Shown: piece after piece, positions 1-42,236 of the stretch | How the letters are laid out: each line of letters begins with the position of its first letter | Position numbering within the stretch: the first letter of the stretch is position 1 | From: a virus | DNA length: 42,236 bases | Reading direction: 5' to 3' (one strand) | UHGV virus genome: UHGV-1360403 | Made by a program: the position numbers and the translations under genes | The notes under the pieces: model-generated | What the model was told of the DNA's origin: nothing | The model's input: the letters and a program-made list of their open reading frames with translations, nothing else | Database searches by the model: none

Positions 1-644
1 AGTTTGGTCCAGCTCTGCCCCGGAAACTGTATCGAGTTGAACCAGCGTGAGGTAAACGCGCCGTAAGTGCGCCCGAGACGTTGCCCCTGGTCCACAAACC
101 ACGATTGTCCCCACAAATCTACCAGGCCGTTCGGTGCTGGCGTACCGGTGAGATTTATCCAGCGCCGGACATACTTATGCGCCACTTTGCCCAGCGCCGC
201 CGCGCGCTTACCACCACCGCGCAGCCGGAAGGATTTTAGCCGGGTGCTTTCATCTGGAATGACAGTACCGAACGGCCATCGTTCTCCCAATTCTTCAATC
301 AGCCAGACAAGGTTATCGTAGTTGATGGTGAACACGCTTGCGTTGCTGTTCGTCAGCGCCATAGAGCGCGCTTTGGCATTACCAATAATTGGCTGCACCT
401 CGATATTGCGCAAATGTCCCCACTTCAGTGCTTCATCCGGCCATGTGCTGGCAGCCACGCGCAGCGGCGCGAGGACCAGTGCGGGGCATGTTTCTGCCCC
501 TGCCATAAAGAGATCTTCCAGCGCAGTGAGCGTTGCCACGGTTTTACCCATTCCCATCCCCGCCCAGATGTTGCCGCGCAGGGTTTCGGTTTCGTGGTTG
601 ATAATGAGAACTTGGTAGGGGCGAGGTATATATTTTGGGGGCAT
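1..644 (-). CDS. SNF2-family helicase, N-terminal part (continues at 41486..42236 across the window junction)
   Basis: ATG at 644..642; hand translation MPPKYIPRPYQVLIINHETETLRGNIWAGMGMGKTVATL... with Walker A GMGMGKT, DExx-like IPDES and LTGTP motifs; open to position 1 with no stop. Confidence 0.85.
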   Translation of the reverse strand, partial: MPPKYIPRPYQVLIINHETETLRGNIWAGMGMGKTVATLTALEDLFMAGAETCPALVLAPLRVAASTWPDEALKWGHLRNIEVQPIIGNAKARSMALTNSNASVFTINYDNLVWLIEELGERWPFGTVIPDESTRLKSFRLRGGGKRAAALGKVAHKYVRRWINLTGTPAPNGLVDLWGQSWFVDQGQRLGRTYGAFTSRWFNSIQFPGQSWTK

Positions 645-706
645 ATAATATGGCTCCTAAACAACAAAAGGCCAATTTAGACCTTTTGTTGTTTTAAAAA
701 TGTTAT

Positions 707-1624
707 TTATAATAGTGCTGTTACTATTGCATCTTTAAAAATATTTTCTTCTTCATTTATTAAAGGTGATGACAGATGAATAATTACTTCTTTTCCTGTC
801 AATACTATTTGCTCGACTTGAAATCCTGCGTTGTGTAGTCTTTGGCGTAACTTTTCTAGTGCTGATTTTGATATACTAAATCCTTCACTCCTTATAGTAT
901 AACTGGCAACTCCATTTTTAATAATATCTACAGAGTTGTCAATTTCCTGCTGCGAGTAATTTTTCGGTGAGTCGAAAAATCTGGATTTTGTCGTTGCTGT
1001 TGCCCTAAGAGATATCAATAATGATTTGATATCTTTAATCTCAGATGCCAGATACTCAGTTTCTGATACTTCTTTCTGGTCTAGTTGTGCAACTTTGAAA
1101 GTGCCAAAATGTTTGAGGAATGTTGTGTATTCAGGATCAGTTACTGACTTTAAATATGTTTCTTTTATCTTGCTCGCAAGTCTTTCTTTGAATAAATTGA
1201 TTGATTGGTATCTTAAATCCGAAGGGTACTCTAAATGTTCAATTGATGAAATGTCAAAGCTATAAGGAGTGCGCTCGTCCTTAATAATTACGGTCGGTTT
1301 GTCAAATGCGAGACGCATTCCTAATTCAAACATTACATTAGCGTTTCGAGCACTTATATCGCAAACAACTATGGGGTTTTCATAAAGATTTTGAACAATT
1401 CGTTTTTGTATTACTGCAACATCATCATCTGAACTTACCAAATTTGCCTTGAATCCGGCATCATTTGATGCTTCACAAATAATGTCATGAACATTTCTCC
1501 AATGTCCAGTGGGATAACCTTCTATGTCCGCAATTGGCATAATAATGCCGCATATATGAGGTGGCATATTTTTGTTGTCTTTTACATCATCTTGGTTTAT
1601 TTCTTTCGTTTGTTGCTTAGCCAT
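707..1624 (-). CDS. AT-rich cargo protein (305 aa) with N-terminal TIR-like / nucleoside 2-deoxyribosyltransferase-like Rossmann domain; C-terminal domain unknown
   Basis: Markedly AT-rich relative to flanking genes; motif PIVVCDISARNANVMFELGMRLAFDKPTVII parallels ARQNVVLEMGMLLSSLGRSNVAIL in the 2354..3115 protein. Confidence 0.6.
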   Translation of the reverse strand: MAKQQTKEINQDDVKDNKNMPPHICGIIMPIADIEGYPTGHWRNVHDIICEASNDAGFKANLVSSDDDVAVIQKRIVQNLYENPIVVCDISARNANVMFELGMRLAFDKPTVIIKDERTPYSFDISSIEHLEYPSDLRYQSINLFKERLASKIKETYLKSVTDPEYTTFLKHFGTFKVAQLDQKEVSETEYLASEIKDIKSLLISLRATATTKSRFFDSPKNYSQQEIDNSVDIIKNGVASYTIRSEGFSISKSALEKLRQRLHNAGFQVEQIVLTGKEVIIHLSSPLINEEENIFKDAIVTALL

Positions 1625-1639
1625 AGCTTACACAGACTC

Positions 1640-1924
1640 CTATTGTAATTTTTTGCCTAATATACATGAAAGCTCCTTACTATCCAGTACTACCACGGTA
1701 AAGCCCAGTTTTCGCAGACGTTCATGCTCGCGCAACTGATCAGGTCGTGGTGGTTTGCCTGGTGCTTTGCATTCGACAAAGACGATGCGACCGCCGGGTA
1801 GCAGAACAATGCGATCTGGTACCGAGCGGAGACCGGGAGATACGAACTTAAAGGCAACCCCGCCAGCCTTTTTTACTTCAGCGACGAGGTGCTTTTCGAT
1901 TAGGTTTTCACGTTCATAGGCCAT
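1640..1924 (-). CDS. VRR-NUC domain nuclease
   Basis: 94 aa; AFKFVSPGLRSVPDRIVLLPGGRIVFVECKAPGK pattern typical of VRR-NUC (PD-(D/E)xK) phage proteins. Confidence 0.75.
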   Translation of the reverse strand: MAYERENLIEKHLVAEVKKAGGVAFKFVSPGLRSVPDRIVLLPGGRIVFVECKAPGKPPRPDQLREHERLRKLGFTVVVLDSKELSCILGKKLQ

Positions 1925-2118
1925 TAGCTTTCGCCTTCCTGCTTTTTGCGTTTCTTCATGCAGATAGCGCAGTTCTCAGGATGGTCATGCCATTCGTCAA
2001 TCCTGATACCTGTGAACATCCATTTTCCGCATAGTGATATGGCTTCCCCCGAATTAAAGAAATGTGCTTTTTTCGACAGGGCGGGGAACCCCCAACCTTT
2101 ATTATCGATATTAGACAT
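1924..2118 (-). CDS. Small Cys-containing hypothetical protein (64 aa)
   Basis: ORF ends where VRR-NUC gene starts; C..C/H..C..C spacing suggests a small zinc-binding protein. Confidence 0.45.
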   Translation of the reverse strand: MSNIDNKGWGFPALSKKAHFFNSGEAISLCGKWMFTGIRIDEWHDHPENCAICMKKRKKQEGES

Positions 2119-2290
2119 CGTCCACCTCCTTACGCTTTTCGCGCATGTTCTGCATCAGACAAAAATCAAACCGACGTTCGCTTTGGCCCAGACCTGCATC
2201 GCCCGGTCGTACCCGCTGGACTGTTCAAGGCGCAAAGCCTCCCGTGCAGTCCGGTAATAAAGCGGACTGTCCCGGTATTTAAATGACATA

Positions 2291-2330
2291 GGGTTTTTAT
2301 TCCCAAATAAAAAACCCCGCAATGCAGGGT
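2291..2330 (-). terminator. Intrinsic terminator-like hairpin downstream of the TIR-like gene
   Basis: Minus strand reads CCCTGCATTGCGGGG followed by TTTTTT; the plus strand also forms GGGTTTTT...AAAAACCC. Confidence 0.5.
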
Positions 2331-2353
2331 TGTAATCAACAATAAGGGGGTAA

Positions 2354-3115
2354 TTACGAGGAAGCGTTAGCTATTTGAGCTTGTGTAAATTCGAAACCAG
2401 AATTTTGTAACCGTTGCACTAGACGAGGAACTGTTTCACGTACATGGTCGTTGAAATTCAGATACAAAATCCCGTTAGCATCAGAAGGCTGTTCTAGGTG
2501 CTGTTTCTGAAGGATTGCTACATTGCTGCGCCCTAAGGACGAAAGAAGCATACCCATCTCGAGTACAACGTTCTGTCTTGCGCGGGGTTGGATTTCTGCT
2601 TCACCGGCGCGCTTTGAGTATCCCATATCATCAGGTGTCAAAAGAACAATCCCGAAACGAGTAGCAGTTTGTCCTTGCCCAATTTCACGTTCAAGCTCTT
2701 CAATAATGGTGAGTCCAGTCCCTCCCGTATTCTGCAAAATGAAATGGTCTGGTAATCCAAGTTTATGAAGGATTAGCTCAAGTTGTTCCTTTGCAGTATG
2801 GTCATGGCCGTGAACAATGAATATCTTTTTGGGAAGCTCAGATGGCTGTTCTACGGCTAGTGGTGTTGCCGTGGGGGGCGTTCCTAAATGGGACATTATT
2901 GCAGTTTCAACATTGGGACGTTCTTGAGGGTTCCCTTGAAACTGAATGGTCCGGGTGGTGTAAAGGTTAACAATTACGCCATTCGTTAAACGATAGCAGT
3001 CATAAGTCTCACGCTGTTCGTGGGAAAAATTGGTGAACCCACACTCCCTCAAAAAGTCAGGAAAAGATTCTCTCGGGTATGGATAGTTGATCGGCATTTC
3101 AGTTAGTTCCTGCAT
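2354..3115 (-). CDS. TIR-like domain protein (253 aa): novel ~100-aa N-terminal domain plus C-terminal TIR-like nucleotide-binding domain
   Basis: KIFIVHGHD...GIVLLTPDDMG...ARQNVVLEMGMLLSSLGRSNVAIL matches the 'predicted nucleotide-binding protein containing TIR-like domain' pattern; own terminator downstream; lower G+C than PolA by eye. Confidence 0.65.
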   Translation of the reverse strand: MQELTEMPINYPYPRESFPDFLRECGFTNFSHEQRETYDCYRLTNGVIVNLYTTRTIQFQGNPQERPNVETAIMSHLGTPPTATPLAVEQPSELPKKIFIVHGHDHTAKEQLELILHKLGLPDHFILQNTGGTGLTIIEELEREIGQGQTATRFGIVLLTPDDMGYSKRAGEAEIQPRARQNVVLEMGMLLSSLGRSNVAILQKQHLEQPSDANGILYLNFNDHVRETVPRLVQRLQNSGFEFTQAQIANASS

Positions 3116-3179
3116 AAGTATTGTTCCTTTAATTTACTCGAATTCAGCATGTCGCCATAGCTCGATAAGGTGAGTTATA

Positions 3180-5243
3180 TCAATCTTTTTTGTAGTGGTA
3201 CGCCTCAAAGCCGCCAGCGTTCAGCGGAATATCGGGTGCCCATTCGGGGTTAGTGGAGAGAAGCGCGGAAAGCGCTTTATCGTTGAAATCTTCTGTGTCT
3301 GGTGCTTCGGTGATCACCTCGTCGTGTACCGTTAGCACAATGCTGTAACCGGCACCCTCGATCAGCGGCATGTTTCTGGCTAGAACGTCGCGGGCGGCCG
3401 CCTGGGTGACGTTCTCCACCAGCTTTCCGCCGTAGGTTTTGAGTCGTTGCCATTTACGCGAATAAGAGTTAACACCCATGTAGGTGATATTCCCTTGTTC
3501 GATAACCGGAGACGGGTAGCATACAGCGCGTCCGGATGGTAGCTGTATGCGCAGCCACGCGCCATCACGTCGGATTTTAAGATAGCCGCAATACAATGTT
3601 TTTTGCGGTGTGGCGATTGCTGTGCGGACAGTGCGCTCCAGCTCGTACCAGAAATCGCAGGTCGCCGGGTGCGCCCTGCGCCACAGGCGCTTGAGCGAGT
3701 CACATGCGATGAATACACGCTCGGACAGGCCAAAGGTCGACTTACGCTTAACCGATTCGTCGTACCAGCTTTTTGCCTCGCGGATAACATCGCGGGGAAT
3801 GTTTGGCAGTGCGGCGTTCGCCAGCTCGTCGAGATCGAGACCGTAAACCAGAGCAAAAGTGATGAAAGCCGATACACCACCTCCATAACCCAGACCGAGT
3901 TCCATGACTTTACCGATCTGACGCATGTGTTTATCAACATCATCTGGTGCAATATCGAAAGCTTTTGCATACGCCAGTTTATATAAGTCCGGACCCGTTC
4001 CAGCGTCATACTCTCTGAATGCATTCAGTTTCCATTCTTCTCCCGCCAGCCATGCCAGCATACGGCCTTCAATGTTTGACAAGTCACTTACCACTAGTTT
4101 TTTGCCTGTTGGCGCGATAATGCAGCCACGTAACGCTGAACTGGTTAGTTCCATGATATTGTCAAACAGCAGGTCTGCACATCCGGCTTTCAGTGCTTCG
4201 ATGCCTTCGTCTATTTGTTCCTGTTTTAGTGAAGGGCGGGGAAGGTTCTGGGGCTGGAATAGCCGTCCGGCCCAACGACCGGTACGTGACGCCCCGCAGA
4301 ACTGTAGCGTACCGCGTAAGCGCCCGTCGTGGCTTACGCCTTTCATCAGTGCCTTGTATTTACTGGTGCTGGTAGTACTGGCTTGCAGGCGGATAGCCAG
4401 CAGTTCTTTCACGGCAGATGATAAATCGGGGTCGGCCATACGACGTTCCAGGGTACTGCGTTGCATGTCTGGTAGCTCCACACCGTAGGATTCAACGATG
4501 TGCTTAATCAACGCGTCCCGTTGTGTGGCTGCCTGCACTTCGCCATCAGTCATTTCCTGTGTACGCTTTGCCAGGCGCTTTTGCTCCTGGTCTACCGCTT
4601 CGATCGCAGCGCGCGCGAGTTGCATGTCCATGCAGACGCCCCGGTCGTTGATCTGCTGATCACGATGCCAGAGCGCCAGCTCTGTCCCCTGATAATTCCA
4701 CTTCGGCAGACGTTTATAGACTTCACGCATTGCTTCGATATCCAGTCCGGCGTAAGCAACAAAGCGCCGCCATTCTTCCGGATGGGTTTTACTGGTGGCC
4801 CGACGCAGTTTGCTGTTTTTCGGACGTGGCTTACAGAACAGCTGGATCAGCGCTTTACCTTCTTTGTCCTTCGCTTTGTCTTGCGGGACGCCTAGTACTT
4901 CGCAGAGTTCCCCCAGAGACCCCGGGAGACCGTGCGCCAGCGCCTGCACCATCGTGTCGCGCCAACGTTCGACTGGCGGTGCCAGTCGCGGCATTGCATA
5001 ACGCAGAACGGTGCGGTCGAAGTGAGAGTTATGGAAATAAAGCAGGGTTTCAGGGTCTGCGATTGCTTCGTATAAGCCGTGTGGAATACCACCACCGGCA
5101 GTGATATCCCACACGTTTACTGGCCCGTCGTTGATAGCCCATGCGAAAAGCATCACTTCAACGCCTTCGGCATACGCATGGGTACCGTTCGTAATAGGGA
5201 TTTCGCAATAGGTTTCCAGGTCGCCCCATAGTATATTGGACAT
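3180..5243 (-). CDS. Family A DNA polymerase (PolA-like, with 3'-5' exonuclease region)
   Basis: 687 aa; N-terminal exonuclease-like region and C-terminal polymerase region (...[14 protein letters not shown]..., ...[11 protein letters not shown]...). Confidence 0.85.
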
Positions 5244-5289
5244 GTGTTTACCTAGGTTTTTATTCTATTAACTGATTAAAAGATTAATT

Positions 5290-5919
5290 ATGCATATGAT
5301 CCAATACTTGATTGACCATACAGAGCATCTGGAGAAAATAGCTGGATATATTTTTTCATGTTTGATTGTTATGGGAGTCTGGATAAGAAAGATCATTTTT
5401 AATTATAAGTATAAAGAGCCTAAATATGTCAAGAAGTTAATTTTATATTTAATTAAGTATGAACGTTATCTGGATAAGGAGGATAAGAAAGCCATAGAAA
5501 AAAGAATAAATGATAAAATTATTCGTGATGCGCTGAAATTGCAATCCTCTTATAACCGAAGAGATGTTATTTACATTTGCAATAGATTAGAAAAAAGACA
5601 GTATATAAATCAGTTGATTAAGCTTCAGAATTATATAGAGAAAGATAACGGAGTGTTTTTTATTAATGTTGATTTTTCAGGTTTTTTATTTATTATTAGT
5701 CGTCTGTTTTCCTTTCTGTGTTTTGTGCTGTTTACCCTTTTTTCTATTATCTGCATTATTTCCATAGGGCAAAATGAAGGCCTTTTAAATTATCTTGTGT
5801 ATATGGTTATGATAATAGTTTTAGAGACTGTTGGTTTTTGGATGTATGATACTTTCCCGTCTAAGAAAAAGATCTGTGAACTAAATAAAGAATTGAGAAA
5901 GATTAAGATTCCTGAGTGA
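5290..5919 (+). CDS. AT-rich Lys-rich membrane protein (209 aa, about 3 predicted TM helices), opposite strand to the replication operon
   Basis: Very AT-rich ORF; hydrophobic stretches IAGYIFSCLIVMGVWI, FLFIISRLFSFLCFVLFTLFSIICIISI, LVYMVMIIVLETVGFWMY. Confidence 0.6.
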   Translation: MHMIQYLIDHTEHLEKIAGYIFSCLIVMGVWIRKIIFNYKYKEPKYVKKLILYLIKYERYLDKEDKKAIEKRINDKIIRDALKLQSSYNRRDVIYICNRLEKRQYINQLIKLQNYIEKDNGVFFINVDFSGFLFIISRLFSFLCFVLFTLFSIICIISIGQNEGLLNYLVYMVMIIVLETVGFWMYDTFPSKKKICELNKELRKIKIPE

Positions 5920-5937
5920 TTATACGCCTAATCAGTA

Positions 5938-5956
5938 GCCCGGTGTTTAACCGGGC
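5938..5956. terminator. Hairpin between convergent genes (possible bidirectional terminator)
   Basis: GCCCGG-TGTTTAA-CCGGGC inverted repeat; no clear T-tract. Confidence 0.3.
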
Positions 5957-5971
5957 GTCTATGAAGTAGGG

Positions 5972-6520
5972 TTAAATTAGTGCTTCAGCATCAGCACCTT
6001 CGCTGATATCGTCGAAATCGTCAGCGCTTGCCACTCCGCCGCCAGCGAATGCATCGCCGTCTCGCAGGAACTGGACTCCGCCGAGTGAGGCATTAATGCG
6101 TTTACCGAAATTATTGTCCTGTGCCCAGATATCGATAACGGCGTTTACATAGCACCCTGCATAAGGACGTCCGTCAGCCTGAATAAGTGGCGAACGATCG
6201 CGATCAAGAACAGCTGGGCGCGCTTTGTTAGCAGCATTCAGGAAGAAATTGCCGGGGAAGCCTTCATACTCTGCTTTTTCATCACCATCATGCAGGCACA
6301 GATTGAGTTTTTTCTCCAGCTGGTTATAAATGGGCTCCCACTTCTCTCCCCATTTTTCCTTCGCTACCTGCTTCATAGCTTTACGGATTTCTTCCAGTTG
6401 TGGGTGTTTGGGAGACATTAAAAATACTGCGGAGAAACGCGGATCGCCTTCGCCGTTTACAGTTTTAGCTTCAAACAGAGACGGGAAGGCCAGACGAACA
6501 TTGTTCAGCTTCAGTTTCAT
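5972..6520 (-). CDS. DUF2815-like phage ssDNA-binding protein
   Basis: N-terminus MKLKLNNVRLAFPSLFEAK and acidic C-terminal tail (DDFDDISEGADAEALI), typical of this replication-module family. Confidence 0.75.
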   Translation of the reverse strand: MKLKLNNVRLAFPSLFEAKTVNGEGDPRFSAVFLMSPKHPQLEEIRKAMKQVAKEKWGEKWEPIYNQLEKKLNLCLHDGDEKAEYEGFPGNFFLNAANKARPAVLDRDRSPLIQADGRPYAGCYVNAVIDIWAQDNNFGKRINASLGGVQFLRDGDAFAGGGVASADDFDDISEGADAEALI

Positions 6521-6535
6521 GGGTATTTCCTTAAA

Positions 6536-7837
6536 TCAGATGAGGTCTGCGGTTAGCGTATCGTCGGATACGTCGTCGAAATCATTTACAGGGTTGATAT
6601 TGAGTGCGGGGCGTGGGTCTGACTCGGGAACGACGGTTGGTTTACCATCAGCTCGTGTTATCAGTGCCTCGACTTTTGACCAACGGCGTGGACTGGCCTT
6701 TTTGATAAGTTTTTCGGCTTTTGTGGGACTAATAAGTTTAAAGTCGAATACTTCTTCAGTTTTGTACCTGAACTGGTCCTTCAGAAGTGCGCGAGCTGCC
6801 TCTTCATCACTCCAGGCCCGGTTACCTTGTTTTCCTGTTACCAGTTTAAACCCCGGTACCGGATGTCCGGCATTGAGTTCATTGTGAACCCGGTCCCGTA
6901 CTGCCTTTAGCCAGGACTCAATAAAGTCGGCCTGGCTATAGATCTCCGCAAGCTGCTCAATGGTTAACAGAGGTACACGTGCGCTGGCATTGGTGATTAT
7001 TTCGCTGACAGGCTTTGTCAGATCTTCAAAGTCGCTGGCCGCTGTTTGTAAATGCTGCATTTTCTGGGCAGTGCAAATAGCTTTTGCTTTACAGAAGCGG
7101 CACTGCTTTTCTCCAGGTATGAAGTTTTCCAGCGGTAGTGTCTCAATGCCTTCGCATTCAGCAATATTGAGAACAAGGATCGCACTGGTTGCGGCCTCCT
7201 GTGCTCGTTTACCGAAAGACTGAAGTTCCTGCACGGTTAACGACCATTCTGAAACGTGGTTGAGCCTTGGCTGGTGAATAAATAATCTTACAGTCTCAAA
7301 GTCATACAGCATGCTGAATTGTTCGAGAGCACCCAGAGCATACAGTTGTAGTTGCTCATTTTGTTCTGCATCAATGCGGACGCCTTTGCCATATTTCAGG
7401 TCGTGGATTTGTAATTCGCTACCAGCGATGATTATGCCGTCGGCAGTTCCGAAAGATTCTTCCACACCCGTTATATGTGAGAAATCAACACGTTGTTCAA
7501 CCAATAGTTCATTATTCTGTGCAAGAGTCCAGACCGTATCAACATACCGGCCAACGGCTTCGACCATTTCATCATCCACCTGTGGGCCAGATGTATCATC
7601 AGGATTTTCGCGAAGGGGGTATGAGCCGAGAAACATAGAAACATTGCATCCGGCGTAGTGTTCCGGGTGGCTTTGCCTGTTTCGTAGAACTTTTTCAGCA
7701 AGCGCGTGCGCTGCAGTGCCCTCGATTGCAAAAGTTGTTTCTTTATCCGGTTGTGTGGCCTCCAGCGCCAGACTTCCTGGGCAGCGCATCCATCGATGCG
7801 CTGATGATGGAGAAAGTTGTGCATGAACGTCTGGCAT
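6536..7837 (-). CDS. DUF2800-like PD-(D/E)xK nuclease (Cas4-like, C-terminal Cys cluster)
   Basis: [16 protein letters not shown]-terminal signature; C-terminal [10 protein letters not shown] cysteine cluster. Confidence 0.75.
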
Positions 7838-7839
7838 GA

Positions 7840-8742
7840 TTAACCCTCCAGTGCTTTTTCAGCCAGGGTGATTACTTCAGCGAGATTTTCATCCGTTACT
7901 TCACCAAGTTTCCTGGCTCCCTGTTTTTCCAGAATTGCAATAGCTTCTGCCCGGTAACCCCCTTTTGCTAACTGGAGGATCAACCCTTCAGCTTGTTTGC
8001 GTAGTGCCGCGAAATCAATTGTATGGTCATCTTTGGCGTCATTATTCTGGCTGGAATTTGCTGTGTCTCTGCGTGCAAATTCTTCCTGCAGCTGAAGGTA
8101 CTCAACACGGTTGGTCTCGATATGGCCTTTTTTCAGCATCTCGTTCAACTTGCGTAAGGTGTGGAGTTCACTGGCTGCTGTGCCGGATACATTTTTGACG
8201 TAAAACGGCCCCGTGCGTTCTCCATCTTTGTTACTGGCCTTTTTCGGCTTAACTTCATCACGCCCATCCGCAGGTGCATCAAGTAGCTGCTCGGCAAAAG
8301 CACGTCGCTCGCCGATGGTTGGCAGGTCGTCCCAGAACTTAAGGATGTTACGGGACAGGTCCAGGAGAGCAGGTTTAAGCAGCGCCCTGGCTCGTTTGAC
8401 GCCCTGCAATGCGCTGTCGAGAGCATCAATCTGAACTACTCGTTTATCGCCTTCAGCATCACGGTAGGCAACAGCACGTTGCAGCATGTCTTCTGTGATA
8501 GGGGTGGCTACTGGGTAGAAACCAGCCAGTGCGATAACGTCGCTGAACTCCAGATCATCCAGTGTCATTGCCGCTGACATATTTTCAGTTTCAGTTGCTG
8601 TATCCCGACATTCCTGCACTCGTGAAATCGTGTCAGGATGCATAACAATACCTGATGCCATTGTGCGGATAAGACGTTCAAGCAGCGCATTATGTTGTGC
8701 CAGAAGTTGATTATTAAGTTCGAGACTGGTTTCTAAACTCAT
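7840..8742 (-). CDS. Hypothetical replication-module protein (300 aa)
   Basis: First large gene of the leftward operon; no recognisable motif. Confidence 0.55.
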
Positions 8743-8888
8743 ACTGTGGTCCTCGCTACAAGGAGAATGAAAGTGATGATCAGACCGAGCGCAGTGGCAA
8801 CGGCCAGACCGGTCATCAAATCGAAGTTTTTACGGCGATAACGGAGAACATCGCGCCCCGTCAGTCGATAGAGGTGTTCAGGTTTCAT
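8739..8888 (-). CDS. Small membrane protein (49 aa), translationally coupled to the next gene
   Basis: Hand translation [49 protein letters not shown]; its TGA overlaps the ATG of the 7840..8742 gene (ATGA). Below the ORF-track length cut-off. Confidence 0.4.
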   Translation of the reverse strand: MKPEHLYRLTGRDVLRYRRKNFDLMTGLAVATALGLIITFILLVARTTV

Positions 8889-8945
8889 CGGTTGTATTCC
8901 TTTTTTCATATCGGGGAGCGCGCTGTTGCGAGTGCGCTTTCAGAC

Positions 8946-8973
8946 ATAAAAAAGCCCGTCATTTGCGGCGGGC
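8946..8973 (-). terminator. Intrinsic terminator-like hairpin upstream of the leftward replication operon
   Basis: GCCCGTC-ATTTGC-GGCGGGC 7-bp stem; on the minus strand it is followed by TTTTTT. Confidence 0.45.
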
Positions 8974-9112
8974 AAAGACTACACACAGCAATTACATGGA
9001 TATCATCGAGTGCCTGCTTTTAACCACATCAGGCGAGGTGGTTCTCCTTGTACCCCTACAGTGAGAAATCGTCTAATATCTCTTCACCCCTACAGTTTGA
9101 GAGAGATTAGAT

Positions 9113-9682
9113 ATGTCTGAAGAAAAAGGAATTCTTTCCCGGATAACTGAATCGTTATCCGGCGTGGGAGGAGCAATTAAAGGCGCGGTTGGAGCAGCAA
9201 GAGAGATTCAGAATCTGACTGTCGACTATGCAGTTAAAGAGAAGACGCACACCTTACTCGATAAGCTAATGGATGTTCAGATGCAGCAAATGTCGCTTCA
9301 GGAGCTGCTGATTGCGGCTAAGGAGAAAATTGTTGAACTGGAAAATGAGAAAGTAAAGCAAGAGAACTGGGCCGCTGAAGCGGCGAGCTATGAACTTTAC
9401 CAGCCTATGCGGGGTACTCTGGTCTATCGCAGCAAGCTTTCTGCAGATACTGACCAATCTCCGGTTTATATTTGTCCCAATTGCTACGAGCAAAAGAGAA
9501 AATCTATATTGCAAGCGGAAGGTCTGGTTATTAAGCCAGGCCTTGGGCGAGCCGTTAATATGGTTTGTTCGCACTGTAGGGCTTCCTATCTGTTCAACCG
9601 AAATGCTTTAGAGGCCAGACTGCCTGCTGAAGATGAAAATCCGGGGAAGGCAATCACGGATTACGATCCTTACAACCAGTAA
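9113..9682 (+). CDS. Hypothetical coiled-coil protein with C-terminal Cys4 zinc-ribbon (189 aa)
   Basis: CPNC...CSHC pairs; heptad-like central region; convergent with the repressor gene. Confidence 0.55.
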   Translation: MSEEKGILSRITESLSGVGGAIKGAVGAAREIQNLTVDYAVKEKTHTLLDKLMDVQMQQMSLQELLIAAKEKIVELENEKVKQENWAAEAASYELYQPMRGTLVYRSKLSADTDQSPVYICPNCYEQKRKSILQAEGLVIKPGLGRAVNMVCSHCRASYLFNRNALEARLPAEDENPGKAITDYDPYNQ

Positions 9683-9732
9683 TTTCTTTAAGCATGGGTA
9701 CCCTTCCGGCCACCCAGAGTTAAAGGAACTAA

Positions 9733-9760
9733 GCGCCCCATCGTCGGGGCGTTTCAACTT
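9733..9760 (+). terminator. Terminator-like hairpin after the 9113..9682 gene
   Basis: CGCCCC-ATCGTC-GGGGCG stem followed by TTTCAACTT. Confidence 0.45.
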
Positions 9761-9989
9761 GCGTGACTTATCAGTTCGTCGCGGTGTTGTCCTCTACGCT
9801 TACCGTACGCATACGGACTCGGCGCTTACCTCGATCCCATCGGGTGCCATTTCATTTTGCCAGGAGTACTGCGGCTTACCTGTCACGCGGTTCAGTTTGT
9901 TAAAGAGCTGGTATTAAAAAACGCATTAATTATGCGGTATCGTATTTATATGCGTTATGGGATTTTGCGTCAATACGAAAATGAATTAT

Positions 9990-10027
9990 TTTGCAAATAA
10001 GAAAACCGCCCTTGTGGAGAGCGGTTT
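9990..10027 (-). terminator. Terminator-like hairpin downstream of the repressor gene
   Basis: AAACCGC...GCGGTTT stem with 11-nt loop; T-rich on the minus strand after the stem. Confidence 0.45.
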
Positions 10028-10057
10028 GATCAGAAGTAAGTTATCAGACTGTAAAGG

Positions 10058-10732
10058 TTAGTACATGCGTAGCGCGGATTTGGCGATCCCCGCCACGTAA
10101 TGGATTTTTTCAATGTTTTCGCGTGGTACTCTGACTGGTGGATGATCTTCATTTACAGACATTAGATGGAACAGGCCATCGCGTTCGAACAAGAAGGTTT
10201 TAACCATGACCTCACCGTCCCGGGTAACCACAAGTACTTCATCACCAGGAGTGTAGTCGTGGTTGGGTTCGACGATTACGAACTCACCCTCTTTGATTCT
10301 AGGCATCATTGAATCACCAACACATTTCAGGGCGTATGCATCTTCATCCTTTGTCGGCCAGTATATGAAACCATCACTGCTACCTACTGAATATTGGGTG
10401 TCGCTCCAAAGTCCTCCAACGCCTAGCTGAGTGTTTCCCAAAACAGGTACTTTATTAAACCTAAGAGAAATATACGTTTTTATACCCGTCGCGTCCTCTT
10501 TCTCCATTTCTTGAAGGCTCCTTTCTGCCAGGTCTATTGGTGACACGTGGAAGTAGTCGGCGATCTGCTTTAACGTTGCGTATTTCGGATCTTTCACCTC
10601 TCCTGATACCAGCCTGTGTAGCGTTGGTTGGTTCAGTTGTAACCGACGTGCCAGCTCAGTTATCGAGCTTATCTTGGCTTTGTCCATCAGGTACTTGATG
10701 TTTTGAGAAAGGATATCGGTAGTATCAATCAT
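10058..10732 (-). CDS. CI-like repressor (N-terminal HTH, C-terminal S24 LexA-like autopeptidase)
   Basis: HTH ...SITELARRLQLNQPTLHRLVSG...; S24 signature CVGDSMMPRIKEGEFVIVEP with downstream Lys. Confidence 0.9.
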   Translation of the reverse strand: MIDTTDILSQNIKYLMDKAKISSITELARRLQLNQPTLHRLVSGEVKDPKYATLKQIADYFHVSPIDLAERSLQEMEKEDATGIKTYISLRFNKVPVLGNTQLGVGGLWSDTQYSVGSSDGFIYWPTKDEDAYALKCVGDSMMPRIKEGEFVIVEPNHDYTPGDEVLVVTRDGEVMVKTFLFERDGLFHLMSVNEDHPPVRVPRENIEKIHYVAGIAKSALRMY

Positions 10733-10873
10733 TTGGATTCATCCATGTTGTATACAGGGACGGTGATTATGCGTTATCGGATATTTTAATCCAGGATGAT
10801 ATAGAATTGCCGTATTGCTGAATAATCCGTTTTCGTATAAATTTGCGCTATAGACGAAAGTGGAGACTTAAAT
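10733..10873. promoter_or_regulatory. Divergent repressor/Cro promoter-operator region
   Basis: 141-bp AT-rich spacer between divergent genes; candidate -35 TTGCTG / -10 TATAAA for the rightward promoter; SD GGAG 9 nt before the Cro-like ATG. Confidence 0.5.
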
Positions 10874-11074
10874 ATGTCCGGACTAACACCACAAGAGATG
10901 GTCAAAAGCTTGATTGATTCAGGGTATACCCAAAACCAAATTGCCGAAATTGCAGGCGTGAAGCAGTCTTCTATTAGTCGGCTTCTCACCGGGGTTCATT
11001 CTGACCCTCGCTTTTCTACAGTACGTGCGATAGAAAAGCTTTTTCAGGAAGTGACAGCTAGACAAAAGGCGTAA
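10874..11074 (+). CDS. Cro-like HTH regulator
   Basis: 66 aa; HTH QNQIAEIAGVKQSSISRLLTG; divergent from the repressor. Confidence 0.75.
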   Translation: MSGLTPQEMVKSLIDSGYTQNQIAEIAGVKQSSISRLLTGVHSDPRFSTVRAIEKLFQEVTARQKA

Positions 11075-11077
11075 CCC

Positions 11078-13339
11078 ATGTCTGATAACAAACCATGGGG
11101 AGCTACGCCCGATGAGTGGTTCCACTTCGATCTGGTGTTGGGGATGACAGACAGGCTTTTACCTGTGGTGTCCAATCCCTGTGCAGAACTGTCGCCTAAT
11201 AGCAAGCTGTCTCATAATTTCGGCAAAACCCCCAGTCGCTACAATGGCCAACGTAAGGTTGTTGGTATCCCCGACTGGGCTAACTATGTTGTTACGGAAA
11301 ACGATTTTGCCCGGTGGTCGAACGAACCCGATTACGGTATTTGCGTTCGTACTGGCGACGGGGTGGTGGCTCTGGACTGCGATATCAATGACGCCGGGAT
11401 GCAGGAGATCGTACGCAATATTATCCTGTCATGCCTGGGGGAACTTCCGCCACGTCGCTGGCGGGCTGACAGTCATAAATGCCTGTACCTGATTGCTGTT
11501 GATGGCGACTACCGTAAACGTGGTCACCGCCTGGAAGGCGAAAACAAACAAATAGAGCTGCTCGCTAAGGGCCAGCAGTTTGTGGCTTGTGGTACCCATC
11601 CGGCAGGCGAACGTATTAAGTGGGACTGCGGTCTGCCCGGCGAACCTCTGAAAATTACATCTGAACAGCTCGAAAGCCTGTGGCAGCGTCTGGCGGATAA
11701 CTTACCCGTGAAAGACAGCTATACCGCAGGTGCAGGACGTCAGCGTGATCTTTCCTGTGTTGATCCTTCCGCGACAGATGATGTCGCCGACTGGCTTGAC
11801 GCGAACGGGTGGACTCTGTCAGTCAGCTCTGATGGTTCCCGCAATCTGAAACCGTTTCGGGATGAGTCAGAATACAGCAACGGTTGCAGCGAAACATCCA
11901 TTAAGTATTTCCCAAAAGGGACGGGGGGATTTGAACAGGGACATTTTAAAAGCATGCACAACACCGATGCGGGGCTTACTGATGCCGACTGGCTGGAAGG
12001 CTACGGCTATACGCAATCCCTGTTCGAAGATCTCACGGTGGTTGAAGATGGCGATAAGCCTGAATTTACCGATATTAATACAGATATGACAGCTCATTTT
12101 CTGGAACGCTTTATCTACGTCATCGAGGGTGACCAGGTATGTGATCTTAGCCGACCGCCATATCAGTGCATGATGGATATGAAGTCGTTCAAAAACCTGA
12201 TGGCGCCTTACCAGTTCCCGCCAGAAGGGAAAGGGCAACCAACTCCCGCAACCAAACGGTGGATAGAGCATCGGCATAAGAAGATTGCTGAGACGACAGG
12301 CTATAAGCCCGGTGCGGGACGTATTATCGAGCGTTTCGACGGGCGGTTTGAGATAAACGAATTTTATATGCCTGAGCATCCACGTACAGCGGATACAAGT
12401 AAGGTGTCCACGTTCCTTAATCATATGGCGTATCTGGTACCTGATGCCTGGCAGCGCGAGTTTTTCATCGCCCGTCTGGGGTGGATGGTTCAGCGTCCGG
12501 AGCGTCGATGCCCGATTTCTATTCTGCATGTGGCTTCCGCACATGGTACGGGCAGAGGATGGGTCAGCCAGTTAATGGAGCGCGTGCTTGGTCCGTGGAA
12601 CTGTGCTCGTACTCGCATGAAGATCCTGTGCGATAACCAGTTCCATGACTATCTGTACAATACGCTTCTATGCACCATTGACGAGGTGCGCGAAAATGAT
12701 AAGCGGTATGAGGTGAACGATAAGATCCGTGACGTGCTGACAGAACCACGGTTTGAAGTGAACCGCAAATATGGCAGCAAAAAAACGATGGATATATACA
12801 CCGGCTTTCTGTTCTACACCAACCACTTTGATGCGCTGGCGCTGCCAGAGGAAGACCGACGTATCGCTGTGCTGGGGGGCCCTGACTTCGCCGCAACTGA
12901 AGAGCATTACGCCAGCCTGTACGGTGCGCTAAGCGACAGCGACTTTATCGCCCAGGTGTACTGGTATCTGATGGGCGTTGACCTGTCTCGCTTTAACTGG
13001 CAGCGCGCCCCCGAGACGAAAGAACGCCTTCTGATGATTGAAAGCAATAAGAGCGATGTGGAGGCTGCTCTTATTGAAATCCTGGATAATCCGCCTGTGC
13101 CAGCAATGACTTATCAACAAATTGTTAACGCAATACTGGCAGAAGCAGGAATGGATGTAGAAATTAACCAGAAGCATATTACTCGCATTTTGAAAGAAAG
13201 AACAAAGCGGGAACCCGTACGCGTAAAAATTGACGGGTTTGTATATAGGATTTGGATTCTTGTAAAAAATAACGATTTCAGCAACGAAGAATTGCGCGAA
13301 ATATATAAATCTTGCGAAATTTTGCAATCTGGATTGTAA
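11078..13339 (+). CDS. Primase / replication initiation protein (Prim-Pol-like N-terminal domain, D5/VirE-like C-terminal region)
   Basis: 753 aa; ...GICVRTGDGVVALDCDIND... and ...IELLAKGQQFVACGTHPAGERIKW... resemble the bifunctional primase-polymerase N-domain; sits directly before the iteron region. Confidence 0.7.
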   Translation: MSDNKPWGATPDEWFHFDLVLGMTDRLLPVVSNPCAELSPNSKLSHNFGKTPSRYNGQRKVVGIPDWANYVVTENDFARWSNEPDYGICVRTGDGVVALDCDINDAGMQEIVRNIILSCLGELPPRRWRADSHKCLYLIAVDGDYRKRGHRLEGENKQIELLAKGQQFVACGTHPAGERIKWDCGLPGEPLKITSEQLESLWQRLADNLPVKDSYTAGAGRQRDLSCVDPSATDDVADWLDANGWTLSVSSDGSRNLKPFRDESEYSNGCSETSIKYFPKGTGGFEQGHFKSMHNTDAGLTDADWLEGYGYTQSLFEDLTVVEDGDKPEFTDINTDMTAHFLERFIYVIEGDQVCDLSRPPYQCMMDMKSFKNLMAPYQFPPEGKGQPTPATKRWIEHRHKKIAETTGYKPGAGRIIERFDGRFEINEFYMPEHPRTADTSKVSTFLNHMAYLVPDAWQREFFIARLGWMVQRPERRCPISILHVASAHGTGRGWVSQLMERVLGPWNCARTRMKILCDNQFHDYLYNTLLCTIDEVRENDKRYEVNDKIRDVLTEPRFEVNRKYGSKKTMDIYTGFLFYTNHFDALALPEEDRRIAVLGGPDFAATEEHYASLYGALSDSDFIAQVYWYLMGVDLSRFNWQRAPETKERLLMIESNKSDVEAALIEILDNPPVPAMTYQQIVNAILAEAGMDVEINQKHITRILKERTKREPVRVKIDGFVYRIWILVKNNDFSNEELREIYKSCEILQSGL

Positions 13340-13341
13340 AA

Positions 13342-13606
13342 AGGTGACGGCTAGGTGACGGCAAAACGCTTAAGCGTCACCTTAAAAAGTATATATAAAA
13401 CAATGGGAAATGTGCTAAAGGTGACAGGTGACGGCAGAATTTAAAACTATATACGCGATAGTGTGTATTTTAGGTATTATACGATCGCTTATATATAGAG
13501 AACTAAAATCAACCGTCACCTGTCACCTAAAACATCTTCAGGCCTTATATGGCGCGCTTTGCAGCAGGTGACGGATATGTAATTACGCGTCACCTAGCCG
13601 TCACCC
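13342..13606. repeat. Iteron-like nested inverted repeats around an AT-rich core (candidate origin of replication)
   Basis: GGTGACGGCTAGGTGACGG (13343-13361) and AGGTGACAGGTGACGG (13419-13435) are mirrored by ACCGTCACCTGTCACCT (13512-13528) and CGTCACCTAGCCGTCACC (13588-13605); extra GGTGACGG copies at 13373-13381 and 13565-13574. Confidence 0.6.
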
Positions 13607-13654
13607 GGAAATTAACTTGAAAAAATTAGCAAATAACTAAATGAGGATACGACG

Positions 13655-13945
13655 ATGTCAAAGATATTCCGCCAATGTATGCCTTACGGTATCCGCAAAA
13701 CAGCTGAGGGGGCTTGGGAAGCATTCAACAGAGACTACCAGCCCTTAGGGGAGGCTTTTTTCTTCAAAAGAGCACTAACGCAGGCCACTCGAGATGTGTT
13801 GGCGCCACCGCCGGTAACTCAGCGCGACGACTGTGTATGGCTGTATAGCGATATCGAGCACCCGATGCACTCTGAGGCTTACTGGAAAGCGTATTGCCAG
13901 CGGCTTAAACATCTTTCTAACCTCAAAATGAAAGATGAACGGTAA
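13655..13945 (+). CDS. Hypothetical protein (96 aa)
   Basis: ORF with consistent codon usage between the origin region and the late regulator. Confidence 0.5.
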   Translation: MSKIFRQCMPYGIRKTAEGAWEAFNRDYQPLGEAFFFKRALTQATRDVLAPPPVTQRDDCVWLYSDIEHPMHSEAYWKAYCQRLKHLSNLKMKDER

Positions 13946-13970
13946 GTAGCAAAACGTAGAGGTCAGAGCT

Positions 13971-14393
13971 ATGCGTGATATTCGACTGGTTTTAGAGCGA
14001 TGGGGGGGCTGGGCTGCGAGCGAAGGTTGCAGTGTCTACTATCCACCTGTTTCCGCTGGATTTAAGAATCTGCTACCTGCAACGCAAGCCGGGCGGCTGA
14101 AGTGCAGTGACAATGACGGTCTGATCATCAGCTCTGCTATGAACTGCCTGAAGAAAAAAGATCCGTACCTGTGTACGCTCCTTGAGTGGCATTACATCCA
14201 GGCGATGCCTGTGAGGGCTATGGGTGTGAAGCTCGGCGTATCACACACTCAAGTTCTGAAGAGGCTCCAGGCTGCAGAGGGATTTATCGACGGCTGCCTG
14301 GCTATGCTGGACGTGGTTCTGGAAATGGATCAAGCAGTTCAGTCAAAGCCTAAGGCTATCAGGACTTTGCGAAGGAGCTGCCCGGCGGCATAA
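13971..14393 (+). CDS. Late-gene regulator, Q-like antiterminator candidate
   Basis: 140 aa, immediately upstream of a promoter/terminator region and the lysis cassette; C-terminal HTH-like AMGVKLGVSHTQVLKRLQ. Confidence 0.5.
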   Translation: MRDIRLVLERWGGWAASEGCSVYYPPVSAGFKNLLPATQAGRLKCSDNDGLIISSAMNCLKKKDPYLCTLLEWHYIQAMPVRAMGVKLGVSHTQVLKRLQAAEGFIDGCLAMLDVVLEMDQAVQSKPKAIRTLRRSCPAA

Positions 14394-14547
14394 TATCCAG
14401 TAATCAATCACGTAAGGGAATCAGATGGTATTCAGGATTGCCGTAAACACCTGACGGCTTCAGGTATCAAGGTAAGATAAAAAATAGTTGTGGAATTCCA
14501 AAAAGCCGATTAGCCTGATATCTGTTGAAAACAGTTCATCACGAAGA

Positions 14548-14572
14548 GGCTTCCGCAAGGGGGCCTTTTTTA
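14548..14572 (+). terminator. Intrinsic terminator (first of two after the Q-like gene)
   Basis: GGCTTCC-GCAA-GGGGGCC (GNRA loop, two G-U pairs) followed by TTTTTT. Confidence 0.5.
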
Positions 14573-14799
14573 TTGCCCCATTCTGGGGAAAAGTTAATAA
14601 AACAGGGCTTTCGCTGCGAAAAAACGCTATGCAGTTTTTGCCCTTTTTTATGCACCTTTTATTCACTCGAATTTCGTCATTCTGGACCACTTAAGTTGAT
14701 TAAATAGGCCTTTCATCGCAAATCTATTGCGAGCGGGGATCGTGTGGTTCCTATAACGTACATTATGTTAAATAACTTCCTTTTTTAACAAATTTAACA

Positions 14800-14826
14800 A
14801 GGTTCGCTATGGCGAACTTTTTTTGT
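14800..14826 (+). terminator. Intrinsic terminator (tR'-like) upstream of the lysis genes
   Basis: GTTCGC-TATG-GCGAAC followed by TTTTTTTG. Confidence 0.7.
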
Positions 14827-14907
14827 ATTCAGGGCCCACCGAAGGACGGCTCATAACCCAATCCTACGGGCGTATACGCAGGGCCCGCCTTTCAACAACA
14901 CCCCGTA

Positions 14908-15267
14908 ATGGCGGAGGTGGGAAGTATGAAAATGCACAATGCTCCTCATTCCTGGCCTGACTTACTGGAACTCTTACAAAGTTGGTGGCGTGGAGATACG
15001 CCGTTGGGCGCAGTGGTTATGTCAATTGTTATGGCTGGCTTGCGCATTGCCTATTTTGGCGGTGGCGGCGGCTGGAAACGAAAAACGCTTGAGATTTTGC
15101 TCTGTGGTGCTCTGACGCTGACTTTTGCATCCGCTCTTGAGTATGTCGGATGGCCTAAATCGCTTTCTGTTGCCATTGGTGGTGGTGTTGGGCTGATCGG
15201 TGTCGATGCTATTCGTGGGGCTGCAATGCGAGTAATCGGTAACAAGTTTGGTGGCTCTAAGGAGTAA
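14908..15267 (+). CDS. Holin
   Basis: 119 aa with hydrophobic segments; directly precedes the endolysin; N-terminus MAEVGSMKMHNAP offers alternative starts. Confidence 0.7.
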   Translation: MAEVGSMKMHNAPHSWPDLLELLQSWWRGDTPLGAVVMSIVMAGLRIAYFGGGGGWKRKTLEILLCGALTLTFASALEYVGWPKSLSVAIGGGVGLIGVDAIRGAAMRVIGNKFGGSKE

Positions 15268-15270
15268 TTC

Positions 15271-15747
15271 ATGCAGACACTAAATTCCCAACGTAAAGCT
15301 TTCCTGGATATGGTGGCATGGTCAGAAGGAACGGATAACGGGCGACAACCGACACGTAATCACGGTTATGACGTTATCGTCGGAGGTGAGTTGTTCACTG
15401 ATTACTCCGATCACCCTCGCAAACTTGTCACGCTAAACCCGAAGCTTAAATCAACAGCCGCAGGCCGGTATCAGCTTCTTTCACGCTGGTGGGATGCCTA
15501 CCGCAAGCAGCTTGGCCTGAAAGATTTTTCGCCAGAAAGTCAGGACGCTGTGGCGCTGCAGCAGATTAAAGAGCGTGGCGCTTTACCGATGATTGACCGT
15601 GGCGATATTCGTCAGGCAATCGACCGTTGCAGCAATATCTGGGCGTCGTTACCTGGTGCAGGTTACGGTCAGTATGAACATAAAATCGGTGACCTGATTT
15701 CCAGGTTTAAAGATGCTGGTGGGGTGGTAAATGAAGCTGACTTATAA
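15271..15747 (+). CDS. R: Endolysin, lambda R-type lytic transglycosylase
   Basis: 158 aa, near-identical to lambda R as recalled (NSQRKAFLDMVAWSEGTDNGRQPTRNHGYDVIVGGELFTDYSDHPRK...). Confidence 0.9.
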   Translation: MQTLNSQRKAFLDMVAWSEGTDNGRQPTRNHGYDVIVGGELFTDYSDHPRKLVTLNPKLKSTAAGRYQLLSRWWDAYRKQLGLKDFSPESQDAVALQQIKERGALPMIDRGDIRQAIDRCSNIWASLPGAGYGQYEHKIGDLISRFKDAGGVVNEADL

Positions 15748-16255
15748 GATTGTCATCGCGGCATTTTTCTTCTCTGCCTTTGGGGCGCTCGTCTGGTCTG
15801 CAAACCATTACCACAGCAAGTATCAGGCAGAAAAGTTGCGGGCTGATAAAGCGGAAGGTGAAGCTGAATATCAAGGGAAAGTGATAGCTAATCAGGCATT
15901 AAACTTCAATCGTTTTAACCAGATAGCAGAAAACGCAAGCCGATTAAATTCTCTGGTCGACATCGGTCACGAGAAGACAGTCATCAAATACCGTGAGGTT
16001 CTGCTCCGTGAAAAGAACTGTGATTTCCCTGTTCCTGCTGATATTGCTGTCGGGTTGCTCAACTACGCGAACCGTTTACGCGCCAGCGCATTGCACGCCG
16101 ATTCCGGGTACATTGACCCAGCCGGTGATCGTGCCACTACCACCAGAACGTTGACATATTGCCAGGCTGTTCTGTGGATTAACCCATTGTTGGCAGCCAT
16201 CGAGAAGGCGAATAACCAGTTGGCTGGTGTCCGACAAATAGAACAGTCCCGGTAA
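15731..16255 (+). CDS. Rz: Rz-like inner-membrane spanin (i-spanin)
   Basis: N-terminal TM (IVIAAFFFSAFGALVW) then coiled-coil region; follows the endolysin; contains an embedded out-of-frame lipoprotein ORF. Confidence 0.7.
   Translation: MKLTYKIVIAAFFFSAFGALVWSANHYHSKYQAEKLRADKAEGEAEYQGKVIANQALNFNRFNQIAENASRLNSLVDIGHEKTVIKYREVLLREKNCDFPVPADIAVGLLNYANRLRASALHADSGYIDPAGDRATTTRTLTYCQAVLWINPLLAAIEKANNQLAGVRQIEQSR
16008..16154 (+). CDS. Rz1: Rz1-like outer-membrane lipoprotein spanin embedded in Rz
   Basis: Hand translation VKRTVISLFLLILLSGCSTTRTVYAPAHCTPIPGTLTQPVIVPLPPER: lipobox LLSGC, Pro-rich; GTG start with GAGG 10 nt upstream. Confidence 0.55.
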   Translation: MKRTVISLFLLILLSGCSTTRTVYAPAHCTPIPGTLTQPVIVPLPPER

Positions 16256-16316
16256 TAGCATTACAGAAGCTCTTCCAGGAGGGGCTTCGATAATGACCTG
16301 ATAACTGGAAAATAAA

Positions 16317-16889
16317 ATGACTAAGAAGCTGAAAGCAAAACACGAGGTGTTTTGTCGCGAGTTTCTTGTCGATCTGAATGCTACACAAGCAGCTATTCGC
16401 GCAGGCTACGTCTCCAGGCGAGCACATGTTACGGGGGCTGAACTATACGGTAAACCTGAGATACGCGCCCGTATTAACGAGCTAAAGCAGGAGCGTATTG
16501 ATCAACTGGGCATTGATGCGAATTATGTGCTGATGCGACTGGTTGAGATCGACAGGCTCGATGTGGCTGACATCCTAGAGGACGATTTAAGTATTAAGCC
16601 TCTGTCTGCGTGGCCGGAATCGTGGCGTCGGTACCTGAGTGGATTTAACCTCGCTGAAATGTTTGAGGGGCGAGGAGATGACAGAGAAATGGTCGGGATC
16701 CTTAAAAAGATTAAGTGGCCTGATAAGGTTAAAAACCTTGAGTTGCTTGGGCGTCATGTTTCTGTTCAGGCGTTTAAAGACAACGTCAAAAATGAAGTGA
16801 CTGGCGCTGATGGAGGACCAGTCAGAACAGAAATTACCAACTTAACGCCGGAGCAGGCTGCAGAGGCGTATAGAAAAATGATGGGCTAA
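16317..16889 (+). CDS. Terminase small subunit
   Basis: [25 protein letters not shown]... N-terminal motif typical of P27-type small terminase; precedes the large subunit. Confidence 0.8.
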
Positions 16890-16891
16890 GT

Positions 16892-18514
16892 ATGCCGTTA
16901 CCATTCCCCTTCGATTTTAAACATCCTGATTACCAGATGGTTTTTGAATGGCGGATGGAACGCCTACAGCGCATTCGCCAGAATCCTGAAATATTGCCTG
17001 CACTAAAACAGTTTTACCGAACCAATCCGGCTCAGTTCATCATCGACTGGGGCATGACAACGGACCCGCGTAATATTGATTATGGCCTGCCGGTGACCAT
17101 TCCGTTTTTACTCTTCCCTAAGCAGGAGGAGTGGATCCACTGGATTATGGAACGCTGGGGCAATCGGGAGAATGGTATTACCGAAAAATCCCGTGAAATG
17201 GGGCTCAGTTGGACCGCGATCGGACTGGCATGTTCGCTTTGTCTCTTCAACAAAGAAATGGTTATCGGTTTCGGCTCCCGTAAAGAGGAATACGTCGACA
17301 GCACCGGTGACCCGAAAGCATTGTTCTGGAAGGCGCGCAAGTTCGTGGAAACACTGCCTGTAGAGTTTCGCGGTTCGTGGAGCGAGAAGAAGCACGCGCC
17401 ATATATGCGTGTTGAGTTTCCTGAAACTGGTGCCGTTATCAAAGGCGAGGCTGGCGATAATATTGGTCGTGGTGACCGTACCACGCTTTATCTGGTTGAT
17501 GAGGCTGCATTCCTTCAGCGTCCTCTGCTGATTGATGCGGCGTTGTCACAAACGACGCGTTGCCGTATCGACCTGAGTTCAGTTAACGGCATGGCTAACC
17601 CGTTCGCTCAGAAGCGTCATGGCGGGAAGATACCGGTATTCACATTCCACTGGCGGGATGATCCTCGCAAGGATGAAGAGTGGTATCGCAGGGAATGCGA
17701 GAAAATCGATAATCCGGTGGTGGTGGCACAGGAACTTGATCTGAACTACAGCGCATCAGCGGAAGGCGTCCTGATTCCATCCGAATGGGTACAGGCTGCC
17801 GTTGATGCGCATATCAAACTGGGTATCCAGCCAACAGGCAAACGACTTGGCGCGATGGATGTCGCCGACGAAGGCAGGGACAAAAATGCCTTTTCCACCC
17901 GTCATGGCTTCCTCCTGGAAAATGTGCGGGAATGGTCCGGTGTGGGCAGCGACATTTATCAGTCCGTCAAGAAGGTTTTCGGCTTTTGCGAACAGGACAA
18001 CCTCGAAGAGTTTCGCTTTGACGAGGACGGGCTGGGCGCTGGCGTTCGCGGCGATGCACGCGCTATCAACGAACTGCGTAACGCTGCGCGTCGACCGTCA
18101 ATACTTGCCACACCGTTTCGAGGTAGTGGCGCGGTATTTGATCCGGATGATGAAGCTGTTCGCGGGGACAACGGGCAAGCCGCACGTCTGAACAAGGACT
18201 TCTTCGCTAACGCCAAAGCCCAGAGCTGGTGGCGGTTACGTAAACTTTTTCAGAATACCTGGCGCGCCGTGGTTGAAGGTATGGCTTACAACCCGGACGA
18301 AATCATCTCAATCAGCAGTAGCATGGCACTCAAAGATAAACTCATCATCGAGCTTTCGCAGCCGACCTATTCCATTAATGGTGTGGGAAAAATAGTTATT
18401 GATAAACAGCCTGATGGAACCCGATCGCCAAACCTTGCCGACTCGGTGATGATCAACTATGCCCCAATGAATTCAGCCCTGAACATCTGGGAGCTGCTAG
18501 GGAGACAGGCCTGA
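16892..18514 (+). CDS. Terminase large subunit
   Basis: 540 aa, position between small terminase and portal; ATPase and nuclease-like regions. Confidence 0.8.
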
Positions 18515-19980
18515 TGGCACGAAACAAACAAGCCCTGCGGCGAACTGCGCAGGCCACAGCTGATGGTTATGAGAATTTTATTGCCCGCGTAGGGATGCAG
18601 ACACCTAACCAGCACTCAGCATCCACCTACCGGGCTAATTTCACCAGTCGTAACCGCATGCTGGTGGAATGGTCCTATCGTTCGTCCTGGATCATCGGCG
18701 AAGCAGTCGATGCTATCCCGGATGATATGACCCGCAAAGGCATTCGCATCACTTCGGAAATTGATGCAAAAGATCGTGGCATTCTCGAATCACAACTGGA
18801 TGAGTTGCAAATCTGGGATGCGCTGAATGACGTGCTGAAATGGTCGCGCCTCTACGGCGGCGCGGTGGGTTTCATCATGATTGAGGGGCAGGCACCAATG
18901 ACCCCGCTGCGACCCGAAACCATCGGTAAGGGCAAGTTTAAGGGAATTCTCCCGCTCGACCGCTGGATGATTGACCCGGTACTGACCCGCCGCATTAAAG
19001 ATATGGGGCCGGACCTGGGTAAACCTGAGTTTTACGATGTGGTGACCACAGCAACGGGAATTCCTGCCTGGCGCATTCATCACAGTCGACTGATTCGCTT
19101 TGATGGCGTCACGCTGCCATTTCAGCAGAAGATGACCGAGAACGAATGGGGAATGTCGGTTGTAGAGCGTATCTGGGATCGTCTTACCGCGTTCGACAGC
19201 GCTACTGTCGGCGCGGCGCAGCTGGTCTACAAAGCGCATTTGCGTACCTACAGCGTGGAGAAGCTACGCGAGCTTATCGCACTTGGTGGTCCTGCGTATG
19301 AAGCGTTGCTGAAGAATATTGACCTGATTCGACAGTTCCAGAGCAATGAAGGCATGACTCTCATGGACTCGCGGGATAAGTTTGAAACCCATCAGTACAG
19401 CTTCAGTGGTCTGGATGACATCCTTTCACAGTTTGCAGAACAGATTAGTGGCGCTGTTGGTATCCCACTGGTGCGGTTGTTCGGACAGTCCCCGAAGGGA
19501 TTTTCTACCGGCGATGCAGACCTTGCCAACTATTACGACCGGGTAAGCTCGTTGCAGGAGAGGCGTTTACGTCTTCCGGTGCGGCGGATACTGGACATCA
19601 TGCATCGTTCGGAACTTGGCAAGCCGCTGCCGGACGATTTCACGTTTGAGTTTAACCCGCTCTGGCAAATGTCTGATGTCGATCGCTCAACGGTGGCGTT
19701 AAACACTACCAACGCAATCAGTACAGCGCTGGGTGATGGTCTGATGACACTGAAAGCCGCTATGACTGATTTGCGAGAAAATTCTGACGTAACCGGCATC
19801 GGGGCATCCATTACCGACGAGGACATCGAGAATGCCGAAGATGAAGCGCCGCCCGGCATCGGCGAACCTGATGACGAACCGCAGGAACCGTCAGGCGGAA
19901 ATCCGGTATCGAACCAGCCTACGCAGGATAGCGCGGGCGGTCGGGGACATCGTAAATGGTCACTACGATGGTTCAAATGA
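18514..19980 (+). CDS. Portal protein
   Basis: 488 aa directly after the large terminase; acidic C-terminal tail. Confidence 0.75.
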   Translation: MARNKQALRRTAQATADGYENFIARVGMQTPNQHSASTYRANFTSRNRMLVEWSYRSSWIIGEAVDAIPDDMTRKGIRITSEIDAKDRGILESQLDELQIWDALNDVLKWSRLYGGAVGFIMIEGQAPMTPLRPETIGKGKFKGILPLDRWMIDPVLTRRIKDMGPDLGKPEFYDVVTTATGIPAWRIHHSRLIRFDGVTLPFQQKMTENEWGMSVVERIWDRLTAFDSATVGAAQLVYKAHLRTYSVEKLRELIALGGPAYEALLKNIDLIRQFQSNEGMTLMDSRDKFETHQYSFSGLDDILSQFAEQISGAVGIPLVRLFGQSPKGFSTGDADLANYYDRVSSLQERRLRLPVRRILDIMHRSELGKPLPDDFTFEFNPLWQMSDVDRSTVALNTTNAISTALGDGLMTLKAAMTDLRENSDVTGIGASITDEDIENAEDEAPPGIGEPDDEPQEPSGGNPVSNQPTQDSAGGRGHRKWSLRWFK

Positions 19981-20605
19981 CAGTATCACGGAAATTATTG
20001 AGGCGCTGGAGCGCTACAGTGAAATCATCACCCCCTGGGCGACAAAGGTCGCGGAAAACTTTACCGCCGATATTGTGCGCAAGAATGATGAGCAGTGGCG
20101 TAAACACAGCAAAACCATCAGCCGTGAGCTACGCAATCTGGTAAACAGTGCCCCGCCAGGGCAGGTGATGAAATCCATCGTTGCTGAACAGGTTAAGTAC
20201 ATTAAATCGCTACCCCTCGAGGCGGCTGACAGGGTGTACGACATCCAGAATCGGGCGATTGAAGCTGTTGTGACCGGTGGGAGAGCGGAACATTTTGCTA
20301 AAGAAATAGCCGCATCGGGTGATATAGCAAAGTCCAGAGCTGACCTGATTGCCCGTACTGAACTTGGACGTGCAACCGGCGCGCTGGATCAGGCGCGTGC
20401 GCTGGCAATTGGTTCGAATGGTTATATCTGGCGTACAGCCGAAGATGGTGACGTCAGGCATTCTCATCGGGAAATGGAAGGTAAATTTGTCGAATGGGGC
20501 AAACCTCCAACGCTTGATGGCATGACCGGTCACGCTGGCGAGCTCCCGAATTGCCGCTGTTATAAAGAAATCGTTTTTCCCACCTCCCATTCTTATCCCG
20601 CCTGA
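19832..20605 (+). CDS. Head morphogenesis protein (Mu F / SPP1 gp7-like); start uncertain
   Basis: C-terminal motif ...RHSHREMEGKFVEWGKP...GELPNCRCY typical of Mu F-like minor head proteins; ORF overlaps the portal 3' end by 149 nt. Confidence 0.7.
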   Translation: MPKMKRRPASANLMTNRRNRQAEIRYRTSLRRIARAVGDIVNGHYDGSNDSITEIIEALERYSEIITPWATKVAENFTADIVRKNDEQWRKHSKTISRELRNLVNSAPPGQVMKSIVAEQVKYIKSLPLEAADRVYDIQNRAIEAVVTGGRAEHFAKEIAASGDIAKSRADLIARTELGRATGALDQARALAIGSNGYIWRTAEDGDVRHSHREMEGKFVEWGKPPTLDGMTGHAGELPNCRCYKEIVFPTSHSYPA

Positions 20606-20619
20606 ATCGCAGGTAACAC

Positions 20620-21840
20620 ATGAAATATTTTTTCAATACCCGGCTGGGGGAAACCCGCTATCAGCTGGCTGACGGCTCGTTGCTGTGCAAAGACGTGCCG
20701 ATAGGACGAACAGGTAAGCAGCTCTATGGTGCTGATGACCTGCCAAAACTGAAACCCGATAAGTTCGGTGAAATAGTCGTCACGCGTTCTCCTGAGCAGG
20801 TATTCCATCCGGCCACGCTCGCCTCATTCGAAGGGATGAGCATCACGATCCTGCATCCTGAAGATGAAAACGGGAATGTGCGGCTGGTAAATCCCGAGAA
20901 CTGGAAAGAGCTTGCTGTCGGGCACCTCCAGAATGTCCGGCGCGGGACGGGTGAGCAGTCTGATTTGATGCTGGCTGACCTTATCGTCAAAGACGAAAAC
21001 GCCATTCAGCTTATCGAAGATGGCCTGCGAGAAGTGTCGTGCGGCTATGACGCGGAGTACGAGCAGACCGAGCCAGGTAAAGCCGGGCAGGTCGATATTA
21101 CCGGAAACCATGTGGCTCTTGTCCCCAAAGGCAGAGCCGGAAATCGTTGTGCAATTGGAGACAGAGACACAATGGCAAATCAAAAGAAAAACTGGTGGAA
21201 CCGCATGCGTGCAGCCATCAAGACAGGAGATGCCGACACCATGAACGAACTGGTGGAGTCGGCTCCCGCATCGGTTACAGGAGATGAGGGGGATTTGCCG
21301 CAGGGCGTTAATCTCAACATCAACCTGTCCCCGCAGCAACCACTACCGGACAAAGCACCAGAGATGGGTGGAGGTCCAACCGGCGACAGTGATGATGACC
21401 TCAAAACATTACTGAAAGCCCTGCTGGCTAAGCTGGAAGGAAATGCCACGGGCGATAACGATAATAAGCCTGACGATAATCCGACCGGTGACGGCGAGGA
21501 CGATGAAGAGGAAACCACGATTACTGGTGACTCAGCCTGGCGTGCCGAAGTTATCGTTCCGGGTATCGATCTGAGCCGTAAGATGAAACCGACCGAGTTC
21601 AAACGCGAGGTTCTGGCTTCCGCAGATAAAACGCTGGTTCGCCAGATTGTCGGTGATGCGGATATCCGCAAATTGCCGAAACAATCGGTCGACATGGCGT
21701 TTAATGCCGTGTCTGAGATTGCCAAAGGGCGAAACACCCGCGCCACCACCGGCGATGCACAGCGCCTAAACATGGGCATGACCAGTATCGCTTCCCTGAA
21801 CAAACAAAACGCTGAATTCTGGGCAAACCGTAAAGGGTAA
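20620..21840 (+). CDS. Head scaffold / prohead protein (DUF2213-like)
   Basis: 406 aa with a long acidic low-complexity middle; position between head morphogenesis and capsid genes. Confidence 0.5.
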   Translation: MKYFFNTRLGETRYQLADGSLLCKDVPIGRTGKQLYGADDLPKLKPDKFGEIVVTRSPEQVFHPATLASFEGMSITILHPEDENGNVRLVNPENWKELAVGHLQNVRRGTGEQSDLMLADLIVKDENAIQLIEDGLREVSCGYDAEYEQTEPGKAGQVDITGNHVALVPKGRAGNRCAIGDRDTMANQKKNWWNRMRAAIKTGDADTMNELVESAPASVTGDEGDLPQGVNLNINLSPQQPLPDKAPEMGGGPTGDSDDDLKTLLKALLAKLEGNATGDNDNKPDDNPTGDGEDDEEETTITGDSAWRAEVIVPGIDLSRKMKPTEFKREVLASADKTLVRQIVGDADIRKLPKQSVDMAFNAVSEIAKGRNTRATTGDAQRLNMGMTSIASLNKQNAEFWANRKG

Positions 21841-21843
21841 AAA

Positions 21844-22350
21844 ATGAATAATGTATTTCTGTACCGGATGCCTGTTGGCATTGCCGGGGCTGTCTCTCGC
21901 CCGCAGGACTTAACCGTCGAACCGGTGGTCCTTAAATCCGATAACGCCTTCGCTGCCTATGGCCTGGCTGGTAAATACGATGATGACGGTTTTTTCGTGC
22001 CGCTGGCAGATGGTGATACCGCAGACAAGGTAAAGGGGATCTACGTGCGCCCTTATCCGACCACGTCGCAGCCGGACATGGTTCGCCAGGTGGGAACAGG
22101 CAAGAACTTCCCGGGCGACGCCATGAAGCGTGGCTACGTGACTGTTAATCTCGGTTCTGATTTTGATGCCAGCACCATCAAAAAAGGCGACCCGGTATAC
22201 GTTGTCGTCTCCACTGATGAATCCATCAAAGTGCCGCTGGGGGGATTCATGTCCACGTCAGTCAGTGGCAAAAATGTGGTGCTGACCAACGCTGAATTCA
22301 CAGGTGCCGGTGATGCTGACGGCAATGCAGAAATTTCCTGGAAGATTTAA
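21844..22350 (+). CDS. Head structural / decoration protein
   Basis: 168 aa directly upstream of the major capsid gene. Confidence 0.45.
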   Translation: MNNVFLYRMPVGIAGAVSRPQDLTVEPVVLKSDNAFAAYGLAGKYDDDGFFVPLADGDTADKVKGIYVRPYPTTSQPDMVRQVGTGKNFPGDAMKRGYVTVNLGSDFDASTIKKGDPVYVVVSTDESIKVPLGGFMSTSVSGKNVVLTNAEFTGAGDADGNAEISWKI

Positions 22351-22361
22351 GGAACAGACGA

Positions 22362-23303
22362 ATGATTACTTTTGATCAGGCAACCGTTGACAGCTCTGGT
22401 GCCTTTCTCATCGGGGAGCTGGAGCGACTCGACCAGACGCTGAACCTGCCACTGGTGGGGTACACCTGGACCCGCGATATTCAGTTGCGTGAAGATGTCT
22501 CTATCGCAGATGACATTTCCAGCTGGACGAATACCAGCTTCGCCGCTGCGGGTACTGGTGCAAATCCGAATGGCAAAAACTGGGTAGGCAAAGACTCAAC
22601 CGCTATTGCTGGCGTGAACGTGGATATCGGCAAATCCGGTAACCCGCTGAACCTGTGGGGGATGGAACTTGGCTGGACGGTCATAGAATTGCAGGCTGCT
22701 CAGCAGGTCGGCCGCCCGATTGATACGCAGAAGTATGACGGTATGCAACTGAAATGGCAGATGGATAACGATGAACAGGTATATGTTGGCGATTCCGCAT
22801 TAAACCTGAAAGGCCTTGTTACCCTGGACGGCGTGCCTGTCAACAACGCTGCCAAAACGTGGGCAACCTCAACACCGGACGAAATCCGCGCAAGCATTAA
22901 CCAGGTGCTGTCTGATGCGTGGGCCGCTTCCGGTTACTCTGTGGTTCCGCGTGATTTGCTGATCCCGCCTGAGCAGTTTGCTCTGTTGTCCAGCATCATC
23001 GTTTCATCTGCGGGTAACCAGTCCCTGTTGACGTATCTTCAGACCAACACCATCAGCTATCACCAGAACGGTGTTCCGCTGAATATCCGCGCGGTTAAAT
23101 GGCTGAAAGGCCGTGGTGTGAGGAAAAAGGATCGCATGGTTGCGTACACCAACGATAAAAAATACGTTCGCTACCCGCTGGTTCCGCTTCAGAGCGTGCC
23201 GGTGCAGTATCGCGGTCTGTATCAGATCGTCACTTACTACGGCAAGCTGGGTGCGGTTGAGCCAGTGTACAAAGAAACCATTTCGTACGTTGATGGCATT
23301 TAA
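22362..23303 (+). CDS. Major capsid protein
   Basis: 313 aa at the expected position in the head module. Confidence 0.65.
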   Translation: MITFDQATVDSSGAFLIGELERLDQTLNLPLVGYTWTRDIQLREDVSIADDISSWTNTSFAAAGTGANPNGKNWVGKDSTAIAGVNVDIGKSGNPLNLWGMELGWTVIELQAAQQVGRPIDTQKYDGMQLKWQMDNDEQVYVGDSALNLKGLVTLDGVPVNNAAKTWATSTPDEIRASINQVLSDAWAASGYSVVPRDLLIPPEQFALLSSIIVSSAGNQSLLTYLQTNTISYHQNGVPLNIRAVKWLKGRGVRKKDRMVAYTNDKKYVRYPLVPLQSVPVQYRGLYQIVTYYGKLGAVEPVYKETISYVDGI

Positions 23304-23344
23304 CAGCCACATGGCCCCCTGGCGGGGCCATTAAGGATGACCCG

Positions 23345-23566
23345 ATGGCAAAAAATAATGCAGTAATACACGTACATACCCCGTTTGTGCTCACGCTTCC
23401 CGACGGTTCACGGCGCGAGTTTGTTAAAGGCCGTCATGCTGTGGAGGAAGACGTTGCCACGCACTGGTTCACTCGTGCGCACGCGGAAGTATCCGTTGGC
23501 AAAGCCACAGACGCGCGTAACGAGGTAAAAAATGCCAAAGAATCAAAATCTGCCAGCGGTAAGTGA
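23345..23566 (+). CDS. Small hypothetical head-module protein
   Basis: 73-aa ORF in the structural operon. Confidence 0.4.
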
Positions 23567-23939
23567 TTTTCGCCGCGACTTCCCGCAGTTTGCTGACCCT
23601 GCCAAATATCCCGAAGCGCAAATCCAGTTTCGTCTGAATCTGGCCGATGAACTGCTGAGCGAAAACGTCACCGGCAAAAAGTTGTTTCCGTATTTTGCCG
23701 GATTGTTCGTTGCACACTACATGACGCTCTGGGCGGCAGACAGCCGGGCGATGCTGGCTGGCGGGCCGGGCGGTTCAACCAATGGTGTTCAGTCCTCAAA
23801 GTCCGTTGACAAGGTAAGCGTCAGCTATGACACCAGCGCGACGCTGAATCCTGATGCAGGTTTCTGGAATAACACCCGATATGGCGCTGAATTTTATCAG
23901 TTGATCACGATGTTCGGTGCAGGCGGTCGCCAGCTATGA
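23532..23939 (+). CDS. Head-tail connector / head completion protein
   Basis: 135 aa between capsid and tail genes. Confidence 0.45.
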
Positions 23940-24490
23940 GTTTCAAAAGCGGTGTAACAACGAGGGTGGATAACGCTAAGGCCATTCTGGATGCGCTCAG
24001 GTCGTTAACCAAAAAAGATGTGCTGGTCGGCATCCCTTCGGAAGACAGCGGGCGGGATGATGTTCCGTTTGGTAATGCGGGCATCGGTTACCTCAACGAA
24101 TACGGCTCACCAGAGCAGAACATCCCGCCACGACCTCACCTGGTCCCCGGCGTTAAATCGGCAGAAGAGCAGACGGTGCCGCAGCTCAAAACCGCGGCGC
24201 AGGCTGCTCTTGATGGTAATGCTGCGGGAGCAGAACGCGCACTCAACCGTGCCGGAACGCTGGCCGCTAATGGCGTCAGGCGTTACATGACTATTACCGG
24301 CTTTACGCCGCTTGCTGACAGCACTGTTGAAGCCCGGGCTCGTCGGGGGCGCAAGGGGGCAACACTGGAACTTGCCCGGCGTGTTGCTGGCGAATCTCCC
24401 GGAACCGATCTGGCGAAACCATTAATTGACACCGGGCAATATCGCAGAGCTATTACCCATGTAGTGAGGGATAAAGATGCCGACTCTTGA
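23936..24490 (+). CDS. Structural protein (head-tail joining), hypothetical
   Basis: Overlapping start/stop with neighbours in the structural operon. Confidence 0.45.
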
Positions 24491-24866
24491 TGTAACAGAT
24501 GTGCTTTTTGACCCCGATTTTTGCGGCTTCAATTTGTGGGTAACACGCCGAGTGCAAACGGTGGATGAGGACGGGATCGGCAGCGACAGTGAAGTTAAAA
24601 AGCAGTTTGCCGGAGTCGTAACTGTTGATCGCTCTCTGGAAAACCGTCGTATGCAGGCCGGGCAGGTAATCAGTGGTGCAATTCTGATTGTGACGACTGA
24701 GCGACTGACACAGGGACAGACTGGCCGTGATGCCGATATCGTGACGTATCAGGGCCGTGATTATCGTGTGACTTTCGTCGACCCGTATACAGCGTATGGT
24801 GCCGGATTCGTTCAGGCGCATTGTGAGTTGATGCCGTTTGATGGGGGAACTCCGGTTGAGCAATAA
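24477..24866 (+). CDS. Structural protein, hypothetical
   Basis: Overlapping start/stop with neighbours in the structural operon. Confidence 0.45.
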   Translation: MPTLDVTDVLFDPDFCGFNLWVTRRVQTVDEDGIGSDSEVKKQFAGVVTVDRSLENRRMQAGQVISGAILIVTTERLTQGQTGRDADIVTYQGRDYRVTFVDPYTAYGAGFVQAHCELMPFDGGTPVEQ

Positions 24867-25404
24867 CACCAGTACAGAGCGCGGATGGTTAATACCAACC
24901 AGTGGCGATCCGGATTATGACGAAGCGCTCGACAGGCTGTTAAGCCAGTGGATGCGTAACGTTTCCGGCCTGTCTGCCGGGATGGTTCGCCCGCGCTGGC
25001 AGAAAGAGCAGCCGCCACTGCTACCGGTTGAAACGAACTGGTGTGCGTTTGGGGTTATCGGATGGTCAGGTGATGACAGTCCGGCATTCACCAGACAGAC
25101 CGATGATGGCTCTCAGCTCTGGCGGCATGAAACGATTGAGTGTATGGCTTCGTTTTATGGACCGGCGGGGATGGTGTATGCGTCCCGGTTTCGTGACGGT
25201 ATATCTGTGCCGCAGAACAATGCAGCACTGAATGCGCTGGGGCTGTCTCTTGGCGATTACACAGGTCTGACTCCCTTCCCTGAACTTATTAATCAGCAAT
25301 GGGTCCGCCGCTACGATATGACGGTGCGCCTGCGCCGGAAGGTTGTGCGCGAGTACGGTATTAAATCGCTGGTGGAAGCACCAGTCATCTTTTTCGGAGA
25401 TTAA
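24838..25404 (+). CDS. Structural protein (tail completion), hypothetical
   Basis: 188 aa immediately upstream of the sheath gene. Confidence 0.45.
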   Translation: MMGELRLSNNTSTERGWLIPTSGDPDYDEALDRLLSQWMRNVSGLSAGMVRPRWQKEQPPLLPVETNWCAFGVIGWSGDDSPAFTRQTDDGSQLWRHETIECMASFYGPAGMVYASRFRDGISVPQNNAALNALGLSLGDYTGLTPFPELINQQWVRRYDMTVRLRRKVVREYGIKSLVEAPVIFFGD

Positions 25405-25407
25405 GCT

Positions 25408-26553
25408 ATGGCACAGGGCTTGCCTGTATCAAACGTTGTTAATGTTGATGTGATCATGTCGCCGCGTGCAGCATCAGGGCGAAATTTTGGTGCATTACTC
25501 ATTCTCGGCCCGTCCACAATCATTCCGGTAAGTGAGCGCATTCGCCGTTATTCTGCCGCGGAAGATATTGGAAAAGATTTTGGCGTGGAATCACCAGAAT
25601 ATAAAGCTGCGCAGGTGTTTTTCTCACAATCACCGAAACCTCAGGAGGTTTTTGTTGGTCGTTGGGTGAAAACGAAGGGAGACAGCGAACAGGCCACGCC
25701 TGAGACGCTGGAGCAGGCTGTGAATGCCATGCTTGATTATACTTCATGGTATGGGCTGGGGATTGCAGACGATGCAGATATTCCGGATGCAGACTGGCTG
25801 AAAGTGGCTGCGGCGATCGAATCCTCTTCTGTAAGCCGTATTCTGGCGATTACGACAAGCGATGAGAAATGCCTGCAGACTGCATCCAGAGATGATTTGG
25901 CATCAAAACTGAAAAGCGCCGGATATTCACGCAGTTTTATACAATATTCATCGGGTAATAAATTCGCTGCGTTATCTGCATTTGGCCGGGCATTCACGGT
26001 TAATTTCAATGGCAGTAATACCGCGATTACGCTCAAGTTTAAGCAGGAGCCGGGTGTCGGGTATGAAACACTGACAGTCAGCCAGGCATCGGCACTTGAT
26101 GCAAAAAACTGCAATGTGTTCGTGTACTACCAGAATGATACAGCTATCCTCCAGCAGGGAGTGATGGCTAACGGCGATTTCTTTGATGAACGCCACGGCC
26201 TGGACTGGTTACAGAATTATGTGCAGACCAACCTCTATAACCTGCTTTATACCAGCACCACGAAGGTTCCCCAGACTGAAGCCGGTATTACCCGACTGTT
26301 ATCAAATGTTGAAAAATCACTGGATCAGGCCGTTCAGAATGGACTGATTGCTCCGGGCGTATGGAACGGTGGCGACCTTGGCCAGTTGTCATCAGGTGAC
26401 ACGCTGCCCAAAGGTTATTACGTATACGCCCAGCCGCTGGATGAACAGGCACAATCAGAACGTGAAGCCCGTAAGGCTCCGGTGATTCAGGCTGCAATAA
26501 AACTTGCAGGCGCGGTTCATTACGCTGACGTACAGATTAACGTTGTTCGCTAA
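25408..26553 (+). CDS. Contractile tail sheath protein (DUF3383-like)
   Basis: 381 aa, followed by the tube gene and a chaperone/tape-measure pair. Confidence 0.7.
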
Positions 26554-26563
26554 GGGGAAGTGA

Positions 26564-27004
26564 ATGTCTACCTATTCTTTTATGGATGTCACTGCGACGC
26601 TGACCGGGCCGACCGGTTCGATTGACCTCGGGTACGGTTCGGCAAGTTCTGAAGAGGGGATTGTGGTTGCGATGGGCGGTCCTAAAAACACCATGACCAT
26701 CGGTGCTGATGGTGAAGTGATGCACAGCCTCCATGCAGATAAAAGCGGGACGATTACCGTTAACCTTCTGAAGACATCACCGACAAATAAAAAATTGTCG
26801 CTGGCGTATAACGCACAGAGCCAGTCTTCTGCCACATGGGGGAATAACGTTATCGTTATCCGCAACAAGGTCAGCGGCGACATCATCACGGCACGCAGTG
26901 TTGCGTTCCAGAAACAACCGGATAACGCCAACGCTAAAACCGGTAATACGATGCCGTGGGTGTTTGACTGCGGCAAGATTGACCAGGTTCTCGGGGAGTT
27001 TTAA
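26564..27004 (+). CDS. Tail tube protein (DUF3277-like)
   Basis: 146 aa between sheath and tail chaperone. Confidence 0.65.
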   Translation: MSTYSFMDVTATLTGPTGSIDLGYGSASSEEGIVVAMGGPKNTMTIGADGEVMHSLHADKSGTITVNLLKTSPTNKKLSLAYNAQSQSSATWGNNVIVIRNKVSGDIITARSVAFQKQPDNANAKTGNTMPWVFDCGKIDQVLGEF

Positions 27005-27007
27005 TGC

Positions 27008-27460
27008 ATGGAATTCGAAATTAAAGGCGTGAAATATCGCACGGCAAAACTCAGCGTTTTTGACCAGCTGAAAGTGACCCGCAAACTTCTGCCGGTGCTG
27101 GCAGGAATGATGTCAGATTTCGGGAGTATTCGCTCCCGTTTGCCTGCTGACGGCAAAATCGACACCGTGAAATTCGAACAGTTAAAACCGGTGTTTGAAA
27201 CCATGCTCCCGCGTATCGCTGAGGAACTGTCTTCCCTGACCGAAGATGACACCGATGCGATTATTCATCCCTGTCTTGCGGTGGTATCGCGGCGTCATAT
27301 GGACGGATGGGTGCCGGTATTTACCCAGGGCGAACTGATGTTTGATGATATTGACTTGCTGGTCATGCTGCAGCTGGTGGCGCGGGTGGTCGCCGATTCG
27401 CTGGGAAATTTTTTGCCTACACCCCTTACCAGCACGACGCAGAGCCTGCAACAGGGCTGA
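27008..27460 (+). CDS. Tail assembly chaperone (G-like, zero-frame product)
   Basis: 150 aa immediately before the tape measure gene; slippery site near its 3' end. Confidence 0.7.
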   Translation: MEFEIKGVKYRTAKLSVFDQLKVTRKLLPVLAGMMSDFGSIRSRLPADGKIDTVKFEQLKPVFETMLPRIAEELSSLTEDDTDAIIHPCLAVVSRRHMDGWVPVFTQGELMFDDIDLLVMLQLVARVVADSLGNFLPTPLTSTTQSLQQG

Positions 27461-27648
27461 CGTTTAACAGCCTGCCGGACGGGCTGTCCTACCTTCTCAA
27501 TCCGGTTGACGCCGGGTTAATTCCTTATACAGCACTTAAAGATGGCTCTGTCGATTTGTATGACATTGCTCTCTTGAATGACCATCTGGCGGTAAAAGCG
27601 GATAACCAGCGACGCATTGAGAAATGGAGAGAGGATAATGAACGCTGA
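27008..27648 (+). CDS. Tail assembly chaperone frameshift fusion (GT-like) via -1 frameshift at 27409-27415
   Basis: Heptamer T_TTT_TTG in the zero frame; -1 frame stays open for 77 codons (AYTPYQHDAEPATGLTFNSLPDGLSYLLNPVDAGLIPYTALKDGSVDLYDIALLNDHLAVKADNQRRIEKWREDNER) ending at 27648. Confidence 0.6.
27409..27415 (+). other. Slippery heptamer for the programmed -1 ribosomal frameshift
   Basis: T TTT TTG read in the chaperone zero frame (codons TTT 27410-12, TTG 27413-15). Confidence 0.55.
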
Positions 27649-29623
27649 AACTATTAAAGATTTCCTCGTCTCGCTTGGCTTCCGTGTGGATGATGCAGGA
27701 GCGAAAAAGTTCGGTTCTGTCCTCGCCGGTACAACTGCAAATGTCATCAAAATGGGGCTGGCTGTTGAAGGGGCTGCGCTGTCCGTGGTGGCCTTCACGG
27801 CTAAGATCGCCTCCGGCCTGGATAATCTTTACTGGGCGTCACAGCGCACCGGCGCGACGGTCCAGGGAATTCAGTCTATTGGCTATGCGGTTTCGCAGGT
27901 TGGCGGCAGTGTGGACGCTGCGCGATCTTCTCTGGAAAGCCTCTCCCGGTTTATTCGTAACAATCCCGGAGCAGAAGGCTTTCTGAATCGCCTGGGCGTA
28001 CAGACCCGTGATGCCAGCGGTAACATGCGTGACATGGCTGCTATCTTTACGGGCGTTGGACAGAAACTCAGCAGCATGCCGTATTACCGGGCTAACCAGT
28101 ATGCGCAGATGCTGGGCATTGACGAAAATACCCTGATGGCTATGCGTCGCGGAGTGGGGCAGTTCAGCGCTCAGTATTCAGAAATGGTGAAAGCGATCGG
28201 ATTTAATGCCGATCAGGCTGCCTTATCGTCAAACCGGTTTATGACCTCGCTGAAATCGCTCGGTGAAATGGCCAGGATGGCGCGGGACAAAATCGGATCG
28301 AATCTTGCGGACGGACTGGCGGGGCAGATTGATAACCTGCGCAAAAAGATAATTGAAAATTTTCCCAAAATTGAAGTCACCATCACAAAGGTCATAAAGG
28401 GGATCCTCTGGCTGGGTGAGATAGTCGGGCGGGTAGCATTTCGGATAGTCGATGGTGTCGGAGATATCATCGAGTGGTGGGGGAAACTGGATGCCGAAAC
28501 GAAAACCCTGATAGAGGTTATCGGCGGTCTGGTTGTCGCCATGCGGATACTTAACTCTACTTTCTGGATGTCACCTATAGGGCTGATTACCGGTCTGATC
28601 GTGGCTCTCGGTCTCTTGTGGGAAGACTACAAAACATGGAAAGAAGGCGGTAACAGTCTTATCGACTGGGAAAAATGGCAACCGGCAATAGATAAAGCGA
28701 AGGATGCGATCACCTGGCTTCGTGATCACCTTCTGGAACTAAAAGATGGTGTTGGCGGCTGGCAAAATGCACTGGAAATCCTTGGTACATTCATCGCGGG
28801 TGTCTGGGTATCCAGGGTTCTGGGGGCTTTCGGGAAAATATCAGGTTTGCCGGTCCCGCCGTGGTTAAAAGGCTGGATGGCTTATGCTGCGTATTTGTAC
28901 TCTGATCGCGAAAATATTGGTGCCAGTGCGAAGTCATCCTGGGATTACACGAAACAAAATATTGGAGATTCATTGCGCTGGCTTGGCATTGATACCGATT
29001 TTGGTCGTAATCCTCATACCGTAAAAGGCGCAAATATTCAGTCAGATATTCCAGGTGCTGAGCCGGAACAATATGCACAGGCTACGAAACGAGGAGAACG
29101 GAATAACAATCCGGGAAACCTTAATTTTGCTGGTCAGGCAGGGGCTTCTCTTGAACGCCCGGGCGGGCGATTTGCCAGATTTGAAACTGCCTTTGATGGA
29201 TTACGGGCTCTTGCTCGTCAGTTAATGCTGTACGCCGGACGGGGAATAAACAGTGTGGAGAAAATTATCTCTACCTGGGCACCTGCGTCTGATAATAACA
29301 ACACAACAGCGTATATCAGGGCTGTATCGCAACGACTGGGAGTGGATCCCCGGGCTGCCCTGAATATGAGCGATCCGCAAACCATGTCAGCATTGATGAG
29401 CAGCATTATCCAGCATGAGAATGGAAGAAATATCTATTCTCGAGAGCTGATTAATAAGGCTGCCGTGGCGGGAATTAGTGGCAAAGTGACAGAGGTTAAC
29501 CAGCAAAATACCTACCACATTTACGGTGGCGGAGATCCGCACGCTGTCGGTAATGAGGTTGCACGTCGGCAACAGTCTGCAAATGCTCAGGTCATGCGAA
29601 GTAATCAGGTGAGGGTGGGTTAG
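27638..29623 (+). CDS. Tail tape measure protein
   Basis: About 660 aa with hydrophobic central segments; ATG at 27638 with SD GAGAGG (the ORF-track start at 27617 is TTG). Confidence 0.8.
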   Translation: MNAETIKDFLVSLGFRVDDAGAKKFGSVLAGTTANVIKMGLAVEGAALSVVAFTAKIASGLDNLYWASQRTGATVQGIQSIGYAVSQVGGSVDAARSSLESLSRFIRNNPGAEGFLNRLGVQTRDASGNMRDMAAIFTGVGQKLSSMPYYRANQYAQMLGIDENTLMAMRRGVGQFSAQYSEMVKAIGFNADQAALSSNRFMTSLKSLGEMARMARDKIGSNLADGLAGQIDNLRKKIIENFPKIEVTITKVIKGILWLGEIVGRVAFRIVDGVGDIIEWWGKLDAETKTLIEVIGGLVVAMRILNSTFWMSPIGLITGLIVALGLLWEDYKTWKEGGNSLIDWEKWQPAIDKAKDAITWLRDHLLELKDGVGGWQNALEILGTFIAGVWVSRVLGAFGKISGLPVPPWLKGWMAYAAYLYSDRENIGASAKSSWDYTKQNIGDSLRWLGIDTDFGRNPHTVKGANIQSDIPGAEPEQYAQATKRGERNNNPGNLNFAGQAGASLERPGGRFARFETAFDGLRALARQLMLYAGRGINSVEKIISTWAPASDNNNTTAYIRAVSQRLGVDPRAALNMSDPQTMSALMSSIIQHENGRNIYSRELINKAAVAGISGKVTEVNQQNTYHIYGGGDPHAVGNEVARRQQSANAQVMRSNQVRVG

Positions 29624-30210
29624 TGGATATTCTCTCTACACTTTTTCATCAGCAGAGCAGAAAAATAGGAATGATTGTTCCCAGTGTTGTTATTTCAGAG
29701 AAGCATACAGATATGCTTGAAATAACAGAGCATCCGGTAGAGGTCGGGGCCGCTGTCGCTGATCATGCCTATAAAAAACCGTCAGAAGTGGTGATGGAGG
29801 TTGGTTTCGCCGGTGGCGGCGCATTGCTGGATTTTGCCAGTAACCTGACGGCTACCAGCCTGCTCGGCCTGAGTCCTCAGCAGACGTATCAGGAGCTACT
29901 GGGTCTGCAGGAAAGCCGTATCCCCTTCGATGTGGTAACCGGTAAACGGCTGTACAGCAACATGTTGATCCGGGCGCTGGAAGTGACGACGGACAAGACA
30001 ACCGAAAACGTCCTGTCCGCCGTCCTCACCCTGAGGGAGGTCATTATCTCCCGGACACAGCAGATTACCGTCGCGGATAAAACCAACATGAAGGAAGGGG
30101 CCAGCACGTCGGCGGTACAGAACAGCGGCAACAAAACCACAAAGCCTCCAGATACTTCACTGCTGAAAAGCATCACGGGTAACGTGGCGTCATTACTGGG
30201 GGGCGGCTAA
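29623..30210 (+). CDS. Baseplate/tail protein, hypothetical
   Basis: 195 aa following the tape measure with overlapping stop/start. Confidence 0.45.
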   Translation: MDILSTLFHQQSRKIGMIVPSVVISEKHTDMLEITEHPVEVGAAVADHAYKKPSEVVMEVGFAGGGALLDFASNLTATSLLGLSPQQTYQELLGLQESRIPFDVVTGKRLYSNMLIRALEVTTDKTTENVLSAVLTLREVIISRTQQITVADKTNMKEGASTSAVQNSGNKTTKPPDTSLLKSITGNVASLLGGG

Positions 30211-30512
30211 TGACAATTCAGGAAATTCCGCTGACAGCGGACAACCAGCAGTTCAGCATCGTCCTGGGTGGTGTCACCTGGCGGATTAGCATCATATGGC
30301 GCGATCTGTACTGGATTATGGACCTGCAGAACGACAGAGGGGAGCCGGTAATCTCCGGTATTCCTCTCGTCACTGGTGCTGACCTGCTGGCGCAGTACGC
30401 CTGTATGGGGCTTGGTTTTAAGCTGGTGGTGGTCTGTGATGACAACACACAGGATTACCCCACAAAAACTGACCTGGGCGGTCGCAGCCATTTACTGGTA
30501 TCAACGGAGTAA
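30210..30512 (+). CDS. Baseplate protein, hypothetical
   Basis: 100 aa, coupled to neighbours. Confidence 0.4.
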   Translation: MTIQEIPLTADNQQFSIVLGGVTWRISIIWRDLYWIMDLQNDRGEPVISGIPLVTGADLLAQYACMGLGFKLVVVCDDNTQDYPTKTDLGGRSHLLVSTE

Positions 30513-30514
30513 GC

Positions 30515-31579
30515 ATGTCACAGAACTGGATGAGACATTTCGAGCTGCAGCTTGTGGACGGGAACGGTCAGGGAATTGAGCTAAGTGATTTCAAAGTCAC
30601 CTTTACGATCGACTGGTTCAACATCAGCAGCGCGTCCCGGGTAGGGACTATCAAAATTTATAACCTCTCGGCAGATACTGTGAACCGAATTACCGGGCAG
30701 GAGTTTTCGAAAGTGCGTCTGATTGCCGGTTACGACGGTATCGCGCCGGAGGTGTCAGCAAGCGACGTAGGGACCGTGCGGGAAGTTGACGCGGCGGACG
30801 TGGGCCAGAGAGATGGCCGCAACTACGGACTGATTTTCAGCGGTGAAATTCGCTACTCGGTCACAGGAAAAGACAGTCCGGTTGATACCTACGTCCTGAT
30901 TCAGGCAGCAGATACTGATCTGGCTTTTGCTACCAGTATAACCTCACAGACGCTGGCTGCCGGTTACACGGTCGCTGATGTGAACCGTGCGCTGATGAAA
31001 GACTTCGAAGCCAAAGGCGCGACCGAAGGCCTGACGCCTGAAATGCCTGCTACTGTATTCCCCCGGGGGCGGGTACTCTTTGGCATGACGCGGCATCTAA
31101 TGGATAACGTAGCCGGACAATGTGGCGCAACATGGCAATTCGTGGACGGTCAGCGCCAGATGGTGGTGAATAACGAATATGTTCACGAAGCGATTGTGCT
31201 CAACAGCGCTACCGGGCTTATTGGAATGCCGCAGCAGACTATCGGTAACGGCGTAAACGTCCGCGCGCTTATTAATCCGAACATCCGGGTTAACGGGCTC
31301 ATTCAGCTGGATCAGGCTTCCGTCTATCGTACCGCGTTGTCGAACAACGATATTGCGATGGCTGGTGGTCAGATCACCGACCAGAACACGGACGGAAATA
31401 TCACGCTCAGCGGCACCACATCGCAGCCTGCCAGCATCGCAACGGATGGCGTTTATATTGTGCGCGGGATTATGTACACTGGCGACACAAGGGGCCAGGC
31501 GTGGTACATGGATATGATGTGTGAAGCGCGTGGCGCGGCGGATCTTGTTTCCTCATCAGCGAGGGAAAGAGGGCTTTAA
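30515..31579 (+). CDS. Baseplate hub-like protein
   Basis: 354 aa at the position of the hub gene in Mu/P2-type baseplate modules. Confidence 0.45.
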   Translation: MSQNWMRHFELQLVDGNGQGIELSDFKVTFTIDWFNISSASRVGTIKIYNLSADTVNRITGQEFSKVRLIAGYDGIAPEVSASDVGTVREVDAADVGQRDGRNYGLIFSGEIRYSVTGKDSPVDTYVLIQAADTDLAFATSITSQTLAAGYTVADVNRALMKDFEAKGATEGLTPEMPATVFPRGRVLFGMTRHLMDNVAGQCGATWQFVDGQRQMVVNNEYVHEAIVLNSATGLIGMPQQTIGNGVNVRALINPNIRVNGLIQLDQASVYRTALSNNDIAMAGGQITDQNTDGNITLSGTTSQPASIATDGVYIVRGIMYTGDTRGQAWYMDMMCEARGAADLVSSSARERGL

Positions 31580-31914
31580 TGAAACGGTTATGTTTGGCGT
31601 TAGTTATGATGGTTACTGCTCCGGCGATGGCTGCAATTCAGTGCGGCAACTACACGATGACCGGTGACGGAATGACTGTTATTAACGGTGAAACTGTCAC
31701 ATCACAGAAGATAAAATTTCTGGGAAAAGATGGTGACTATTCAAACATGAAAATGGACATGGGCCTGATGCCTTCCCGTGATGGTAACAATTACGGCTTT
31801 GAGTTTGTGAAACGTAACGGAAAAGCTTTCCTGAACGTCCAGCTGCTGCAGAACAGCATGGACGCGCCGAAAATCATTGGATCTTTCCCGTGTAAAAAAG
31901 TGAGCAGCAAGTGA
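31579..31914 (+). CDS. Small secreted protein (cargo), cleavable signal peptide
   Basis: MKRLCLALVMMVTAPAMA-AIQCG...: signal peptide with AMA cleavage motif, two Cys in the mature part, no lipobox. Confidence 0.6.
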   Translation: MKRLCLALVMMVTAPAMAAIQCGNYTMTGDGMTVINGETVTSQKIKFLGKDGDYSNMKMDMGLMPSRDGNNYGFEFVKRNGKAFLNVQLLQNSMDAPKIIGSFPCKKVSSK

Positions 31915-32423
31915 CAGTTGATGATGATCCTTTGAATTCATTTCAAGACCCTGACTTTCAGGAACTTCTCGGCGGAATTGATATTACTCTTGTTATAAGG
32001 TTTTTTAATTATTTTTCGCGTTTCGAATATGCGTTAAAAAGAATTAATTTCAAAAAAACTGATCGTAGAAATTATCTAATCGGTGCTGACTGGAGCCGCT
32101 ACGCTACTGATGATACGCGGCCTTTATATCCTACTGGAAATAGAAATGTCGATAGGGCAGTTGAGTATCTATGTCAGCAACCTGTGAAGCAGCAGAGGCA
32201 TGATTTTTCGTGGGAGGATAAACCTCCAATCGAACCTCATTCTCTTGCTGAAGCATTAAAGCAGATCCCGTATATAAGAAATAATCTCTTTCACGGCGGG
32301 AAGTATTTACGTCCCGCCCCCGTTCGTGATGAAAAGTTATTGAAATACTCTATTTATTTGATGCAGTTGTGTTTGATAACTGATAATCAGCTTTCTGAAT
32401 ACTTTAATACTATCCACCGATAG
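31911..32423 (+). CDS. AT-rich cargo protein with HEPN-like R-x4-H motif (170 aa)
   Basis: Motif IRNNLFHGG (R-x4-H) near the C-terminus; GTG start overlaps the upstream stop (GTGA); AT-rich. Confidence 0.5.
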   Translation: MTVDDDPLNSFQDPDFQELLGGIDITLVIRFFNYFSRFEYALKRINFKKTDRRNYLIGADWSRYATDDTRPLYPTGNRNVDRAVEYLCQQPVKQQRHDFSWEDKPPIEPHSLAEALKQIPYIRNNLFHGGKYLRPAPVRDEKLLKYSIYLMQLCLITDNQLSEYFNTIHR

Positions 32424-32443
32424 TCATTCTTCATGAGATAAAA

Positions 32444-32466
32444 CCTGCCACCCGGCGGGTTTTTTG
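32444..32466 (+). terminator. Intrinsic terminator after the cargo pair
   Basis: CCTGCC-ACCC-GGCGGG (one G-U pair) followed by TTTTTT. Confidence 0.55.
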
Positions 32467-32483
32467 CTTTTTGGAGCCTACCA

Positions 32484-33236
32484 ATGGCAGTAACTGACCA
32501 GACCCGCAGTGGCGATCTTGCCGAAACATTTAAATCTGAACGGGAAACAACAAAGAACCAGATCCGTGTCGCCTTGCCTGGCATTATTCAGTCATTCGAT
32601 CCTGACGCGGTGACGGCGGTTGTGCAGCCAGCTATCCGGTCAGTTGAAAAGGATAACGACGGTAACCGCATTACCAAAAATTACCCATTGCTGGTGGATG
32701 TGCCAGTGGTATTCCCGCGCGGCGGAGGCTGTACGTTGACTTTTCCGGTAAAAGCTGGGGATGAGTGTCTTGTCGTTTTTGCCGATCGTTGTATTGATTT
32801 CTGGTGGCAGAGCGGCGGGATACAGGAGACGGTTGATGACAGAATGCATGATTTATCGGATGCGTTTTGTATTGTCGGTCCCCAGTCGCAGGCTAGGAAG
32901 ATTAGCGGTATTAATACCAGTGCCACACAGTTGCGTAGTGACGACGGCAGCACCTATTTTGAGCTTAATCCTGATACCAGGAAAATTAAAATTGTCGCTC
33001 CGGGGGGGCTTGATGTGGTTGCCCCCCTGGCTGATTTTTCTGAGAAAGTAACCATTCATGGCCTGTTAACCTGGATGGGGGGCATGGTGGGGTCTGTGGT
33101 TTCTGGTGTGGCTTCAAAAATCACTGGTGCTGTTGAGTTTTTGGGGAGCGTGAAGGCTAACGGCAAGCCAATCGATGATACGCACACTCATGGTGGTGTT
33201 CAGCGCGGTGGAAGCAGTACCGACGGGGTAAACTGA
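32484..33236 (+). CDS. Baseplate assembly protein V (central spike)
   Basis: 250 aa, Gly-rich C-terminal region (GGVQRGGSSTDGV) as in gpV/Mu gp45-type spikes. Confidence 0.65.
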   Translation: MAVTDQTRSGDLAETFKSERETTKNQIRVALPGIIQSFDPDAVTAVVQPAIRSVEKDNDGNRITKNYPLLVDVPVVFPRGGGCTLTFPVKAGDECLVVFADRCIDFWWQSGGIQETVDDRMHDLSDAFCIVGPQSQARKISGINTSATQLRSDDGSTYFELNPDTRKIKIVAPGGLDVVAPLADFSEKVTIHGLLTWMGGMVGSVVSGVASKITGAVEFLGSVKANGKPIDDTHTHGGVQRGGSSTDGVN

Positions 33237-33589
33237 TGCGATACAGACGTGAAGACGCCGATGGCGATTACACCTTTGGCAGCGGTGATGACACCTGGCT
33301 GATTAACTCACCGGAGGCCGTGGCGCAGGCGGTAAAAACGCGATTCGAATTGTGGTATGGGCAATGGTTTCTCGACACCACCGAGGGGACTCCGTGGATC
33401 CAGTCCGTACTCGGTAAGCAGAAGCCGGAAACCTACAACCTGGCGATCCGTAAGCGCATCCTCGAAACGCAGGGCGTTAAATCAATCCTCTCTTTCAATA
33501 CGACGCTGGATACCACGACCCGACGTGTCATGTTTTCCGCTGAAATCGACACTCTTTATGGAATAACGACTGTTACATCGGAGGCGTAA
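33236..33589 (+). CDS. Baseplate protein (gpW/gp25-like position)
   Basis: 117 aa between V-like and J-like genes. Confidence 0.45.
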   Translation: MRYRREDADGDYTFGSGDDTWLINSPEAVAQAVKTRFELWYGQWFLDTTEGTPWIQSVLGKQKPETYNLAIRKRILETQGVKSILSFNTTLDTTTRRVMFSAEIDTLYGITTVTSEA

Positions 33590-34788
33590 TGGCTCTGAAC
33601 CTTGATTCTCTCGGTTTATCTGCAAAGGTAACCGCGGAGGGGATCAGTGCGCCTGATTATCAGACGATACTCAGCACCCTGATTAGCTATTTTCAGCAGA
33701 TTTATGGCAGTGATGCCTACCTCGAACCGGACAGCAAAGACGGCCAGATGGTGGCTCTGATGGCGCTGGCGATTCATGATGCCAATAATACTGCGATAAC
33801 TGTCTACAACTGTTTTTCACCGGCAACCGGCTATGGGGCTGCACTGACCTGTAACGTGAAAATAAATGGTATTTCACGTAAAGGCGCGACGAACTCTACG
33901 GTTGATTTGCTTCTTACAGGAACTGCCGGAACAACCATCATTAATGGCAGCGTGAAAGACAGTAATAATGTGATATGGCGTTTGCCTGCTTCAGTGGTGG
34001 TAGGCGTGGATGGTACAGTGATGGTGACCGCAACATGTTCCGTCAGTGGTGCAGTGGCGGCGCTGGCTGGAACTATCACTGAAATTAATACGCCAACCCG
34101 TGGCTGGGTTTCGGTAACCAATCCTGCTGCAGCCACTGTGGGCACTCCGGCAGAAACTGACGCTGAGTTACGTATCCGCCAGTCGCAAAGTGTTGCGTTG
34201 CCATCAATAACCCCATTTGAAGCACTGGATGGTGCTGTTTCTAATGTTACCGGTGTAACCCGCCACAAACTCTATGAAAACGATACTGGTTCGGAGGACG
34301 GTAACGGGTTACCGCCACACTCTGTTGCTGTAATTGTGGATGGCGGTGATGTAACGGATATTGCTCAGGCTATCAGAGGGAATAAAGGCCAGGGGACAGC
34401 CACTCACGGTACAACATCCGTTACGGTTCCGGATAAATACGGCAATCCCCATGTAATCAAATTCTCGCGTTCCAGTGATGTGCCTGTTTATGCCCTGATT
34501 AAATTAAAAGTTTTTACGGGTTATACCTCACAGATAGGGCAGCAGATCCAGCAGGCTATTTCCGACTATATCAATAGTCTGATGATTGGTGATTCGGTCC
34601 TTTTAAGTCGCATTTACTCACCGGCGAATCTTGGCGTGGTGAGTGGCGGGAATGCACGCTATTACGATATTCAGGAACTGACGATTGGGAAATCCCCGGG
34701 GGCTTTGTCGTCATCAAACATTGATATCAGATACAACGAATCTGCGTCCTGTACCCCGAAAAATATCGTTATAACGGTGGAGTCATGA
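33589..34788 (+). CDS. Baseplate J-like protein
   Basis: 399 aa at the conserved position and size for baseplate J. Confidence 0.7.
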   Translation: MALNLDSLGLSAKVTAEGISAPDYQTILSTLISYFQQIYGSDAYLEPDSKDGQMVALMALAIHDANNTAITVYNCFSPATGYGAALTCNVKINGISRKGATNSTVDLLLTGTAGTTIINGSVKDSNNVIWRLPASVVVGVDGTVMVTATCSVSGAVAALAGTITEINTPTRGWVSVTNPAAATVGTPAETDAELRIRQSQSVALPSITPFEALDGAVSNVTGVTRHKLYENDTGSEDGNGLPPHSVAVIVDGGDVTDIAQAIRGNKGQGTATHGTTSVTVPDKYGNPHVIKFSRSSDVPVYALIKLKVFTGYTSQIGQQIQQAISDYINSLMIGDSVLLSRIYSPANLGVVSGGNARYYDIQELTIGKSPGALSSSNIDIRYNESASCTPKNIVITVES

Positions 34789-35465
34789 GCAAATACACCG
34801 AACTAATCACGAACTACCACGCCACCAAACCTAAATTTCTTGCGCATGTTGATCTGATGACCCGGCCACTTATTGATGTTGCGGCTGCCACCAGAGGGCT
34901 GATTAGTGCATTTGATATTGACTCTGCGGTTGGTGTGCAACTTGACATCCTTGGATTGTGGATCGGACGTAGCCGTGTTGTCAGCCAGCCTATCTCAGGT
35001 GTCTATTTCAGCTGGGATACCGACGGGCTTGGATATGATCAGGGGGTATGGCAGGGACCATACGATCCTGATTCAGGATACATGTATCTCAGCGATGAAA
35101 CTTATCGTGTCATTCTTAAAGCGAAGATTGCGATTAATAACTGGGACGGACGGAATGATTCGCTTCCGGCAATTCTTGACGCGGCAACAGCAGGATCCGG
35201 GCTGCGAATGCAGATAGTCGATAACCAGGACATGACGATATCGGTCTGGGTCTTTCCTGATACTGATATTTCAGATGTATCGCGTGAGTTAATTGCGGCA
35301 ATTAAACAGGGGTATCTCACAGTAAAAGCCGCCGGGGTATGGGCGGGTGGCATTGAAACACCTTCGGTGGAAACCCCATCGGAAGGCTCAAAATTTTTTG
35401 GTTTTGATATGGATAACGAATTCATCAGTGGTTTTGATGTAGGAGCATGGGGAGTATTACTCTGA
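34785..35465 (+). CDS. Baseplate/tail protein (gpI-like position)
   Basis: 226 aa, coupled to the J-like gene and preceding the tail fibre. Confidence 0.5.
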
Positions 35466-36259
35466 TGGCGAAAAATGACTTTAAAGCGTTTGCAACGGAT
35501 CGAAATGCCAATGTTATATCGCAGGAGGAATGGGAAGCGTTGCCCGCGCTTTTATCTGGATTTACAGCAGGGAAAGCCTCCAGTGCGCAAGTCAATAAGG
35601 TTATTCGGCAGGCCAGCTTTATTGCTGCAGCTCTGGCCCAGTTTGTAAGTGATAAAACGCAACGGGATGTGCTTGATAATGGTGATCTGCCCGGTTTTGT
35701 TGAATTGCTGGGATCGGGGTTTGCTGTTGAATACCTGAGCCGCAAGAATCCGTTTGGCGATATCAAATCGGACGGCACGGTGAAAACAGCTCTCGAAAAC
35801 CTTGGTTTGGGAGAAGGTGCCCCAGCTATTGGCGTTCCGTTCTTCTGGCCGTCCGCTGCAATGCCAAATTCTGTCATCGACAGCTGGTCCGGTATGGTGT
35901 TTTTGAAGTTTAACGGGGCGAAATTTTCTGCCTCTGATTACCCTGTGCTGGCGAAAGTGTTTCCTTCGCTGGTATTACCTGAAGCCCGCGGTGATTTCAT
36001 TCGTATCTGGGATGACGGGCGAGGTGCAGACGGTGGTCGCGAATTATTAAGCTGGCAGGCAGCTACAAACTTTTCTCAGTTTGCCGGGAATATAGGCGAT
36101 GGTGCGGGCCACACAATTAATTTTCATGATGGTATCGCCGGAAATCAGCCAGGATTTTCACGATTTAATTTCACCAGTAACTCTGTGGGTGATGGTGTGA
36201 ATTTTGTTGCCGTCAGACCGCGAAATATTGCATTTAACTTTCTGGTGAGGGCTAAATGA
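35447..36259 (+). CDS. Tail fibre protein (constant N-terminal part to codon 123, then variable C-terminal part Sv in the current orientation)
   Basis: 270 aa; tail-collar-like segment [41 protein letters not shown]; inverted-repeat crossover site inside at 35802-35816. Confidence 0.7.
35802..35816. repeat. Left inverted repeat of the invertible tail-fibre segment
   Basis: TTGGTTTGGGAGAAG; perfect reverse complement at 37611-37625; encodes (N)LGLGE in the fibre. Confidence 0.7.
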
Positions 36260-36852
36260 TGACCCCAATTTTTGATGAAAATGGACTGGCTACAGTGCCG
36301 GGCGATATGCGTTGTTTTTATTATGATGCTGAAACATCTGAGTATACGGGCTGGTCTGATGAATATATTAATACTGGCGTAAGTATGCCCGCCTGTTCCA
36401 CTGGAATTAACCCTGGCGAAAACATTCCGGGAAAAGTGGCTGTATTTACAGGTAAGGGATGGAGCCATGAAGAGGACCATCGCAATGAGACTGTTTACTC
36501 AATCGAAAATGGCGCAGCTGTTACAGTGGATTATATCGGTGCCATCAAAGATGGTTATGTCACGCTTTCACCGTTAACGCCATACGATAAATGGGATGGT
36601 GAGAAATGGGTGACGGATACCGAGGCACAGCATAGCGCCGCAGTAGACGCGTCAGAAGCACAGCGCCAGTCACTGATTGATGCAGCAATGGCTTCCATTA
36701 GTCTGATTCAGCTGAAATTACAAGCCGGGCGGAAACTGACGCAGGCAGAAACAACCCGGCTTAACGCTGTGCTGGATTACATTGACGCGGTGACGGCAAC
36801 AGATACCAGCACCGCGCCGGATGTCATCTGGCCTGAACTGCCGGAGGCGTAG
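36256..36852 (+). CDS. Tail fibre assembly protein (Tfa/U-like)
   Basis: C-terminal ...[26 protein letters not shown] is a typical Tfa signature. Confidence 0.75.
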
Positions 36853-37264
36853 GCCATTCAATATCTGGCGCACCGGAAGTATCGACCAGTTCCAGTGCGT
36901 CCAGATAATCCAGCCACAAATTATATTGCACCAGTTCCTCACCTTTCAGGCGACCAATCGCCGCTTTACCAGGCCATTGCTTACTGTTTATGTATTCGTT
37001 GACCTGATTAATCAATTGCTGCTTTTTCAGTTCGGCTGCGGCAATTTGTTCCTCATGAGTTGGCGGTGGAATATCAATCCATGCAGGCATTCCGTCGATG
37101 ACACCTCTGTATTTTCCTTCTGGTGCTTCCTTCATAAATTCGGCAGCAACAGTGTCGTCAATTTCGATTCCATCATCGGGCCATTCGCCGGATTCCTGAT
37201 AAGCGATTTTAAGCTCCACAGGGAAAAACGCATTTTTATCGGCACTGAAAATATATTTCTGCAT
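36824..37264 (-). CDS. Alternative tail fibre assembly protein (U'-like), inverted orientation
   Basis: C-terminal ...[29 protein letters not shown]; convergent with and overlapping the plus-strand Tfa. Confidence 0.7.
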   Translation of the reverse strand: MQKYIFSADKNAFFPVELKIAYQESGEWPDDGIEIDDTVAAEFMKEAPEGKYRGVIDGMPAWIDIPPPTHEEQIAAAELKKQQLINQVNEYINSKQWPGKAAIGRLKGEELVQYNLWLDYLDALELVDTSGAPDIEWPTPPAVQAR

Positions 37265-37266
37265 TT

Positions 37267-37625
37267 CTACCGTCCTATCGAAATATAACTGAATCTGTAT
37301 TGCTGTGAGATATCACTGGTTGCCACACGCCACGCTGAATTACTGATATGTTCAAAATTTACAGACAAAACCTGCGGGGCAGGATTCGACGGGTCTGACT
37401 GAACGGCATCAGACATAACACTGACTGAAATCATCGGCTGATTAGGGAATGGTATAGGGAAGTGTCCACTGATAAAGCGGGTCGTGTTTCCTGAAAAAGT
37501 GCCAAACTGAACAATATATCCACCTGGTAGCCTGAACCATCCCGAACCAGAAGCGAATGCTCCCATATCCGGTATCTGATTATCTCCTGTGCCCACATTC
37601 CGTTTTGCCGCTTCTCCCAAACCAA
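37267..37625 (-). CDS. Alternative tail-fibre C-terminal cassette (Sv'-like), expressed only after inversion
   Basis: Minus-strand ORF reads ...INVGLGEAAKRNVGTGDNQ... through the right inverted repeat, sharing GLGE with the fibre at the crossover; the upstream ATG (37665) is probably fortuitous. Confidence 0.55.
37611..37625. repeat. Right inverted repeat of the invertible tail-fibre segment
   Basis: CTTCTCCCAAACCAA, reverse complement of 35802-35816; flanks agree at 5 of 7 further positions. Confidence 0.7.
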
Positions 37626-37691
37626 CGTTTATGAAAATGCAGAAATAACGAGCAAATGGCATCATTCCTGCTTTTGTCAGAGGGATCCACT

Positions 37692-38006
37692 ATGCTTATT
37701 GGCTATGTACGTGTGTCAACAAATGACCAGAACACAGATCTACAACGTAATGCGCTGAACTGTGCAGGATGCGAGCTGTTTTTTGAAGACAAGATAAGCG
37801 GTACAAAGTCCGAAAGGCCGGGACTGAAAAAACTGCTCAGGACATTATCGGCAGGTGACACTCTGGTTGTCTGGAAGCTGGATCGGCTGGGGCGCAGTGT
37901 GCGGCATCTTGTCGTGCTGGTGGAGGAGTTGTGCGAACAAGGTGTTAATTTTAGTAGTTATGTTATTACAGGTGGGGGATTTCTCCCCCTTATGCAGATT
38001 TTCTAG
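37692..38006 (+). pseudogene. Serine DNA invertase (Gin/Hin/Pin/Cin family), 3'-truncated
   Basis: MLIGYVRVSTNDQNTDLQRNAL...DTLVVWKLDRLGRS...GVNF matches the catalytic domain of Gin-type invertases; similarity stops near 37952 and the ORF ends after an unrelated 17-aa tail; no C-terminal HTH. Confidence 0.75.
37974..37989. repeat. Short GC hairpin at the junction between the invertase remnant and the low-GC island
   Basis: GGGGGA-TTTC-TCCCCC. Confidence 0.4.
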
Positions 38007-38010
38007 TTAA

Positions 38011-38856
38011 CTATTGGCGAAGTGGCCATATTTTTCTGTTTTTTAAAAAACTATCTTCAACTATATAACTGCAACAATGTTCACTAAGGCCATAAAAACT
38101 AATTATTCCATATTTATGAGAAGCTATATCAGACAGTTCTGCTAATACTGTGGCAAGCCAACGAGCGATGCTAAGAGAATAGAATCTTCCCCACTTTTGA
38201 ACAATGGTATTTTGTCCAGTACGGATGGAGGCTGATATAAGGTCTTGCATAATGTTGGTACTTTCATTCATATACATGACCGTTGTATACGGTGAAAGAG
38301 TGGCATTGATAAACCTAGCATTTTCTTCAACACGTCTTTGTTCAACTGTATAATAATAATGTTTTTCAAGGATACTCTCGGCTACTTCTCCCCACCATTT
38401 ATTAATAGGTTCATTATTGGTTAAATTGGGGCTGCTTAATGAGGAGAAATTTGCGTAACGTCCCCGTCGGGCATCAGCAAAGGAATCTAAACATTCAAGT
38501 ATTTTGTAGGTAATTTTATGTGTAGGACGTGAATATCTCAGAGATAGTTGCATTTTTTTAGAAATACTATCAACCTCGTTGGTTAATTCAATGAGCTTAT
38601 GTCCAAATTTTCTTACAATATTCTCATCAGGCATTTTCCCTTTGTGTTCAATGGCATAGTGTGCAACAAGTATTAGTTTAGCAAGTCTCTCAAAACCTAC
38701 AGAAAGCCCAAAAAATGCTGTGTAATATTCACCTATTTTGTCTGCATAATTGGCTTTACCTATGGCTGTTGCCCCAGAACCAATGAGCTGTGTAACTAAA
38801 GATGCTTCTCGGCCCAGAGCGTGCCATGCTGGAATATCCCAGGGATTTTTATTCAC
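38011..38856 (-). CDS. AT-rich cargo protein (281 aa), function unknown
   Basis: Long AT-rich ORF in an AT-rich block that interrupts the invertase; R-x5-H (RYSRPTH) noted but not diagnostic. Confidence 0.55.
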   Translation of the reverse strand: MNKNPWDIPAWHALGREASLVTQLIGSGATAIGKANYADKIGEYYTAFFGLSVGFERLAKLILVAHYAIEHKGKMPDENIVRKFGHKLIELTNEVDSISKKMQLSLRYSRPTHKITYKILECLDSFADARRGRYANFSSLSSPNLTNNEPINKWWGEVAESILEKHYYYTVEQRRVEENARFINATLSPYTTVMYMNESTNIMQDLISASIRTGQNTIVQKWGRFYSLSIARWLATVLAELSDIASHKYGIISFYGLSEHCCSYIVEDSFLKNRKIWPLRQ

Positions 38857-38984
38857 TTTATTATTTTCCTTTGCTCATAAATTTAAATTGTTTGAGTATC
38901 TCATAAAATATAAGGAGATGGTTAAGGTTGTTGATCGCATATAATAGCTATTGAAAGTCAAGAACTCGGTTTTATGTTCTACCA

Positions 38985-39023
38985 CTAATTAATATATTGT
39001 GAGTTTGACAATATATTAATTAG
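38985..39023. repeat. Perfect 16-bp inverted repeat with 7-bp spacer
   Basis: CTAATTAATATATTGT-gagtttg-ACAATATATTAATTAG. Confidence 0.6.
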
Positions 39024-39157
39024 TATGATCAAACCAGCCATCAACTGATTCCTTGTATCTTTCAGAGTCTCCAGAACAAAAGCCTTAACGAATTCCTTAT
39101 TTGTGAGTGCCTTACCAAAAGCCCATTGTTGCAGGGAACGAGTATAAAACTCGCCAG

Positions 39158-39424
39158 CTACTGGAGCAGGCTACCTGATTGTCGATCGATTCCTGCGTCC
39201 ATATAGTCGATGGTCTTCTGGAGCTCTTCGATTAGGGCAATAGCTTTTGCTCGAGAAATGCATATTAGTTGATCCGGAAATTCTTGTAAGGGCCAGTTTG
39301 GTATACAGGCCATGTTATCAGTGAAGGATGCAGACAAGTAAACTTCATTGGTAACTAGGGAATAGCTTACCTCAAAATTGGTGAGTTCCGGCAAACTGCT
39401 AACGTTTGATTCTTTTCTGCGCAT
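39158..39424 (-). CDS. Hypothetical protein (88 aa) in the AT-rich island
   Basis: ORF only; no recognisable motif. Confidence 0.35.
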   Translation of the reverse strand: MRRKESNVSSLPELTNFEVSYSLVTNEVYLSASFTDNMACIPNWPLQEFPDQLICISRAKAIALIEELQKTIDYMDAGIDRQSGSLLQ

Positions 39425-39568
39425 AATATTATCCAGGACTGTAATTATGTACAGTTAATGGTCTTCAATTTCGAAGAGGGAGTCAAGGGGGAGTCTCAAA
39501 TGAACCTTTATAGAAAGGGGAGCTCTTTGTGTTGCTGAACGTATGCAAAATTTTTTTGCACCATAAAT

Positions 39569-39592
39569 TCAATAACACATTCAATAACACAT
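39569..39592. repeat. Tandem 12-bp direct repeat in an AT-rich non-coding region (candidate attP arm site)
   Basis: TCAATAACACAT x2; adjacent GCAAAATTTTTTTGC near-palindrome at 39545-39559. Confidence 0.45.
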
Positions 39593-39894
39593 TACTGCAT
39601 CACCATGAAAATAAATGTATTTTTATTTAATTTCACACATATCACAATTAATACAGCGTTTAGTAATTAGTAAAGACATTTCAATGAATTACCGTTAAAT
39701 CATTTTAAAAATCAGTAAGTTGTATCGAGTTTGTATGCTTTACTGTCATTAACTTACTGTATGTTGATCCAGTGTATTTAACCTTGATAAACTCAGTCCA
39801 GTAACACAAAGCCGCAACACATTGCATTTTGTCCCGTAGAAAAGACTTGTATGTGTGTGCTTGTTTTCTGCGCCTACGCAGATAAGGATTGAGA

Positions 39895-41292
39895 ATGCCG
39901 CGCACTGTAACACATAATCCGGATAGCCCCAATAATGACGATGTTTTAGCCGCATCTGAAAAATGGGACGCCTGTAAACCCCCCTATACCAGCGCACACA
40001 TGAAAATCTGTGTTGCTGCCGCCAAAATCATCCTCGCTGCTTCCGGCGTGGCTCGCCGTTCCAAATACGAAAAAGAGAACTATCTCCGTATCGATTTCAG
40101 CAAAGCCGGTAAGGTTACATTTTACGCCGAGTTTCCAAAAAAGATGGGCCTCAAAGGTAAAAAGCTCGGCGAGTGGCCGGAGCTCGCTATCCAGCTGGCG
40201 CGCGAAAAAGCGCTAGGTATGGCTGACGGTGGCCTGCGGGCAGAGTCCGTACATGCAGCGCTGGAAATGTACCGGGATGACCTCAAAGCCAAAGTCGCCC
40301 GGCAGAAGCTGAGCCCGGACAGTTTCACAACCTACGGGGTGCGTATCGACCGGATTAAAGCAACGTTCGGCGAGCGCGAGGTGTTCAGCGACGTAACATA
40401 CAATCGGCTGGTGGAAGTGCTGGACGAGTGGATCGCTACTCGCTCGAACAATAACGCCCTGGAGTTGTTTGCCGAGCTCCGTCGGTTCTGGAAGTTCTGC
40501 GCACCTACTCTTTGCAACGGCCGCAATGTTGCCGCCAGTCTGCCAGATGATTATGTTTCCTCCCGCGTACAGAAACCTACCCCCACACGGCTTTTTACCG
40601 ATATTGAATCAATCGCCCGACTCTGGCTCAATGTTGCTGCCTGCACCTCTGTACACCAGAAGAATGCTGTTCGCTTCATGATCATCACTGGTGTTCGTCC
40701 GATTAATGTCCATAACCTGCGCTGGGACTACGTTCACGAGGAGGCTGGTGAAATTGTTTATCCGGAAGGGGTTATCGGCATGCGAGGGGCTATGAAAACA
40801 CAAAAGGCTTTCCGCCTGCCGATAACCCCTGAGATCCGGCGGATTATCGACGAGCAGAAAGCCTGGCGTGATTCAGTTCCTGAGTGCAACAGGGATTATG
40901 TATTTTTGCAGCCACGTGATCCAATGCAGCCATTTTCAAAACGATCACTGGATAAGCTGGTGAAAACATACAGCCCGGACGGGGCTGTAAAAGGAATAAA
41001 ACATGATGGGACTGTTAAAGGGAAAGACGGTGCATTTAATACGATGTGCCGTAAATTCCTTAAGAGCAATGTTATTGCCTTGATGAAGGAAAGAGGCTAT
41101 TCCCGCTCAGACCGAAGGGAAATCAGCCTCCTTTGCCTTCACCACTCCAGCAAGTCAGATGACCCGATGGCAGAACATTACGACTTTTCTGATGAGATTT
41201 TACAGGAAGAGATTGCGTTGAAGCGCGAAGCTTTCGAGGCTCACGAGCGGAGCATACTTGCGCAGGTGGCATTGCTACGGCGGCGAGGTTAA
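39895..41292 (+). CDS. int: Tyrosine integrase (P4/CP4-like family)
   Basis: Catalytic-domain pattern ...IITGVRP... (box I Arg), ...MKTQKAFRLP..., ...LLCLHHSSKSDDPMAEHY (His and catalytic Tyr); ATG at 39895 with AAGGA 7 nt upstream. Confidence 0.8.
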   Translation: MPRTVTHNPDSPNNDDVLAASEKWDACKPPYTSAHMKICVAAAKIILAASGVARRSKYEKENYLRIDFSKAGKVTFYAEFPKKMGLKGKKLGEWPELAIQLAREKALGMADGGLRAESVHAALEMYRDDLKAKVARQKLSPDSFTTYGVRIDRIKATFGEREVFSDVTYNRLVEVLDEWIATRSNNNALELFAELRRFWKFCAPTLCNGRNVAASLPDDYVSSRVQKPTPTRLFTDIESIARLWLNVAACTSVHQKNAVRFMIITGVRPINVHNLRWDYVHEEAGEIVYPEGVIGMRGAMKTQKAFRLPITPEIRRIIDEQKAWRDSVPECNRDYVFLQPRDPMQPFSKRSLDKLVKTYSPDGAVKGIKHDGTVKGKDGAFNTMCRKFLKSNVIALMKERGYSRSDRREISLLCLHHSSKSDDPMAEHYDFSDEILQEEIALKREAFEAHERSILAQVALLRRRG

Positions 41293-41489
41293 TACTGGCT
41301 GCGACATTTTTGAATAAAAGCGTCGATATTTCGGCGCTCATAACGAACTACTTTTGCACTGAAACGAATTGGTGCCAGGATAGCCCGATGACGATGCTTA
41401 ATATTCCACTCACATAGCGTTTTCTGTGTAATACCTAACTTTTGGCATACTTCATCCGGGGTGAGTAAATCGTCGGGTTTCTCGCTCAT
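41289..41489 (-). CDS. AlpA/excisionase-like small HTH DNA-binding protein
   Basis: 66 aa; LLTPDEVCQKLGITQKTLCEW HTH; start ATG overlaps the helicase stop (ATGA), stop overlaps the int stop. Confidence 0.6.
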   Translation of the reverse strand: MSEKPDDLLTPDEVCQKLGITQKTLCEWNIKHRHRAILAPIRFSAKVVRYERRNIDAFIQKCRSQY

Positions 41490-42236
41490 GCTATACCTCT
41501 CTTTTTCATGGCATCGAGCAGGATGTCCTGCACTGTTCGTTTTGAGTTGCGCCGCTCCATCACCATTTCATCCATAGTGTCGGCAGCAATAATGTGGTGA
41601 ATAAATACCGGACGATTGTGTCCGGCCTGTATCTGCCTGGTGGGGCCGATACGTTCAATAATTTGCTGATATTGCTCCAGGTCCCACCAGTGTGAGAAAA
41701 ATACCAGTATATTTCCGCCGTCCTGCATGTTCAGGCCGTGGCCCGCGCTGGCTGGGTGTGCAAAGAGAACAGGAATCTTTCCGGAATTCCAGTCGCGCAG
41801 TGTCTGTGGATCCTGGTCGAGGTGACGACCGCGAGGGAATGCTTTAAGCAAGCGTTCAAGATCGTGTTTCCAGTGATAAGCAACCAGCACAGGTGCGCCA
41901 GCTGCTTCGGTCAGTATGCTGTCCAGCGCCTGTAGTTTGGTGTCATGCAGTTCTGACCAACTTCCGGTGTCATCTGTGTATACTGCGCCGCTGGCGATTT
42001 GCAGACACTTCAGTGTCTTTGCCGCGGCGTTCGGTGCTTCGATGCCTTCGCCATTCAGCTCGAGGAACATTTCCTTTTCCATTTCACGATACTGCTGACG
42101 GGCCTTCGGTGGCATATCCACGCGGATTACGTTATGGATGGGGTCTTTGATATCGAACCAGTCGGCCGCATCCAGCGAGAGGGTTACATCGGCTAACGCT
42201 CGCTGTATTTCACCCTGTGAGTGAGCAAAAGGCTCC
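41486..42236 (-). CDS. SNF2-family helicase, C-terminal part (5' portion is 1..644 across the junction)
   Basis: Helicase C-domain motifs (...VLFAHPASAGHGLNMQDGGNILVFFSHWWDLEQYQQ...); reading frame open to the window end and continuous with 1..644. Confidence 0.85.
   Translation of the reverse strand, partial: EPFAHSQGEIQRALADVTLSLDAADWFDIKDPIHNVIRVDMPPKARQQYREMEKEMFLELNGEGIEAPNAAAKTLKCLQIASGAVYTDDTGSWSELHDTKLQALDSILTEAAGAPVLVAYHWKHDLERLLKAFPRGRHLDQDPQTLRDWNSGKIPVLFAHPASAGHGLNMQDGGNILVFFSHWWDLEQYQQIIERIGPTRQIQAGHNRPVFIHHIIAADTMDEMVMERRNSKRTVQDILLDAMKKRGIA

Follow-up and report, generated by a model that had tools for sequence, protein, structure and literature searches.

The window, by which we mean the whole 42,236 bp stretch of DNA that was analysed, contains phage replication, packaging, virion and integration genes lying between two partial open reading frames, both on the minus strand, at its extreme ends. 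Its main features are given below; positions prefixed with L001 refer to the locus with the prophage of the E. coli chromosome NZ_AP022003.1.

1..644, minus strand: 5' part of an SNF2-family helicase gene, consisting of codons 1-214 and the CT of codon 215, with the ATG at 644..642 (L001 7025..7668)
1640..13339, no strand assigned: replication and immunity module, including VRR-NUC, a TIR protein, a family-A DNA polymerase, DUF2815 and DUF2800
16317..16889, plus strand: terminase small subunit (Pfam Terminase_2, E 6e-31)
16892..18514, plus strand: terminase large subunit (PHROG 2; PDB similarity in the C-terminal half)
18514..37665, plus strand: virion module (PGAP annotation of the identical prophage; DNA similarity to phage SEN34)
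39632..39649, no strand assigned: attP core, 18 bp, TTCACACATATCACAATT, identical in attP, attL, attR and attB
39632..39679, minus strand: copy of yfhL codons 1-16 carried by the phage (MSLLITKRCINCDMCE, compared with MALLITKKCINCDMCE in the host)
39895..41292, plus strand: tyrosine integrase of 465 aa (PF00589, 30.4 bits against a cut-off of 27.1)
41289..41489, minus strand: 66 aa HTH_17 protein, a candidate excisionase or regulator (phrog_4745, with weaker matches to the excisionase PHROGs 66 and 1553)
41486..42236, minus strand: 3' part of the helicase gene, consisting of the G of codon 215, codons 216-464 and the TGA at 41488..41486 (L001 6274..7024)

The virion module encodes a portal protein (DUF1073), a head morphogenesis protein, capsid proteins, a tape measure protein and baseplate components, together with a contractile tail composed of a DUF3383 sheath and a DUF3277 tube, and tail fibres having an invertible end segment. 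Upstream of this, the large terminase subunit had no matches in Pfam or NCBIfam, the only informative evidence being its assignment to PHROG 2 and its similarity to proteins in the PDB; there, residues 249-521 match Sf6 gp2 (4idh, E 5e-27), and the only other match is to the nuclease domain of the phage E217 TerL protein (E 3e-33). The replication and immunity module additionally encodes CI-like and Cro-like HTH proteins and a DUF5906 protein, a relative of which is annotated as a 'replication protein' on plasmid pE76_003. The ATG of the 66 aa HTH_17 protein overlaps the stop codon of the helicase gene, in the arrangement ATGA.

The first-pass annotation proposed that the partial reading frames at either end of the window are the two parts of a single helicase gene, and this proved to be the case. 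The frame running from 644 to 1 closes on the dinucleotide CT, to which position 42236 contributes a G, thereby forming the CTG codon of Leu215; beyond this point the frame remains open as far as the TGA at 41488..41486, whilst the remaining two frames of the 3' region contain many stops. Joining and translating the two parts (644..1 and 42236..41486) gives a 464 aa protein with no internal stops, and the in-frame join is far beyond chance. This protein is 100% identical to WP_001551511.1, annotated as an SNF2-related protein of E. coli prophages, which is its counterpart on the chromosome NZ_AP022003.1. The motifs expected of an SNF2-type helicase are found at residues 31 (GMGKT), 131 (DEST) and 166 (TGTP), with the motif VI-like sequence QQIIERIGPTRQ at residue 405. 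The Pfam SNF2-rel_dom profile (PF00176) matches residues 29-185 with a score above its curated cut-off (41.9 bits compared to 24.9, E 8e-11), and the Helicase_C profile (PF00271) matches residues 315-412 with a score slightly below its own (21.9 bits compared to 23.5).

That the gene is uninterrupted across both ends of the window is further supported by alignment to its homologues and by the chromosomal copies. The joined protein had no specific insertion or deletion at the junction relative to 112 homologues, and the column containing Leu215 is occupied by leucine, isoleucine or valine in 111 of the 113 sequences (the query and the homologues, 455-475 aa in length). At the DNA level, 24 complete E. 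coli chromosomes each hold an uninterrupted match to a 2,400 nt query across the junction, at least 22 of them at 100.0% identity, and an exact 40-mer over the junction was present in 10 IMG/VR contigs. A 2 kb junction query aligned without gaps, at 85-100% identity, to 20 of 21 junction-spanning loci, the one exception (L020) having gaps in its alignment. In all the independent copies studied, the two ends of the window are adjacent. The window has no direct repeat of 5-399 bp at its ends, hence no assembler overlap or DTR has been left in the record. Lying beside VRR-NUC, the family-A DNA polymerase and the DUF5906 protein, the helicase would appear to be an ordinary member of a phage replication module.

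In lysogens the element is found in the 5' end of yfhL, with attL and attR on either side. The window was aligned to the locus with the NZ_AP022003.1 prophage in two gap-free blocks, 1..39669 corresponding to L001 7025..46693 and 39632..42236 to L001 4420..7024, such that the core TTCACACATATCACAATT links the right end of the prophage to the left. The left arm of the resulting attP is that of attR and its right arm that of attL, with the core between them, and the spacing between attL and attR (46656 - 4420 = 42,236 bp) is exactly the length of the window. The two sequences are identical over 39632..42236 and, the att region aside, differ at a single position over 1..39631. Since these two alignments place every base of the window between attL and attR, an integrated prophage with flanking host DNA is ruled out, in agreement with the original observation that no host genes flank the phage. 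Some host-like sequence is nevertheless present in the window, as attP holds a diverged 48 nt copy of the 5' end of yfhL.

This copy rebuilds the yfhL reading frame at attL following integration, the phage-supplied start introducing the substitutions A2S and K8R. The region upstream of yfhL is then phage DNA, presumably including its promoter; a sigma-70 consensus scan of 39400..39950 found no minus-strand site, and a total number of sites no greater than that in shuffled sequence. The integrase adjoins yfhL in all ten of the neighbourhoods among the matches listed, which were the longest contigs and consisted of chromosomal, integrated copies. Amongst 5,426 complete E. coli genomes, yfhL is occupied in 160, in each of which the attP query is split at the core, and the reconstructed empty attB is present in 5,266, the remaining 160 equalling the number that match the attP halves. 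All 288 places matched in these complete genomes are chromosomal, with none on a plasmid. The use of yfhL as a prophage integration site has been published previously (PMC3603311, PMC12029490), with the gene listed amongst those 'disrupted' by integration (PMC3603311).

No second copy of this phage with a contiguous attP was found in the collections searched. An exact 55-mer of attP, and then a 37-mer, were absent from IMG/VR, JGI metagenome contigs and GTDB genome contigs. A 601 bp attP query was never contiguous in the 5,426 complete E. coli genomes, no place covering 80% or more of it. The sole match to this query in PLSDB was a diverged relative on the 76.9 kb Enterobacter plasmid pE76_003, which is in the attP-contiguous order but rearranged, and interrupted by IS26, IS3 and ISKpn21; it looks like a decayed cointegrate. 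The 449 nt on the integrase side of the junction query were missing from all INPHARED phage records, and the window itself was absent from that collection.

It is very likely (with a probability of around 0.9) that the window represents the complete, unit-length 42,236 bp genome of a temperate E. coli myovirus, in circular order, linearised arbitrarily within the SNF2 helicase gene. The intact attP and the length of exactly one unit bear out the initial interpretation of a full circular or circularly permuted genome opened inside a gene, and recombination within the 18 bp core can be shown to give exactly the attP of the window and exactly its length. From the sequence, we infer that the source molecule was itself physically circular or permuted. 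It may have been the circle excised by Int and Xis, along with its replicating descendants; alternatively, it may have been circularly permuted and terminally redundant virion DNA, generated through headful packaging from concatemers by the Sf6 gp2-like large terminase subunit and the small subunit of the Terminase_2 family. Whichever it was, an assembler would probably have closed the reads into a circle, trimmed the overlap and opened the sequence at a biologically meaningless point. Because the large terminase resembles Sf6 gp2, the choice between these two sources leans towards headful packaging.

A different origin for the same sequence would be a one-unit slice through a tandem array, in the form of either head-to-tail prophages at yfhL (attL-phage-attP-phage-attR) or a replicative concatemer. 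The ends of the window and its att mapping fit such an array equally well, as a matter of logic, given that an exact slice of one repeat would also hold attP, and its two ends would be in frame with each other. Nevertheless, we regard this as highly improbable: the 160 complete E. coli genomes with the element all lack a contiguous attP, and a length that is 42,236 bp to the base, without any overlap, is typical of circularising software rather than of an arbitrary window. A concatemer would, in any case, be the replication product of the circular form, and so differ from it in wording only. It is also very unlikely that the record was made in silico, through a prophage being cut from a chromosome assembly from attL to attR and then rotated by software. 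The difference from the NZ_AP022003.1 prophage at a single position outside the att region is compatible with this, as is the absence of independent attP-bearing contigs from all the collections searched, and the database 'phage' records ON470579 and its relatives are plainly prophage cut-outs. However, the usual automated cut-outs retain tadA, yfhB and yfhH, lose the integrase and do not have attP, whereas the boundaries of the window are exact to the base and its attP is correctly recombined; nor is it usual for a record to be given a new origin midway through a gene. Even were this the origin of the record, the sequence would still be that of the real excision product.

The phage might instead have been maintained in its source strain as an autonomous, circular plasmid-like prophage, rather than having been integrated and then excised or packaged. 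Among its genes are those for a family-A DNA polymerase of its own, a DUF5906 protein and the SNF2 helicase, and its relative on the Enterobacter plasmid has the attP-contiguous order; yet that relative is broken by IS elements and has the appearance of a decayed cointegrate, no partition or plasmid maintenance genes were seen in the annotation of the window, an integrase, a candidate Xis and attP are all carried, and the 288 of 288 matches in complete E. coli genomes are chromosomal. This possibility is consequently scarcely credible. A broader proposal is that the window is the only correct attP-bearing version of this phage, widespread in E. coli, among the collections searched, that for appreciable periods the phage exists as a free circular replicon served by its own polymerase, DUF5906 protein and SNF2 helicase, and that its integration exchanges the 5' end and upstream region of yfhL for phage sequence. 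We consider this combination unlikely, though if it were correct, the phage sequence upstream would place yfhL, a host ferredoxin gene, under phage-derived control.

The chance opening of the sequence inside the helicase gene is an ordinary outcome of assembling or storing circular or permuted phage genomes, and no new biological principle is raised. For annotators, the implication is that the window is a whole genome in which the terminal partial reading frames constitute one gene and nothing is missing; the analysis also defines the attP core exactly and places the integration site in yfhL. The same genes, encoding the same helicase protein in essentially identical sequence, are found in the yfhL prophage at 1337419..1379654 of NZ_AP022003.1, present in ST38-type strains and others, but in such chromosomal copies the genes run in the linear order of the integrated form, with the break at the att core, whereas the window is the attP-bearing circular permutation of exactly one unit. 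The element has also been deposited as Escherichia phages vB_EcoM-606R2, vB_EcoM-611R5, vB_EcoM-689R2 and vB_EcoM-683R1 (ON470579, ON470588, ON470582 and ON470593, respectively), and a literature search on vB_EcoM-606R2 returned no match. These GenBank 'phage' records are imprecise prophage cut-outs in the integrated linear order; as they retain the host genes tadA, yfhB and yfhH and have no integrase, the window is a better reference for the phage.

Amongst phages that have been studied, the closest is Salmonella phage SEN34 (Brunovirus; KT630649/NC_028699), a temperate myovirus with an integrase, induced from S. enterica subsp. diarizonae (PMC5261728). SEN34 and the window have related virion modules, extending from terminase to tail fibres, with 81% DNA identity across 62% of a query covering 15000..39900; the comparison and the likeness to Brunovirus apply to this interval only. 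The replication and regulation region of SEN34 was described as lambda-like, with a replication protein O amplicon (PMC5261728), and the module of family-A polymerase, DUF2800, DUF2815, VRR-NUC, SNF2 and DUF5906 proteins in the window appears to be different. No packaging sequences were assigned to SEN34 in that study (PMC5261728).

The similarity to Sf6 extends over the C-terminal half of the large terminase only (residues 249-521, matching gp2), and the phage described here is a myovirus rather than a podovirus. Sf6 packages its DNA by a headful (pac) mechanism, giving virion DNA that is circularly permuted and terminally redundant, as established by Casjens and co-workers, and assemblies of headful phages close into circles that are opened arbitrarily. 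The arrangement at yfhL has its parallel in phage 21 and e14 at icd, these being temperate phages whose attP supplies a substitute for the end of the coding gene into which they integrate. In the same manner, the attP described here includes a diverged end of a host gene, with the reading frame rebuilt upon integration; unlike in phage 21 and e14, it is the 5' end of the gene, the first 16 codons of yfhL, that is replaced, and not the 3' end.

The two ends of the window each carry part of one gene on the minus strand:

1..644, minus strand: 5' part of the helicase gene, from the ATG at 644..642, leaving a partial codon, CT, at position 1
41486..42236 (the last 751 bases), minus strand: 3' part of the helicase gene, ending in the TGA at 41488..41486; position 42236 is the third base, G, of the split codon

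Only one minus-strand frame is open across 41486..42236, that fed by the G at 42236, the other two being rich in stop codons. Joined end to start, the ORF is 1395 nt long (464 codons), with CTG, encoding Leu215, at the junction. In Pfam, residues 29-185 of the joined protein score 41.9 bits for the SNF2-related domain (cut-off 24.9), while residues 315-412 score 21.9 bits for Helicase_C, slightly below the cut-off of 23.5. On the N-terminal side of the junction are the helicase motifs GMGKT (31), DEST (131) and TGTP (166); on the other side is QQIIERIGPTRQ at residue 405, which resembles motif VI. The first-pass annotation had described these ORF ends, their shared frame, the CTG codon and the motifs, and was correct in all details.

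As an in-frame join would occur by chance in one case in three, independent copies were sought. A 2400 nt query, made by placing the final 1200 bases of the window before its initial 1200, was found unbroken in 24 complete E. coli chromosomes, of which at least 22 match it at 100.0% identity; all are annotated across the junction as 'SNF2-related protein' or 'DEAD/DEAH box helicase'. An exact 40-mer spanning the junction is present in 10 IMG/VR contigs, and a 2 kb junction query aligned without gaps, at 85-100% identity, to 20 of the 21 junction-spanning loci fetched; the alignment to the remaining one, L020, has gaps. The joined protein is identical to an annotated 464 aa product (WP_001551511.1) encoded at 6274..7668 of L001, the yfhL prophage region of E. 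coli WP3-W18-ESBL-08 (NZ_AP022003.1). Thousands of homologues were retrieved from 5.8 billion proteins, and among the best 120 most are 460-470 aa long with coverage of 98-100%; in a MAFFT alignment with 112 of these, the column of residue 215 contains L (78), I (29) and V (4), next to the conserved positions K/R214, E216 and P217, and the joined helicase has no indel of its own there. Since the independent copies are contiguous and the alignment shows a continuous gene, the outcome named beforehand as contrary to a genuine join, a duplication or gap at the junction, is excluded.

BLAST alignment of the window with L001 gives two gapless blocks, which abut at the helicase junction (L001 7024/7025) and overlap at window 39632..39669:

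window 1..39669: L001 7025..46693
window 39632..42236: L001 4420..7024

An 18 bp core, TTCACACATATCACAATT, is identical at window 39632..39649, L001 4420 (the left prophage site, attL) and L001 46656 (the right site, attR). To the left of the core the window follows attR, and to the right attL, in both cases phage DNA; hence the window carries the phage site, attP. The distance from attL to attR (46656 - 4420) is 42,236 bp, exactly the length of the window, which outside the att region differs from the prophage only at position 11618. No host DNA is present at either end of the window, and no terminal repeat was found in it. Together these features indicate that the window holds the phage genome exactly once, in circular order, supporting the earlier view of a complete circular or permuted genome lacking host flanks.

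Recombination between attL and attR within the core yields a circle of exactly 42,236 bp with exactly the attP of the window, on which the window ends are neighbours. The sequenced reads would have come either from this circle, replicating after excision, or from virions. Headful packaging, as in Sf6, produces circularly permuted, terminally redundant DNA, which also assembles as a circle. The small terminase subunit belongs to the Terminase_2 family; the only PDB matches to the large subunit are Sf6 gp2 (E = 5e-27, residues 249-521) and the phage E217 TerL nuclease domain (E = 3e-33). This leans towards permuted virion DNA without being decisive, because the Sf6 gp2 match spans half of the protein and the packaging signals of the related phage SEN34 were not found by its authors (PMC5261728). 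With either source, the opening point is without biological meaning; it lies about 2.6 kb away from attP and, measured round the circle, about 17 kb from terS.

A one-unit slice of a tandem dilysogen or concatemer would look identical to the window, but we regard this as very unlikely: each of the 160 complete E. coli genomes matching the attP query is broken at the core, and a length of exactly one unit, with no overlap at all, suggests the work of circularisation software. That the record is a prophage rotated in silico would fit the absence of a second attP-bearing copy from IMG/VR, the JGI metagenomes, GTDB, complete E. coli genomes and PLSDB; this too is very unlikely, as known automated cut-outs of this element are imprecise, while the boundaries of the window are correct to the single base. 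Four near-identical GenBank records (ON470579, ON470582, ON470588 and ON470593), though labelled complete phage genomes, are such cut-outs, running past attR into the host genes tadA, yfhB (pgpC) and yfhH, ending on the other side at the helicase stop codon, and lacking the integrase and Xis-like genes. A plasmid-like lifestyle is also very unlikely: in complete E. coli genomes the 288 places matched are all chromosomal, and the sole plasmid-borne relative, on pE76_003, is broken by IS26, IS3 and ISKpn21. The split gene is thus what ordinarily follows when a circular or permuted phage genome is written out linearly, and is no biological novelty; an annotation should join the two end fragments as a single gene and regard the genome as complete.

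The prophage lies between yfhL, encoding a 4Fe-4S ferredoxin, and yfhH. An empty site rebuilt from the left host arm, the core and the right host arm was found unbroken in 5266 of 5426 complete E. coli genomes, in some at 100% identity; the remainder equal in number those matching the attP query. Insertion at yfhL has been listed by Bobay et al. (PMC3603311), who describe the gene as 'disrupted', and for Stx2b prophages (PMC12029490). The attP carries, at 39632..39679 (minus strand; upstream region to 39894), the first 16 yfhL codons in diverged form. Integration rebuilds the ORF with the changes A2S and K8R behind an upstream region composed entirely of phage DNA, in which a simple sigma-70 scan found no promoter, and orphans the native 5' end at attR.

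The gene map draws on PGAP annotations in the identical prophage, together with scans against Pfam, PHROGs and NCBIfam:

39895..41292: integrase
41289..41489, minus strand: small HTH_17 protein, candidate excisionase
across the window ends: SNF2 helicase
VRR-NUC, TIR protein, family-A DNA polymerase, DUF2815, DUF2800
CI-like and Cro-like regulators
DUF5906 protein, with a relative on pE76_003 annotated 'replication protein'
antiterminator Q and lysis cassette
terminase small and large subunits, DUF1073 portal, head genes
contractile tail, baseplate, tail fibres with an invertible end segment

Within the replication module, a stand-alone 253 aa TIR-domain protein (2354..3115, minus strand) has matches to CAP12-PCTIR_TIR in Pfam (E = 3e-31) and to PDC-S35, a candidate defence gene in PADLOC (E = 1e-108), and may be a prophage-encoded anti-phage gene. 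The nearby ANR-family regulator gene (2111..2289, minus strand) is marked as frameshifted by PGAP in the identical prophage and is intact in the Enterobacter relative. Just past the helicase start codon lies a variable cargo slot (approximately 645..1640), near which alignments with diverged prophages break (approximately 608-630). Here it holds a 305 aa ORF (707..1624, minus strand; about 40% GC), whose PHROG matches are all of unknown function and which weakly matches a TIR effector in PADLOC (E = 1e-6); other lysogens have a TfpB-like 265 aa protein, a Phage_pRha protein, or 195 aa or 292 aa ORFs. Three AT-rich ORFs, 5290..5919 (plus strand, opposite to its neighbours), 38011..38856 and 39158..39424 (both minus), have 35-39% GC, compared with a genome value of 49%. 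None matches Pfam or PADLOC, and the first and last have only PHROG matches of unknown function; they look like morons.

In the invertible region (35797..38006), a 20 nt inverted repeat, AAACCTTGGTTTGGGAGAAG, at 35797-35816 and 37611-37630 brackets two oppositely oriented sets of tail-fibre tip and assembly genes, and resembles gix/hix crossover sites. As the serine invertase gene next to this region is cut short (116 aa; 'missing C-terminus' in PGAP), the host-range switch may be locked, or dependent on an invertase supplied in trans.

The phage on the 76.9 kb plasmid pE76_003 of Enterobacter sp. E76 (CP042502.1, 11470..51834) is about 86-88% identical in the integrase-helicase region. It retains the attP-contiguous order, tail fibre, invertase, attP, integrase, which shows that genes of a diverged phage naturally follow this order on the circle. 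Its attP, with a variant core, also has a yfhL-like 5' fragment. The Salmonella phage SEN34 (Brunovirus), a temperate myovirus (PMC5261728), shares the virion module at 81% DNA identity over 62% of the 15000..39900 query; however, the replication module appears to differ from that of SEN34, which its authors called lambda-like (PMC5261728).

Follow-up and report, generated by a model that had tools for sequence, protein, structure and literature searches.

In the BcTir/Tpr system of B. cereus, the BcTpr protein carries an N-terminal 'MilB-like glycosidase' that depletes NAD+ and generates an isomer of cADPR; NAD+ depletion and isomer formation are both lost in the N82A or E86A variants, and BcTpr gives no protection without its TIR partner (10.1101/2023.05.26.542521). 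ThsI, described as 'CMP hydrolase + TPR', is the effector of type VIII Thoeris and is activated by canonical cADPR (10.64898/2025.12.03.692087). Two recently described DUF4062 systems, Swarozyc and Evangelion, are single-gene TIR-like NADase defences found on mobile elements; in Swarozyc, a variable AUX domain binds the phage portal and turns on the NADase activity. The effector of retron Ec86, in turn, is a defence protein in which an NDT-like lobe is coupled to a second one. Here we compare with these systems a 305-aa protein encoded by an Escherichia coli prophage. Judged by architecture and motif positions, its catalytic domain is predicted to be the one common to type VIII Thoeris/BcTpr effectors, set in a new architecture.

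The window, that is, the whole stretch of 42,236 nucleotides analysed (UHGV virus genome UHGV-1360403), is an E. coli prophage: its first 6.6 kb are 100% identical to phages vB_EcoM-611R5 and vB_EcoM-689R2, and the integrase end of the prophage adjoins yfhL/shoB in chromosomes. The cargo gene is an ATG-initiated open reading frame at 707..1624 on the minus strand, and its 305-aa product is deposited as RefSeq WP_001551510.1 (GenBank URC09077.1) and annotated 'hypothetical protein'. That it is a real gene follows from its 4,466 homologues at E<=1e-3 (90% database) and from the 9,508 clusters that its family comprises at 50% identity. The family has matches in 364 GTDB species representatives, and these span at least eight phyla, which include Proteobacteria, Bacteroidota, Acidobacteriota, Verrucomicrobiota, Lentisphaerae, Nitrospinota and Bdellovibrionota. 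This very large family was found to be uncharacterised in every library searched, as Pfam, NCBIfam and PADLOC v2 hold no model for it: an NCBIfam search of the protein returned nothing meaningful, no full-length PADLOC v2 match was found, and a literature search with the accession, the phage name and the name of the neighbouring PDC-S35 gene found nothing.

The gene differs sharply in composition from its surroundings, with a GC content of 0.344 (GC3 0.26) as against 0.565 for the helicase part at 1-644, 0.491 for the VRR-NUC gene at 1640-1924 and 0.541 for the DNA polymerase gene. Upstream, its start lies 15 nt past the stop of the VRR-NUC nuclease gene (1640..1924, minus strand; PHROG 93, 3e-31; Pfam VRR_NUC, 0.002). 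Downstream lies the 5' part of a SNF2/DEAD helicase gene (1..644, minus strand), which starts at 644 and extends beyond the window. A terminator-like hairpin (659..694, minus strand; 15 bp, dG -20.6 kcal/mol, U-rich 3' arm) is located immediately 3' of the stop codon of the cargo gene and ahead of the helicase start, within the AT-rich insert and outside the backbone common to related prophages; this AT-rich hairpin was missed by a simple terminator scan. At the gene itself, a promoter scan detected no promoter exceeding shuffled controls.

Related prophages are present in 158 of 5,426 complete E. coli genomes, and 24 of the 158 carry the gene. The 24 copies share at least 99.9% identity, and IS1 disrupts one of them. 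Backbone homology with the related prophages ends at 608/630 and restarts at 1677, which delimits an exchangeable cargo slot (631..1676) from the start of the SNF2 helicase gene to the end of the VRR-NUC gene. In other strains this slot holds a Dcm methyltransferase, Rha and Arc regulators, a DUF6338 protein or genes of no known kind on the opposite strand. A second slot, between VRR-NUC and the DNA polymerase, contains the PDC-S35 TIR gene in this prophage and an ATP-binding protein, DUF4406 or DUF7446 elsewhere. Atypical composition, presence/absence polymorphism and alternative slot genes are the marks of prophage moron or hot-spot cargo, and the gene is patchy, recently acquired cargo of this sort. 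The sequence-only reading had proposed recent acquisition because the gene is far more AT-rich than its flanks, and both the compositional difference and the proposal hold, the latter now supported also by the 24 of 158 distribution, the gap in the backbone and the other cargo found in the slot.

We modelled the protein with AlphaFold2 and 35 homologues (mean pLDDT 73). A disordered N-terminal tail (residues 1-22) precedes a conserved domain (residues 23-180; 1085..1558, minus strand) with five beta-alpha units spanning residues 23-133, whose strands at 23-28, 58-62, 85-89, 111-116 and 129-133 form a five-stranded, flavodoxin/TIR-like fold. Long helices at 139-162 and 188-207, together with a conserved YTTFLKHFG motif, make up a 'stalk' (residues 139-207; 1004..1210, minus strand) that joins this domain to a small alpha/beta domain (residues 226-305; 710..949, minus strand). 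The beta-beta-alpha-beta-beta-alpha unit of the latter was modelled with high confidence and may be ACT/ferredoxin-like; an ACT domain was defined by a beta-alpha-beta-beta-alpha-beta fold together with an ACT profile match. Confidence was low at residues 174-183 and 209-219.

The two domains are conserved to very different degrees: mean identity among homologues is 62-71% over residues 24-180 and 12-14% over residues 226-305, a value so low that the C-terminal domain is effectively unalignable. The C-terminus of one homologue, P0186, looked B3-like by eye; Pfam gave no match, and the B3 reading was dropped. The invariant N-domain motif is D-I-S-x-x-N-x-N-V-M-F-E-L-G, and the invariant polar residues include H41, W42, D89, S91, N94, N96, E100, G102, R104, D108, D116, D124, H130 and Y133. 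Within NANVMFELG (N94-G102; codons at 1319..1345, minus strand), N94, N96, V97, M98, E100, L101 and G102 are invariant in both the 35- and the 54-sequence alignments, in which F99 is not among the listed invariant positions; the motif is conserved in homologues, a point that the sequence-only reading had raised. Glu100 (codon GAA, 1325-1327) is the predicted catalytic residue, and N94 and N96 (codon 1337-1339 for N96) are predicted to contact ribose/phosphate. The peptide quoted in that reading, PIVVCDISARNANVMFELGMRLAFDKPTVII, does occupy residues 84-114, but it does not end the N-terminal half, since its motif falls on strand 3 and helix 3, midway through a domain of ~160 aa. Likewise, the C-terminal half of ~150 aa said to have no recognisable motif needs redrawing, as conservation reaches about residue 200 and the variable part is ~80-100 aa long; this part is hypervariable.

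Profile searches place the N-terminal domain consistently, if remotely, in the TIR/NDT superfamily. The PADLOC model PDLC00733, a CBASS 'TIR effector', matches the protein at 1.1e-6 and all eight homologues tested in one register, at 1e-5 to 1.4e-17, the strongest match being the homologue of the pneumococcal (Streptococcus) phage IPP5. The Pfam CAP12/Pycsar TIR family PF10137 aligns with residues 44-112 below its threshold (16.2 versus 24.7 bits, E 0.011; other family members 13.7-16.2 bits). The NDT family PF05014 also scores below its threshold (13.2 versus 28.8 bits). For PF05014, the best bit score shown for any member was 20.1 (E 7e-4), and matches at E<=0.01 were obtained for 5 of 54 members (best E 1.7e-4). 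These sub-threshold NDT and CAP12-TIR matches recur in one register in many members. A Dorea phage homologue has yELG as its equivalent motif, the Glu of which lines up with that of vEIG in the CMP hydrolase BlsM. PF13271 (DUF4062) gave no match to the protein at E<=1 or to the 54 members at E<=0.01, and no TIR_2 or SLOG family profile matched the protein.

Structure databases were less informative. A PDB sequence search with the protein and with the family profile returned nothing significant, and the distant homologues matched BlsM and Rcl only, weakly. Foldseek against the PDB recovered generic flavodoxin-like folds (AzoR and others) at TM ~0.27, which do not discriminate. A receiver (CheY) reading was rejected, the D-D-K signature being detected by no profile, as was a DprA/SLOG reading, which had no profile support. 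The best-supported assignment is a TIR/NDT-superfamily, N-glycosidase-like domain of the ThsI/BcTprN type, predicted to act on NAD+ or another nucleotide. The TIR-like, NDT-type Rossmann domain put forward in the sequence-only reading accordingly stands on the PDLC00733 match, the recurrent weak NDT and CAP12 matches and homology to TPR-S proteins (see below), the searches having assigned the domain to no unrelated family; the SLOG-type pattern suggested alongside it does not.

The closest link to characterised effectors came from plasmids. Searches with tblastn retrieved distant homologues in which the conserved domain occupies the first ~190 of ~400 aa and whose C-terminal halves (~190-310) are Pfam TPR-S (PF20308; 1e-17 to 1e-19). 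Their genes have one or two small TIR genes as neighbours, and examples come from Acinetobacter plasmids, enterobacterial IncP plasmids and Lacticaseibacillus. The similarity of the conserved domain reaches 8e-15 by BLASTP to the Acinetobacter TPR-S protein, and hhalign aligns it with the Lacticaseibacillus one (probability 93%, E 3e-7). The registers correspond: I28-M29, N94-A95-N96 and Glu E100 in the cargo protein, I8-M9, N79-P80-N81 and Glu E85 in the Lacticaseibacillus protein, and I10-M11, N80-P81-N82 and Glu E86 in BcTpr, the Glu being the catalytic one, by prediction in the case of E100. The N-x-N-x-x-x-E spacing is therefore common to the cargo protein (N94/N96/E100) and BcTpr (N80/N82/E86). 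TPR-S itself (PF20308) was absent from the protein and its family in a profile search of 54 members. One family member was seen to carry EAD11 in a profile search.

We then surveyed gene neighbourhoods at 80 loci from species-representative genomes, drawn from the 364 matches. No recurrent neighbour, and hence no conserved partner gene, was found in these 80 loci. Two apparent 'conserved neighbours' produced by clustering proved to be shadow ORFs on the antisense strand within the conserved N-domain, and a third one reflected the generic ABC ATPase superfamily. The median upstream gap was 143 nt. TIR_2 was present in 2 of 145 immediate neighbours, so that an obligate adjacent TIR (ThsB) is not a feature of the family; nor was any CD-NTase or pyrimidine cyclase partner found, the flanks in the window being VRR-NUC and the SNF2 helicase and the 80 loci showing no recurrent partner. 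The immediate neighbours were heterogeneous and comprised MADS, PARIS, RmrA, AbiL, NsnB, dCTP deaminase, viperin, SoFic and TIR_2, integrases and transposases, and many housekeeping genes.

Individual contexts are diverse. The Vibrio parahaemolyticus homologue is a single-gene superintegron cassette with attC-type repeats on both sides. Streptococcus phage IPP5 and a Latilactobacillus phage have the homologue on the same strand as the repressor, the cro/replication (lytic) genes being on the other, and in a P2-like Pantoea element its neighbours are the CI repressor on one side and the integrase on the other, with gaps of ~10 nt. Homologues were also found in the nin region of lambdoid prophages, at the edge of a satellite-like island and, on a metagenomic contig, in a defence island beside TIR-TM (1.6e-120), a PLD nuclease and NsnA. 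The absence of a recurrent neighbour in 80 loci and the single-gene Vibrio cassette show that the gene is autonomous.

Taken together, these results lead us to propose that the protein is a one-polypeptide, prophage-borne anti-phage defence organized as 'enzyme core + stalk + variable sensor', a proposal to which we give about an even chance of being correct; its catalysis, substrate, trigger, autoinhibition and defence phenotype we infer. In the uninfected cell, the N-glycosidase domain (~24-180) would be held inactive. On infection, a cue, most probably a phage protein, would be recognised by the hypervariable ACT-like C-domain (226-305) and the signal relayed through the helical stalk or by oligomerisation. 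Once active, the enzyme would break down NAD+ (or another nucleotide), and phage replication would be stopped by abortive infection or growth arrest.

Genomic context favours this defence function: lysogeny-module positions, nin regions, a satellite-like island, a defence island and defence-gene neighbours are typical of such genes. Whether the lysogen expresses this copy is uncertain, since it lies within the early-left replication operon, 15 nt past VRR-NUC. Other observations count against a defence role: no curated TIR, NDT or DUF4062 threshold is passed and no full-length PADLOC v2 model matches; the conservation of the N-domain is unusually high, which is atypical for immune effectors; many neighbours are housekeeping genes; and BcTpr alone is non-protective. 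In kind the gene is ordinary, defence-like cargo of a prophage hot spot with an enzyme of the TIR/NDT superfamily.

The other TIR-related gene of the prophage requires separate consideration. It lies at 2354..3115 on the minus strand and encodes a PDC-S35 protein (PADLOC PDC-S35, 1.2e-108) with a C-terminal CAP12-type TIR domain (Pfam PF10137, 2.9e-31). The two proteins share the core N-V-x-x-E-x-G-M-x-L (N96..L105 in the cargo protein, N182..L191 in PDC-S35), at positions nearly all of which are invariant in both families (L191 of PDC-S35 is not listed as such), and N96-G102 aligns with N182..G188, so that the N-V-x-x-E-x-G motif of CAP12 is present. The same alignment pairs HLEYPSD with HLEQPSD and has an 11-residue insertion. 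The alignment scores only marginally, with E 0.04 by BLASTP and, whether single sequences or family profiles are used, a probability of 3% by hhalign (E 0.016), and direct relatedness was on that account rejected in favour of a relationship at the superfamily level only. The sequence-only reading had held that both proteins carry the same AR-x-N-(V)-x-x-E-x-G-M-x-L motif and had proposed aligning them: the core and HLE.PSD are shared, but the 'AR' ahead of the core lies one residue out of register (ARNAN versus ARQN) and the alignment itself is marginal. The PDC-S35 gene is present in 37 E. coli genomes versus 24 for the cargo gene and occurs without it, for example in strain C11. We regard it as separate cargo, whose membership of a system with the cargo protein is not demonstrable.

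Against this background, several other explanations have to be weighed. It is unlikely that the protein serves lytic growth as a counter-defence or host-takeover enzyme, which would destroy host immune nucleotide signals (cADPR-type, Thoeris/TIR) or remodel NAD+/nucleotide pools and whose variable C-terminus would bind host-specific targets. The gene is co-directional and nearly contiguous with early replication genes in the window, homologues lie in the lytically transcribed nin region of lambdoid prophages, and a Dcm methyltransferase takes the same slot in related prophages, all of which would suit such an enzyme. However, homologues also live outside phages, in an integron cassette, in defence islands and beside housekeeping genes, and occupy lysogeny-module positions in three unrelated temperate phages; the closest characterised relatives are host-side effectors; and a published survey found TIR/DrHyd NADase domains significantly under-represented in viruses (PMC9503650). 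There is likewise a small chance that the family is not a simple NAD+-depleting suicide enzyme and that its exceptionally conserved core instead acts on another N-glycosidic substrate or synthesizes a signal molecule, the protein being a new effector chemistry or a phage-side Thoeris-type modulator. Its substrate might then be a component of the nucleotide pool, a nucleic-acid base or a TIR-derived signalling nucleotide; in this phage the gene would be expressed along with the replication genes and travel with a TIR gene.

A role in nucleotide metabolism for phage DNA replication, as a dNMP/CMP N-hydrolase like MilB, BlsM or Rcl, appears quite improbable: a hypervariable C-domain and a helical stalk are unexpected in a metabolic enzyme, only 24 of the 158 related prophages have the gene, and it turns up in integron cassettes and defence islands with no linked nucleotide-modification genes seen. 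We consider it very unlikely that the protein is the effector half of a two-gene, Thoeris-like pair, in which the PDC-S35 TIR would make a small molecule sensed by the ACT-like C-domain. Its closest relatives, ThsI and BcTpr, are effectors that TIR-made cADPR switches on, small-ligand binding is common among ACT-like folds, and both genes lie in one operon, 730 bp apart; but the TIR gene is the more widespread and is found alone, the neighbourhood survey revealed no recurrent partner and hardly any TIR_2, hypervariability fits poorly with the sensing of a conserved small molecule, and PDC-S35 is listed as a candidate that consists of one gene. It is most unlikely that the protein acts as a selfish toxin or addiction module, or that it is a regulatory or scaffold protein without catalytic activity, folded like a flavodoxin or a receiver, as no antitoxin-like gene recurs next to the family and, instead of the receiver-type D-D-K signature, which no profile detects, the NDT/TIR-type N-x-N-x-x-x-E-L-G motif is invariant.

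The protein can also be set beside known systems. With the NDT/DrHyd enzymes (NDT, Rcl/DNPH1, MilB, BlsM) and the retron Ec86 effector it appears to share the fold and a Glu in x-E-[LI]-G after strand 3; the family differs in scoring below the PF05014 threshold (13-20 versus 28.8 bits), and retron RT or ncRNA are absent from the locus. It is set apart from the CAP12/Pycsar TIR effectors (PF10137), PDC-S35 among them, and from the CBASS TIR effector PDLC00733 by its score below the Pfam threshold, the hhalign probability of 3%, the 11-residue insertion and the lack of a CD-NTase or cyclase partner.

The similarity to BcTpr and ThsI goes further. Architecture and motif positions suggest that the N-terminal ~180 aa are the same domain, with I-M ... 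N-[AP]-N-x-x-[FY]-E-L-G. In contrast to these effectors, the protein has no TPR-S sensor but a helical stalk and a hypervariable, putatively ACT-like domain of ~80 aa, and it stands alone on prophages, cassettes and islands with no evident requirement for a TIR partner. If it is a defence protein, the effector domain of type VIII Thoeris/BcTpr would work without a TIR or TPR partner, fused to a mini-domain that diversifies rapidly; in this group of prophages, the helicase/VRR-NUC junction would be a defence or cargo hot spot, and the family would offer a natural library of sensor domains for the discovery of phage triggers.

In its overall plan the protein most resembles Swarozyc and Evangelion: AlphaFold2 models, identities and the 80 loci point to a conserved TIR-like core, a helical stalk, a divergent C-terminal domain and no partner gene, and the predicted catalytic Glu lies, as in those systems, near residue ~90-100. 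The sequence families are different, PF13271 being absent from the protein and 54 relatives; the motif is N-x-N-V-M-F-E-L-G versus acidic-SYT/QWE, and the C-terminal fold is predicted to be ACT-like versus HTH/winged helix. Should the defence function hold, the principle of a 'TIR-like core + variable sensor', shown for DUF4062, would extend to a second, independent enzyme lineage.

In this group of prophages, as comparison with two related loci (L015 and L016) indicates, the replication module contains two adjacent cargo hot spots, one at 631-1676, between the SNF2 helicase and VRR-NUC genes, and the other in the interval between VRR-NUC and DNA polymerase. Other cargo found in them comprises Dcm and SAM methyltransferases, a Rha and Arc pair, DUF6338, DUF7446, a DrmA-like ATP-binding protein and DUF4406, a family of the NDT clan. 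Unknown genes, not recognised by PADLOC, also belong to this alternative cargo.

The gene at 2354-3115 (minus strand) encodes the candidate defence protein PDC-S35 (PADLOC, 1.2e-108). The C-terminus of the protein is a CAP12-type TIR domain (PF10137, 2.9e-31) and its N-terminal domain is of unknown function. The gene was found in 37 complete E. coli genomes, and in the window a clear-cut hairpin resembling a terminator, complete with a T-run, comes after it (2313-2331). Between the TIR gene and a 64-aa ORF, RefSeq annotates a frameshifted pseudogene of an ANR-family transcriptional regulator (~2111-2289, minus strand), a call kept in related prophages.

A third AT-rich cargo gene (5290-5919, plus strand; GC 0.287) is flanked by the genes for DNA polymerase and DUF2815 and lies on the strand opposite to theirs. 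Its 209-aa product, with hydrophobic C-terminal segments, matches PHROG 10579 (7e-107), a PHROG of unknown function, and had no match in Pfam or PADLOC. Elsewhere in the window, the tail-fibre and tail-fibre-assembly genes (~36824-38006, from the ON470588 annotation) lie in opposite orientations and adjoin a DNA invertase gene, an arrangement that suggests an invertible host-range segment.

The 305-aa cargo gene (707-1624, minus strand) has 24 copies in E. coli, of which the one in NZ_AP045179.1 is split by an IS1 insertion. Several members of its family (P0047, P0057, P0086 and P0100) bear the NCBI/UniRef name 'RNA helicase', for which the sequence offers no support. In one of the 54 aligned members there is an EAD11 at the C-terminus (effector-associated domain 11; 9e-8); this domain is a known adaptor of NTPase-based conflict systems. 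Family members also occur in the nin region of a Klebsiella lambdoid prophage (L022) and in a superintegron array of Vibrio parahaemolyticus (L008:1-16822), which has 24 or more attC-type repeats. The Klebsiella prophage encodes, after its lysis genes (L022:14894-15130), an Acb2/Tad1-hairpin protein, of an anti-CBASS/anti-Thoeris sponge family; one cassette of the Vibrio array encodes a BstA_C-domain protein, BstA being a known prophage defence family.

TPR-S proteins, distant relatives sharing the N-terminal domain, are encoded with TIR genes on conjugative plasmids of Acinetobacter and IncP plasmids of enterobacteria. One plasmid cluster has the order TIR, TPR-S protein, TIR (L024:4591-6806, Acinetobacter), with BrnTA, a PIN-like protein and an AlwI-family restriction enzyme in its surroundings; in another, the TPR-S gene precedes two TIR genes (L106:4013-6305). 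PGAP names the TPR-S effector of these clusters 'TRAFs-binding domain-containing protein', and both clusters look like type VIII Thoeris.

Follow-up and report, generated by a model that had tools for sequence, protein, structure and literature searches.

TIR NADases acting in abortive infection, defence morons of prophages and the candidate family PDC-S35 are already on record, and they are the systems closest to the locus described here. The ICEBs1 element of Bacillus subtilis encodes SpbK, a TIR NADase that is activated by portal-mediated clustering of its TIR domains and also makes N1-cADPR (PMC12847820). In a systematic screen of 32 E. coli TIR candidates, 12 defended and 20 did not, and three single-protein "short TIR" defenders were found to be triggered by portal or tail-fibre proteins (Wang et al., 2024; PMC11350192). 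Among proteins fused to a ligand-sensing module, the TIR-STING protein SfSTING binds NAD in a pocket formed by R78 and N80, with E84 as catalytic residue, and the site is completed by D110 of the neighbouring TIR only in the filament (PMC9402430). Anti-phage dCTP deaminases (the "dCTPase" of PADLOC), as outlined in the summary of Tal et al. (2022) given in PMC13276650, act by dCTP deamination instead of NAD+ hydrolysis. Finally, PADLOC lists PDC-S35 as a single-gene phage defence candidate; this class is a computational one and PDC systems are described as unvalidated. In the literature searched we found neither an experiment on PDC-S35-type proteins nor the name PDC-S35, and neither PDC-S35 nor PF10137 is listed in the supplements of the PADLOC "embedded" preprint.

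The DNA analysed here, referred to as the window, is the whole 42,236-nucleotide sequence of the virus genome UHGV-1360403. It represents a circularly permuted temperate E. coli phage genome, as deduced from an SNF2-type helicase gene that is split across both ends of the window (41486-42236 and 1-644, minus strand) and that is immediately preceded by the integrase (39889-41292). Region 600-6600 is 100% identical to Escherichia phages vB_EcoM-689R2 and vB_EcoM-611R5 (ON470582, ON470588). Besides the integrase, the phage encodes an S24/HTH repressor (10058-10732, minus strand), a Q antiterminator and a holin, and its leftward early operon comprises a DUF2800 nuclease, an Enc34-type SSB, a family-A DNA polymerase (PolA, 3180-5243), a VRR-NUC protein and the SNF2 helicase. 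The gene of interest lies in this early replication operon 64 nt downstream of PolA, co-directional with it, on the same strand as the repressor gene and downstream of the latter.

The open reading frame of 253 codons reported in the earlier note at 2354..3115 on the minus strand is indeed present, with an ATG start and a stop codon at 2354-2356. It is preceded by a cassette-specific spacer (3116..3179, minus strand), which begins exactly at the PolA stop codon, varies in sequence among allele groups and carries a Shine-Dalgarno motif, AAGGA (3125-3129), 9 nt upstream of the ATG. The protein is identical to URC09081.1 of ON470588, already annotated as "TIR-like domain-containing protein" in GenBank; RefSeq prophage copies are labelled "TIR domain-containing protein", and phrog_16442 is matched over the full length (7.5e-107). 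In an AlphaFold model computed from 38 homologues (mean pLDDT 73), it falls into three parts: a compact N-terminal TBP-like domain (residues 8-78; 2882..3094, minus strand) modelled with a pLDDT of about 92, a disordered linker of low confidence (residues 79-96; 2828..2881, minus strand) with pLDDT below 50 at residues 80-92, and a TIR part of moderate confidence (pLDDT 55-85). We are thus dealing with an annotated gene of a catalogued candidate family, which is real and was correctly interpreted, and not with a new category; what is added here, namely the identification of the N-terminal domain and of its modular behaviour, is modest.

The TIR domain covers residues 97-253 (2357..2827, minus strand), that is a Pfam match over residues 97-222 followed by two C-terminal helices, as delimited by PF10137, Foldseek and matches to PDB sequences. 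The motifs by which it had initially been spotted are located at residues 98-105 (IFIVHGHD), 158-163 (LLTPDD) and 179-188 (ARQNVVLEMG), and the profile search fully bore out the assignment: PF10137, the CAP12/Pycsar TIR family of the STIR clan, is matched with 108.4 bits against a gathering cutoff of 24.7 (E 2.9e-31) over 118 of 119 profile positions, and all 38 homologues match it as well. The fold comparison, made on a TIR model of moderate pLDDT, agreed, with Foldseek retrieving the TIR-STING structures 9lmq and 7un8 (E 3.6e-6 to 3e-4, probability 1.0) and then SPARTA TIR-APAZ proteins. Cap12 TIR-STING proteins and PycTIR are also the nearest solved sequences in the PDB. In HMMER alignments R180, N182, E186 and D212 correspond to R78, N80, E84 and D110 of SfSTING, and the four residues are invariant in the 38 homologues, which stem from Enterobacteriaceae, Vibrio, Guyparkeria, Vreelandella and others. 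A conserved catalytic glutamate, as proposed for verification at the outset, is hence predicted at Glu186 (GAG codon at 2558..2560, minus strand, within RQNVVLEMG). Judged from these alignments, the TIR domain is a catalytically intact member of the CAP12/Pycsar family, and the protein looks like an active NADase that would depend on TIR-TIR assembly.

Among described families, the best correspondence is with PDC-S35: the PADLOC model PDLC05003 aligns over its whole length, its positions 3-245 of 245 being matched by residues 10-253 (E 1.2e-108), and with the other four PDC-S35 models the match is confined to the TIR half. The protein is a PDC-S35 member that does not differ from this family. 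With Cap12 TIR-STING (SfSTING 7un8; 9lmq) it shares PF10137, the best structural and PDB sequence match, the R/N/E residues and the aspartate acting in trans, and an oligomerisation-gated NADase is likely the chemistry common to both. However, the STING/SAVED ligand domain and the adjacent CD-NTase of Cap12 are absent, the putative sensor of the 253-aa protein being N-terminal and of TBP-like fold, and the NCBIfam Cap12 equivalogs score only 34.8 and 30.5 against a cutoff of 450. Similarly, PycTIR (PDB 8jsj) has the same PF10137 TIR and the RxNVxLE(F/M)G motif, and the PADLOC PycTIR model is matched at 1e-8 over the TIR part only, but the protein has no cyclic-nucleotide-binding domain and no PycC cyclase in the contexts examined. 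Membership in Cap12 or PycTIR was therefore rejected, a sensor domain or cyclase missing and the equivalog cutoffs being failed. The likeness to Thoeris, CBASS and Pycsar effectors claimed in the earlier note thus holds for the last two, whose TIR family is PF10137, and not for the ThsB family of Thoeris, as no PF08937 match and no ThsA-like neighbour were found. Lacking the defining sensor domains and partner genes, the protein is neither a Cap12, nor a PycTIR, nor a ThsB.

Bacterial TIRs can be signal synthases. By analogy with Thoeris, the protein might produce a cyclic ADPR-type messenger for an effector located elsewhere in the host or in the prophage. SpbK, which makes N1-cADPR in addition to degrading NAD+, provides a precedent (PMC12847820). 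Such a messenger would call for a partner, and no conserved partner gene accompanies the homologues: neither a cyclase, nor a CD-NTase, nor a ThsA-like gene occurs in any homologue context examined, and PADLOC scans of ten other accessory ORFs of the window identified no partner gene. To our knowledge, the PF10137 TIRs characterised to date (Cap12, PycTIR) are effectors, and we regard a role as signal synthase as the least probable of the readings weighed here.

The N-terminal domain, which the earlier note had left as unrecognised, turned out to be recognisable as a TBP-like fold of the RNase HIII-N/RnlA (NTD-NRD) type. In the predicted model it adopts a beta-alpha-beta4-alpha topology, whose best structural matches are RNase HIII and RnlA. 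Likeness in sequence is marginal: the three top matches of the domain profile in the PDB are RNase HIII, LsoA (residues 107-164) and RNase H3, with weak E-values of 0.012-0.31, and they centre on a common TG(T/S)hQhQG strand; below the gathering thresholds of Pfam, RnlA_toxin is matched by 11 of 38 homologues (best 8.5e-4) and DUF3378 by 2 of 38. A Foldseek search of the domain against BFVD returned nothing at E <= 0.001. In the known proteins the domain accompanies RNase H or HEPN, and here its fusion partner is a TIR. Its closest structural relative (4py5) binds RNA/DNA hybrids (see also PMC3710099).

A profile search of 1.84 billion representative proteins retrieved 854 proteins with this N-terminal domain, mostly TIR fusions or fragments. 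The exceptions include P0233 and P0228, where the domain precedes a deaminase module matching the PADLOC model of anti-phage dCTP deaminases (P0233, E 7e-173) and replaces the first ~140 positions of the canonical dCTPase model, and P0225, a 428-aa protein with multiple transmembrane segments; in P0171 the domain is duplicated in tandem. Compared by hhalign, the N-terminal domains of non-TIR proteins match the TIR-fused one at 98.6-98.8% (98.8% for the deaminase proteins). Sensor or targeting domains are typically recognised by this pattern, a small N-terminal module ahead of varied cell-damaging effectors, and we putatively assign such a role to the domain. Its presence on both TIR and dCTP deaminase proteins suggests, from sequence comparison, a common sensor serving two nucleotide-depleting effectors. 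One may speculate further that the domain is a portable infection sensor, used by at least three types of effectors (TIR NADase, dCTP deaminase, multi-TM protein), and that it would sense not a phage protein but a nucleic acid arising as an intermediate when phages replicate, RNA:DNA hybrids for example. This extended proposal is tentative and, taken as a whole, rather unlikely. If true, it would provide single-protein abortive infection with a direct sensor of nucleic-acid structure, and the fixed position of the gene beside PolA, described below, would reflect coupling with replication of the prophage itself or protection against it.

The two domains do not evolve in concert. Among prophage alleles, identity amounts to 80-100% in the TIR domain, 41-54% in the N-terminal domain and 8-47% in the hypervariable linker. 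A chimeric allele (6001-6756 of IMGVR_UViG_2671180372_000004, locus L028) is 99% identical to that of the window in the TIR domain, 46% in the N-terminal domain and 24% in the linker, providing direct evidence of recombination at the domain boundary. In three other contigs (L035, L039 and L047), PolA, SSB and DUF2800 are 97-100% identical to those of the window and the N-terminal domain is of the other type (46%). Together with the contrast in identity between the domains, these alleles indicate that the N-terminal domain moves between alleles as a unit, which is how a specificity determinant under conflict would be expected to behave.

The gene as a whole is also exchangeable. The PolA-VRR-NUC module occurs in 159 of 5,426 complete E. 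coli genomes and includes the TIR gene in 47, of which 37 harbor the allele of the window and 10 another one, with 76% DNA identity in the TIR half and an N-terminal half that can no longer be aligned. E. coli IAI1 is among the carriers, with 98.8% identity in the gene. The gene is missing from the remaining 112, whose module is otherwise 95-100% identical. By blastn against one such TIR-less prophage (locus L002), positions 2118-2296 and 3179-5251 of the window align and homology breaks exactly at 2296/2297 and 3178/3179, which delimits a swap unit at 2297..3178; the corresponding 882 nt are replaced in this prophage by 207 nt holding a 67-aa ORF. The view that the gene is a moron rather than replication machinery was thus supported by its variable presence in the replication module of relatives, by the exact swap boundaries and by a terminator of its own. 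Since the indel is exact and a terminator keeps its position with unrelated stems, the cassette consists of the spacer, the gene and the terminator. The TIR gene is best explained, from these genome comparisons, as a self-contained accessory cassette exchanged horizontally in a lineage of temperate phages of Enterobacteriaceae.

The terminator anticipated from a hairpin and T-tract 3' of the gene on the same strand was found at 2303..2331 (minus strand) by terminator scan, folding and allele comparison. It reads AACCCTGCATTGCGGGGTT followed by TTTTATTT, with an 8-bp stem and a 3-nt loop (2331..2313, minus strand; -11.3 kcal/mol, z -2.6) and TTTTATTT as its tail. It is the sole terminator-like site of the minus strand within 600-6600, and such a single site is not significant by itself because the scan yields 3 sites for 6.3 expected. 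Nevertheless, nine gene variants drawn from E. coli, Serratia and viral contigs of metagenomes were compared, and each has a hairpin with a T-run at this place (-11 to -26 kcal/mol, z -2.6 to -7.2); the stems are unrelated in at least five of them, and the corresponding slot of the TIR-less prophage has no terminator. Base composition is less telling. The gene is, as first noticed, lower in G+C than PolA (0.451 versus 0.541), but the window averages 0.491 and the gene ranks at the 17th percentile of windows of the same size, so it is PolA that stands out, by a high value, and not the TIR gene by a low one. G+C was accordingly considered too weak a sign of foreign origin, and two neighbouring ORFs deviate far more (0.344 and 0.287).

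A 44-aa ORF lies directly after the terminator (2155-2289, minus strand) and matches the ANR (AraC negative regulator) family just below cutoff (NF033650, 3.5e-7). It was considered as a partner gene belonging to the cassette and dismissed, an ANR-family gene being present at the equivalent position in TIR-less relatives as well.

A consensus scan detected no sigma-70 promoter upstream of the TIR gene, and inspection by eye of the region upstream of allele B yielded only a weak TTGCTG-17-TATTTT. The gene, given its position and strand in the operon, may thus be switched on only in lytic growth and remain silent in lysogens. Its position relative to PolA is also remarkably fixed. Relatives are found in 152 viral contigs of IMG/VR, 39 of them full-length with 64-100% identity, and all 39 lie directly after PolA within the same module, with a gap of 50-70 nt, even where PolA identity drops to 73-77%; a Serratia marcescens prophage shows this arrangement as well. 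This invariant position could reflect a function tied to replication. The protein might then be an accessory of lytic-cycle replication, co-transcribed with PolA, whose TBP-like domain would bind RNA:DNA hybrids (primers or R-loops), as its nearest structural relative does (4py5; PMC3710099), and whose TIR/DrHyd-type glycosidase would either target nucleotides or nucleic acid to the phage's advantage or provide a checkpoint for replication of the phage itself. The missing promoter fits such a role, as does the presence of another TIR/DrHyd-like gene and of DUF4406 in neighbouring slots. However, the gene is dispensed with by the 112 E. coli relatives whose module is nearly identical, close homologues are solitary with no polymerase nearby, and an intrinsic terminator within the operon would be unexpected for one of its integral members. 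We consequently hold this replication role to be quite improbable. The TIR gene has a clear TIR match, and it is not universally conserved in this module with an assigned replication role.

More than 2,700 homologues share the two-domain architecture of about 250 aa. Outside phages they are solitary in the contexts examined, which are varied: an integrative element with an integrase and TrwC in V. cholerae, an array of short same-strand ORFs in V. parahaemolyticus that we read as an integron cassette array, the vicinity of an integron-type integrase together with Mrr and PemK, an island with a reverse transcriptase, DUF4062 and two toxin-antitoxin pairs (ParDE and Phd-YoeB), and a locus flanked by IS elements. 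On the other hand, tblastn against 50,697 GenBank phage records recovered the protein in 4 only. These distributions bear on the alternative, already raised in the earlier note, that the phage uses its TIR protein for counter-defence, either by destroying or sequestering immune nucleotides of the host or as a decoy poisoning host TIR assemblies, and thereby aids infection. The gene is indeed phage-encoded and sits in an early operon, and TIR enzymes are rare in phage genomes, where their role has been called enigmatic (PMC9503650). Yet most family members reside in bacterial islands, integron-like arrays and integrative elements and not in virulent phages, in line with the handful of GenBank records. 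A dead decoy is also at odds with the NAD+-cleavage residues, which are all retained and invariant. We know of no TIR-based anti-defence protein, and we consider counter-defence to be very improbable; context favours defence over anti-defence.

We propose, with a probability of about 60%, that the 253-aa protein combines sensor and NADase in a single polypeptide and serves abortive infection or superinfection exclusion. This is the best reading of the intact TIR domain, the PDC-S35 match, the accessory status, the conflict-type contexts, the modular N-terminal domain and the precedents; the lack of a detected promoter, the fixed position beside PolA, the 20 of 32 E. coli TIRs without defence and the moderate confidence of the TIR model speak against it. 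[quoted passage not shown] TIR-V/VI/IX are likened to our protein by description and not by sequence, and SpbK was not among the top 50 Foldseek matches in the PDB. The E. coli cluster of the 253-aa protein is probably large enough to be among the 32 candidates of Wang et al. (2024).

According to this model, the N-terminal domain would recognise a cue of infection by an incoming phage. SpbK and E. coli TIR-V/IX offer the example of a phage protein, such as the portal, in this role, and the N-terminal domain of RNase HIII that of a nucleic-acid duplex, such as an RNA:DNA hybrid; either may be the cue here. Going by precedent, the nucleic-acid ligand to which the fold points would be no more likely than a phage protein. 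Recognition would assemble the TIR domains, the E186 site of a subunit being completed by D212 from the adjacent one, and hydrolysis of NAD+ would then arrest or kill the cell before the superinfecting phage finishes its cycle. The lysogen population being protected, the prophage would be protected too. If confirmed, this would represent a compact prophage-borne NADase of about 250 aa protecting lysogens, whose small swappable sensor is also put to use by a dCTP deaminase and a membrane effector, and a convenient system to study minimal sensor-effector recognition of phages and the reshuffling of specificity through domain exchange. Confirmation of the TIR reading would also make the PolA-proximal slots of this prophage lineage hotspots of accessory genes.

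As judged from gene content, accessory slots form a mosaic over the whole stretch from PolA to the helicase. Between the ANR and VRR-NUC genes, a DUF4406 gene is present in most TIR-less relatives (2738-3037 in locus L002; other E. coli), and others have a SAM methyltransferase, Bro-N, DUF7446 or an ATP-binding protein. DUF4406 is a family that we take to be nucleoside 2-deoxyribosyltransferase-like and of the same TIR-DrHyd fold class. In the interval between VRR-NUC and the helicase, where the TIR-less prophage L002 has Rha/Arc genes, a second variable slot of the window is occupied by a 305-aa ORF (707-1624, minus strand) of very low G+C (0.344). Its N-terminal part displays a TIR/DrHyd-like motif, NVMFELGM...LEYPSD, which aligns with NVVLEMGM...LEQPSD of the TIR gene; it matches a PADLOC TIR-effector model weakly (PDLC00733, 1.1e-6) as well as phrog_3634, and its relatives are found in Klebsiella, Dorea, Latilactobacillus and Streptococcus phages. 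On this likeness, it may be a second nucleotide-targeting moron of the same module. On the other side of PolA, between the latter and the SSB gene, an ORF of 209 aa (5290-5919) lies on the opposite, plus strand; it has the lowest G+C of the window (0.287), matches phrog_10579 and appears, by eye, hydrophobic in its C-terminal half. The equivalent slot holds a DUF4145 protein, of a family classed as HEPN (PMC3710099), in the Serratia prophage (locus L012), a hypothetical gene with BRO-N in locus L002, and a hypothetical gene, Nmad5 and IS1 in a further relative (locus L003).

Follow-up and report, generated by a model that had tools for sequence, protein, structure and literature searches.

An AT-rich, exchangeable membrane-protein gene between PolA and SSB of an Escherichia coli prophage, and its candidacy as an anti-phage moron

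SieA of phage P22 is an inner-membrane protein of 162-164 amino acids (aa) with three predicted transmembrane segments (TMs); its C-terminus, in the cytoplasm, contains the conserved motif FxRYPxEAxxFNK. Three types of SieA, less than 30% identical, occupy one locus, and SieA alone suffices to block DNA injection (PMC10883804). In P2-like phages, the interval between gpS and gpV is one of three classical moron regions and is a recognised site of AT-rich, non-essential genes of unknown function, among them orf30 of P2 (a 261-bp ORF) and a 741-bp ORF in R18C (PMC6823313).

The gene described here encodes a 209-aa protein and was found in 42,236 nucleotides of viral DNA (UHGV virus genome UHGV-1360403), referred to throughout, at its full length, as the window. 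The protein resembles SieA in several respects: each is the product of a prophage moron with one small gene, and in each the parts follow in the order of short acidic N-terminus, TM1, basic cytoplasmic segment, TM2-TM3 hairpin and basic tail. In addition, the basic cytoplasmic tail is conserved around an 'NK(E)' core, and diverged alleles share one locus (18% identical here, less than 30% for the SieA types). By prediction the protein has the SieA-type layout, being small, with three TMs and a conserved cytoplasmic C-terminal motif. The two differ in their cytoplasmic segment, which spans about 90 aa with its own motifs here and about 50 aa in SieA, and in their slot, which is a myovirus replication module here and the immI region in P22.

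SieA corresponds to phrog_7745 (PF26849 in the precomputed annotation), and a SieA profile (A4) was built from 9 sequences. Comparison of the family profile of the 209-aa protein (A2) with A4 by hhalign was not significant (E 0.22, probability 0.3%, 17 tail columns), the single P22 SieA sequence gave an E of 0.29, and the PHROG scan returned no cross-match to phrog_7745. The only stretch that hhalign aligned was that of the tails, SieA FGRYPGE--ANGFNKEFIK against YDTFPSKKKICELNKELRK, at the same non-significant E of 0.22. Homology to SieA was rejected because the profile-profile comparison was not significant; by analogy the protein may work in a SieA-like manner, but it is not demonstrably a member of the SieA family.

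The connection with the P2 morons is one of location. Homologues of the 209-aa protein (38% identity) occupy precisely the gpS-gpV slot of P2-like prophages, at five loci; P2 orf30 and the R18C occupant are likened to the protein by slot only, not by sequence.

Class I holins, of the lambda S type, have three TMs in an N-out/C-in orientation and a basic cytoplasmic C-terminal tail, all of which are also predicted for the 209-aa protein. The protein differs from them by a 90-aa cytoplasmic domain inserted between TM1 and TM2. Its gene lies outside the lysis cassette of a phage that encodes a separate holin, endolysin and Rz, and chromosomal copies exist without any phage. The window protein begins with M-H-M, a superficial likeness to the dual start of lambda S; a dual start of this kind was rejected because homologues do not share the double Met.

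The cassette and its protein

A 4.7-kb query (3180-7837) was 100% identical to the E. coli phage records vB_EcoM-606R2, -611R5 and -689R2, and the window also matched chromosomal prophages integrated beside yfhL/shoB. The source is evidently a prophage of a temperate E. coli myophage type, in agreement with the prophage setting implied in the earlier note.

The membrane-protein gene (phrog_10579 family; RefSeq WP_000551014 / WP_000551021) occupies 5290-5919 on the plus strand, with an ATG start. It is flanked by two minus-strand genes, both recognised by Pfam model matches: a family A DNA polymerase (PolA, 3180-5243), which diverges from the cassette, and an Enc34-type / DUF2815 ssDNA-binding protein (SSB, 5972-6520), which converges on it. 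The ORF call and the Pfam matches agree with the arrangement given in the earlier note, whose span of 5244-5960 comprised the ORF, the upstream spacer and a hairpin. Homologues align from residue 1-3. The PHROG profile begins at Met28, but residues 1-27 are conserved in homologues, so an internal start there was rejected. Another in-frame ATG is present at 5296.

The extreme AT-richness that had been claimed for the gene was borne out. GC is 0.287 in the gene, 0.298 in the island 5244-5971 and 0.491 in the whole window, and the two 400-nt bins that cover the gene (0.295 and 0.323) are the lowest of the window. Despite the AT-rich DNA, the 209-aa ORF is not a chance ORF: the stop-free stretch extends over 215 codons, and in 2000 shuffles of the island such stretches averaged 62 codons and never exceeded 146.

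The boundaries of the variable cassette (moron) were drawn from four related E. coli prophages, in which the flanks are approximately 98% identical and all DNA between the PolA ATG and the SSB stop codon is replaced. The cassette measures 728 bp (5244-5971, plus strand), and its edges fall exactly at the base after the PolA start codon and the base before the SSB stop codon. The PolA/SSB backbone (approximately 98% identity) was found in 159 of 5426 complete E. coli genomes. The 209-aa gene was present in 67 of the 5426, including ETEC H10407, where it is ETEC_RS14995, and O55:H7 CB9615, where it is G2583_RS16095, all 67 being backbone genomes; it was absent from the other 92 backbone genomes, 79 of which had no family member at all. 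The remaining 13 carried a 199-aa plus-strand remote homologue, WP_032314218, with the same place, orientation and architecture, which hhalign aligned end to end with the 209-aa protein (probability 96.5%, E 7e-10, 18% identity, 190 columns). Unrelated cargo consisted of an 89-aa two-TM plus-strand protein with a minus-strand Nmad5 gene (32/159), a 229-aa soluble plus-strand protein, also with a minus-strand Nmad5 gene (27/159), and, in a few of the 159 genomes, BRO-N or HNH genes.

The presence/absence check in related phages that the earlier note had suggested therefore found the gene in some backbone genomes and other cargo in its place in the rest. At least four alternative cargos fit within the same boundaries, and the base composition of the gene deviates from that of the window; presence, absence or replacement and deviant composition are both moron features. 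Since unrelated cargo replaces the cassette in near-identical prophages, the gene is regarded as accessory and horizontally exchanged, not as replication machinery, and it is very probably an accessory membrane-protein moron. The PolA|SSB junction is, to judge from the aligned sequences, a recombination hotspot that holds a self-contained single-gene accessory cassette. The location in this slot does not by itself imply defence, because non-defence cargo (Nmad5, BRO-N, HNH) is found there as well.

A second variable slot was found on the other side of PolA (PolA|VRR-NUC). It contains a TIR gene in this window, and its other contents are an ANR regulator with DUF4406, an ATP-binding protein, or YfbU with a hypothetical protein. 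The 209-aa gene was found with each of these four gene sets. The two adjacent cargo hotspots, PolA|SSB and PolA|VRR-NUC, are thus marked in a common E. coli prophage type and can be mined for accessory genes.

The TMs of the protein were assigned from hydropathy (Kyte-Doolittle peaks) and AlphaFold2 helices; the AlphaFold2 model was made from a 10-sequence alignment and had a pLDDT of 77. This gave TM1 (residues ~17-37), TM2 (~129-159) and TM3 (~166-186), so that the count of about three hydrophobic helices in the earlier note holds, TM1 being the weaker and marginal. The protein is predicted to be a three-helix inner-membrane protein, and its parts, all encoded on the plus strand, are as follows. 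The N-terminal 16 residues (5290-5337) have a net charge of -2 and are predicted to be periplasmic from the charge count of the family and the positive-inside rule. TM1 (5338-5400) has a Kyte-Doolittle peak of 1.7 and corresponds to an AlphaFold2 helix at 11-37. A basic helical domain (residues ~38-128, 5401-5673, +22/-13), predicted to be cytoplasmic, is modelled as four helices and a beta-hairpin and contains the conserved motifs INDEIMRD, NRxxLIYIxNxLEKxxYIN and LQNYIExxNGxFFI. TM2, a 6-residue loop predicted to be periplasmic and TM3 follow (5674-5847), with Kyte-Doolittle values of up to 2.85 and AlphaFold2 helices at 132-160 and 165-188; in the family alignments, mostly conserved charges lie inside these TMs, basic R138 in TM2 and acidic E179 in TM3. 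The conserved basic, amphipathic C-terminal tail, FPxxxxIxxINxELxKxKxP (5848-5919, including the stop codon), is predicted to be cytoplasmic and forms a short helix in the model. Its residues N199 and L202 are invariant across the family alignment.

In family members the N-terminal stub ranges from neutral to acidic, most often with a net charge of -2, and the segment between TM1 and TM2 is strongly basic; the tail is usually basic, but three members have a neutral or slightly acidic one. This charge pattern, with the positive-inside rule, points to an N-out, C-in topology in which nearly all of the non-membrane mass would be cytoplasmic, with only about 22 residues predicted to face the periplasm. 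The protein is Lys-rich, as stated in the earlier note (23 lysines, 11%); this is partly a by-product of base composition, because residues with AT-rich codons dominate (F, L, I, N, K and Y account for 56% in total).

Distribution and conservation of the family

From the searches below, the protein appears as a member of a rare, uncharacterised family of a familiar kind, that of small prophage-encoded inner-membrane accessory proteins. Pfam holds no family for the 209-aa protein, the only NCBIfam matches, to Rex and RbsU, fell far below threshold, and PADLOC-DB v2 returned 0 defence families at E <= 1 (and, for the L002 remote homologue, 0 families at E <= 0.01). The sole PHROG matched was phrog_10579, the function of which is unknown, and the PHROG scan matched no annotated exclusion family. 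No fold match was found for the 209-aa protein, and a PDB profile search for a winged-helix (PadR/Rex-like) DNA-binding fold in residues 40-128 found nothing. Literature searches with the phage names, accessions, protein accessions and phrog_10579 returned no mention, and those on DUF2800/DUF2815 and PDC-S35 returned nothing relevant.

A word-indexed search of 5.8 billion proteins yielded three clusters, an exhaustive HMMER scan of 1.84 billion representatives yielded ten clusters (50% identity), and a profile search added the Xenorhabdus members; the genome scan for relatives was carried out with a 4-sequence alignment. All members are from Enterobacterales (Escherichia, Serratia, Rahnella/Rouxiella and Xenorhabdus). 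The exact window protein was found on 986 contigs. Among phage records, no homologue was found besides those in the three near-identical vB_EcoM phages.

Relatives were also located in other contexts. The copy in Serratia sp. Ag1 (44% identical) lies in an integrase-bounded region and adjoins Septu-like PtuA/PtuB genes and a type I R-M specificity subunit. Approximately 35 nt of the PolA 5' end (MPNILW.DLE) survive directly upstream of this homologue; the Serratia copy therefore derives from the same PolA|X junction, in a prophage now decayed. A relative with 26% identity is located just upstream of the antiterminator Q in a lambdoid prophage, where its neighbours are a GAPS4-type PD-(D/E)XK protein, a methylase with HNH and an HD-domain protein, and, in another early operon, a relative with 28% identity is reverse-oriented between RecT and PAPS reductase. 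Of two further relatives, one adjoins a DUF1367 gene near an integrase and the other is at the edge of a mobile region with HicA, Tad2-like and Tn3 genes. Several Xenorhabdus species carry the gene on the chromosome as a single gene, syntenic upstream of thrS and outside any recognisable prophage. The family genes are always solo, with no conserved partner gene, and have a GC of 0.28-0.34 (one 0.40) against 0.40-0.55 in the host flanks, the smallest gap being 0.40 against 0.46 (locus L030). As these neighbourhoods show, the family recurs in accessory-gene or moron slots and beside defence genes of several phages.

The 11 E. coli alleles sampled were all intact and of equal length. Between the two main E. 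coli allele clades, pN/pS was 0.24-0.38, from few substitutions; for dN/dS, the P2-type alleles gave 0.17-0.19, and the Xenorhabdus orthologues, at 82% aa identity and with 140 substitutions, gave 0.07. The ETEC H10407 copy remains intact in a prophage whose PolA is frameshifted and whose SNF2 helicase is broken by an internal stop codon. Purifying selection and an intact gene in a decayed prophage argue that the protein is functional and is kept when the phage decays.

Proposed function and alternatives

Because this rare family sits in swap-prone accessory slots of several phages, protection of the host from other phages is its most likely role. The 209-aa protein is accordingly put forward as a candidate moron-encoded anti-phage inner-membrane protein that would act by exclusion or abortive infection; the probability assigned to this reading, which leans on analogy, is roughly 0.45. 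The interpretation in the earlier note, a superinfection-exclusion or abortive-infection factor, is thus reasonable and supported in part: comparative data stand well behind a moron and a membrane protein, and exclusion or abortive infection is plausible. For an anti-phage function of any kind the chances are about even. The gene faces away from the repressed early-left operon and so is probably transcribed alone in the lysogen. Such an orientation would permit lysogenic expression without switching on the lytic genes and, if analogy and location are a guide, the lysogen would be protected against other phages. The mechanism of first choice would be to hinder incoming phage genomes from crossing the inner membrane, in the manner of P22 SieA; an injection block specifically is possible, though rather unlikely. 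The second choice would be a one-protein sensor and membrane-disrupting abortive-infection effector.

A bolder form of the proposal is that the protein founds a new single-gene, membrane-embedded anti-phage family. A novel cytoplasmic sensor domain would be fused to a TM hairpin, and the family would be diversifying at fixed hotspots of unrelated prophage types and would have been domesticated by bacteria, as in the Xenorhabdus copies upstream of thrS. It would act either as an all-in-one sensor/effector or by an injection block unrelated to SieA, Imm or gp15. We consider this form speculative and doubtful. Were the protein an exclusion or abortive-infection factor, the prophage defence repertoire would gain a single-gene family that has so far gone unannotated. 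The two alleles that share one slot at 18% identity provide a natural experiment on specificity.

An abortive-infection effector in the strict sense would sense a phage product through its cytoplasmic domain, and its TM2-TM3 hairpin would oligomerise and depolarise the membrane in a holin-like manner, so that the cell dies before the phage cycle ends. This is an improbable account on present evidence, even though several properties of the protein suit it. Nearly the whole protein is predicted to be cytoplasmic or in the membrane, the few periplasmic residues leaving little surface for an incoming tail; the most strongly conserved motifs are in the cytoplasmic domain, and the mostly conserved Arg and Glu charges are inside TM2 and TM3. 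Class I holins likewise have three TMs in N-out/C-in orientation and a basic tail, and relatives of the protein are found beside Septu-like, GAPS4-like and TIR genes. SieA, however, is equally cytoplasmic and yet blocks injection (PMC10883804), so that topology cannot separate an injection block from abortive infection. The protein has no similarity to known Abi or effector models, and its stable chromosomal copies are under strong purifying selection, with no sign of toxicity.

The Xenorhabdus copies bear on a different explanation, in which the product is an accessory membrane protein with a host-directed, non-defence role, such as modulation of an inner-membrane transporter or of a stress response, a function in colonisation, or the timing of the phage's own lysogeny or lysis. 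These copies are vertically inherited and syntenic upstream of thrS, with no recognisable prophage and the low dN/dS given above, and their conservation across species makes a housekeeping-like membrane role conceivable. The lack of a match to any defence model and the non-defence cargo in the same slot are in line with such a role. Most copies, however, are in prophage moron slots or in islands adjoining defence genes, the two alleles at one locus are 18% identical, a pattern more typical of arms-race genes, and no enzymatic or transporter domain was found; a host-directed role is therefore judged unlikely. Should the protein have no anti-phage role, the copies conserved on Xenorhabdus chromosomes would indicate that phages have borrowed an uncharacterised membrane function.

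The position of the gene inside the replication module, between PolA and SSB, and that of the relative between RecT and PAPS reductase would fit a part in the lytic or replication programme of the phage, for example as a membrane anchor for the replisome. This is very improbable: the gene is oriented against the operon and is absent from 92 of 159 otherwise approximately 98% identical prophages, its relatives are found in P2-like late-gene slots and in bacterial chromosomes, and it is intact where PolA is frameshifted.

The TIR protein encoded one gene away (2354-3115) matches PADLOC PDC-S35, and TIR-plus-TM systems are known from phage hotspots, but a two-gene system with the membrane protein as effector or partner is largely refuted by lack of co-occurrence and is hardly credible: the 209-aa gene is kept with four different second-slot gene sets, occurs without TIR in four IMG/VR loci (L008, L014-L016) and in five E. 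coli that carry it (ETEC H10407, 2011C-4251, P4, B-JRPT-4119 and CB9615), none of its relatives in other contexts has a TIR neighbour, and PDC-S35 is catalogued as a single-gene candidate.

Candidate signals at the cassette edges

An Rfam scan of the region found no known RNA at E <= 1. Upstream of the gene, a candidate sigma-70 promoter was identified on the plus strand at 5237-5266 (9/12 consensus match), with a -35 element TGGACA that overlaps the PolA start codon, an 18-nt spacer and a -10 element TATTCT; the region contains 5 promoter-like sites against a shuffle expectation of 3.4 (sd 1.8), a number not above chance.

Downstream, inverted-repeat and folding analyses placed a GC-rich hairpin at 5938-5956, between the convergent stop codons (GCCCGGT-GTTTA-ACCGGGC; 7-bp stem, 5-nt loop). 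It folds better than shuffled sequences on both strands (z-scores of -2.5 on the plus strand and -3.9 on the minus strand), and the hairpin that the earlier note placed between the gene and its convergent neighbour was thus recovered at exact coordinates. A role as terminator is unproven because there is no U-tract: no T-run was found beside the hairpin on either strand, and the terminator scan scored no terminator. Three alternative cassettes were examined at the same edge. In two of them (L001 and L004) a different GC-rich hairpin lies beside the SSB stop codon, and in the third (L002) a longer inverted repeat takes its place; by this comparison, the hairpin at 5938-5956 is evidently part of the cassette, not of the backbone.

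Exchangeable genes on either side of PolA

In two related loci, the interval between the PolA and SSB genes was occupied by alternative cassettes (L001, 2445-2830; L004, 2445-3195), with genes unrelated to the 209-aa membrane-protein gene: these encode an 89-aa protein with two TM segments and a 229-aa soluble protein, both on the plus strand. Directly after the PolA ATG, the two cassettes have leaders of about 30 nt that resemble each other (AAAATAnCCT...TATATGGTTA...AAGGAGAC). This similarity is a hint that exchangeable cargo may be driven by a shared promoter and RBS module.

The interval between PolA and the VRR-NUC gene was found to be a second variable slot. Its occupant in the window is a minus-strand gene (2354-3115) encoding a 253-aa TIR-domain protein, which matched the candidate single-gene system PDC-S35 in PADLOC (E 1e-108) and CAP12-PCTIR_TIR in Pfam. 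In relatives, the same slot contained an ANR regulator with a DUF4406 gene, a plus-strand ATP-binding protein gene, or YfbU with a hypothetical protein.

Family members in other genomes

A homologue 44% identical to the target protein was located in Serratia sp. Ag1 (L006, 5916-6630 and 6805-11592), where a remnant of the 5' end of PolA, about 35 nt long and encoding MPNILW.DLE, persists upstream of the gene. The neighbours of this homologue include a type I R-M S subunit and PtuA/PtuB genes of a Septu-like pair. An AT-rich gene for a DUF6338 membrane protein was also observed nearby (4805-5404).

In an unrelated metagenomic phage contig (L032), a relative with 28% identity (4536-5192) is reverse-oriented in a minus-strand early operon, flanked by RecT and PAPS reductase genes; the window has the same arrangement, with the family gene opposing the early operon.

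The Xenorhabdus family members (L023, L024 and L026; 8001-8639 or 1150-1788) are solo chromosomal genes and are AT-rich, with a GC content of 0.30 versus 0.40. They lie upstream of thrS-infC-rpmI-rplT, in a syntenic position across several Xenorhabdus species, and their dN/dS was 0.07.

In the ETEC H10407 prophage (L028, NC_017633.1, 2703-9676), a frameshift disrupts PolA, and an internal stop interrupts the SNF2 helicase gene. The 209-aa gene is nevertheless intact, which suggests that it is kept during phage decay.

Other ORFs in AT-rich stretches of the window

A minus-strand ORF of 305 aa (707-1624) is located in an AT-rich stretch (GC about 0.35) between the helicase and VRR-NUC genes. 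The Pfam search returned no match for this ORF, and in PADLOC it weakly matched PDLC00733, a model of a TIR effector (E 1e-6). The ORF may represent another TIR-like accessory gene, the second in the window. A 2 kb AT-rich block (38001-40000; GC 0.36-0.39) adjoins the plus-strand integrase gene (39889-41292) and includes two minus-strand ORFs, of 281 aa (38011-38856) and 88 aa (39158-39424). Neither was matched in Pfam or PADLOC, and both probably represent additional morons, located close to the attachment site.

Follow-up and report, generated by a model that had tools for sequence, protein, structure and literature searches.

The DNA analysed here, a 42,236-bp stretch that we call the window, comes from a temperate Escherichia coli phage in which a 264-bp array of short repeats (iterons) follows a gene for a primase-helicase. 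The array is probably the phage's origin of replication (we put the chance at roughly 80%), with its ten sites bound by a winged-helix domain predicted in the last ~95 residues of the primase-helicase, which would act as the initiator. This reading comes from sequence comparison. A preliminary description had singled the array out as a candidate origin, and comparative evidence now supports that proposal, as the array is co-inherited and co-varies with the C-terminal segment of the adjacent primase-helicase. The proposal gains further support because the array is the sole cluster of its kind in the window, encloses AT-rich DNA and lies elsewhere than the late promoter-like site, and because plasmids of ~9 kb carry a similar array as their only recognisable replication module.

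The array lies in a complete temperate phage genome

Four Escherichia phage records of the vB_EcoM-606R2 group contain the array region at 100% identity. In the phage database, four near-identical records contain the region, and other phage matches to the primase are partial. The deposited phage records label the primase gene 'hypothetical protein' and leave the array unannotated. No published account of this origin or of these phages was found in a limited literature search, which is not proof of absence. The region was found in 45 of 5,426 complete E. coli genomes, in one place each, and none of the 45 matching genomes contained two co-resident arrays.

Because terminase, head, tail, lysis, repressor and integrase genes are all encoded in the window, we consider the element to be a complete phage and not a satellite. 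The window appears to be the whole circular genome, closing on itself, because a helicase reading frame crosses the junction. The array is situated downstream of the genes for the cI repressor, a Cro-like protein and the initiator, and upstream of orf96 and the gene for antiterminator Q (Table 1). Between cro and Q, we found no gene resembling O or P. The GC skew rises monotonically with gene orientation and shows no inflection near the array, at 13.4 kb. As gene orientation is the main influence on skew in temperate phages, the lack of an inflection at the array says little.

Ten iterons are arranged symmetrically around an AT-rich centre

Ten GGTGAC(G/A)(G/C) sites, five on each strand, span positions 13343-13605 within the non-coding gap (13340-13654) between the 753-codon initiator gene and the 96-codon gene that follows. 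The first site begins 3 nt past the TAA stop codon of the primase gene (13337-13339), confirming that the array is directly downstream of this gene, as previously described. The preliminary description had reported at least eight copies of GGTGAC(G/A)G. The repeats are real, but that count was too low, as there are ten sites, two of which read GGTGACGC and are located on the minus strand. The sequence GGTGACRG is present 13 times in the window versus 1.95 +/- 1.4 times expected, a number that was reached in 0 of 100 shuffles, and eight of these 13 copies fall within 13343-13605 (264 bp). For the hexamer GGTGAC/GTCACC, 10 of the 36 copies in the window are inside 13340-13610.

From left to right, the array consists of an outer triplet (two forward sites and one inverted site), an AT spacer, an inner pair of forward sites, the 77-bp AT-rich centre, an inner pair of inverted sites, a second spacer and a second outer triplet (one forward site and two inverted sites). 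The centre-to-centre spacings between successive sites are 11, 20, 46, 7, 86, 7, 47, 20 and 11 bp, and the array is mirror-symmetric about position 13474. This symmetry bears out the earlier picture of two arrays, each mirrored as its reverse complement. The mirror distance of 160-250 bp that accompanied it applies to the outer triplets, but the inner pairs are merely ~86-100 bp apart. Similarly, the stretch 13385-13505 is AT-rich as had been stated, although it comprises two segments (78% and 74% AT) that are split by the inner-left pair of sites. The right spacer is not a mirror image of the left spacer.

Table 1. Features of the array, the initiator gene and other phage genes (positions in the window).
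Feature	Position	Strand	Remarks
Family A DNA polymerase	3180-5243	-	PF00476, PHROG 17
Enc34/gp2.5-type single-strand DNA-binding protein	5972-6520	-	PF10991, PHROG 112
DUF2800 PD-(D/E)XK nuclease	6536-7837	-	
S24/HTH repressor (cI)	10058-10732	-	
Cro-like HTH protein	10874-11074		Upstream of primase gene
Initiator gene, 753 aa	11078-13339	+	Prim-Pol primase, DUF5906 superfamily-3 ATPase/helicase core, C-terminal winged helix (predicted)
C-terminal winged-helix domain coding region	13055-13336	+	Residues ~660-753, predicted fold
Specificity segment, residues 703-727	13184-13258	+	End of recognition helix H3 and beta-hairpin wing (predicted); changes with iteron class
Whole iteron array, candidate origin of replication	13342-13606	.	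Clustered repeats in register across relatives
Iteron 1	13343-13350	+	GGTGACGG
Iteron 2	13354-13361	+	GGTGACGG, 11 bp after iteron 1
Iteron 3	13374-13381	-	GGTGACGC, inverted
Left spacer	13383-13418 (36 bp)	.	78% AT
Iteron 4	13420-13427	+	GGTGACAG
Iteron 5	13427-13434	+	GGTGACGG, 7 bp after iteron 4, 1-nt overlap
AT-rich centre, proposed unwinding region	13436-13512 (77 bp)	.	74% AT
Iteron 6	13513-13520	-	GGTGACGG
Iteron 7	13520-13527	-	GGTGACAG
Right spacer	13529-13565 (37 bp)	.	51% AT, conserved GCCTTA
Iteron 8	13567-13574	+	GGTGACGG
Iteron 9	13587-13594	-	GGTGACGC
Iteron 10	13598-13605	-	GGTGACGG
orf96	13655-13945		96 codons, downstream of array
Antiterminator Q	13971-14393		Downstream of orf96
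Promoter-like site	14367-14394		Plausible late promoter, downstream of Q
Terminator-like hairpin	14799-14820		Downstream of Q
Terminase genes	16317-18514		2.7 kb downstream of array
Integrase	39889-41292		

The AT-rich centre contains an inverted repeat (13448-13462 / 13481-13495), CTATATACGCGAGA ... TA(C/T)GTATATAG, that is constant in all five iteron classes described below. Its helices are 83-91% paired across the aligned arrays, yet they are almost invariant in sequence. The AT-rich 40-mers of the array have free energies of approximately -43.7 kcal/mol, as compared to a window mean of -54.9 +/- 4.4 kcal/mol, making them ~2.5 SD less stable. DNA that is even less stable than the AT-rich centre is present elsewhere in the window. 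Searches of the array for DnaA-box, IHF and Fis consensus sequences found none, and GATC is present only once. A search of the array against Rfam identified no RNA family, yielding only far-below-threshold matches to miRNA hairpins, which arise because the array is palindromic. A 47-codon reading frame within the array (13428-13571) was considered and rejected as a gene, because relatives show indels and non-coding-type changes there.

The initiator has a predicted C-terminal winged helix

The initiator contains a Prim-Pol domain of the archaeo-eukaryotic type (PF09250, residues 75-185; PHROG 1156, 'DNA primase') and a DUF5906 core (PF19263, residues 487-595). The helicase domain of the primase-polymerase NrS-1 (6k9c) aligns with residues 456-659 (E = 4e-8). 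In place of the Walker A lysine, the window protein (Arg493) and 33 of 33 relatives have an arginine (GTGRGW). The counterpart in NrS-1 is GTGKG, the lysine of which, Lys453, was described as catalytic, and K453A was listed among the mutants with impaired helicase activity. Because the Walker A lysine is an arginine here, the helicase activity of the ATPase domain is uncertain. The invariant arginine may indicate that the ATPase ring is an ORC-like origin melter and not a fork helicase. If so, fork unwinding would be left to the phage SF2 helicase and polymerase.

The fold predicted for the C-terminal domain is a winged helix with elements H1 (residues 660-670), S1 (676-678), H2 (679-690) and H3 (698-709), followed by two wing strands (714-718 and 721-727) and a C-terminal helix (736-752). 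A phmmer search to E = 1, in a set of PDB chains that may lack those of SaPI Rep, returned the NrS-1 primase and CagT alone. No homology to the C-terminal domain of P4 alpha was detected (BLASTP E = 14, hhalign probability 0.3), and PF03288 (Pox_D5-type) had no match in the window protein.

Iteron class changes together with the C-terminal segment of the initiator

Relatives were gathered from one genome per species and from scans of IMG/VR, which provided 85 loci, and ~7 kb was compared per locus. At 27 loci, the primase was homologous (67-99% identity) along its full length or nearly so, and its gene was followed at once by an array with the ten-site layout of the window. The sites of these 27 loci belong to five classes: GACGG (GGTGACGG), GACAG (GGTGACAG), GGCAG (GGTGGCAG), AACAG (GGTAACAG) and GTCAG (GGTGTCAG). 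When 16 arrays representing the five classes were aligned, all ten sites were in register, and positions 4, 5 and 7 of GGTNNCNG changed simultaneously in every copy. Between the initiator/array pairs of the five classes, there are differences of 1-2 bp in each site and of 3-8 residues in the wing.

Mosaic relatives allowed the iteron class to be compared with the neighbouring genes. The DNA of locus L010 is 100% identical to the window up to 13200, 58-78% identical in 13200-13600 and 98-100% identical in 13600-13950. Its iterons are of the GGCAG class versus GACGG in the window, and 13 of the 15 residue differences between the two primases are within 713-745. In L008, the array of the window is retained while orf96 is swapped for an unrelated gene. 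Across Q, the identity of L008 to the window follows the same profile as that of L010, and the two therefore appear to share a Q allele, yet they have different iterons. L011 and L014 match each other at 97-99% identity through most of the 4.6 kb upstream, with cI and cro covered in full, but contain GGCAG and AACAG iterons, respectively. Conversely, L010 and L011 have unrelated immunity regions and the same iterons. Finally, L033-L035 encode primases that are 96-97% identical to that of the window in residues 1-330, with a C-terminal half of the VapE type and unrelated iterons, AGGTTGAGT. Because these mosaic relatives uncouple them from the iterons, we exclude cI, Cro, orf96, Q and the Prim-Pol domain as determinants of iteron class. 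Within the DNA compared (~7 kb per relative), only primase residues 703-745 track the iteron class.

Residues 721-723 are FVY in the GACGG class, xT[V/L] in the GGCAG class, IAQ in the GACAG class, xT[N/Q] in the GTCAG class and [M/I]GY, accompanied by a one-residue insertion, in the AACAG class. The class-specific residues reappear in backgrounds that are just 68% identical. Five alignment columns had a normalised mutual information with class of at least 0.6, with residues 722, 721, 715 and 723 at the top and residue 35 in fifth place. The class-tracking segment models as the recognition helix H3 and the wing of a winged helix. The preliminary description had the primase acting on the array, which is consistent with the co-variation of the array and the primase C-terminus, except that the predicted reader is the small winged-helix domain. 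The primase domain is not the predicted binding part, because relatives with a 97%-identical primase domain and a different C-terminal half carry unrelated iterons.

Because the array adjoins the 3' end of the gene, co-inheritance could partly reflect physical linkage. However, in the comparison of the window with L010, divergence peaks at the wing codons (58% identity, 13200-13250), whereas the codons from the wing to the array are 78-92% identical. The better conservation of these intervening codons argues against simple hitch-hiking. Comparison of the relatives shows that the putative origin and its predicted reader domain are exchanged together as one cassette.

Related arrays follow initiator genes of a sister family and of small plasmids

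A sister family, in which Prim-Pol is combined with a VapE-type ATPase domain, has arrays of the same general design, with 3+3 inverted iterons around a (TA)n centre, ACCCCATATATATATATAAGTCG. Among the 12 loci of this family that were examined, there are ~10 iteron variants, with which the last ~12 residues of the protein co-vary.

More distant homologues, 21-28% identical to approximately the C-terminal half of the primase, are encoded on circular plasmids of 7.6 to ~9 kb, and some of these alignments extend to primase residue 742 or 753. The homologue of the Proteus plasmid pW47-1 (8,955 bp, circular) is 28% identical over residues 341-753 and contains PriCT_2, Toprim_3 and DUF5906 domains. 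On pW47-1, all ten GGTTACAA sites belong to a single nested inverted array, which begins its course ~300 bp beyond the gene for this homologue, and Pfam identified no other replication gene on the plasmid. An E. coli plasmid has a GGTTACACAT array at the same position relative to its homologue. These arrangements support, but do not prove, the idea that a DUF5906 protein and a downstream array may form a self-sufficient replicon.

Alternative roles for the array

Iterons that follow an initiator gene need not mark the site where synthesis begins. In P4, the crr element (type I iterons in both orientations) is located directly after the alpha gene, 4.5 kb away from ori. By analogy, the array might be an auxiliary cis-acting replication element, which the initiator binds and which stimulates synthesis from a separate origin. 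No second GGTGAC cluster was found in the window, where every other 300-bp stretch contains at most two copies, and the array has an AT-rich symmetric centre of its own. With a single cluster in a window that closes on itself, a crr-like auxiliary site is unlikely.

The early-right transcription unit also contains the array, positioned after the primase gene and before Q, where it might function solely as a regulatory operator, either autoregulating the early-right operon or blocking read-through from PR into orf96 and Q, thereby timing late expression. We scanned 13000-15000 for promoters and terminators and found no intrinsic terminator or sigma-70-like promoter on the plus strand in 13340-13654, which is compatible with this idea, and the array could conceivably act as a roadblock to read-through. 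However, the sole plus-strand promoter-like site and terminator in the scanned interval are positioned after Q, with the holin, endolysin, spanin and terminase genes beyond the terminator-like hairpin. Similar arrays follow homologous initiators on small plasmids that have neither Q nor late genes, and those of the VapE family occur with different downstream genes. Ten sites around a melting-prone centre also exceed the needs of an operator. We consider an operator-only role to be very improbable, although an operator role could coexist with origin function.

The palindromic nature of the array raises the question of whether a long extruded stem-loop or cruciform is the functional element, as has been proposed for pRN1 ORF904 and BPP-1-type replicases, with the repeats being a by-product of the palindrome. 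Indeed, a single strand of the array is predicted to fold at -57.6 kcal/mol (z = -8.6), and the domain order of the initiator equals that of pRN1 ORF904, whose stem-loop origin is downstream of its gene (PMC4234260). However, pairing outside the iterons was observed in 65.0% of cells versus 63.6% in shuffles, matching composition, and the stems formed by the left and right spacers are kept in just 35-55% of cells. The two spacers are unlike in composition (78% versus 51% AT), and a hairpin would not require direct copies in tandem, spaced 11 bp and 7 bp apart. The long-stem (cruciform) model was unsupported beyond the iterons and the central inverted repeat, and there is little likelihood that it explains the array. 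Clusters of short repeats, and inverted repeats, also occur at packaging, partition and recombination sites, but it is hardly conceivable that the array is a pac/cos, partition or recombination site, as it is separated by 2.7 kb from the terminase genes downstream, we saw no partition genes in the window, and the array is inherited with the primase C-terminus and not with structural or integration genes.

Proposed mechanism of initiation and its implications

We infer the following course of events at the origin, from physical binding and ring assembly through melting and priming to the choice of polymerase and the composition of the fork. Initiator protomers would dock on the mirror-symmetric sites, 3+2 per side, and their superfamily-3 ATPase rings would assemble in opposite orientations, flanking the 77-bp AT-rich centre. 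The centre would then be melted, and the N-terminal Prim-Pol domain would prime the exposed strands. The phage family A polymerase and single-strand-binding protein would extend these primers bidirectionally. The family A polymerase is the likely enzyme for extension of the origin primers, and the Enc34/gp2.5-type protein would be its replication partner. The phage also encodes a VRR-NUC protein (a weak Pfam match, below the curated cut-off) and an SF2 helicase. Elongation may be phage-driven, because a polymerase, a single-strand-binding protein, nucleases and an SF2 helicase are all phage-encoded.

Enterobacterial temperate phages share a widespread but unannotated replication module, to which these results assign a predicted origin and a predicted origin-binding domain. 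Through the natural cassette swaps, closely related initiator/origin pairs that differ in specificity are already at hand. Such pairs should help to explain how a winged-helix wing recognises DNA and to predict cross-talk between the replicons of prophages, satellites and plasmids, and they might also serve as orthogonal replicons.

A broader interpretation, which we offer tentatively and at somewhat less than even odds, is that the last ~50 residues of the initiator and the array constitute a portable specificity cassette under diversifying selection, with a role in incompatibility or anti-hijacking and with an ORC-like ring based on the Walker A arginine. If this is correct, the origin/initiator pairs of this family include at least five that are mutually orthogonal, with more variants in the sister family and the plasmids. 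The pairs would also represent a natural recognition code for the winged-helix wing, in which, for example, residue 722 is V, A, T or G, and, where prophages and satellites reside together, the cassette would mediate incompatibility or prevent hijacking.

Comparison with known replication systems

In the SaPI islands, the C-terminal winged helix of Rep binds 6-12 iterons that are immediately downstream of rep, and these iterons are oppositely oriented, half on each side of an AT-rich centre (PMC9371898). The specificity of the Rep C-terminus for its iterons is allele-matched, and two Rep hexamers are thought to self-load, one per side (PMC9371898). The mechanism that we propose above is modelled on that of SaPI Rep. 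Similar to SaPI/PICI Rep, as well as the fused Pri-Rep of SaPI5, the phage described here encodes its own superfamily-3 initiator-helicase with a C-terminal winged helix, which is predicted in our case. As in the SaPI ori, its iterons are immediately 3' of the gene and opposed around an AT-rich centre, and iteron alleles likewise go with matching alleles of the initiator C-terminus. In contrast to SaPI, the element is a complete temperate E. coli phage and not a phage-dependent satellite island, its helicase is fused to a Prim-Pol-type primase and has an arginine in Walker A, and its 8-bp sites are in a nested 3+2 / 2+3 layout.

P4 alpha likewise combines a primase, a DUF5906-type superfamily-3 helicase (PF19263 in both proteins) and a C-terminal origin-binding domain in one polypeptide, and P4 crr consists of octamer iterons in both orientations directly after the gene. 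The P4 type I repeat TGTTCACC, which is GGTGAACA on the other strand, is similar to GGTGACAG of the window. However, the primase of P4 alpha is Zn_Ribbon_Prim plus Toprim_3 instead of Prim-Pol (PF09250), and its C-terminal domain is of the Pox_D5 type, whereas the window protein lacks PF03288. P4 also requires two separate clusters, ori and crr, while this phage has one.

The order of prim-pol, superfamily-3 helicase and C-terminal winged helix, with an origin downstream of the gene, is found in pRN1 ORF904 (PMC4234260). The initiator and its array resemble ORF904 and the BPP-1-type replicases in domain order and in the position of the array just downstream of the gene. The origins of those systems are described as long stem-loops without iterons, whereas iterons and a short central inverted repeat are conserved here.

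In phage lambda, the iterons are inside the O gene and are bound by the N-terminal domain of O, and host DnaB is recruited via P. Lambdoid phages exchange initiator-iteron specificity classes among each other. The present phage resembles lambda in its order of PR, cro, replication gene and Q, and in having specificity classes of the kind exchanged among lambdoid phages. It differs in that the array is intergenic, the predicted reader is a C-terminal winged helix and the initiator has its own primase and ATPase. SV40 large T antigen and papillomavirus E1 are superfamily-3 helicases that assemble head-to-head, using short inverted sites on either side of readily melted DNA, and the symmetry of the array suggests the same logic. 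The origin-binding domains of these proteins are unrelated to that of the phage, and the likeness is one of analogy.

Overall, the array and its initiator belong to a known kind of replication module, which includes Rep/ori of the SaPIs, P4 alpha with crr and the ori-specificity classes of lambdoid phages, and they involve no new principle. They are set apart from the P4 alpha family by primase type, C-terminal domain and cluster number, and from the SaPI islands by their non-satellite status. What they add is a clean cassette structure, in which a few wing residues track site changes of 1-2 bp, together with an unusual arginine P-loop.

Genome closure and gene content

The SF2 helicase is encoded by a 465-codon reading frame that continues, with no stop codon, from the end of the window into its start; the product shares 100% identity with the ON470588 helicase. 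For this reason the window looks like a complete phage genome, either circularly closed or permuted.

This helicase belongs to a self-contained set of replication genes on the minus strand (1640-7837 and 41486-644) of what is a lambdoid temperate myovirus. The other members are a family A DNA polymerase, an Enc34/gp2.5-type single-strand-binding protein, a DUF2800 PD-(D/E)XK nuclease and a VRR-NUC protein, the last assigned from a weak Pfam match under the curated cut-off. Virulent Chi-like and Nazgul-like phages are the more typical carriers of such a combination, and a phage database search with the window primase returned remote matches to the primases of these same groups.

The early-left operon also includes a TIR-domain gene, with polymerase and nuclease genes on either side, which is a candidate for a role in defence or counter-defence. 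Two islands of low GC content (5001-6000 and 38001-40000; 35-39% vs ~50%) hold genes that are oppositely oriented or unmatched and are probably acquired accessory genes (morons). At 36821-38006, the presence of opposed tail-fibre assembly genes adjoining a DNA invertase gene (ON470588 positions 37007-38757) suggests an invertible host-range segment.

Features of the window and of two plasmid comparison loci
Feature	Position	Strand	Remark
TIR-domain protein, CAP12/Pycsar-effector type	2354-3115	minus	PF10137, E = 3e-31
Gene in low-GC island	5290-5919	plus	
Variant Walker A of primase	12545-12562		residues 490-495
Last iteron to orf96 start codon	13606-13654		AAATTAACTTGAAAAAATTAGCAAATAAC...
Gene in low-GC island	38011-38856	minus	
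Integrase	39889-41292		just ahead of end-to-start junction
SF2 helicase	41486-42236 joined to 1-644	minus	open reading frame across junction
L087, pW47-1	4107-6988		Proteus
L088, pRHB04-C06_4	3900-4256		E. coli

The probable initiator gene and its sister module

In the P-loop of the primase, Arg493 occupies the position of the catalytic Lys453 of the primase-polymerase NrS-1 (GTGKG). Arginine was found here in all 33 of the 33 relatives examined, alongside a conserved Walker B (DE), KN-hairpin lysine and RR finger. Walker A is normal in the VapE sister family, where it reads GCGKSS.

This sister replication module, which couples a Prim-Pol to a VapE ATPase, was found in loci L005-L007 and L033-L085. 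Its arrays begin at or overlap the stop codon and consist of three plus three inverted iterons with ACCCCATATATATATATAAGTCG in the centre; around ten iteron variants were counted in the twelve loci examined. The window's family and the VapE sister family exchange Prim-Pol domains: the proteins of L033-L035 match the window primase at 96-97% identity over residues 1-330 only.

Initiator genes are damaged in two relatives. In L013 (ORF 2064-4262), the protein stops at residue 731, so that the C-terminal helix is lost while the wing and the array are retained. In L004, from Erwinia tracheiphila, the reading frame at 3001-3420 ends after 139 codons.

The stretch between the array and orf96, the 96-codon gene downstream of it, is conserved across iteron classes and shows no fit to a sigma-70 promoter. 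Although the downstream gene is replaced in L008, this locus is still 80% identical to the window at 13600-13650.

Iterons compared with those of P4 and small plasmids

Two loci of the GGTGACAG class, L001 and L022, carry at their eighth site (around columns 238-245 of the array alignment) the word of another class, GGTGTCAG. Either a heterologous site is tolerated there, or the word is left over from recombination between cassettes.

Nested inverted iteron arrays were also found on L087 and L088, circular "plasmids" of ~9 kb without a typed replicon, where they follow a gene for a Toprim/DUF5906 or related protein. Since pW47-1 additionally encodes a protein, annotated as tape measure, that matches the family of phage minor tail proteins, these elements may be phage-derived or satellite-like.

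Despite similar iterons, no sequence similarity could be detected between the origin-binding domains of phage P4 (L086) and the window primase. The type I iteron of P4 (regions 4291-4590 and 9310-9413), TGTTCACC, reads GGTGAACA on the opposite strand, and in this form resembles both the window iteron GGTGACAG, with one extra base, and the small-plasmid iterons GGTTACAA. A reader domain of common descent could explain the likeness between P4 and the window, and so could convergence.

Follow-up and report, generated by a model that had tools for sequence, protein, structure and literature searches.

An e14-type tail-fibre inversion cassette beside a truncated invertase gene in a temperate Escherichia coli myovirus

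Organization of the fibre locus

The stretch of DNA analysed (UHGV-1360403; 42,236 nucleotides, hereafter the window) carries a tail fibre gene with a constant 5′ part (Sc), followed by two opposed sets of a variable fibre C-terminus and its cognate tail-fibre assembly chaperone (Tfa), a truncated invertase gene, and a block of AT-rich DNA (Table 1). The fibre and Tfa genes form part of the late tail operon. A preliminary description of this DNA had listed a fibre and a Tfa gene on the plus strand and a second Tfa gene and fibre C-terminus on the minus strand, and this content was confirmed by ORF calling and Pfam.

Table 1. Features of the invertible fibre cassette and its right flank (positions are those of the window)
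Feature	Position	Strand	Remarks
Constant 5′ fibre part (Sc)	35465-35803	+	Outside the invertible segment; RefSeq start in identical genomes
Left crossover site, 26 bp	35790-35815		CTCTCGAAAACC-TT-GGTTTGGGAGAA; core TT at 35802-35803; same sequence as the left e14 P-segment site
Variable fibre C-terminus now expressed (Sv)	35804-36259	+	StfE-like/tail-collar type
Tail-fibre assembly chaperone for Sv	36256-36852	+	TfaE-like; Pfam Caudo_TAP, E 4.7e-26
Silent tail-fibre assembly chaperone for Sv′	36824-37264	-	TfaP-like; Pfam Caudo_TAP, E 9.3e-34
Silent alternative fibre C-terminus (Sv′)	37267-37623	-	gp53-like; Pfam Gp53-like_C, E 4.5e-9
Right crossover site, 26 bp	37612-37637		TTCTCCCAAACC-AA-CGTTTATGAAAA; core AA at 37624-37625; same sequence as the right e14 P-segment site
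Short fixed stub MMPFARYFCIFINV	37624-37665	-	Outside the segment; ORF 37267-37665
Truncated Pin-type serine invertase gene	37692-38006	+	PinE-like in codons 1-87, including Ser9; the 17 codons before the stop are unrelated
Retained 5′ invertase coding DNA	37700-37950		Enhancer position suggested by homology only
AT-rich replacement DNA	37953-39142		Removed the pin 3′ half; 36% GC versus 49% for the phage
281-aa ORF (ORF281)	38011-38856	-	Within the AT-rich replacement DNA

The fibre start had been placed at 35447. The probable start is instead the ATG at 35465, which overlaps the upstream gene as TGATG, agrees with the RefSeq start, and gives the 264-aa fibre that is present on 658 contigs; 35447 is an alternative, upstream ATG. 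The constant N-terminus proposed in the preliminary description does exist, but from the probable start its length is 117 rather than 123 amino acid residues. Residues 1-120 of the fibre match PHROG tail-fibre N-terminal families, and residues 104-264 match PHROG tail collar fibre families. The resemblance of the constant part to e14 StfP is limited to its last ~30 residues, while Sv shares 42% identity (blastp) with e14 stfE.

The chaperone that follows Sv is 63.5% identical to TfaE of e14, and that of Sv′ is 55.6% identical to TfaP. The two convergent tfa genes overlap by 29 nt at their 3′ ends, as they do in e14. On the minus strand, Sv′ reads ...INVGLGEAAKR... across the right repeat, exactly as had been noted before. 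The two fibre ends belong to unrelated families (StfE-like/tail-collar and Gp53-like_C), which is consistent with the recognition of different receptors. The fixed stub beyond the right border supplies an ATG-initiated ORF to whichever fibre end is silent and is the counterpart of the 5′ end of e14 stfE; it reads MMPFARYFCIFINVGLGE here, versus MPFACYFFIFINVGLGE at the start of e14 stfE. The 132-aa stub-initiated ORF is called on 591 contigs. A scan for promoters and terminators around the right border returned chance-level scores, and ahead of the stub ORF no candidate promoter scored better than chance.

The phage encodes a tyrosine integrase, a Q antiterminator, a lambda-type holin, and SEN34-like myovirus structural genes, all of which bear out the earlier statement that a non-Mu phage carries the cassette. 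It is a complete temperate E. coli myovirus of the vB_EcoM-606R2 type, which integrates between yfhL and yfhH, and is neither Mu nor e14. The prophage is widespread in E. coli, occurring in ST38-type genomes and as vB_EcoM-606R2.

Crossover sites

A perfect inverted repeat, the 15-mer TTGGTTTGGGAGAAG, is found at 35802-35816, with its reverse complement at 37611-37625; the positions and identity given in the preliminary description were correct. The chance expectation for a perfect 15-bp inverted repeat is ~0.012 per 5 kb. A repeat search revealed longer arms at 35797-35816 and 37611-37630 (20 nt, 95% complementary, 1794 nt apart). These 15-bp repeats are real, but the recombination sites proper are 26 bp in length (Table 1), the 15-mer being composed of the core and the inner half-site, with one extra base. 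Both sites are imperfectly palindromic with a 12-2-12 arrangement, lie in inverted orientation, and have matching central dinucleotides, as is characteristic of the Din family; the invertible segment between them measures 1.82 kb. The site motif AAACCNNGGTTTGGGAGAA, with up to three mismatches allowed, occurs only twice in the 42-kb window, where shuffled sequences predict 0.12 occurrences. A multi-site shufflon of the Min/p15B type was rejected because the phage possesses just two crossover sites.

Truncated invertase gene and putative enhancer region

Din inversion requires 26-bp sites, an enhancer, and the DNA-binding domain of the recombinase (PMC3798978). The cassette as first described stands, and to it must be added a neighboring invertase gene (37692 onward) and its truncation, neither of which had been recorded. 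Homology of the product to PinE is lost at about codon 87 of 184, and the product has neither the oligomerisation helix nor the HTH DNA-binding domain. At the nucleotide level the homology to pinE stops at 37952-37958. The Pfam Resolvase match covers profile positions 2-98 of 145 only, with Ser9 lying within MLIGYVRVS, and RefSeq labels the gene a pseudogene “missing C-terminus.” Thus, of the adjacent serine invertase with catalytic and HTH domains that typifies the Din family, only residues 1-87 remain. The phage has no other serine recombinase: in the 42-kb window tblastn detected neither a further invertase nor the pin 3′ half (E > 0.2), which also rules out a split gene with the missing half located elsewhere in the phage. 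Since the invertase has no HTH domain and the window holds no other copy, the cassette is a Din target without being a self-sufficient Din system, and the phage, left with only about 87 codons of its invertase, is unable to invert the segment on its own.

Homology to a relative with an intact gene ends at 37952 and resumes at 39143, and the intervening DNA is the AT-rich block of Table 1. ORF281, which it encodes, has no match in Pfam, PADLOC, or PHROG.

In Din systems a Fis-dependent recombinational enhancer of ~65 bp sits in the 5′ part of the invertase gene, ~100 bp from one of the sites (PMC3798978). Here, ~340 bp from the right site are collinear with e14 pinE (~94%) and Mu gin (73%), and the enhancer is probably retained in the invertase stub. 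A simple scan for Fis cores gave conserved candidates at +168 and ~+205 and no clear pair at the canonical spacing; retention is, for this reason, argued from homology.

Inversion in silico and in nature

Inversion of 35817-37610 in silico gives the same result as inversion of 35804-37623. The resulting fibre (...ENLGLGEAAKRNVG...SIGR*) is open, consisting of 237 amino acid residues from 35447 or 231 from 35465, and is followed 2 nt on by a 146-aa Tfa gene. No early stop codon follows the crossover, and the alternative reading frame that the preliminary description anticipated is therefore available. The segment thus excludes the constant N-terminus and encloses a pair of opposed sets, each a variable C-terminus with its cognate Tfa, both in frame after inversion.

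This alternative orientation, also anticipated, exists in related genomes. Over the 10.2 kb between 29404 and 39649, three complete E. coli genomes (NZ_CP195459.1, NZ_LR890714.1, and NZ_CM173857.1) match the in silico inverted window without a single difference; they possess the truncated invertase as well, and in them Sv′ is annotated as part of a complete 231-aa fibre. Among complete genomes the ratio of unflipped to flipped is 18:3, and in public assemblies the exact unflipped fibre was found on 658 contigs versus 56 for the exact flipped fibre. The flipped left junction was found in 13 genomes, and the truncated Pin on 862 contigs of the public assemblies. Relatives with an intact pinE also occur in the flipped state. 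A two-state orientation switch therefore occurs in nature, with its breakpoints exactly at the sites, as in members of the Din family.

A switch probably flipped in trans

We consider the locus to be a Din-family two-state inversion switch of the e14 P segment/Pin type, which chooses the receptor-binding end of the fibre and would be flipped in trans, and we assign this reading a probability of roughly 85%. The late operon reads the fixed 5′ fibre part into the segment between the inverted 26-bp sites. In the orientation of the window the fixed part is fused to the StfE-like/tail-collar end, with the TfaE-like chaperone behind it; after inversion it is fused to the gp53-like end, followed by the TfaP-like chaperone. 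Strand exchange takes place at the central TT/AA dinucleotides of both sites and therefore keeps the frame, LGLGE being encoded by the shared half-site. Inversion would be expected to alter the host range of the phage. The AT-rich cargo replaced the 3′ half of the invertase gene, cutting it at about codon 87, and from then on a Pin-type invertase of another prophage in the same cell would flip the segment, less often, probably by means of the enhancer retained in the stub.

Catalysis in trans is likely. The flipped genomes share the same truncation, from which it follows that inversion probably came after the truncation and was catalysed in trans. Inversion of the e14 segment has been detected by sequencing (PMC4272514), and PinE, PinQ, and PinR each invert that segment at its TTGGTTTGGGAGAAGG repeats (PMC12529663). 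A composite probe, consisting of a prophage anchor and the pinE 3′ half, was used to count chromosomal loci, megablast and sensitive blastn giving the same outcome. A second chromosomal match was present in two of the three flipped carriers (NZ_CP195459.1 and NZ_LR890714.1, where it is known as an extra place count only) and in one of the 18 unflipped carriers (097H6); the one-sided Fisher p of 0.04 overstates the independence of these carriers, because they are closely related isolates. The third flipped genome, 1296KP, had no second chromosomal match with either program. Either the anchor or the pinE part of the composite probe may match, and we infer that the second locus is another invertase locus. 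When the invertase of a P2-like phage was used as the query, NZ_CP195459.1 and NZ_LR890714.1 were not among the 60 matches listed. A truncated invertase could also have come to lie beside a flipped segment by homologous recombination of flipped with unflipped relatives.

A further-reaching proposal, which we put forward tentatively, is that this is a complete, presumably viable temperate phage without an invertase of its own, which has kept its crossover sites intact and probably the enhancer as well, and whose fibre host-range switch is worked only by the invertases of other prophages. If so, orientation would be frozen in lysogens that have no helper and unlocked in those with e14, Rac, Qin, or P2-like invertases, and the host range of the phage would depend upon which other prophages its present host carries. 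The skews among complete genomes and contigs, together with the co-occurrence of flipping and a second locus, would then be the population signature of a helper-dependent switch.

Alternative explanations

The first alternative is a frozen fossil, in which the switch has been dead since the truncation and no inversion takes place today; we regard it as unlikely. Both orientations would then predate the truncation, or the module of truncated invertase and cargo would have recombined beside an already flipped segment, and cassette modules clearly do move between phages. The invertase is certainly dead in cis, the orientation is strongly skewed in complete genomes and contigs alike, and in 1296KP the composite probe detects no helper locus on the chromosome. 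This explanation must, however, contend with the finding that flipped and unflipped prophages are identical at all ~10,200 flanking and internal bases except for the exact site-to-site inversion, a pattern that a single truncation and a later inversion explain far more parsimoniously than would a pair of acquisitions or an exchange that left no scar. Moreover, the sites are intact and identical to those published as inverted in trans by three Pin enzymes (PMC12529663), and the extra probe-matching locus of two of the three flipped genomes speaks for a switch that is still flipped in trans.

It is distinctly improbable that the main role of the cassette in the lysogen is host defence, the stub-initiated ORF (37267-37665 on the minus strand, or its 165-aa counterpart after flipping) masking surface receptors from other phages as has been proposed for e14 StfE2. 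The stub does provide the silent fibre end with an ATG-initiated ORF, called on many contigs as noted above, and anti-T2 activity has been reported for the e14 analogue, a fusion (Kirigo et al. 2025, PMC12529663). Yet the region upstream of this ORF has no promoter-like signal above chance, and the e14 end on which Kirigo et al. worked, StfP, has no relation to the gp53-like end found here. Because the carrier is a complete phage with its fibre and Tfa genes in the late tail operon, a role in the virion is the simplest reading.

That the inversion is the work of homologous, RecA-dependent exchange at the 20-bp inverted repeats, with no site-specific invertase involved, is highly improbable, even though exchange anywhere in the identical 15-bp stretch would give a product indistinguishable from the site-specific one and no functional invertase is encoded in cis. 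At 15-20 bp, the repeats are too short for efficient RecA-mediated exchange in E. coli. They are bona fide 26-bp invertase sites identical to those of e14, whose segment is reported to be locked in pinE and pinE pinQ mutants (Kirigo et al., PMC12529663). Genomes in the flipped state also tend to have an additional locus that matches the composite probe, of which the pinE 3′ half is a part.

Significance

Din-family inversion of fibre genes is textbook biology, the Mu G, P1 C, and e14 P segments being long established; what is new is the carrier, the kind of system being already known. The value of the finding lies chiefly in annotation. In public records of this prophage the silent fibre end appears either as a small protein in its own right or as a pseudogene, and the dead invertase gene carries the label “DNA invertase.” An orphaned switch that is still seen in both states is, furthermore, a natural experiment and a simple, testable case of prophage cross-talk, in which the recombinase of one element would set the host range of another phage. 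It complements the 2025 report of PinQ and PinR flipping e14 in trans (PMC12529663) and is relevant to host-range prediction or engineering with the fibre of this phage.

Comparison with known systems

The preliminary description had assigned the cassette to the Mu gin/G, P1 cin/C type. The shared architecture is real, but comparison of the sequences places the cassette more precisely in the e14 P segment/Pin type, its sites being identical to those of e14, and Mu G and P1 C share architecture only. In the P segment of e14 from E. coli K-12 (stfP-tfaP-tfaE-stfE-pinE) both 26-bp sites are letter-identical to those found here, and the gene order, the 29-nt overlap of the convergent tfa genes, and the stub ORF at the right border are the same. 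The e14 segment measures 1797 bp (PMC12529663), compared with 1794 nt between the repeat arms here. The chaperones are of the TfaE/TfaP type and the invertase is of the Pin type, with the identities given above.

The residence of the cassette is another matter, since e14 has another backbone and integration site, another fibre N-terminus, and other cargo downstream. It is a defective element at icd, whereas the carrier is a complete 42-kb myovirus of the inducible type at yfhL/yfhH. Save for its last ~30 residues the fixed fibre N-terminus is unrelated; the second fibre end is gp53-like where that of e14 is StfP-like; the invertase is truncated; and AT-rich cargo with ORF281 stands in place of mcrA.

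The G segment of Mu follows the same logic: the 5′ part of its fibre gene is constant, and the variable ends, each with a chaperone, form two sets in opposite orientations. Its gix sites are likewise 26 bp with a 12-2-12 arrangement and crossover at the central dinucleotide, the invertase gene likewise lies immediately to the right, and Gin is 65% identical over the 104-aa truncated product. By comparison, the gix sequence (TTATCCAAAACC-TC-GGTTTACAGGAA) is unlike the sites of the cassette, the G segment is ~3 kb in length, Gin is intact, and Mu is transposable, whereas the carrier is non-transposable and possesses a tyrosine integrase. Mu S and S′ show no detectable similarity to the fibre ends, and U′ is weakly similar to one Tfa. 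The cassette, therefore, works like the G segment without being a member of its group. The C segment of P1, with Cin, is likened to it by its general architecture.

The same four genes are found in the P2-like phage 500465-2 (Peduoviridae) and in related Klebsiella and Salmonella phages. Between the left crossover site and a point inside the invertase gene, the DNA of the 500465-2 cassette is ~94% identical to that described here, but the fibre to which it belongs is a 501-aa P2-type protein, the phage backbone is a different one, and the invertase, with 195 residues, is complete.

Flipping of a segment located elsewhere by the invertase of one prophage is known from PinQ and PinR acting on e14 and from Fin acting on the Salmonella H segment (PMC12529663). 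In those cases the target keeps a working invertase of its own (PinE, Hin), whereas here the cis enzyme is gone, and action in trans would therefore be obligatory.

Crossover sites and genes of the cassette

The tail fiber region, which the preliminary description read from sequence alone as a Mu G-segment-like invertible cassette, contains the perfect inverted repeats, and the fiber ends and Tfa genes on both strands, that it reported. A repeat search returned inverted arms of 20 nt with one mismatch, 1794 nt apart, which include a perfect 15-mer; the chance expectation for such perfect repeats is ~0.012 per 5 kb. Each repeat is, in register, the inner half of a 26-bp dyad of 12-2-12 architecture. 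Even when three mismatches were tolerated, the site motif was found only at these two places in the 42-kb window, where shuffles predict 0.12. When the sites of E. coli K-12 e14 and phage Mu were extracted by the same pattern, both window sites were found to be letter-identical to the two sites of the e14 P segment (stfP-tfaP-tfaE-stfE-pinE), whereas the gix sites of Mu share the architecture but differ in sequence. The e14 repeats as given in the literature (TTGGTTTGGGAGAAGG / CCTTCTCCCAAACCAA; PMC12529663) represent this same element.

Coordinates of features in and around the invertible cassette
Feature	Position	Strand or sequence
Inverted arms	35797-35816 / 37611-37630	
Perfect 15-mer / its reverse complement	35802-35816 / 37611-37625	TTGGTTTGGGAGAAG
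Left crossover site	35790-35815	CTCTCGAAAACC-TT-GGTTTGGGAGAA
Right crossover site	37612-37637	TTCTCCCAAACC-AA-CGTTTATGAAAA
Inverted repeat in the tfa genes	36771-36788 / 36897-36914	
Overlap of tfa 3′-ends	36824-36852	
Replacement DNA	37953-39142	
281-aa ORF	38011-38856	-
17-bp palindrome	38984-39000 / 39008-39024	ACTAATTAATATATTGT ... ACAATATATTAATTAGT
Stretch within the right-hand 2.6 kb	39889-41292	
TIR-domain protein (PDC-S35 match) and neighboring 305-aa ORF	2354-3115 and 707-1624	-

Between the repeats the plus strand carries the 3′ part of the fiber gene and a Tfa gene, and the minus strand a second Tfa gene and a fiber C-terminus that continues through the right repeat. The plus-strand variable end is StfE-like (42% identity to e14 stfE; PHROG matches to tail collar fiber families) and its chaperone TfaE-like (63.5%). 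The minus-strand chaperone is TfaP-like (56%). The variable end on that strand matches Pfam Gp53-like_C and has no relationship to e14 StfP; the resemblance of the fixed fiber N-terminus to StfP is confined to its last ~30 residues. By these identities the cassette belongs to the e14 P family as a mosaic; compared with the K-12 reference, it is the StfE/TfaE-like side that occupies the expressed position here. The 3′-ends of the two convergent tfa genes share 29 nt, precisely the arrangement of tfaP and tfaE in e14, and the conserved Tfa C-terminal motif APD[IV].WP..P accounts for a further inverted repeat.

The segment was inverted in silico at 35804-37623, with crossover at the central dinucleotides, which gives the same result as the 35817-37610 proposed earlier. 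The fiber stays open, ending ...YISIGR before its stop codon, and would comprise 237 residues from the ATG at 35447 or 231 from 35465, the latter being the more likely start. A 146-aa Tfa gene begins 2 nt past the stop of the inverted fiber.

A truncated invertase gene

Bordering the segment on its right is an ORF at 37692-38006, left unmentioned in the preliminary description. It begins MLIGYVRVSTNDQ, which is the PinE/Gin N-terminus with its catalytic Ser9. Its homology to pinE ends at 37952-37958, approximately codon 87 of 184, and is followed by 17 unrelated codons and a stop. The ORF covers only positions 2-98 of the 145 of Pfam Resolvase, Pfam detected no HTH domain in it, and RefSeq labels the gene a pseudogene "missing C-terminus." GenBank phage records (e.g., ON470588) call it simply "DNA invertase"; the same "phage" records contain flanking host genes (yfhH and others). 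Hin/Gin-type recombination requires the DNA-binding domain, which binds the sites and contacts Fis (PMC3798978); with this domain absent, the phage cannot invert the segment by its own product, and tblastn with PinE, Gin, and a P2-type invertase gave no other invertase match in the phage. In a collection of 15 billion proteins the exact truncated 104-aa Pin is present on 862 contigs, Shigella sonnei among them, and its 90%-identity cluster includes 131-aa forms (364 and 112 contigs) that bear the name "DNA-invertase lambdoid prophage e14." Truncation of pin thus appears to be common among enterobacterial prophages.

Homology to a close relative with intact pinE ends at 37952 and resumes at 39143, so ~1.2 kb of AT-rich DNA (36% GC versus 49%) replaced the 3′ half of pin and a neighboring gene. 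The 281-aa ORF within it has no family match in Pfam, PADLOC, or PHROG. Its place is occupied by the restriction gene mcrA in e14 and by a different 215-aa ORF in the intact relative, and looks like a swappable cargo slot. A perfect 17-bp palindrome with a 7-nt spacer, intergenic between this ORF and an 88-aa ORF, could be an operator or terminator.

In Hin/Gin-type systems the Fis-bound enhancer (~65 bp) lies within the invertase gene, ~100 bp from one site (PMC3798978). Here ~340 bp past the right site are kept and align collinearly with Mu gin (73%) and e14 pinE (~94%), so that the invertase stub probably still contains an intact enhancer; a simple Fis-motif scan of this stretch gave no decisive pattern.

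Both orientations in nature and proposed action in trans

The flipped left junction generated in silico was searched against 5,426 complete E. coli genomes. It was contiguous in 13, with 100% identity in three, originating from New Zealand, Australia, and the Czech Republic; the unflipped form was found at 100% identity in 18. The three flipped genomes carry the same prophage, at the same site and with the same invertase pseudogene, and equal the inverted window base for base from 29404 to 39649, so that an exact site-to-site inversion is the sole difference from unflipped prophages. In the 15-billion-protein collection the exact fiber occurs unflipped on 658 contigs and flipped on 56. Phage relatives with intact pinE also include the flipped orientation. 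The alternative frame is open, with no stop just past the crossover, and the second orientation occurs in related genomes, the two points on which the preliminary description said it could be refuted. What it described is thereby confirmed, and its interpretation is supported. Annotation of the silent fiber end is inconsistent, varying with orientation between a complete "gp53-like domain-containing protein" and a pseudogene "missing N-terminus" (L001 and the three flipped genomes, L003-L005).

The base-perfect identity of flipped and unflipped prophages makes it unlikely that the region is a frozen fossil. Judged from these alignments, the simplest history is a single truncation, with inversion(s) occurring afterward, an order of events that requires a recombinase supplied in trans. 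We suggest that a Pin-type recombinase so supplied would invert the segment at its intact sites. Inversion of the e14 segment at these repeats has been shown for each of PinQ, PinR, and PinE, which come from three different prophages (Kirigo et al., NAR 2025; PMC12529663), and e14 inversion has been detected in clonal cultures (Goldberg et al. 2014; PMC4272514). Carriers were searched with a composite probe consisting of a 1.6-kb prophage-specific anchor and the 3′ half of pinE, which is absent from this locus. A single probe place was found in 17 of 18 unflipped carriers (all 17 by megablast, and by sensitive blastn among the matches listed), and a second place, which may match either part of the probe and is a candidate invertase locus, in two of three flipped ones (22AR0747 and MSB1_6C). 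The exceptions are 1296KP, flipped without a second place, and 097H6, unflipped with one. The association of flipping with a second place (one-sided Fisher p = 0.04, for related isolates and their chromosomes only) is only suggestive support for trans action.

A role in lysogen defense for the minus-strand ORF initiated in the short fixed stub just outside the right end of the segment (37624-37665), by analogy with StfE2, is quite improbable; this ORF has no promoter support here. RecA-mediated exchange between 15-20-bp repeats is very improbable given the repeat length and the reported locking of e14 in pinE and pinE pinQ mutants (Kirigo et al. 2025; PMC12529663).

The carrier phage

The window is E. 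coli DNA that comprises an entire phage genome, closed on itself. Positions 1-39669 align collinearly with NZ_AP022003.1, starting at 1340024, and 39632-42236, which include the yfhL end and a tyrosine integrase gene, match the 2.6 kb directly left of that point; their overlap places the attP core near 39632-39669 and the prophage between yfhL and yfhH. Compared with the right junction in the chromosome, the window has six mismatches at 39650-39665, which delimit the att core. In lysogen chromosomes the right-hand 2.6 kb, 39889-41292 included, adjoins window position 1 on its left, the phage genome of the window being closed at attP. The genes include a Q antiterminator, lambda-type holin, terminase, head, contractile-tail, and baseplate genes. 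The earlier statement that the carrier is a non-Mu phage is correct. The same phage has been deposited as vB_EcoM-606R2, 611R5, and 683R1, and in one paper the classified phage listed as most closely related to 683R1 is Salmonella phage SEN34. A TIR-domain protein in the early region matches the PADLOC candidate defense system PDC-S35 (E 1e-108), and the 305-aa ORF adjoining it shows weak similarity to a TIR effector; going by these matches, the two genes are likely a phage-borne anti-phage module, adjoined by a DNA polymerase and SNF2 helicase.

Comparison with known systems

The one modestly interesting feature is that the switch, though orphaned, is still found in nature in both states. The system is of a well-known kind, in a previously undescribed carrier. 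Its working is that of the Mu G and P1 C segments, and with the e14 P segment it shares identical sites, layout, and homologous Tfa and Pin genes, by which it is, at the sequence level, a member of the e14 P-segment family. It differs from the e14 element in backbone, integration site, fiber N-terminus, one variable end, and downstream cargo and so is not that element; nor is it a self-contained Din system, because its invertase is incomplete. Between the left crossover site and the invertase, the module has ~94% identity to its counterparts in the P2-like Peduoviridae phage 500465-2 (2501-4990 of L010) and in Klebsiella and Salmonella phages; the invertase is complete in these, unlike that of the window, and the module is joined there to unrelated fiber N-termini, so that it passes from one phage backbone to another at the crossover site.

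Follow-up and report, generated by a model that had tools for sequence, protein, structure and literature searches.

Inversion of a tail-fibre segment beside a truncated Pin-family invertase gene in a SEN34-like prophage of Escherichia coli

Introduction

Invertible tail-fibre segments have been described in several mobile elements, among them the P segment of e14 in E. coli K-12 with the invertase PinE, the G segment of phage Mu with Gin, and the C segment of phages P1 and P7 with Cin. These systems share the same order of elements, in which the constant part of a fibre gene is followed by two inverted cassettes with their chaperones, a crossover site and the invertase gene. In the Gin, Hin, Cin and Pin invertases, the E-helix covers approximately residues 100-137 and forms the dimer and tetramer interfaces, and the C-terminal helix-turn-helix (HTH) binds the crossover sites.

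Some segments are also inverted by enzymes of other elements. PinQ of prophage Qin inverts the P segment of e14 (PMC12529663). As reported in the citation of Kutsukake et al. (2006) given in PMC4272514, two invertases act on the H segment of Salmonella, and Fin of Fels-2 acts on hix. Moreover, invertible regions with no recombinase nearby have been documented (PMC9881135).

The locus described here lies in a 42,236-nucleotide stretch of viral DNA (UHGV-1360403), referred to below as the window. Its elements stand in the order given above and, as in the e14-type systems, a 26-bp site is located 55 bp upstream of the invertase gene, which follows immediately downstream. An earlier note on this DNA had claimed that the invertase is truncated and that the fibre segment would be frozen in its current orientation unless an invertase is supplied in trans. 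The truncation itself was already annotated in E. coli; what is added here is that the loss came about by a cargo swap, and that inversion has continued and is probably driven in trans.

The Prophage and its Tail-Fibre Switch

A SEN34-like temperate phage of 42.2 kb, which integrates at the yfhL/yfhH site of E. coli, is represented by the window in circularly permuted form. Positions up to 39649 form the right end of the prophage, which abuts yfhH, and positions from 39632 onward form the left end by yfhL; this end holds the integrase gene together with AlpA-like and SNF2 genes. The attR-side and attL-side matches overlap at 39632..39649 in an 18-bp att core (TTCACACATATCACAATT), which identifies the window as the circularised yfhL/yfhH prophage. 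Both att-side matches were found in E. coli WP3-W18-ESBL-08 and in many ST38-type genomes. The start of the window falls within an SNF2-like gene. A literature search with the matching phage records and the cargo protein accessions found nothing.

The locus appears to be a host-range switch of the standard invertible tail-fibre kind known from Mu G, P1 C and e14 P. In the current orientation, the tail fibre gene (35447..36259, plus strand) encodes 270 aa, which are constant to approximately residue 119 and then continue into a variable cassette. The left crossover site lies within this gene (35790..35815; 26 bp, CTCTCGAAAACC-TT-GGTTTGGGAGAA, central TT at 35802-35803). The right site, also of 26 bp (TTCTCCCAAACC-AA-CGTTTATGAAAA), is located at 37612..37637, 55 bp upstream of the invertase start. 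The two sites share a 20-nt inverted repeat with 95% identity, and their core, AAACC-TT-GGTTT, and crossover dinucleotide are those of the annotated cixL of P7.

The invertible segment between them (35804..37623) is approximately 1.82 kb long. It contains the expressed C-terminal cassette of the fibre (to 36259), a chaperone gene on the plus strand (36256-36852), a second chaperone gene on the minus strand (36824-37264) and an alternative C-terminal fibre cassette (37267-37665, minus strand). In Pfam searches, each fibre cassette has its own Caudo_TAP chaperone, and a Gp53-like_C cassette is present. When the segment is flipped in silico, the 270-aa fibre is replaced by an in-frame fibre of 237 aa. 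A putative recombinational (Fis) enhancer region is found at 37710..37777 (plus strand), equivalent to the enhancer annotated at nucleotides 19-86 of P7 cin. This stretch is identical to that of the full-length pinE of the E. coli DEC5B prophage, and its function as an enhancer is suggested by its position. Judged by sequence, both crossover sites, the enhancer-bearing 5' part and both fibre and chaperone cassettes are intact.

In the EHEC/EPEC lineage of the switch, the chaperone of one cassette is only a 65-aa ORF (WP_001236015.1; positions 4489-4686 of L006 from strain 97-3250 and 3733-3930 of L023 from strain 8D). One orientation in this lineage may consequently leave the fibre with no complete assembly protein.

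A Truncated Invertase Gene

The gene downstream of the right site (37692..38006, plus strand, with its TAG stop at 38004-38006) is a truncated serine DNA invertase pseudogene of 104 aa, as indicated by Pfam, phmmer, DNA alignment and the PGAP flag. Residues 3-89 match positions 2-98 of the 145-position Pfam Resolvase profile (PF00239, E 1e-28). A phmmer search of the PDB (E 3e-41) pairs residues 1-91 with the same positions of Gin chain 4m6f, which has 193 aa, and identity ends past GVNF.S. The MLIGYVRVS motif matches both Gin 4m6f and PinE residue for residue, and the Ser9 nucleophile (Gin numbering) is present. Both the e14-like PinE (184 aa) and a P2-like invertase share identity with the ORF through EQGVNFSS.

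Alignment of the DNA to the full-length pinE of DEC5B and to e14-like pinE places the breakpoint at 37959/37960. The product is composed of Pin/Gin-like residues 1-89 followed by an unrelated 15-aa tail at residues 90-104 (YVITGGGFLPLMQIF). The earlier note had given about 87 residues and a 17-aa tail; the tail is indeed unrelated and the counts were near, but alignment with e14-like and DEC5B pinE, full-length invertases of the kind it had proposed for alignment, sets the break after residue 89. The 55 nt before the break had been considered as decayed or foreign DNA on the basis of the e14-like allele of 689R6. The DEC5B allele is identical over this stretch, however, and the difference is ordinary allelic variation.

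The claim that a Gin/Hin-type reading frame had lost its C-terminal HTH was borne out. The Pfam matches of the 104-aa ORF include no HTH, and the E-helix is likewise not in the remnant, as the Pfam match ends at profile position 98 of 145 and similarity to PinE (184 aa) does not extend past residue 89. Additionally, a tblastn search with full-length PinE found no second or C-terminal piece of an invertase in the 42-kb window. PGAP describes the identical E. coli chromosomal locus as "recombinase family protein; incomplete; missing C-terminus". The truncation is thus confirmed as real and ordinary, and the status of the gene as a pseudogene was already on record through PGAP. We infer that the 104-aa remnant is inactive because both the E-helix and the HTH are missing. 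To our knowledge, there is no route by which a catalytic core without the E-helix can enter a dimer. By the same sequence comparisons, it holds that the fibre segment would not be inverted by the product of the phage's own gene.

Replacement by an AT-Rich Block

The GC content drops across the break from approximately 49%, the value for the whole window, to 36%, and the earlier note was correct in placing the break at the start of an AT-rich block, which begins at 37960. The nature of this block is seen in a pairwise alignment with the prophage of DEC5B. The two sequences are nearly identical up to 37959, share no similarity over 37960-39142 and are identical again from 39143. The 1,183-bp block (37960..39142, 36% GC) occupies the place of a 215-aa cargo ORF and of the 288 nt at the 3' end of pinE. 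Simple decay is therefore not the mechanism of the loss; the comparison with DEC5B shows a cargo swap, which the earlier note had missed. An insertion that displaced the 3' half of the gene downstream was also considered and rejected, since no 3' half is present in the window and the comparison with DEC5B is one of replacement.

At its left edge, the block contains a GC hairpin (GGGGGAGAAAUCCCCC, minus strand, 37971..37995), located just 3' of a 281-aa ORF and weak by its z score of -2.1. The GGGFLP of the invertase tail is the plus-strand, antisense reading of this hairpin. A scan of 37550-39700 for promoters and terminators found none above shuffled expectation. Beyond the block lies a conserved phage ORF of 88 aa (39158..39424, minus strand; phrog_17793, with the homologue SEN34_31), and homology to the sister prophages restarts 15 nt past its stop.

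Among 133 E. coli genomes with the right end of the phage, 44 carry the AT-rich block and the truncated invertase, and approximately 85 match the last 507 nt only. The latter group includes O55:H7 DEC5B, where pinE is full-length and is followed by the 215-aa ORF, on the opposite strand, and then by the 88-aa ORF. The same junction occurs in diverged relatives with other fibre cassettes (97-3250, PEC411 and 357900). The 5' part of the remnant, in contrast, is mosaic between lineages, being approximately 80% identical in PEC411, while the junction to the AT-rich block is identical (4444-4714 of L007 from PEC411 and 4444-4710 of L008 from 357900, compared with 37692-37959 of the window). In each of the four diverged lineages examined, the reading frame of the remnant is uninterrupted. 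Because the junction is conserved in diverged relatives while the 5' remnant is mosaic, the truncation looks like a single old event. The same pattern suggests that modules of fibre genes and invertase stub have been exchanged repeatedly by homologous recombination, with the stub serving as an anchor.

Cargo is variable in the slot between the fibre and invertase genes and the att end, a hotspot that holds the 281-aa ORF, the 215-aa ORF or, in SEN34, an acyltransferase. The 215-aa ORF of DEC5B (L012, 5308-5955, minus strand) has no NCBIfam match. Two further genomes have undergone additional rearrangement at this locus. Strain 82.0312 (NZ_CP122451.1) has the truncated invertase and three or four invertase-like loci, and its left flank fits neither orientation beyond window position 37605. 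In CAU16175 (NZ_CP047378.1), IS421 is inserted near the junction with the AT-rich block.

The Cargo Gene

The 281-aa cargo ORF (38011..38856, minus strand) within the AT-rich block is the most interesting loose end of the locus. It had no match in Pfam, PADLOC, PHROGs or NCBIfam. It has 486 homologues of approximately 280 aa, the best 120 of which share 56-74% identity and include proteins of Gamma- and Alphaproteobacteria. The fold of the protein is predicted to be HEPN-like. A conserved R-x4-6-H motif of HEPN proteins was not found: R-x3-6-H occurs only as R82-x3-H86 and R107-x5-H113. Of these residues, H86 does not vary within the family, although its spacing is non-canonical, R82 falls outside the columns with 90% conservation, and H113 is not conserved.

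Several homologues are located near defence systems. One directly follows hsdR on an island bearing an integrase, another lies between the hsdS and hsdR genes of a type I restriction-modification system, and a third is approximately 3.5 kb from a Thoeris system. A further homologue occupies a hotspot of a P2-like prophage, between replication and portal genes and beside a PvuII-type restriction-modification system. Other homologues stand in unremarkable contexts. A perfect 16-bp palindrome with a 9-nt spacer (CTAATTAATATATTGT ... ACAATATATTAATTAG) is located at 38984-39024, approximately 130 nt before the start of the 281-aa ORF, and may serve a regulator of the cargo gene as its operator.

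Inversion After Truncation

Both orientations of the segment occur next to the truncated gene. Eighteen ST38-type chromosomes carry a full-length match, of at least 99.9% identity, to an 851-nt query across the right junction and into the AT-rich block, and a query for the flipped junction matched three ST38-type genomes, 22AR0747, MSB1_6C and 1296KP, at 100%; these are counts of assemblies, which record the majority orientation only, and not rates of switching. When 22AR0747 was compared with the window flipped in silico, there were no mismatches in 6,400 nt, and the alignment breakpoints of the flipped genomes land exactly on the right site at 37612..37637. In the EHEC/EPEC lineage, the same exact inversion distinguishes 97-3250 from O111:H11 8D, with 1,216 mismatches in 11,890 nt before flipping and 3 after it. 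Inversion has occurred since the truncation in at least two lineages. The view that the fibre segment is frozen consequently fails as a general rule, given these exact inversions in two lineages and the intact cis elements. It survives in a weaker form, as the segment is probably static in most of its current hosts, though not locked in principle.

Sources of an invertase in trans were sought on chromosomes by sensitive blastn with a chimeric query, which joined the AT-rich block, to rank these genomes first, to the 3' half of pinE. An extra invertase 3' half was found on two of the three flipped ST38-type chromosomes (22AR0747 and MSB1_6C) and on one of the 18 unflipped ones (097H6). Within the sensitivity of blastn, none was detected on the other 17 unflipped chromosomes or on that of the flipped 1296KP. 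The association of an extra 3' half with the flipped state is suggestive (one-sided Fisher p = 0.041, a value that ignores the relatedness of strains). The strains 22AR0747 and MSB1_6C may be close relatives, and the association may then derive from a single event. The search of host genomes proposed in the earlier note thus gave an extra 3' half for these two flipped strains and none for the 1296KP chromosome. Its reservation that an invertase might act in trans fits the data best, with 1296KP and 097H6 as the contrary cases.

A query of only the 5' 261 nt of the invertase matched at least two loci in nearly all ST38-type chromosomes. A second 5' locus accompanied by no second 3' half, as in NZ_AP022003.1, indicates another 5'-only invertase remnant in the same ST38-type genomes. 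The phage collection contained no other predicted prophages with an invertase from the UK strains 606, 611 and 683.

Explanations for a Switch With a Truncated Enzyme

Based on these observations, it is probable that the switch, whose invertase gene was truncated by the cargo swap, is static where no Pin-family enzyme is available and is flipped by invertases from elsewhere. In one ancestor of the sub-lineage, a 1.18-kb AT-rich module consisting of the 281-aa gene and the hairpin would have recombined into the slot that runs from the invertase to the right end of the phage, and its entry would have deleted the former cargo gene along with the last 288 nt of pinE. The 104-aa product would retain the catalytic serine but, with the E-helix and HTH gone, would have no activity. 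Since the sites, the enhancer-bearing 5' region and the cassettes were left untouched, the segment would still be usable by a foreign invertase, and it may remain a substrate for any enzyme of the Pin/Gin/Cin/Hin family made elsewhere in the cell. Its orientation would be fixed in hosts that lack such an enzyme and would flip in hosts that have one. We infer that the observed flips were catalysed in trans by extra invertases.

A more elaborate version of these events is possible but doubtful. In it, the truncation would be the scar of a trade-off that persists throughout a phage lineage, in which autonomous switching was given up for a widely mobile HEPN-like gene, and the stub would allow the use of borrowed invertases, so that switching takes place only in polylysogens. 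On such a reading, a new effector of abortive infection or defence may be represented by the 281-aa family.

The remnant could alternatively have been kept for a function of its own, either as a dominant-negative or regulatory damper of co-resident invertases or as DNA that supplies the enhancer and homology for cassette swaps. The open reading frame in four of four diverged lineages, the occurrence of the junction in 44 genomes and the position of the enhancer-equivalent region inside the retained part speak for such retention. This explanation is nevertheless unlikely, since the divergence of the remnant looks like that of alleles imported from functional genes rather than like selection on a fragment, and what is known of the family offers no entry into a dimer without the E-helix.

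Inversion might also have been independent of site-specific recombination, arising from rare RecA-dependent exchange at the 20-nt inverted repeats or from artefacts of assembly. In favour are the 95% identity of these repeats and the case of 1296KP, which is flipped although no invertase 3' half was detected on its chromosome. Twenty nucleotides, however, are at or under the minimal length for efficient RecA recombination. Moreover, the inverted stretch ends at a canonical crossover site with the core of the annotated cixL, and the inversions recur in independent lineages and in finished assemblies from different laboratories. Exchange by RecA and artefact are thus very unlikely sources of the flips.

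Least credible of all is a switch that is truly frozen, with two orientations older than the truncation and an AT-block junction that spread into both by homologous recombination: the mosaic 5' remnant (approximately 80% in PEC411) with its identical junction does imply frequent recombination around the locus, but repeated transfer of exactly the segment between the 26-bp sites would be demanded, while in the ST38 type the flipped and unflipped prophages agree at 6,400 of 6,400 positions apart from the inversion, and in a second lineage, with the same pattern, 11.9 kb contain 3 differences. Overall, RecA-mediated inversion and polymorphism that predates the truncation are both less likely than flipping by invertases from elsewhere.

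Flipping by borrowed invertases would have several consequences. In annotation, the invertase gene should be treated as a pseudogene, but the adjoining fibre switch should not be considered dead. The locus would be a natural example of a host-range switch that relies on the invertases of other mobile elements. If so, the receptor specificity of the released particles would be set by the other prophages of the lysogen, which is relevant to the prediction of host range for prophages induced from ST38 and EHEC strains. In addition, the cargo slot by the invertase is a place to seek new defence genes, for which the 281-aa HEPN-like family provides a concrete candidate.

Relationship to Known Switches

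The remnant DNA is 94-99% identical to pinE alleles, and the AAACC-TT-GGTTT core places its sites with cixL. Unlike in e14, Mu and P1, the homology of the invertase ends at residue 89 of approximately 184. The switch also differs from these systems in being located in a SEN34-like, myovirus-type tail module, and its enzyme would have to come from elsewhere. A P2-like phage of E. coli O157:H43 strain T22, named 'P2' (KC618326.1; L003, 3068-3562), has an invertase annotated with 164 aa that is out of frame relative to PinE past approximately residue 130. This is apparently another damaged invertase adjoining an invertible fibre segment.

Among phages with the same module, Salmonella phage SEN34 (Brunovirus) resembles the window in its baseplate and fibre module, the 88-aa ORF, the order of the integrase and the cargo slot between fibre and att. 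It differs in having neither an invertible cassette nor an invertase, and its slot holds an acyltransferase. The prophage of DEC5B (NZ_CP038389.1) shares with the window the att site, the baseplate genes, the architecture of the switch, the 88-aa ORF and the right end, but it possesses a full-length, 184-aa pinE (WP_000904994.1) and, at the position of the window's AT-rich block with the 281-aa ORF, the 215-aa cargo ORF. The action of PinQ on the e14 segment and of Fin on hix is similar to what is proposed for the window, in that a segment is flipped by the invertase of another prophage. In both of those cases, however, the segment's own invertase is also present, whereas in the lineage of the window the enzyme encoded in cis is defective throughout.

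Follow-up and report, generated by a model that had tools for sequence, protein, structure and literature searches.

What fills the AT-rich DNA between a truncated tail-fibre invertase gene and the integrase gene of a temperate phage, and what might its one long gene do? The phage, UHGV-1360403, is referred to here as the window (the whole stretch analysed, 42,236 nt). It is complete and circularly closed at 42.2 kb, and its integration target is the 5' end of E. coli yfhL. GC content across positions 37953-39894 is 0.366, against 0.491 for the whole window. The initial annotation had described this part as a 1.9-kb cargo island, and all the elements it listed are present: AT-rich DNA, an invertase remnant, two ORFs, a palindrome, and a non-coding stretch with a 12-bp repeat. 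The island itself had to be reduced in size. Variable cargo is present, and comparison with the related prophage of E. coli Rb-50 confines the swapped part to ~1.18 kb. The features up to the attachment site are the following.

37692-38006, plus strand: Pin/Gin-type serine invertase pseudogene, 3'-truncated (Pfam, RefSeq, alignment break)
37958-39140, no strand: swapped cargo segment of ~1.18 kb, GC 0.36 (blastn against the Rb-50 prophage)
38011-38856, minus strand, GTG start: candidate single-gene anti-phage effector of 281 aa, all-helical, HEPN-like fold
38860-38934, minus strand: two putative sigma-70-like promoter matches, 38934->38907 and 38887->38860 (consensus scan)
within 38860-38934, minus strand: putative ribosome-binding site (RBS) AAGGAAAA upstream of the 281-aa gene
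38984-39024, no strand: perfect 17-bp inverted repeat with a 7-nt spacer (sequence scan, shuffle test)
39016-39135, minus strand: decayed 3' remnant of a dinI-like gene (nucleotide identity, annotation, residual peptide)
39158-39424, minus strand: 88-aa ORF, phrog_17793, function unknown in PHROG (match 5.8e-46)

The Rb-50 prophage occupies the same chromosomal site. In blastn alignments, its homology to the window stops at ~37952-37957 and restarts at ~39141-39143; the flanks are 93% identical and the interior is unrelated. In Rb-50, pinE is intact (184 aa), and the gene after it is a different one, of 215 aa. Related prophages inserted at this site in E. coli have an intact invertase, and their alternative 215-aa product is a membrane protein. 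Here, the AT-rich segment took the place of the invertase 3' end, as had been proposed, and also of the usual 215-aa gene. The block is thus not syntenic in all relatives that have an intact invertase, and the refuting condition set for the island at the outset did not overturn it. The window-type segment was found in 44 of 5426 complete E. coli genomes (98.5-100% nucleotide identity over 1.19 kb) and lies beside the truncated invertase in every one of the 60 records listed. The 215-aa allele was found in 80 genomes; both counts are to be set against the ~121-129 genomes bearing the backbone. With conserved flanks and differing content among relatives, the slot between the tail-fibre invertase and the conserved 88-aa ORF is a two-allele cargo slot in E. 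coli. The alignment break and the two alleles bear out the proposed variable site beside attP and the integrase gene in a temperate phage, and the locus offers a clean natural case of allele swapping at a prophage-end slot. The phage lineage also has the PADLOC candidates PDC-S35 (TIR) and, in Rb-50, PDC-S25 (SIR2).

The swapped segment contains one intact gene, the decayed dinI-like fragment and the perfect 17-bp hairpin. At its left border, the invertase ORF spans 37656-38006, with the true start at the ATG at 37692. It is homologous to pinE up to ~37957 (residue ~88 of 184) and ends with 16 unrelated codons and a stop. Unlike Rb-50 PinE, which has both the Resolvase and HTH_7 domains, the remnant matches the Resolvase N-terminal profile of Pfam (145 positions) at positions 2-98 only and has no HTH_7. 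RefSeq labels it a pseudogene ('incomplete, missing C-terminus'). Judged by this domain content, which falls short of a full serine-invertase domain, it is a pseudogene. The dinI-like remnant retains 74-76% nucleotide identity to dinI-like genes in other E. coli prophage or plasmid records, together with a residual peptide match, FVxETLKDT.

The 88-aa ORF had been counted as cargo; it is instead conserved backbone. No gene on its arm lies closer to attP, its nucleotide sequence is 93% identical in Rb-50, and in 30 viral contigs it adjoins attP while the genes downstream vary widely. Judged by their N-terminal sequences alone, the genes that follow it in other phages are acyltransferase-like, lipoprotein-like or of other kinds.

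Nor is the ~460-bp non-coding stretch with its 12-bp repeat cargo: it is the attP site itself, and its features are listed below.

39425-39888, no strand: attP region, AT-rich and non-coding, 464 bp, between the 88-aa ORF and int (att alignment; prophage ends map within)
39567-39590, plus strand: tandem 12-bp repeat ATTCAATAACAC x2, candidate arm-type integrase sites (sequence scan)
39623-39679, minus strand: phage-borne substitute yfhL 5' end, MSLLITKRCINCDMCE... (translation)
39632-39649, no strand: 18-bp attP core, TTCACACATATCACAATT (four-way alignment with the K-12 empty site)
39895-41292, plus strand: tyrosine integrase (Pfam Phage_integrase, PHROG integrase, RefSeq annotation)

The core TTCACACATATCACAATT is identical in attP, attB, attL and attR and corresponds to yfhL codons 11-16. 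The phage inserts within the first Cys-cluster codons of E. coli yfhL. In one genome, the prophage ends are at 39632 (attL side) and 39669 (attR side), and the prophage is 38 bp longer than the window. An identical core, phage arms and an adjoining int gene, 245 bp from the core, together characterize a tyrosine-integrase attP. Upon integration, the phage-borne 5' end makes yfhL whole again at attL; the annotation of the Rb-50 lysogen shows an intact yfhL. The locus also exemplifies a phage that brings its own replacement for the host-gene 5' end into which it inserts. A third TAACACA is located at 39802, beyond the tandem repeat; the motif occurs five times in the 42-kb window (both strands), three of them inside the 464-bp attP region. 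This enrichment suggests that the 12-bp repeats are likely integrase arm sites. Origin of the integrase from a second element was ruled out: the two ends of the window join up in the prophage, where attL and attR belong to a single 42.27-kb insertion. An integron attC-like or tRNA-linked origin of the window copy was rejected as well (no tRNA and no Rfam match).

The remaining question concerns the 281-aa protein. Scans with Pfam, NCBIfam, PHROG and PADLOC gave no usable match (in Pfam, none at E<=1), and no PADLOC v2 model, embedded-gene PDC candidates included, recognises its family. In the literature, no mention of the protein accession or the phage names was found, and the E. coli protein accession is absent from the searchable part of the DefensePredictor supplements. 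Relatives are nevertheless numerous: one search returned 486 matches, and clustering at 50% left 954 representatives, nearly all of 265-290 aa. They are spread over many phyla, including Proteobacteria, Actinobacteria, Nitrospinota, Fibrobacterota and Gemmatimonadota. In an alignment of 124 diverse members, E56, K60, H86, Y134 and W154 are invariant or near-invariant, as are E17, R57, R133, N136, E198 and R232. The protein belongs to a large, horizontally spread and unannotated family that current annotation and defence-finding tools overlook entirely.

These data bear on the idea that the ORF is a decaying, functionless remnant. It sits in a recombination scar between two gene remnants, the truncated invertase and the dinI-like fragment, and could have shared their fate. 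However, the ORF is full-length, its segment is nearly identical in the 44 E. coli genomes, length and motifs are conserved across the 954 clusters in many phyla, and the start codon and RBS are shared with relatives. The full-length ORF and the conserved family effectively refute decay, to which we give almost no credence.

We examined the fold of the protein by remote-homology and structure searches, which had been recommended at the outset and which produced a HEPN-like fold but no significant match to a HEPN family or a PDB entry. A HEPN core, that is, a four-helix up-down bundle of two alpha-hairpins with ~120-150 residues, is present in the 281-aa protein. By this modelled fold resemblance, the family appears to be built on a HEPN-like helical core. 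Neither the window protein nor its relatives gave a significant sequence-profile match to a HEPN-clan family in Pfam. The most recurrent sub-threshold match was HEPN_AbiV (3 of 124 members, best E 0.0022), and CARF_HEPN_mCpol was matched below threshold in 2 of 45 relatives. Three alignments searched as sequence profiles against the PDB matched nothing beyond noise (designed helical proteins, RicA), and Foldseek against the PDB found nothing below E 0.7. An internal duplication into two HEPN halves was rejected (hhalign probability 0.2%).

The R-x5-H motif RYSRPTH, noticed in the initial annotation, is present in the window protein. Its His is not conserved across the family, and we rejected it as a HEPN motif. 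The canonical Rx4-6H at the start of core helix 4 is absent from the family alignments. Instead, the invariant H86 has a variable R or K at position -4 (R82-x3-H86, an Rx3H spacing), and the near-invariant R133, in RY[A/Y]N, has no conserved His 4-6 residues downstream. The HEPN families AbiV and AF0298 keep the Arg without the motif His and use a conserved His located further towards the N-terminus (Anantharaman 2013, PMC3710099). The H86...R133 pattern appears compatible with this alternative-His arrangement. On these alignments, we do not file the protein as a canonical HEPN member; HEPN-like working is possible.

The genomic neighbourhoods of homologs were compared at 57 species loci. In at least 7 of these, the gene occupies the X position in the order hsdM-hsdS-X-hsdR, on the same strand and with gaps of 9-19 bp; an Enterobacter homolog lies directly downstream of hsdR. 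In a Serratia P2-like prophage, the homolog is found between gpA and the portal gene, beside a PvuII restriction-modification (R-M) system; its Morganella counterpart, also in a P2-like prophage, is flanked by gpG and the sheath gene. The two are close homologs (68-74% identity). Both positions are recognised P2 defence hotspots (PMC13586616). Further homologs are located within an integron cassette array of Vibrio cholerae and ~3.6 kb from a Thoeris pair in Chromohalobacter. About 85% of the homolog loci lie outside R-M operons, some as lone insertions among housekeeping genes, and the window copy has no R-M neighbour. No conserved partner ORF was seen across the 57 loci.

Another reading is a helical regulatory or binding protein with no part in defence, for example, a modulator of type I restriction complexes, a phage counter-defence factor or a lysogenic-conversion function. 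Sequence searches assigned the protein to no enzymatic family, helical bundles are common binding scaffolds, the same slot in other phages holds non-defence morons (O-antigen acyltransferase-like genes, lipoproteins), and some homologs sit among housekeeping genes. We nevertheless consider this role unlikely. The invariant charged and polar set (E, R, K, H, Y, R, N) looks more like that of a catalytic site, an anti-restriction factor would hardly be co-transcribed within host R-M operons, and P2 defence hotspots and integron arrays are places where the gene turns up repeatedly.

The DNA upstream of the gene was inspected for regulatory signals. The palindrome is perfect, as first described, and slightly larger: its fully complementary arms of 17 nt each lie at 38984-39000 and 39008-39024, rather than 16 bp within 38985-39023. 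Among 200 shuffles of the region, the longest such repeat had 11 nt, placing the palindrome far above chance. It starts at the former stop codon of the dinI-like remnant, and its RNA hairpin (~ -15 kcal/mol) is 128 nt upstream of the 281-aa gene. A role as intrinsic terminator was rejected, since the hairpin lacks a U tract, contains just 2 G-C pairs and was not called by a terminator scan. The palindrome does not accompany the gene elsewhere: missing upstream of homologs and confined to this prophage lineage, it was also rejected as a family-wide regulatory site. The upstream sequence shared with homologous loci is limited to ~25 nt including the RBS. Promoter-like matches number 11 (shuffled expectation, 7.2 +/- 2.4), which is not clearly above chance, and no terminator was called.

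The hairpin lends some appeal to a different proposal, in which the 281-aa protein would serve as toxin in an addiction or toxin-antitoxin-type module, keeping the prophage or the island stable instead of acting against phages, with the upstream hairpin region as the source of the antidote. HEPN-like folds are common among toxins, and AbiV is a reported type III toxin neutralised by an RNA with a small hairpin (bioRxiv 10.1101/2024.05.05.592566). Yet neither the hairpin nor the upstream region is conserved at homologous loci, where just the ~25 nt around the RBS are shared; R-M-embedded copies leave intergenic gaps of just 9-19 bp; and neither a partner ORF at the 57 loci nor an Rfam match was detected. 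We regard an AbiV-like toxin module as quite improbable.

Taken together, we think it somewhat probable that the gene in the attP-proximal cargo slot encodes a stand-alone, abortive-infection-type effector that protects the lysogen; of the possible activities, that of a metal-independent RNase would be the likeliest. Made from the prophage, the protein would guard the lysogen against other phages. Its candidate active site would combine the invariant H86 with R133/Y134/N136 and E56/R57/K60 in an alternative-His arrangement. In the integrated state, host yfhH-yfhL transcription would enter the prophage in the sense direction for the 88-aa ORF and the cargo gene, and this read-through could supplement the cargo gene's own promoter-like sites. 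More speculatively, and with clear doubt, the family may be an unrecognised clade of HEPN-like RNases with a non-canonical site (His86 with Arg133, Tyr134 and Asn136), acting as a self-contained guard effector without an ATPase. Within type I R-M operons, its role would be a PrrC-like backup to restriction. Standing alone in prophages, P2 hotspots and integron cassettes, it would itself detect a phage trigger and stop translation. If the protein is a working defence gene, it adds a widespread single-gene system, with hundreds of clusters, to the anti-phage repertoire. Copies nested in R-M operons and solo copies in prophages would then provide a simple system for studying how a small HEPN-like effector is silenced and triggered without an ATPase or antitoxin.

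How does this effector candidate compare with known systems? One of the closest is AbiV of Lactococcus, an abortive-infection protein (HEPN_AbiV, PF18728; PDB 9bj5), whose Pfam threshold no member of the 281-aa family reaches. AbiV has 201 aa, in line with the single HEPN domain of ~200 aa typical of its family, whereas the window protein has 281 aa and adds a second helical half at the C-terminus as well as a beta-hairpin. AbiV has a cognate abiV2 RNA; no conserved RNA or protein partner and no upstream RNA element was found for the 281-aa family (57 loci; Rfam). Unlike AbiV, the family is mostly from Proteobacteria and other Gram-negative phyla and often lies in type I R-M operons.

With the anticodon nucleases PrrC and RloC, some homologs share the operon slot hsdM-hsdS-X-hsdR, the strand and the tight spacing. 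The logic of PrrC, a latent RNase of HEPN type that backs up restriction, is a plausible model for the family (PMC3710099). PrrC and RloC, however, join an N-terminal ABC-ATPase to a C-terminal HEPN domain; the 281-aa protein is half their size and has neither an ATPase domain nor a P-loop (Pfam, NCBIfam, model). Since most members, including the window copy, have no R-M neighbour, the protein must act autonomously. Nesting of an uncharacterised gene in type I R-M operons is also the basis on which the PDC candidates of PADLOC were proposed (guilt-by-embedding; Payne et al. 2024, bioRxiv 10.1101/2024.01.29.577857). The PDC/PADLOC v2 models miss the 281-aa family, which appears uncatalogued in PADLOC.

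P2-like phages have two hotspots, one near cos (the tin/old locus) and the other at Z/fun, and the Serratia and Morganella homologs occupy exactly these two slots. The window slot follows the same logic: a temperate phage keeps the flanks and exchanges the single gene between them. The window phage is not P2-like: its replication module, integrase and head genes differ, and its slot lies between the tail-fibre invertase and attP. This arrangement may resemble the right end of the e14 prophage of E. coli K-12, where pinE is followed by mcrA beside the attachment site. There, a defence gene separates a Pin-family invertase from the end of the prophage, as the candidate gene would in the window phage, and in both phages integration into a host ORF is accompanied by a replacement gene end. 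The e14 prophage replaces the 3' end of icd and has an intact invertase, whereas the window phage replaces the 5' end of yfhL. McrA, an HNH type IV restriction enzyme, would be unrelated to the 281-aa protein.

Both flanks of the cargo region were located in the same E. coli chromosomes by two megablast searches. The match of window positions 37600-39669 terminates beside yfhH (attR side), and that of 39632-42236 starts beside yfhL (attL side). In strain WP3-W18-ESBL-08, the two prophage end points are separated by 42,274 bp, which exceeds the window length by exactly the 38 bp common to both matches, and in the related prophage of E. coli Rb-50 the window end joins the window start contiguously. 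Thus, the window is the entire genome of a temperate phage in its circular (excised) form, opened within a helicase gene. The integrase and the cargo region lie on opposite sides of an intact attP and face one another. Alignment of four sequences (the empty K-12 site, the window, one attR, and one attL) resolved the attachment region as follows:

39567-39590, tandem repeat, two copies of ATTCAATAACAC, 42 bp from the attP core in the arm opposite the yfhL 5′ end
39632-39649, attP core, 18 bp, TTCACACATATCACAATT, identical in all four sequences
39623-39679, minus strand, phage-borne yfhL 5′ end with its own first ten codons to the right of the core, ATG at 39679

The core corresponds to codons 11-16 of the small ferredoxin gene yfhL, at the first Cys cluster. 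The phage brings a replacement start codon and ten initial codons, and lysogens are accordingly annotated with an intact yfhL; the phage-borne version has two substitutions within the first 16 residues. Insertion inside the 5′ coding region leaves yfhL intact yet separated from its native upstream region, and native yfhH-yfhL transcription is directed into the prophage end. TAACACA occurs five times in the whole 42-kb window, three times within the 464-bp attP region; we infer that these copies and the ATTCAATAACAC repeat are putative arm-type integrase sites. Rfam and tRNA scans of the attP/cargo region detected no Rfam family and no tRNA. The AT-rich noncoding DNA of about 460 bp with a tandem repeat, which the initial annotation had counted as cargo, does exist, and the four-way alignment identifies it as attP.

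The prophage of Rb-50 shares its integrase and insertion site with the window, to which it is 97-100% identical across most of its length. Such a comparison with a related phage had been proposed for defining a 1.9-kb cargo island; homology breaks at approximately 37957, within the invertase gene, and restarts at approximately 39141. The swap was thereby confirmed, and its extent was reduced to this interval. In Rb-50, the invertase PinE is intact (184 aa, with both Resolvase and HTH_7 domains), while the window contains a pseudogene with only about 88 homologous residues left. PinE is followed by a minus-strand 215-aa gene (Rb-50 locus L002, 42786-43433). Its product, without a match in Pfam or PADLOC, has an N-terminal hydrophobic stretch that is, judged from the sequence, probably membrane-spanning, and may serve in superinfection exclusion or defence.

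Of 5,426 complete E. coli genomes in which alleles were counted, approximately 121-129 contained the backbone flank, made up of the 88-aa ORF and the P arm. The 281-aa segment was present in 44 and the 215-aa allele in 80; the latter, the commoner of the two, always comes directly after the 88-aa ORF with a gap of about 60 bp. At this cargo position, E. coli has two alleles. The 88-aa ORF (39158-39424, minus; phrog_17793, function unknown), previously also regarded as cargo, is kept beside attP in 30 viral contigs with differing downstream genes, showing that it belongs to the backbone. Its downstream arrangements are:

281-aa gene and truncated invertase
215-aa gene and invertase, intact or truncated differently
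further genes in other phages of enterobacteria, among them acyltransferase-like and lipoprotein-like ones, as judged by N-terminal sequences only

Slot, boundaries, and attP anatomy are assigned with high confidence. E. coli CAU16175 (L014) has IS421 separating the invertase remnant from the 281-aa gene, with an IS3-family element and a rearrangement nearby; NMBU_W05E18 (H17) has IS1 inside the region matching the prophage end.

The swapped segment has a mosaic structure of its own; a decayed dinI-like 3′ end makes up the 120 bp on its right:

39016-39135, minus strand, decayed dinI-like gene fragment inside the cargo segment

A perfect 17-bp hairpin begins at the former dinI stop codon. It is statistically real, confined to this prophage lineage, and was not found upstream of 281-aa homologs; it is not a canonical terminator, and a terminator scan did not call it. 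In another E. coli prophage (L102), the dinI-like gene between an invertase and an integrase is intact and has a CTGT-N8-ACAG sequence resembling an SOS box, an arrangement that hints at the source-phage type of the cargo segment.

The 281-aa protein (38011-38856, minus) is named hypothetical by every source and had no match in the Pfam, NCBIfam, PHROG, or PADLOC libraries. Its family is very large and clearly delimited: one search returned 486 matches, and clustering at 50% gave 954 representatives, nearly all 265-290 aa long and aligning end to end. Identities of 47-74% extend across Gamma-, Alpha-, and Betaproteobacteria, Mycobacterium, Nitrospinota, Fibrobacteraceae, Gemmatimonadota, and Binatia, a spread typical of horizontally moving genes. 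Among 124 diverse members, E56, K60, H86, Y134, and W154 are invariant, and E17, R57, R133, N136, E198, and R232 nearly so. This conservation contradicts decay, and effectively excludes that the ORF is a decaying remnant.

The RYSRPTH (R-x5-H) motif noted initially is not conserved among family members, and the canonical Rx4-6H motif is absent from the family. No internal duplication was detected. The deep-alignment AlphaFold model is confident (pLDDT 96.2, pTM 0.93). Of the proposed remote-homology and structure searches, Foldseek and every sequence search against solved structures were negative. Among the structural matches listed for the model, HEPN or KNTase_C-type domains formed the majority of those aligning over more than about 105 residues; AbiV was one of them, at 18% identity. 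HEPN_AbiV was also the most recurrent weak Pfam match (3 of 124 members). The remaining listed matches of this length were helical bundles of membrane or regulatory proteins. One rival explanation is that the protein is not an enzyme or has no part in defence. In a published survey of HEPN domains, AbiV and the AF0298 type retain the Arg but not the motif His, and rely on a conserved His nearer the N terminus (PMC3710099). The H86...R133 pattern would be compatible with this arrangement under a hypothetical residue mapping. The protein probably cleaves RNA via a noncanonical HEPN-like site, a chemistry to which we assign lower confidence than to a defence role.

Genes for type I restriction subunits were the most frequent direct neighbours of the family across 57 species-level loci. 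At least 7 of these loci have the homolog placed co-directionally between hsdS and hsdR, with gaps of 9-19 bp (order verified by Pfam in three loci), the same operon position as that of PrrC. Relatives in defence or mobile contexts, with 68-74% identity except where stated, were:

Enterobacter, island edge, immediately after hsdR
Serratia, P2-like prophage, between gpA and portal genes, adjoining a PvuII R-M system
Morganella, P2-like prophage, between tail-fibre assembly and sheath genes
Chromohalobacter, about 3.6 kb from a Thoeris pair
Vibrio cholerae (L116, L117), 60% identity, apparent chromosomal integron cassette array

The Serratia and Morganella positions are the two recognised P2 defence hotspots (PMC13586616). 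Genes in the V. cholerae arrays are mostly co-oriented, with a SieB-like gene in L116 and a RES-Xre toxin-antitoxin pair in L117. In the alphaproteobacterium Acidibrevibacterium (L012 and L013, about 5750-5830), the homolog is a lone insertion beside an apparent tRNA gene amid housekeeping genes, indicating that the family also moves as a minimal islet. Upstream, homologs have no more in common than some 25 nt around the ribosome-binding site; what moves is essentially the bare ORF. A toxin or addiction function is a further rival; no conserved partner gene was found beside the homologs in the 57 loci. Most likely, the 281-aa cargo gene of this prophage encodes an effector of the abortive-infection type that works as a single-gene system; we have moderate confidence in this defence role.

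After integration, host yfhH-yfhL transcription would enter the prophage and run in sense orientation first through the 88-aa ORF and next through the cargo gene; no terminator was called between this entry and the cargo gene. The 281-aa gene has promoter-like sites of its own; we infer both expression routes. No sigma-70-like promoter match lies on the strand of the 88-aa ORF between it and the attP core, so its transcription may depend on DNA across the att site, namely phage sequence in the circle and host yfhH-yfhL in the lysogen.

The phage has other variable or defence features:

2354-3115, minus strand, 253-aa protein with a CAP12/Pycsar-type TIR domain (match to PADLOC candidate PDC-S35, E 1e-108)
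5290-5919, plus (opposite) strand, AT-rich 209-aa ORF

The TIR protein, located amid early/replication genes, is likely a second defence cargo. The 209-aa protein, apparently membrane-associated by its sequence and without a family match, lies in another variable slot (4969-5938, versus L002 9266-11188) between the DNA polymerase and DUF2815 genes, where Rb-50 has a SIR2/STALD protein matching PADLOC PDC-S25. The tail-fibre/assembly-gene segment (35447-37665) is in opposite orientations in the prophages of WP3-W18-ESBL-08 (L001 5866-8066) and 22AR0747 (L118 855-3019), both with the same truncated invertase and cargo segment. Thus, the segment still flips, presumably in trans through a Pin-family invertase from another prophage.

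PADLOC v2, including its embedded-gene candidates, misses the 281-aa family, and a limited literature search found no published description of it. Cargo slots at prophage ends and HEPN-like Abi genes are known already. The novelty lies in the family, which is widespread and unannotated and is distinctive in its architecture and its set of motifs.
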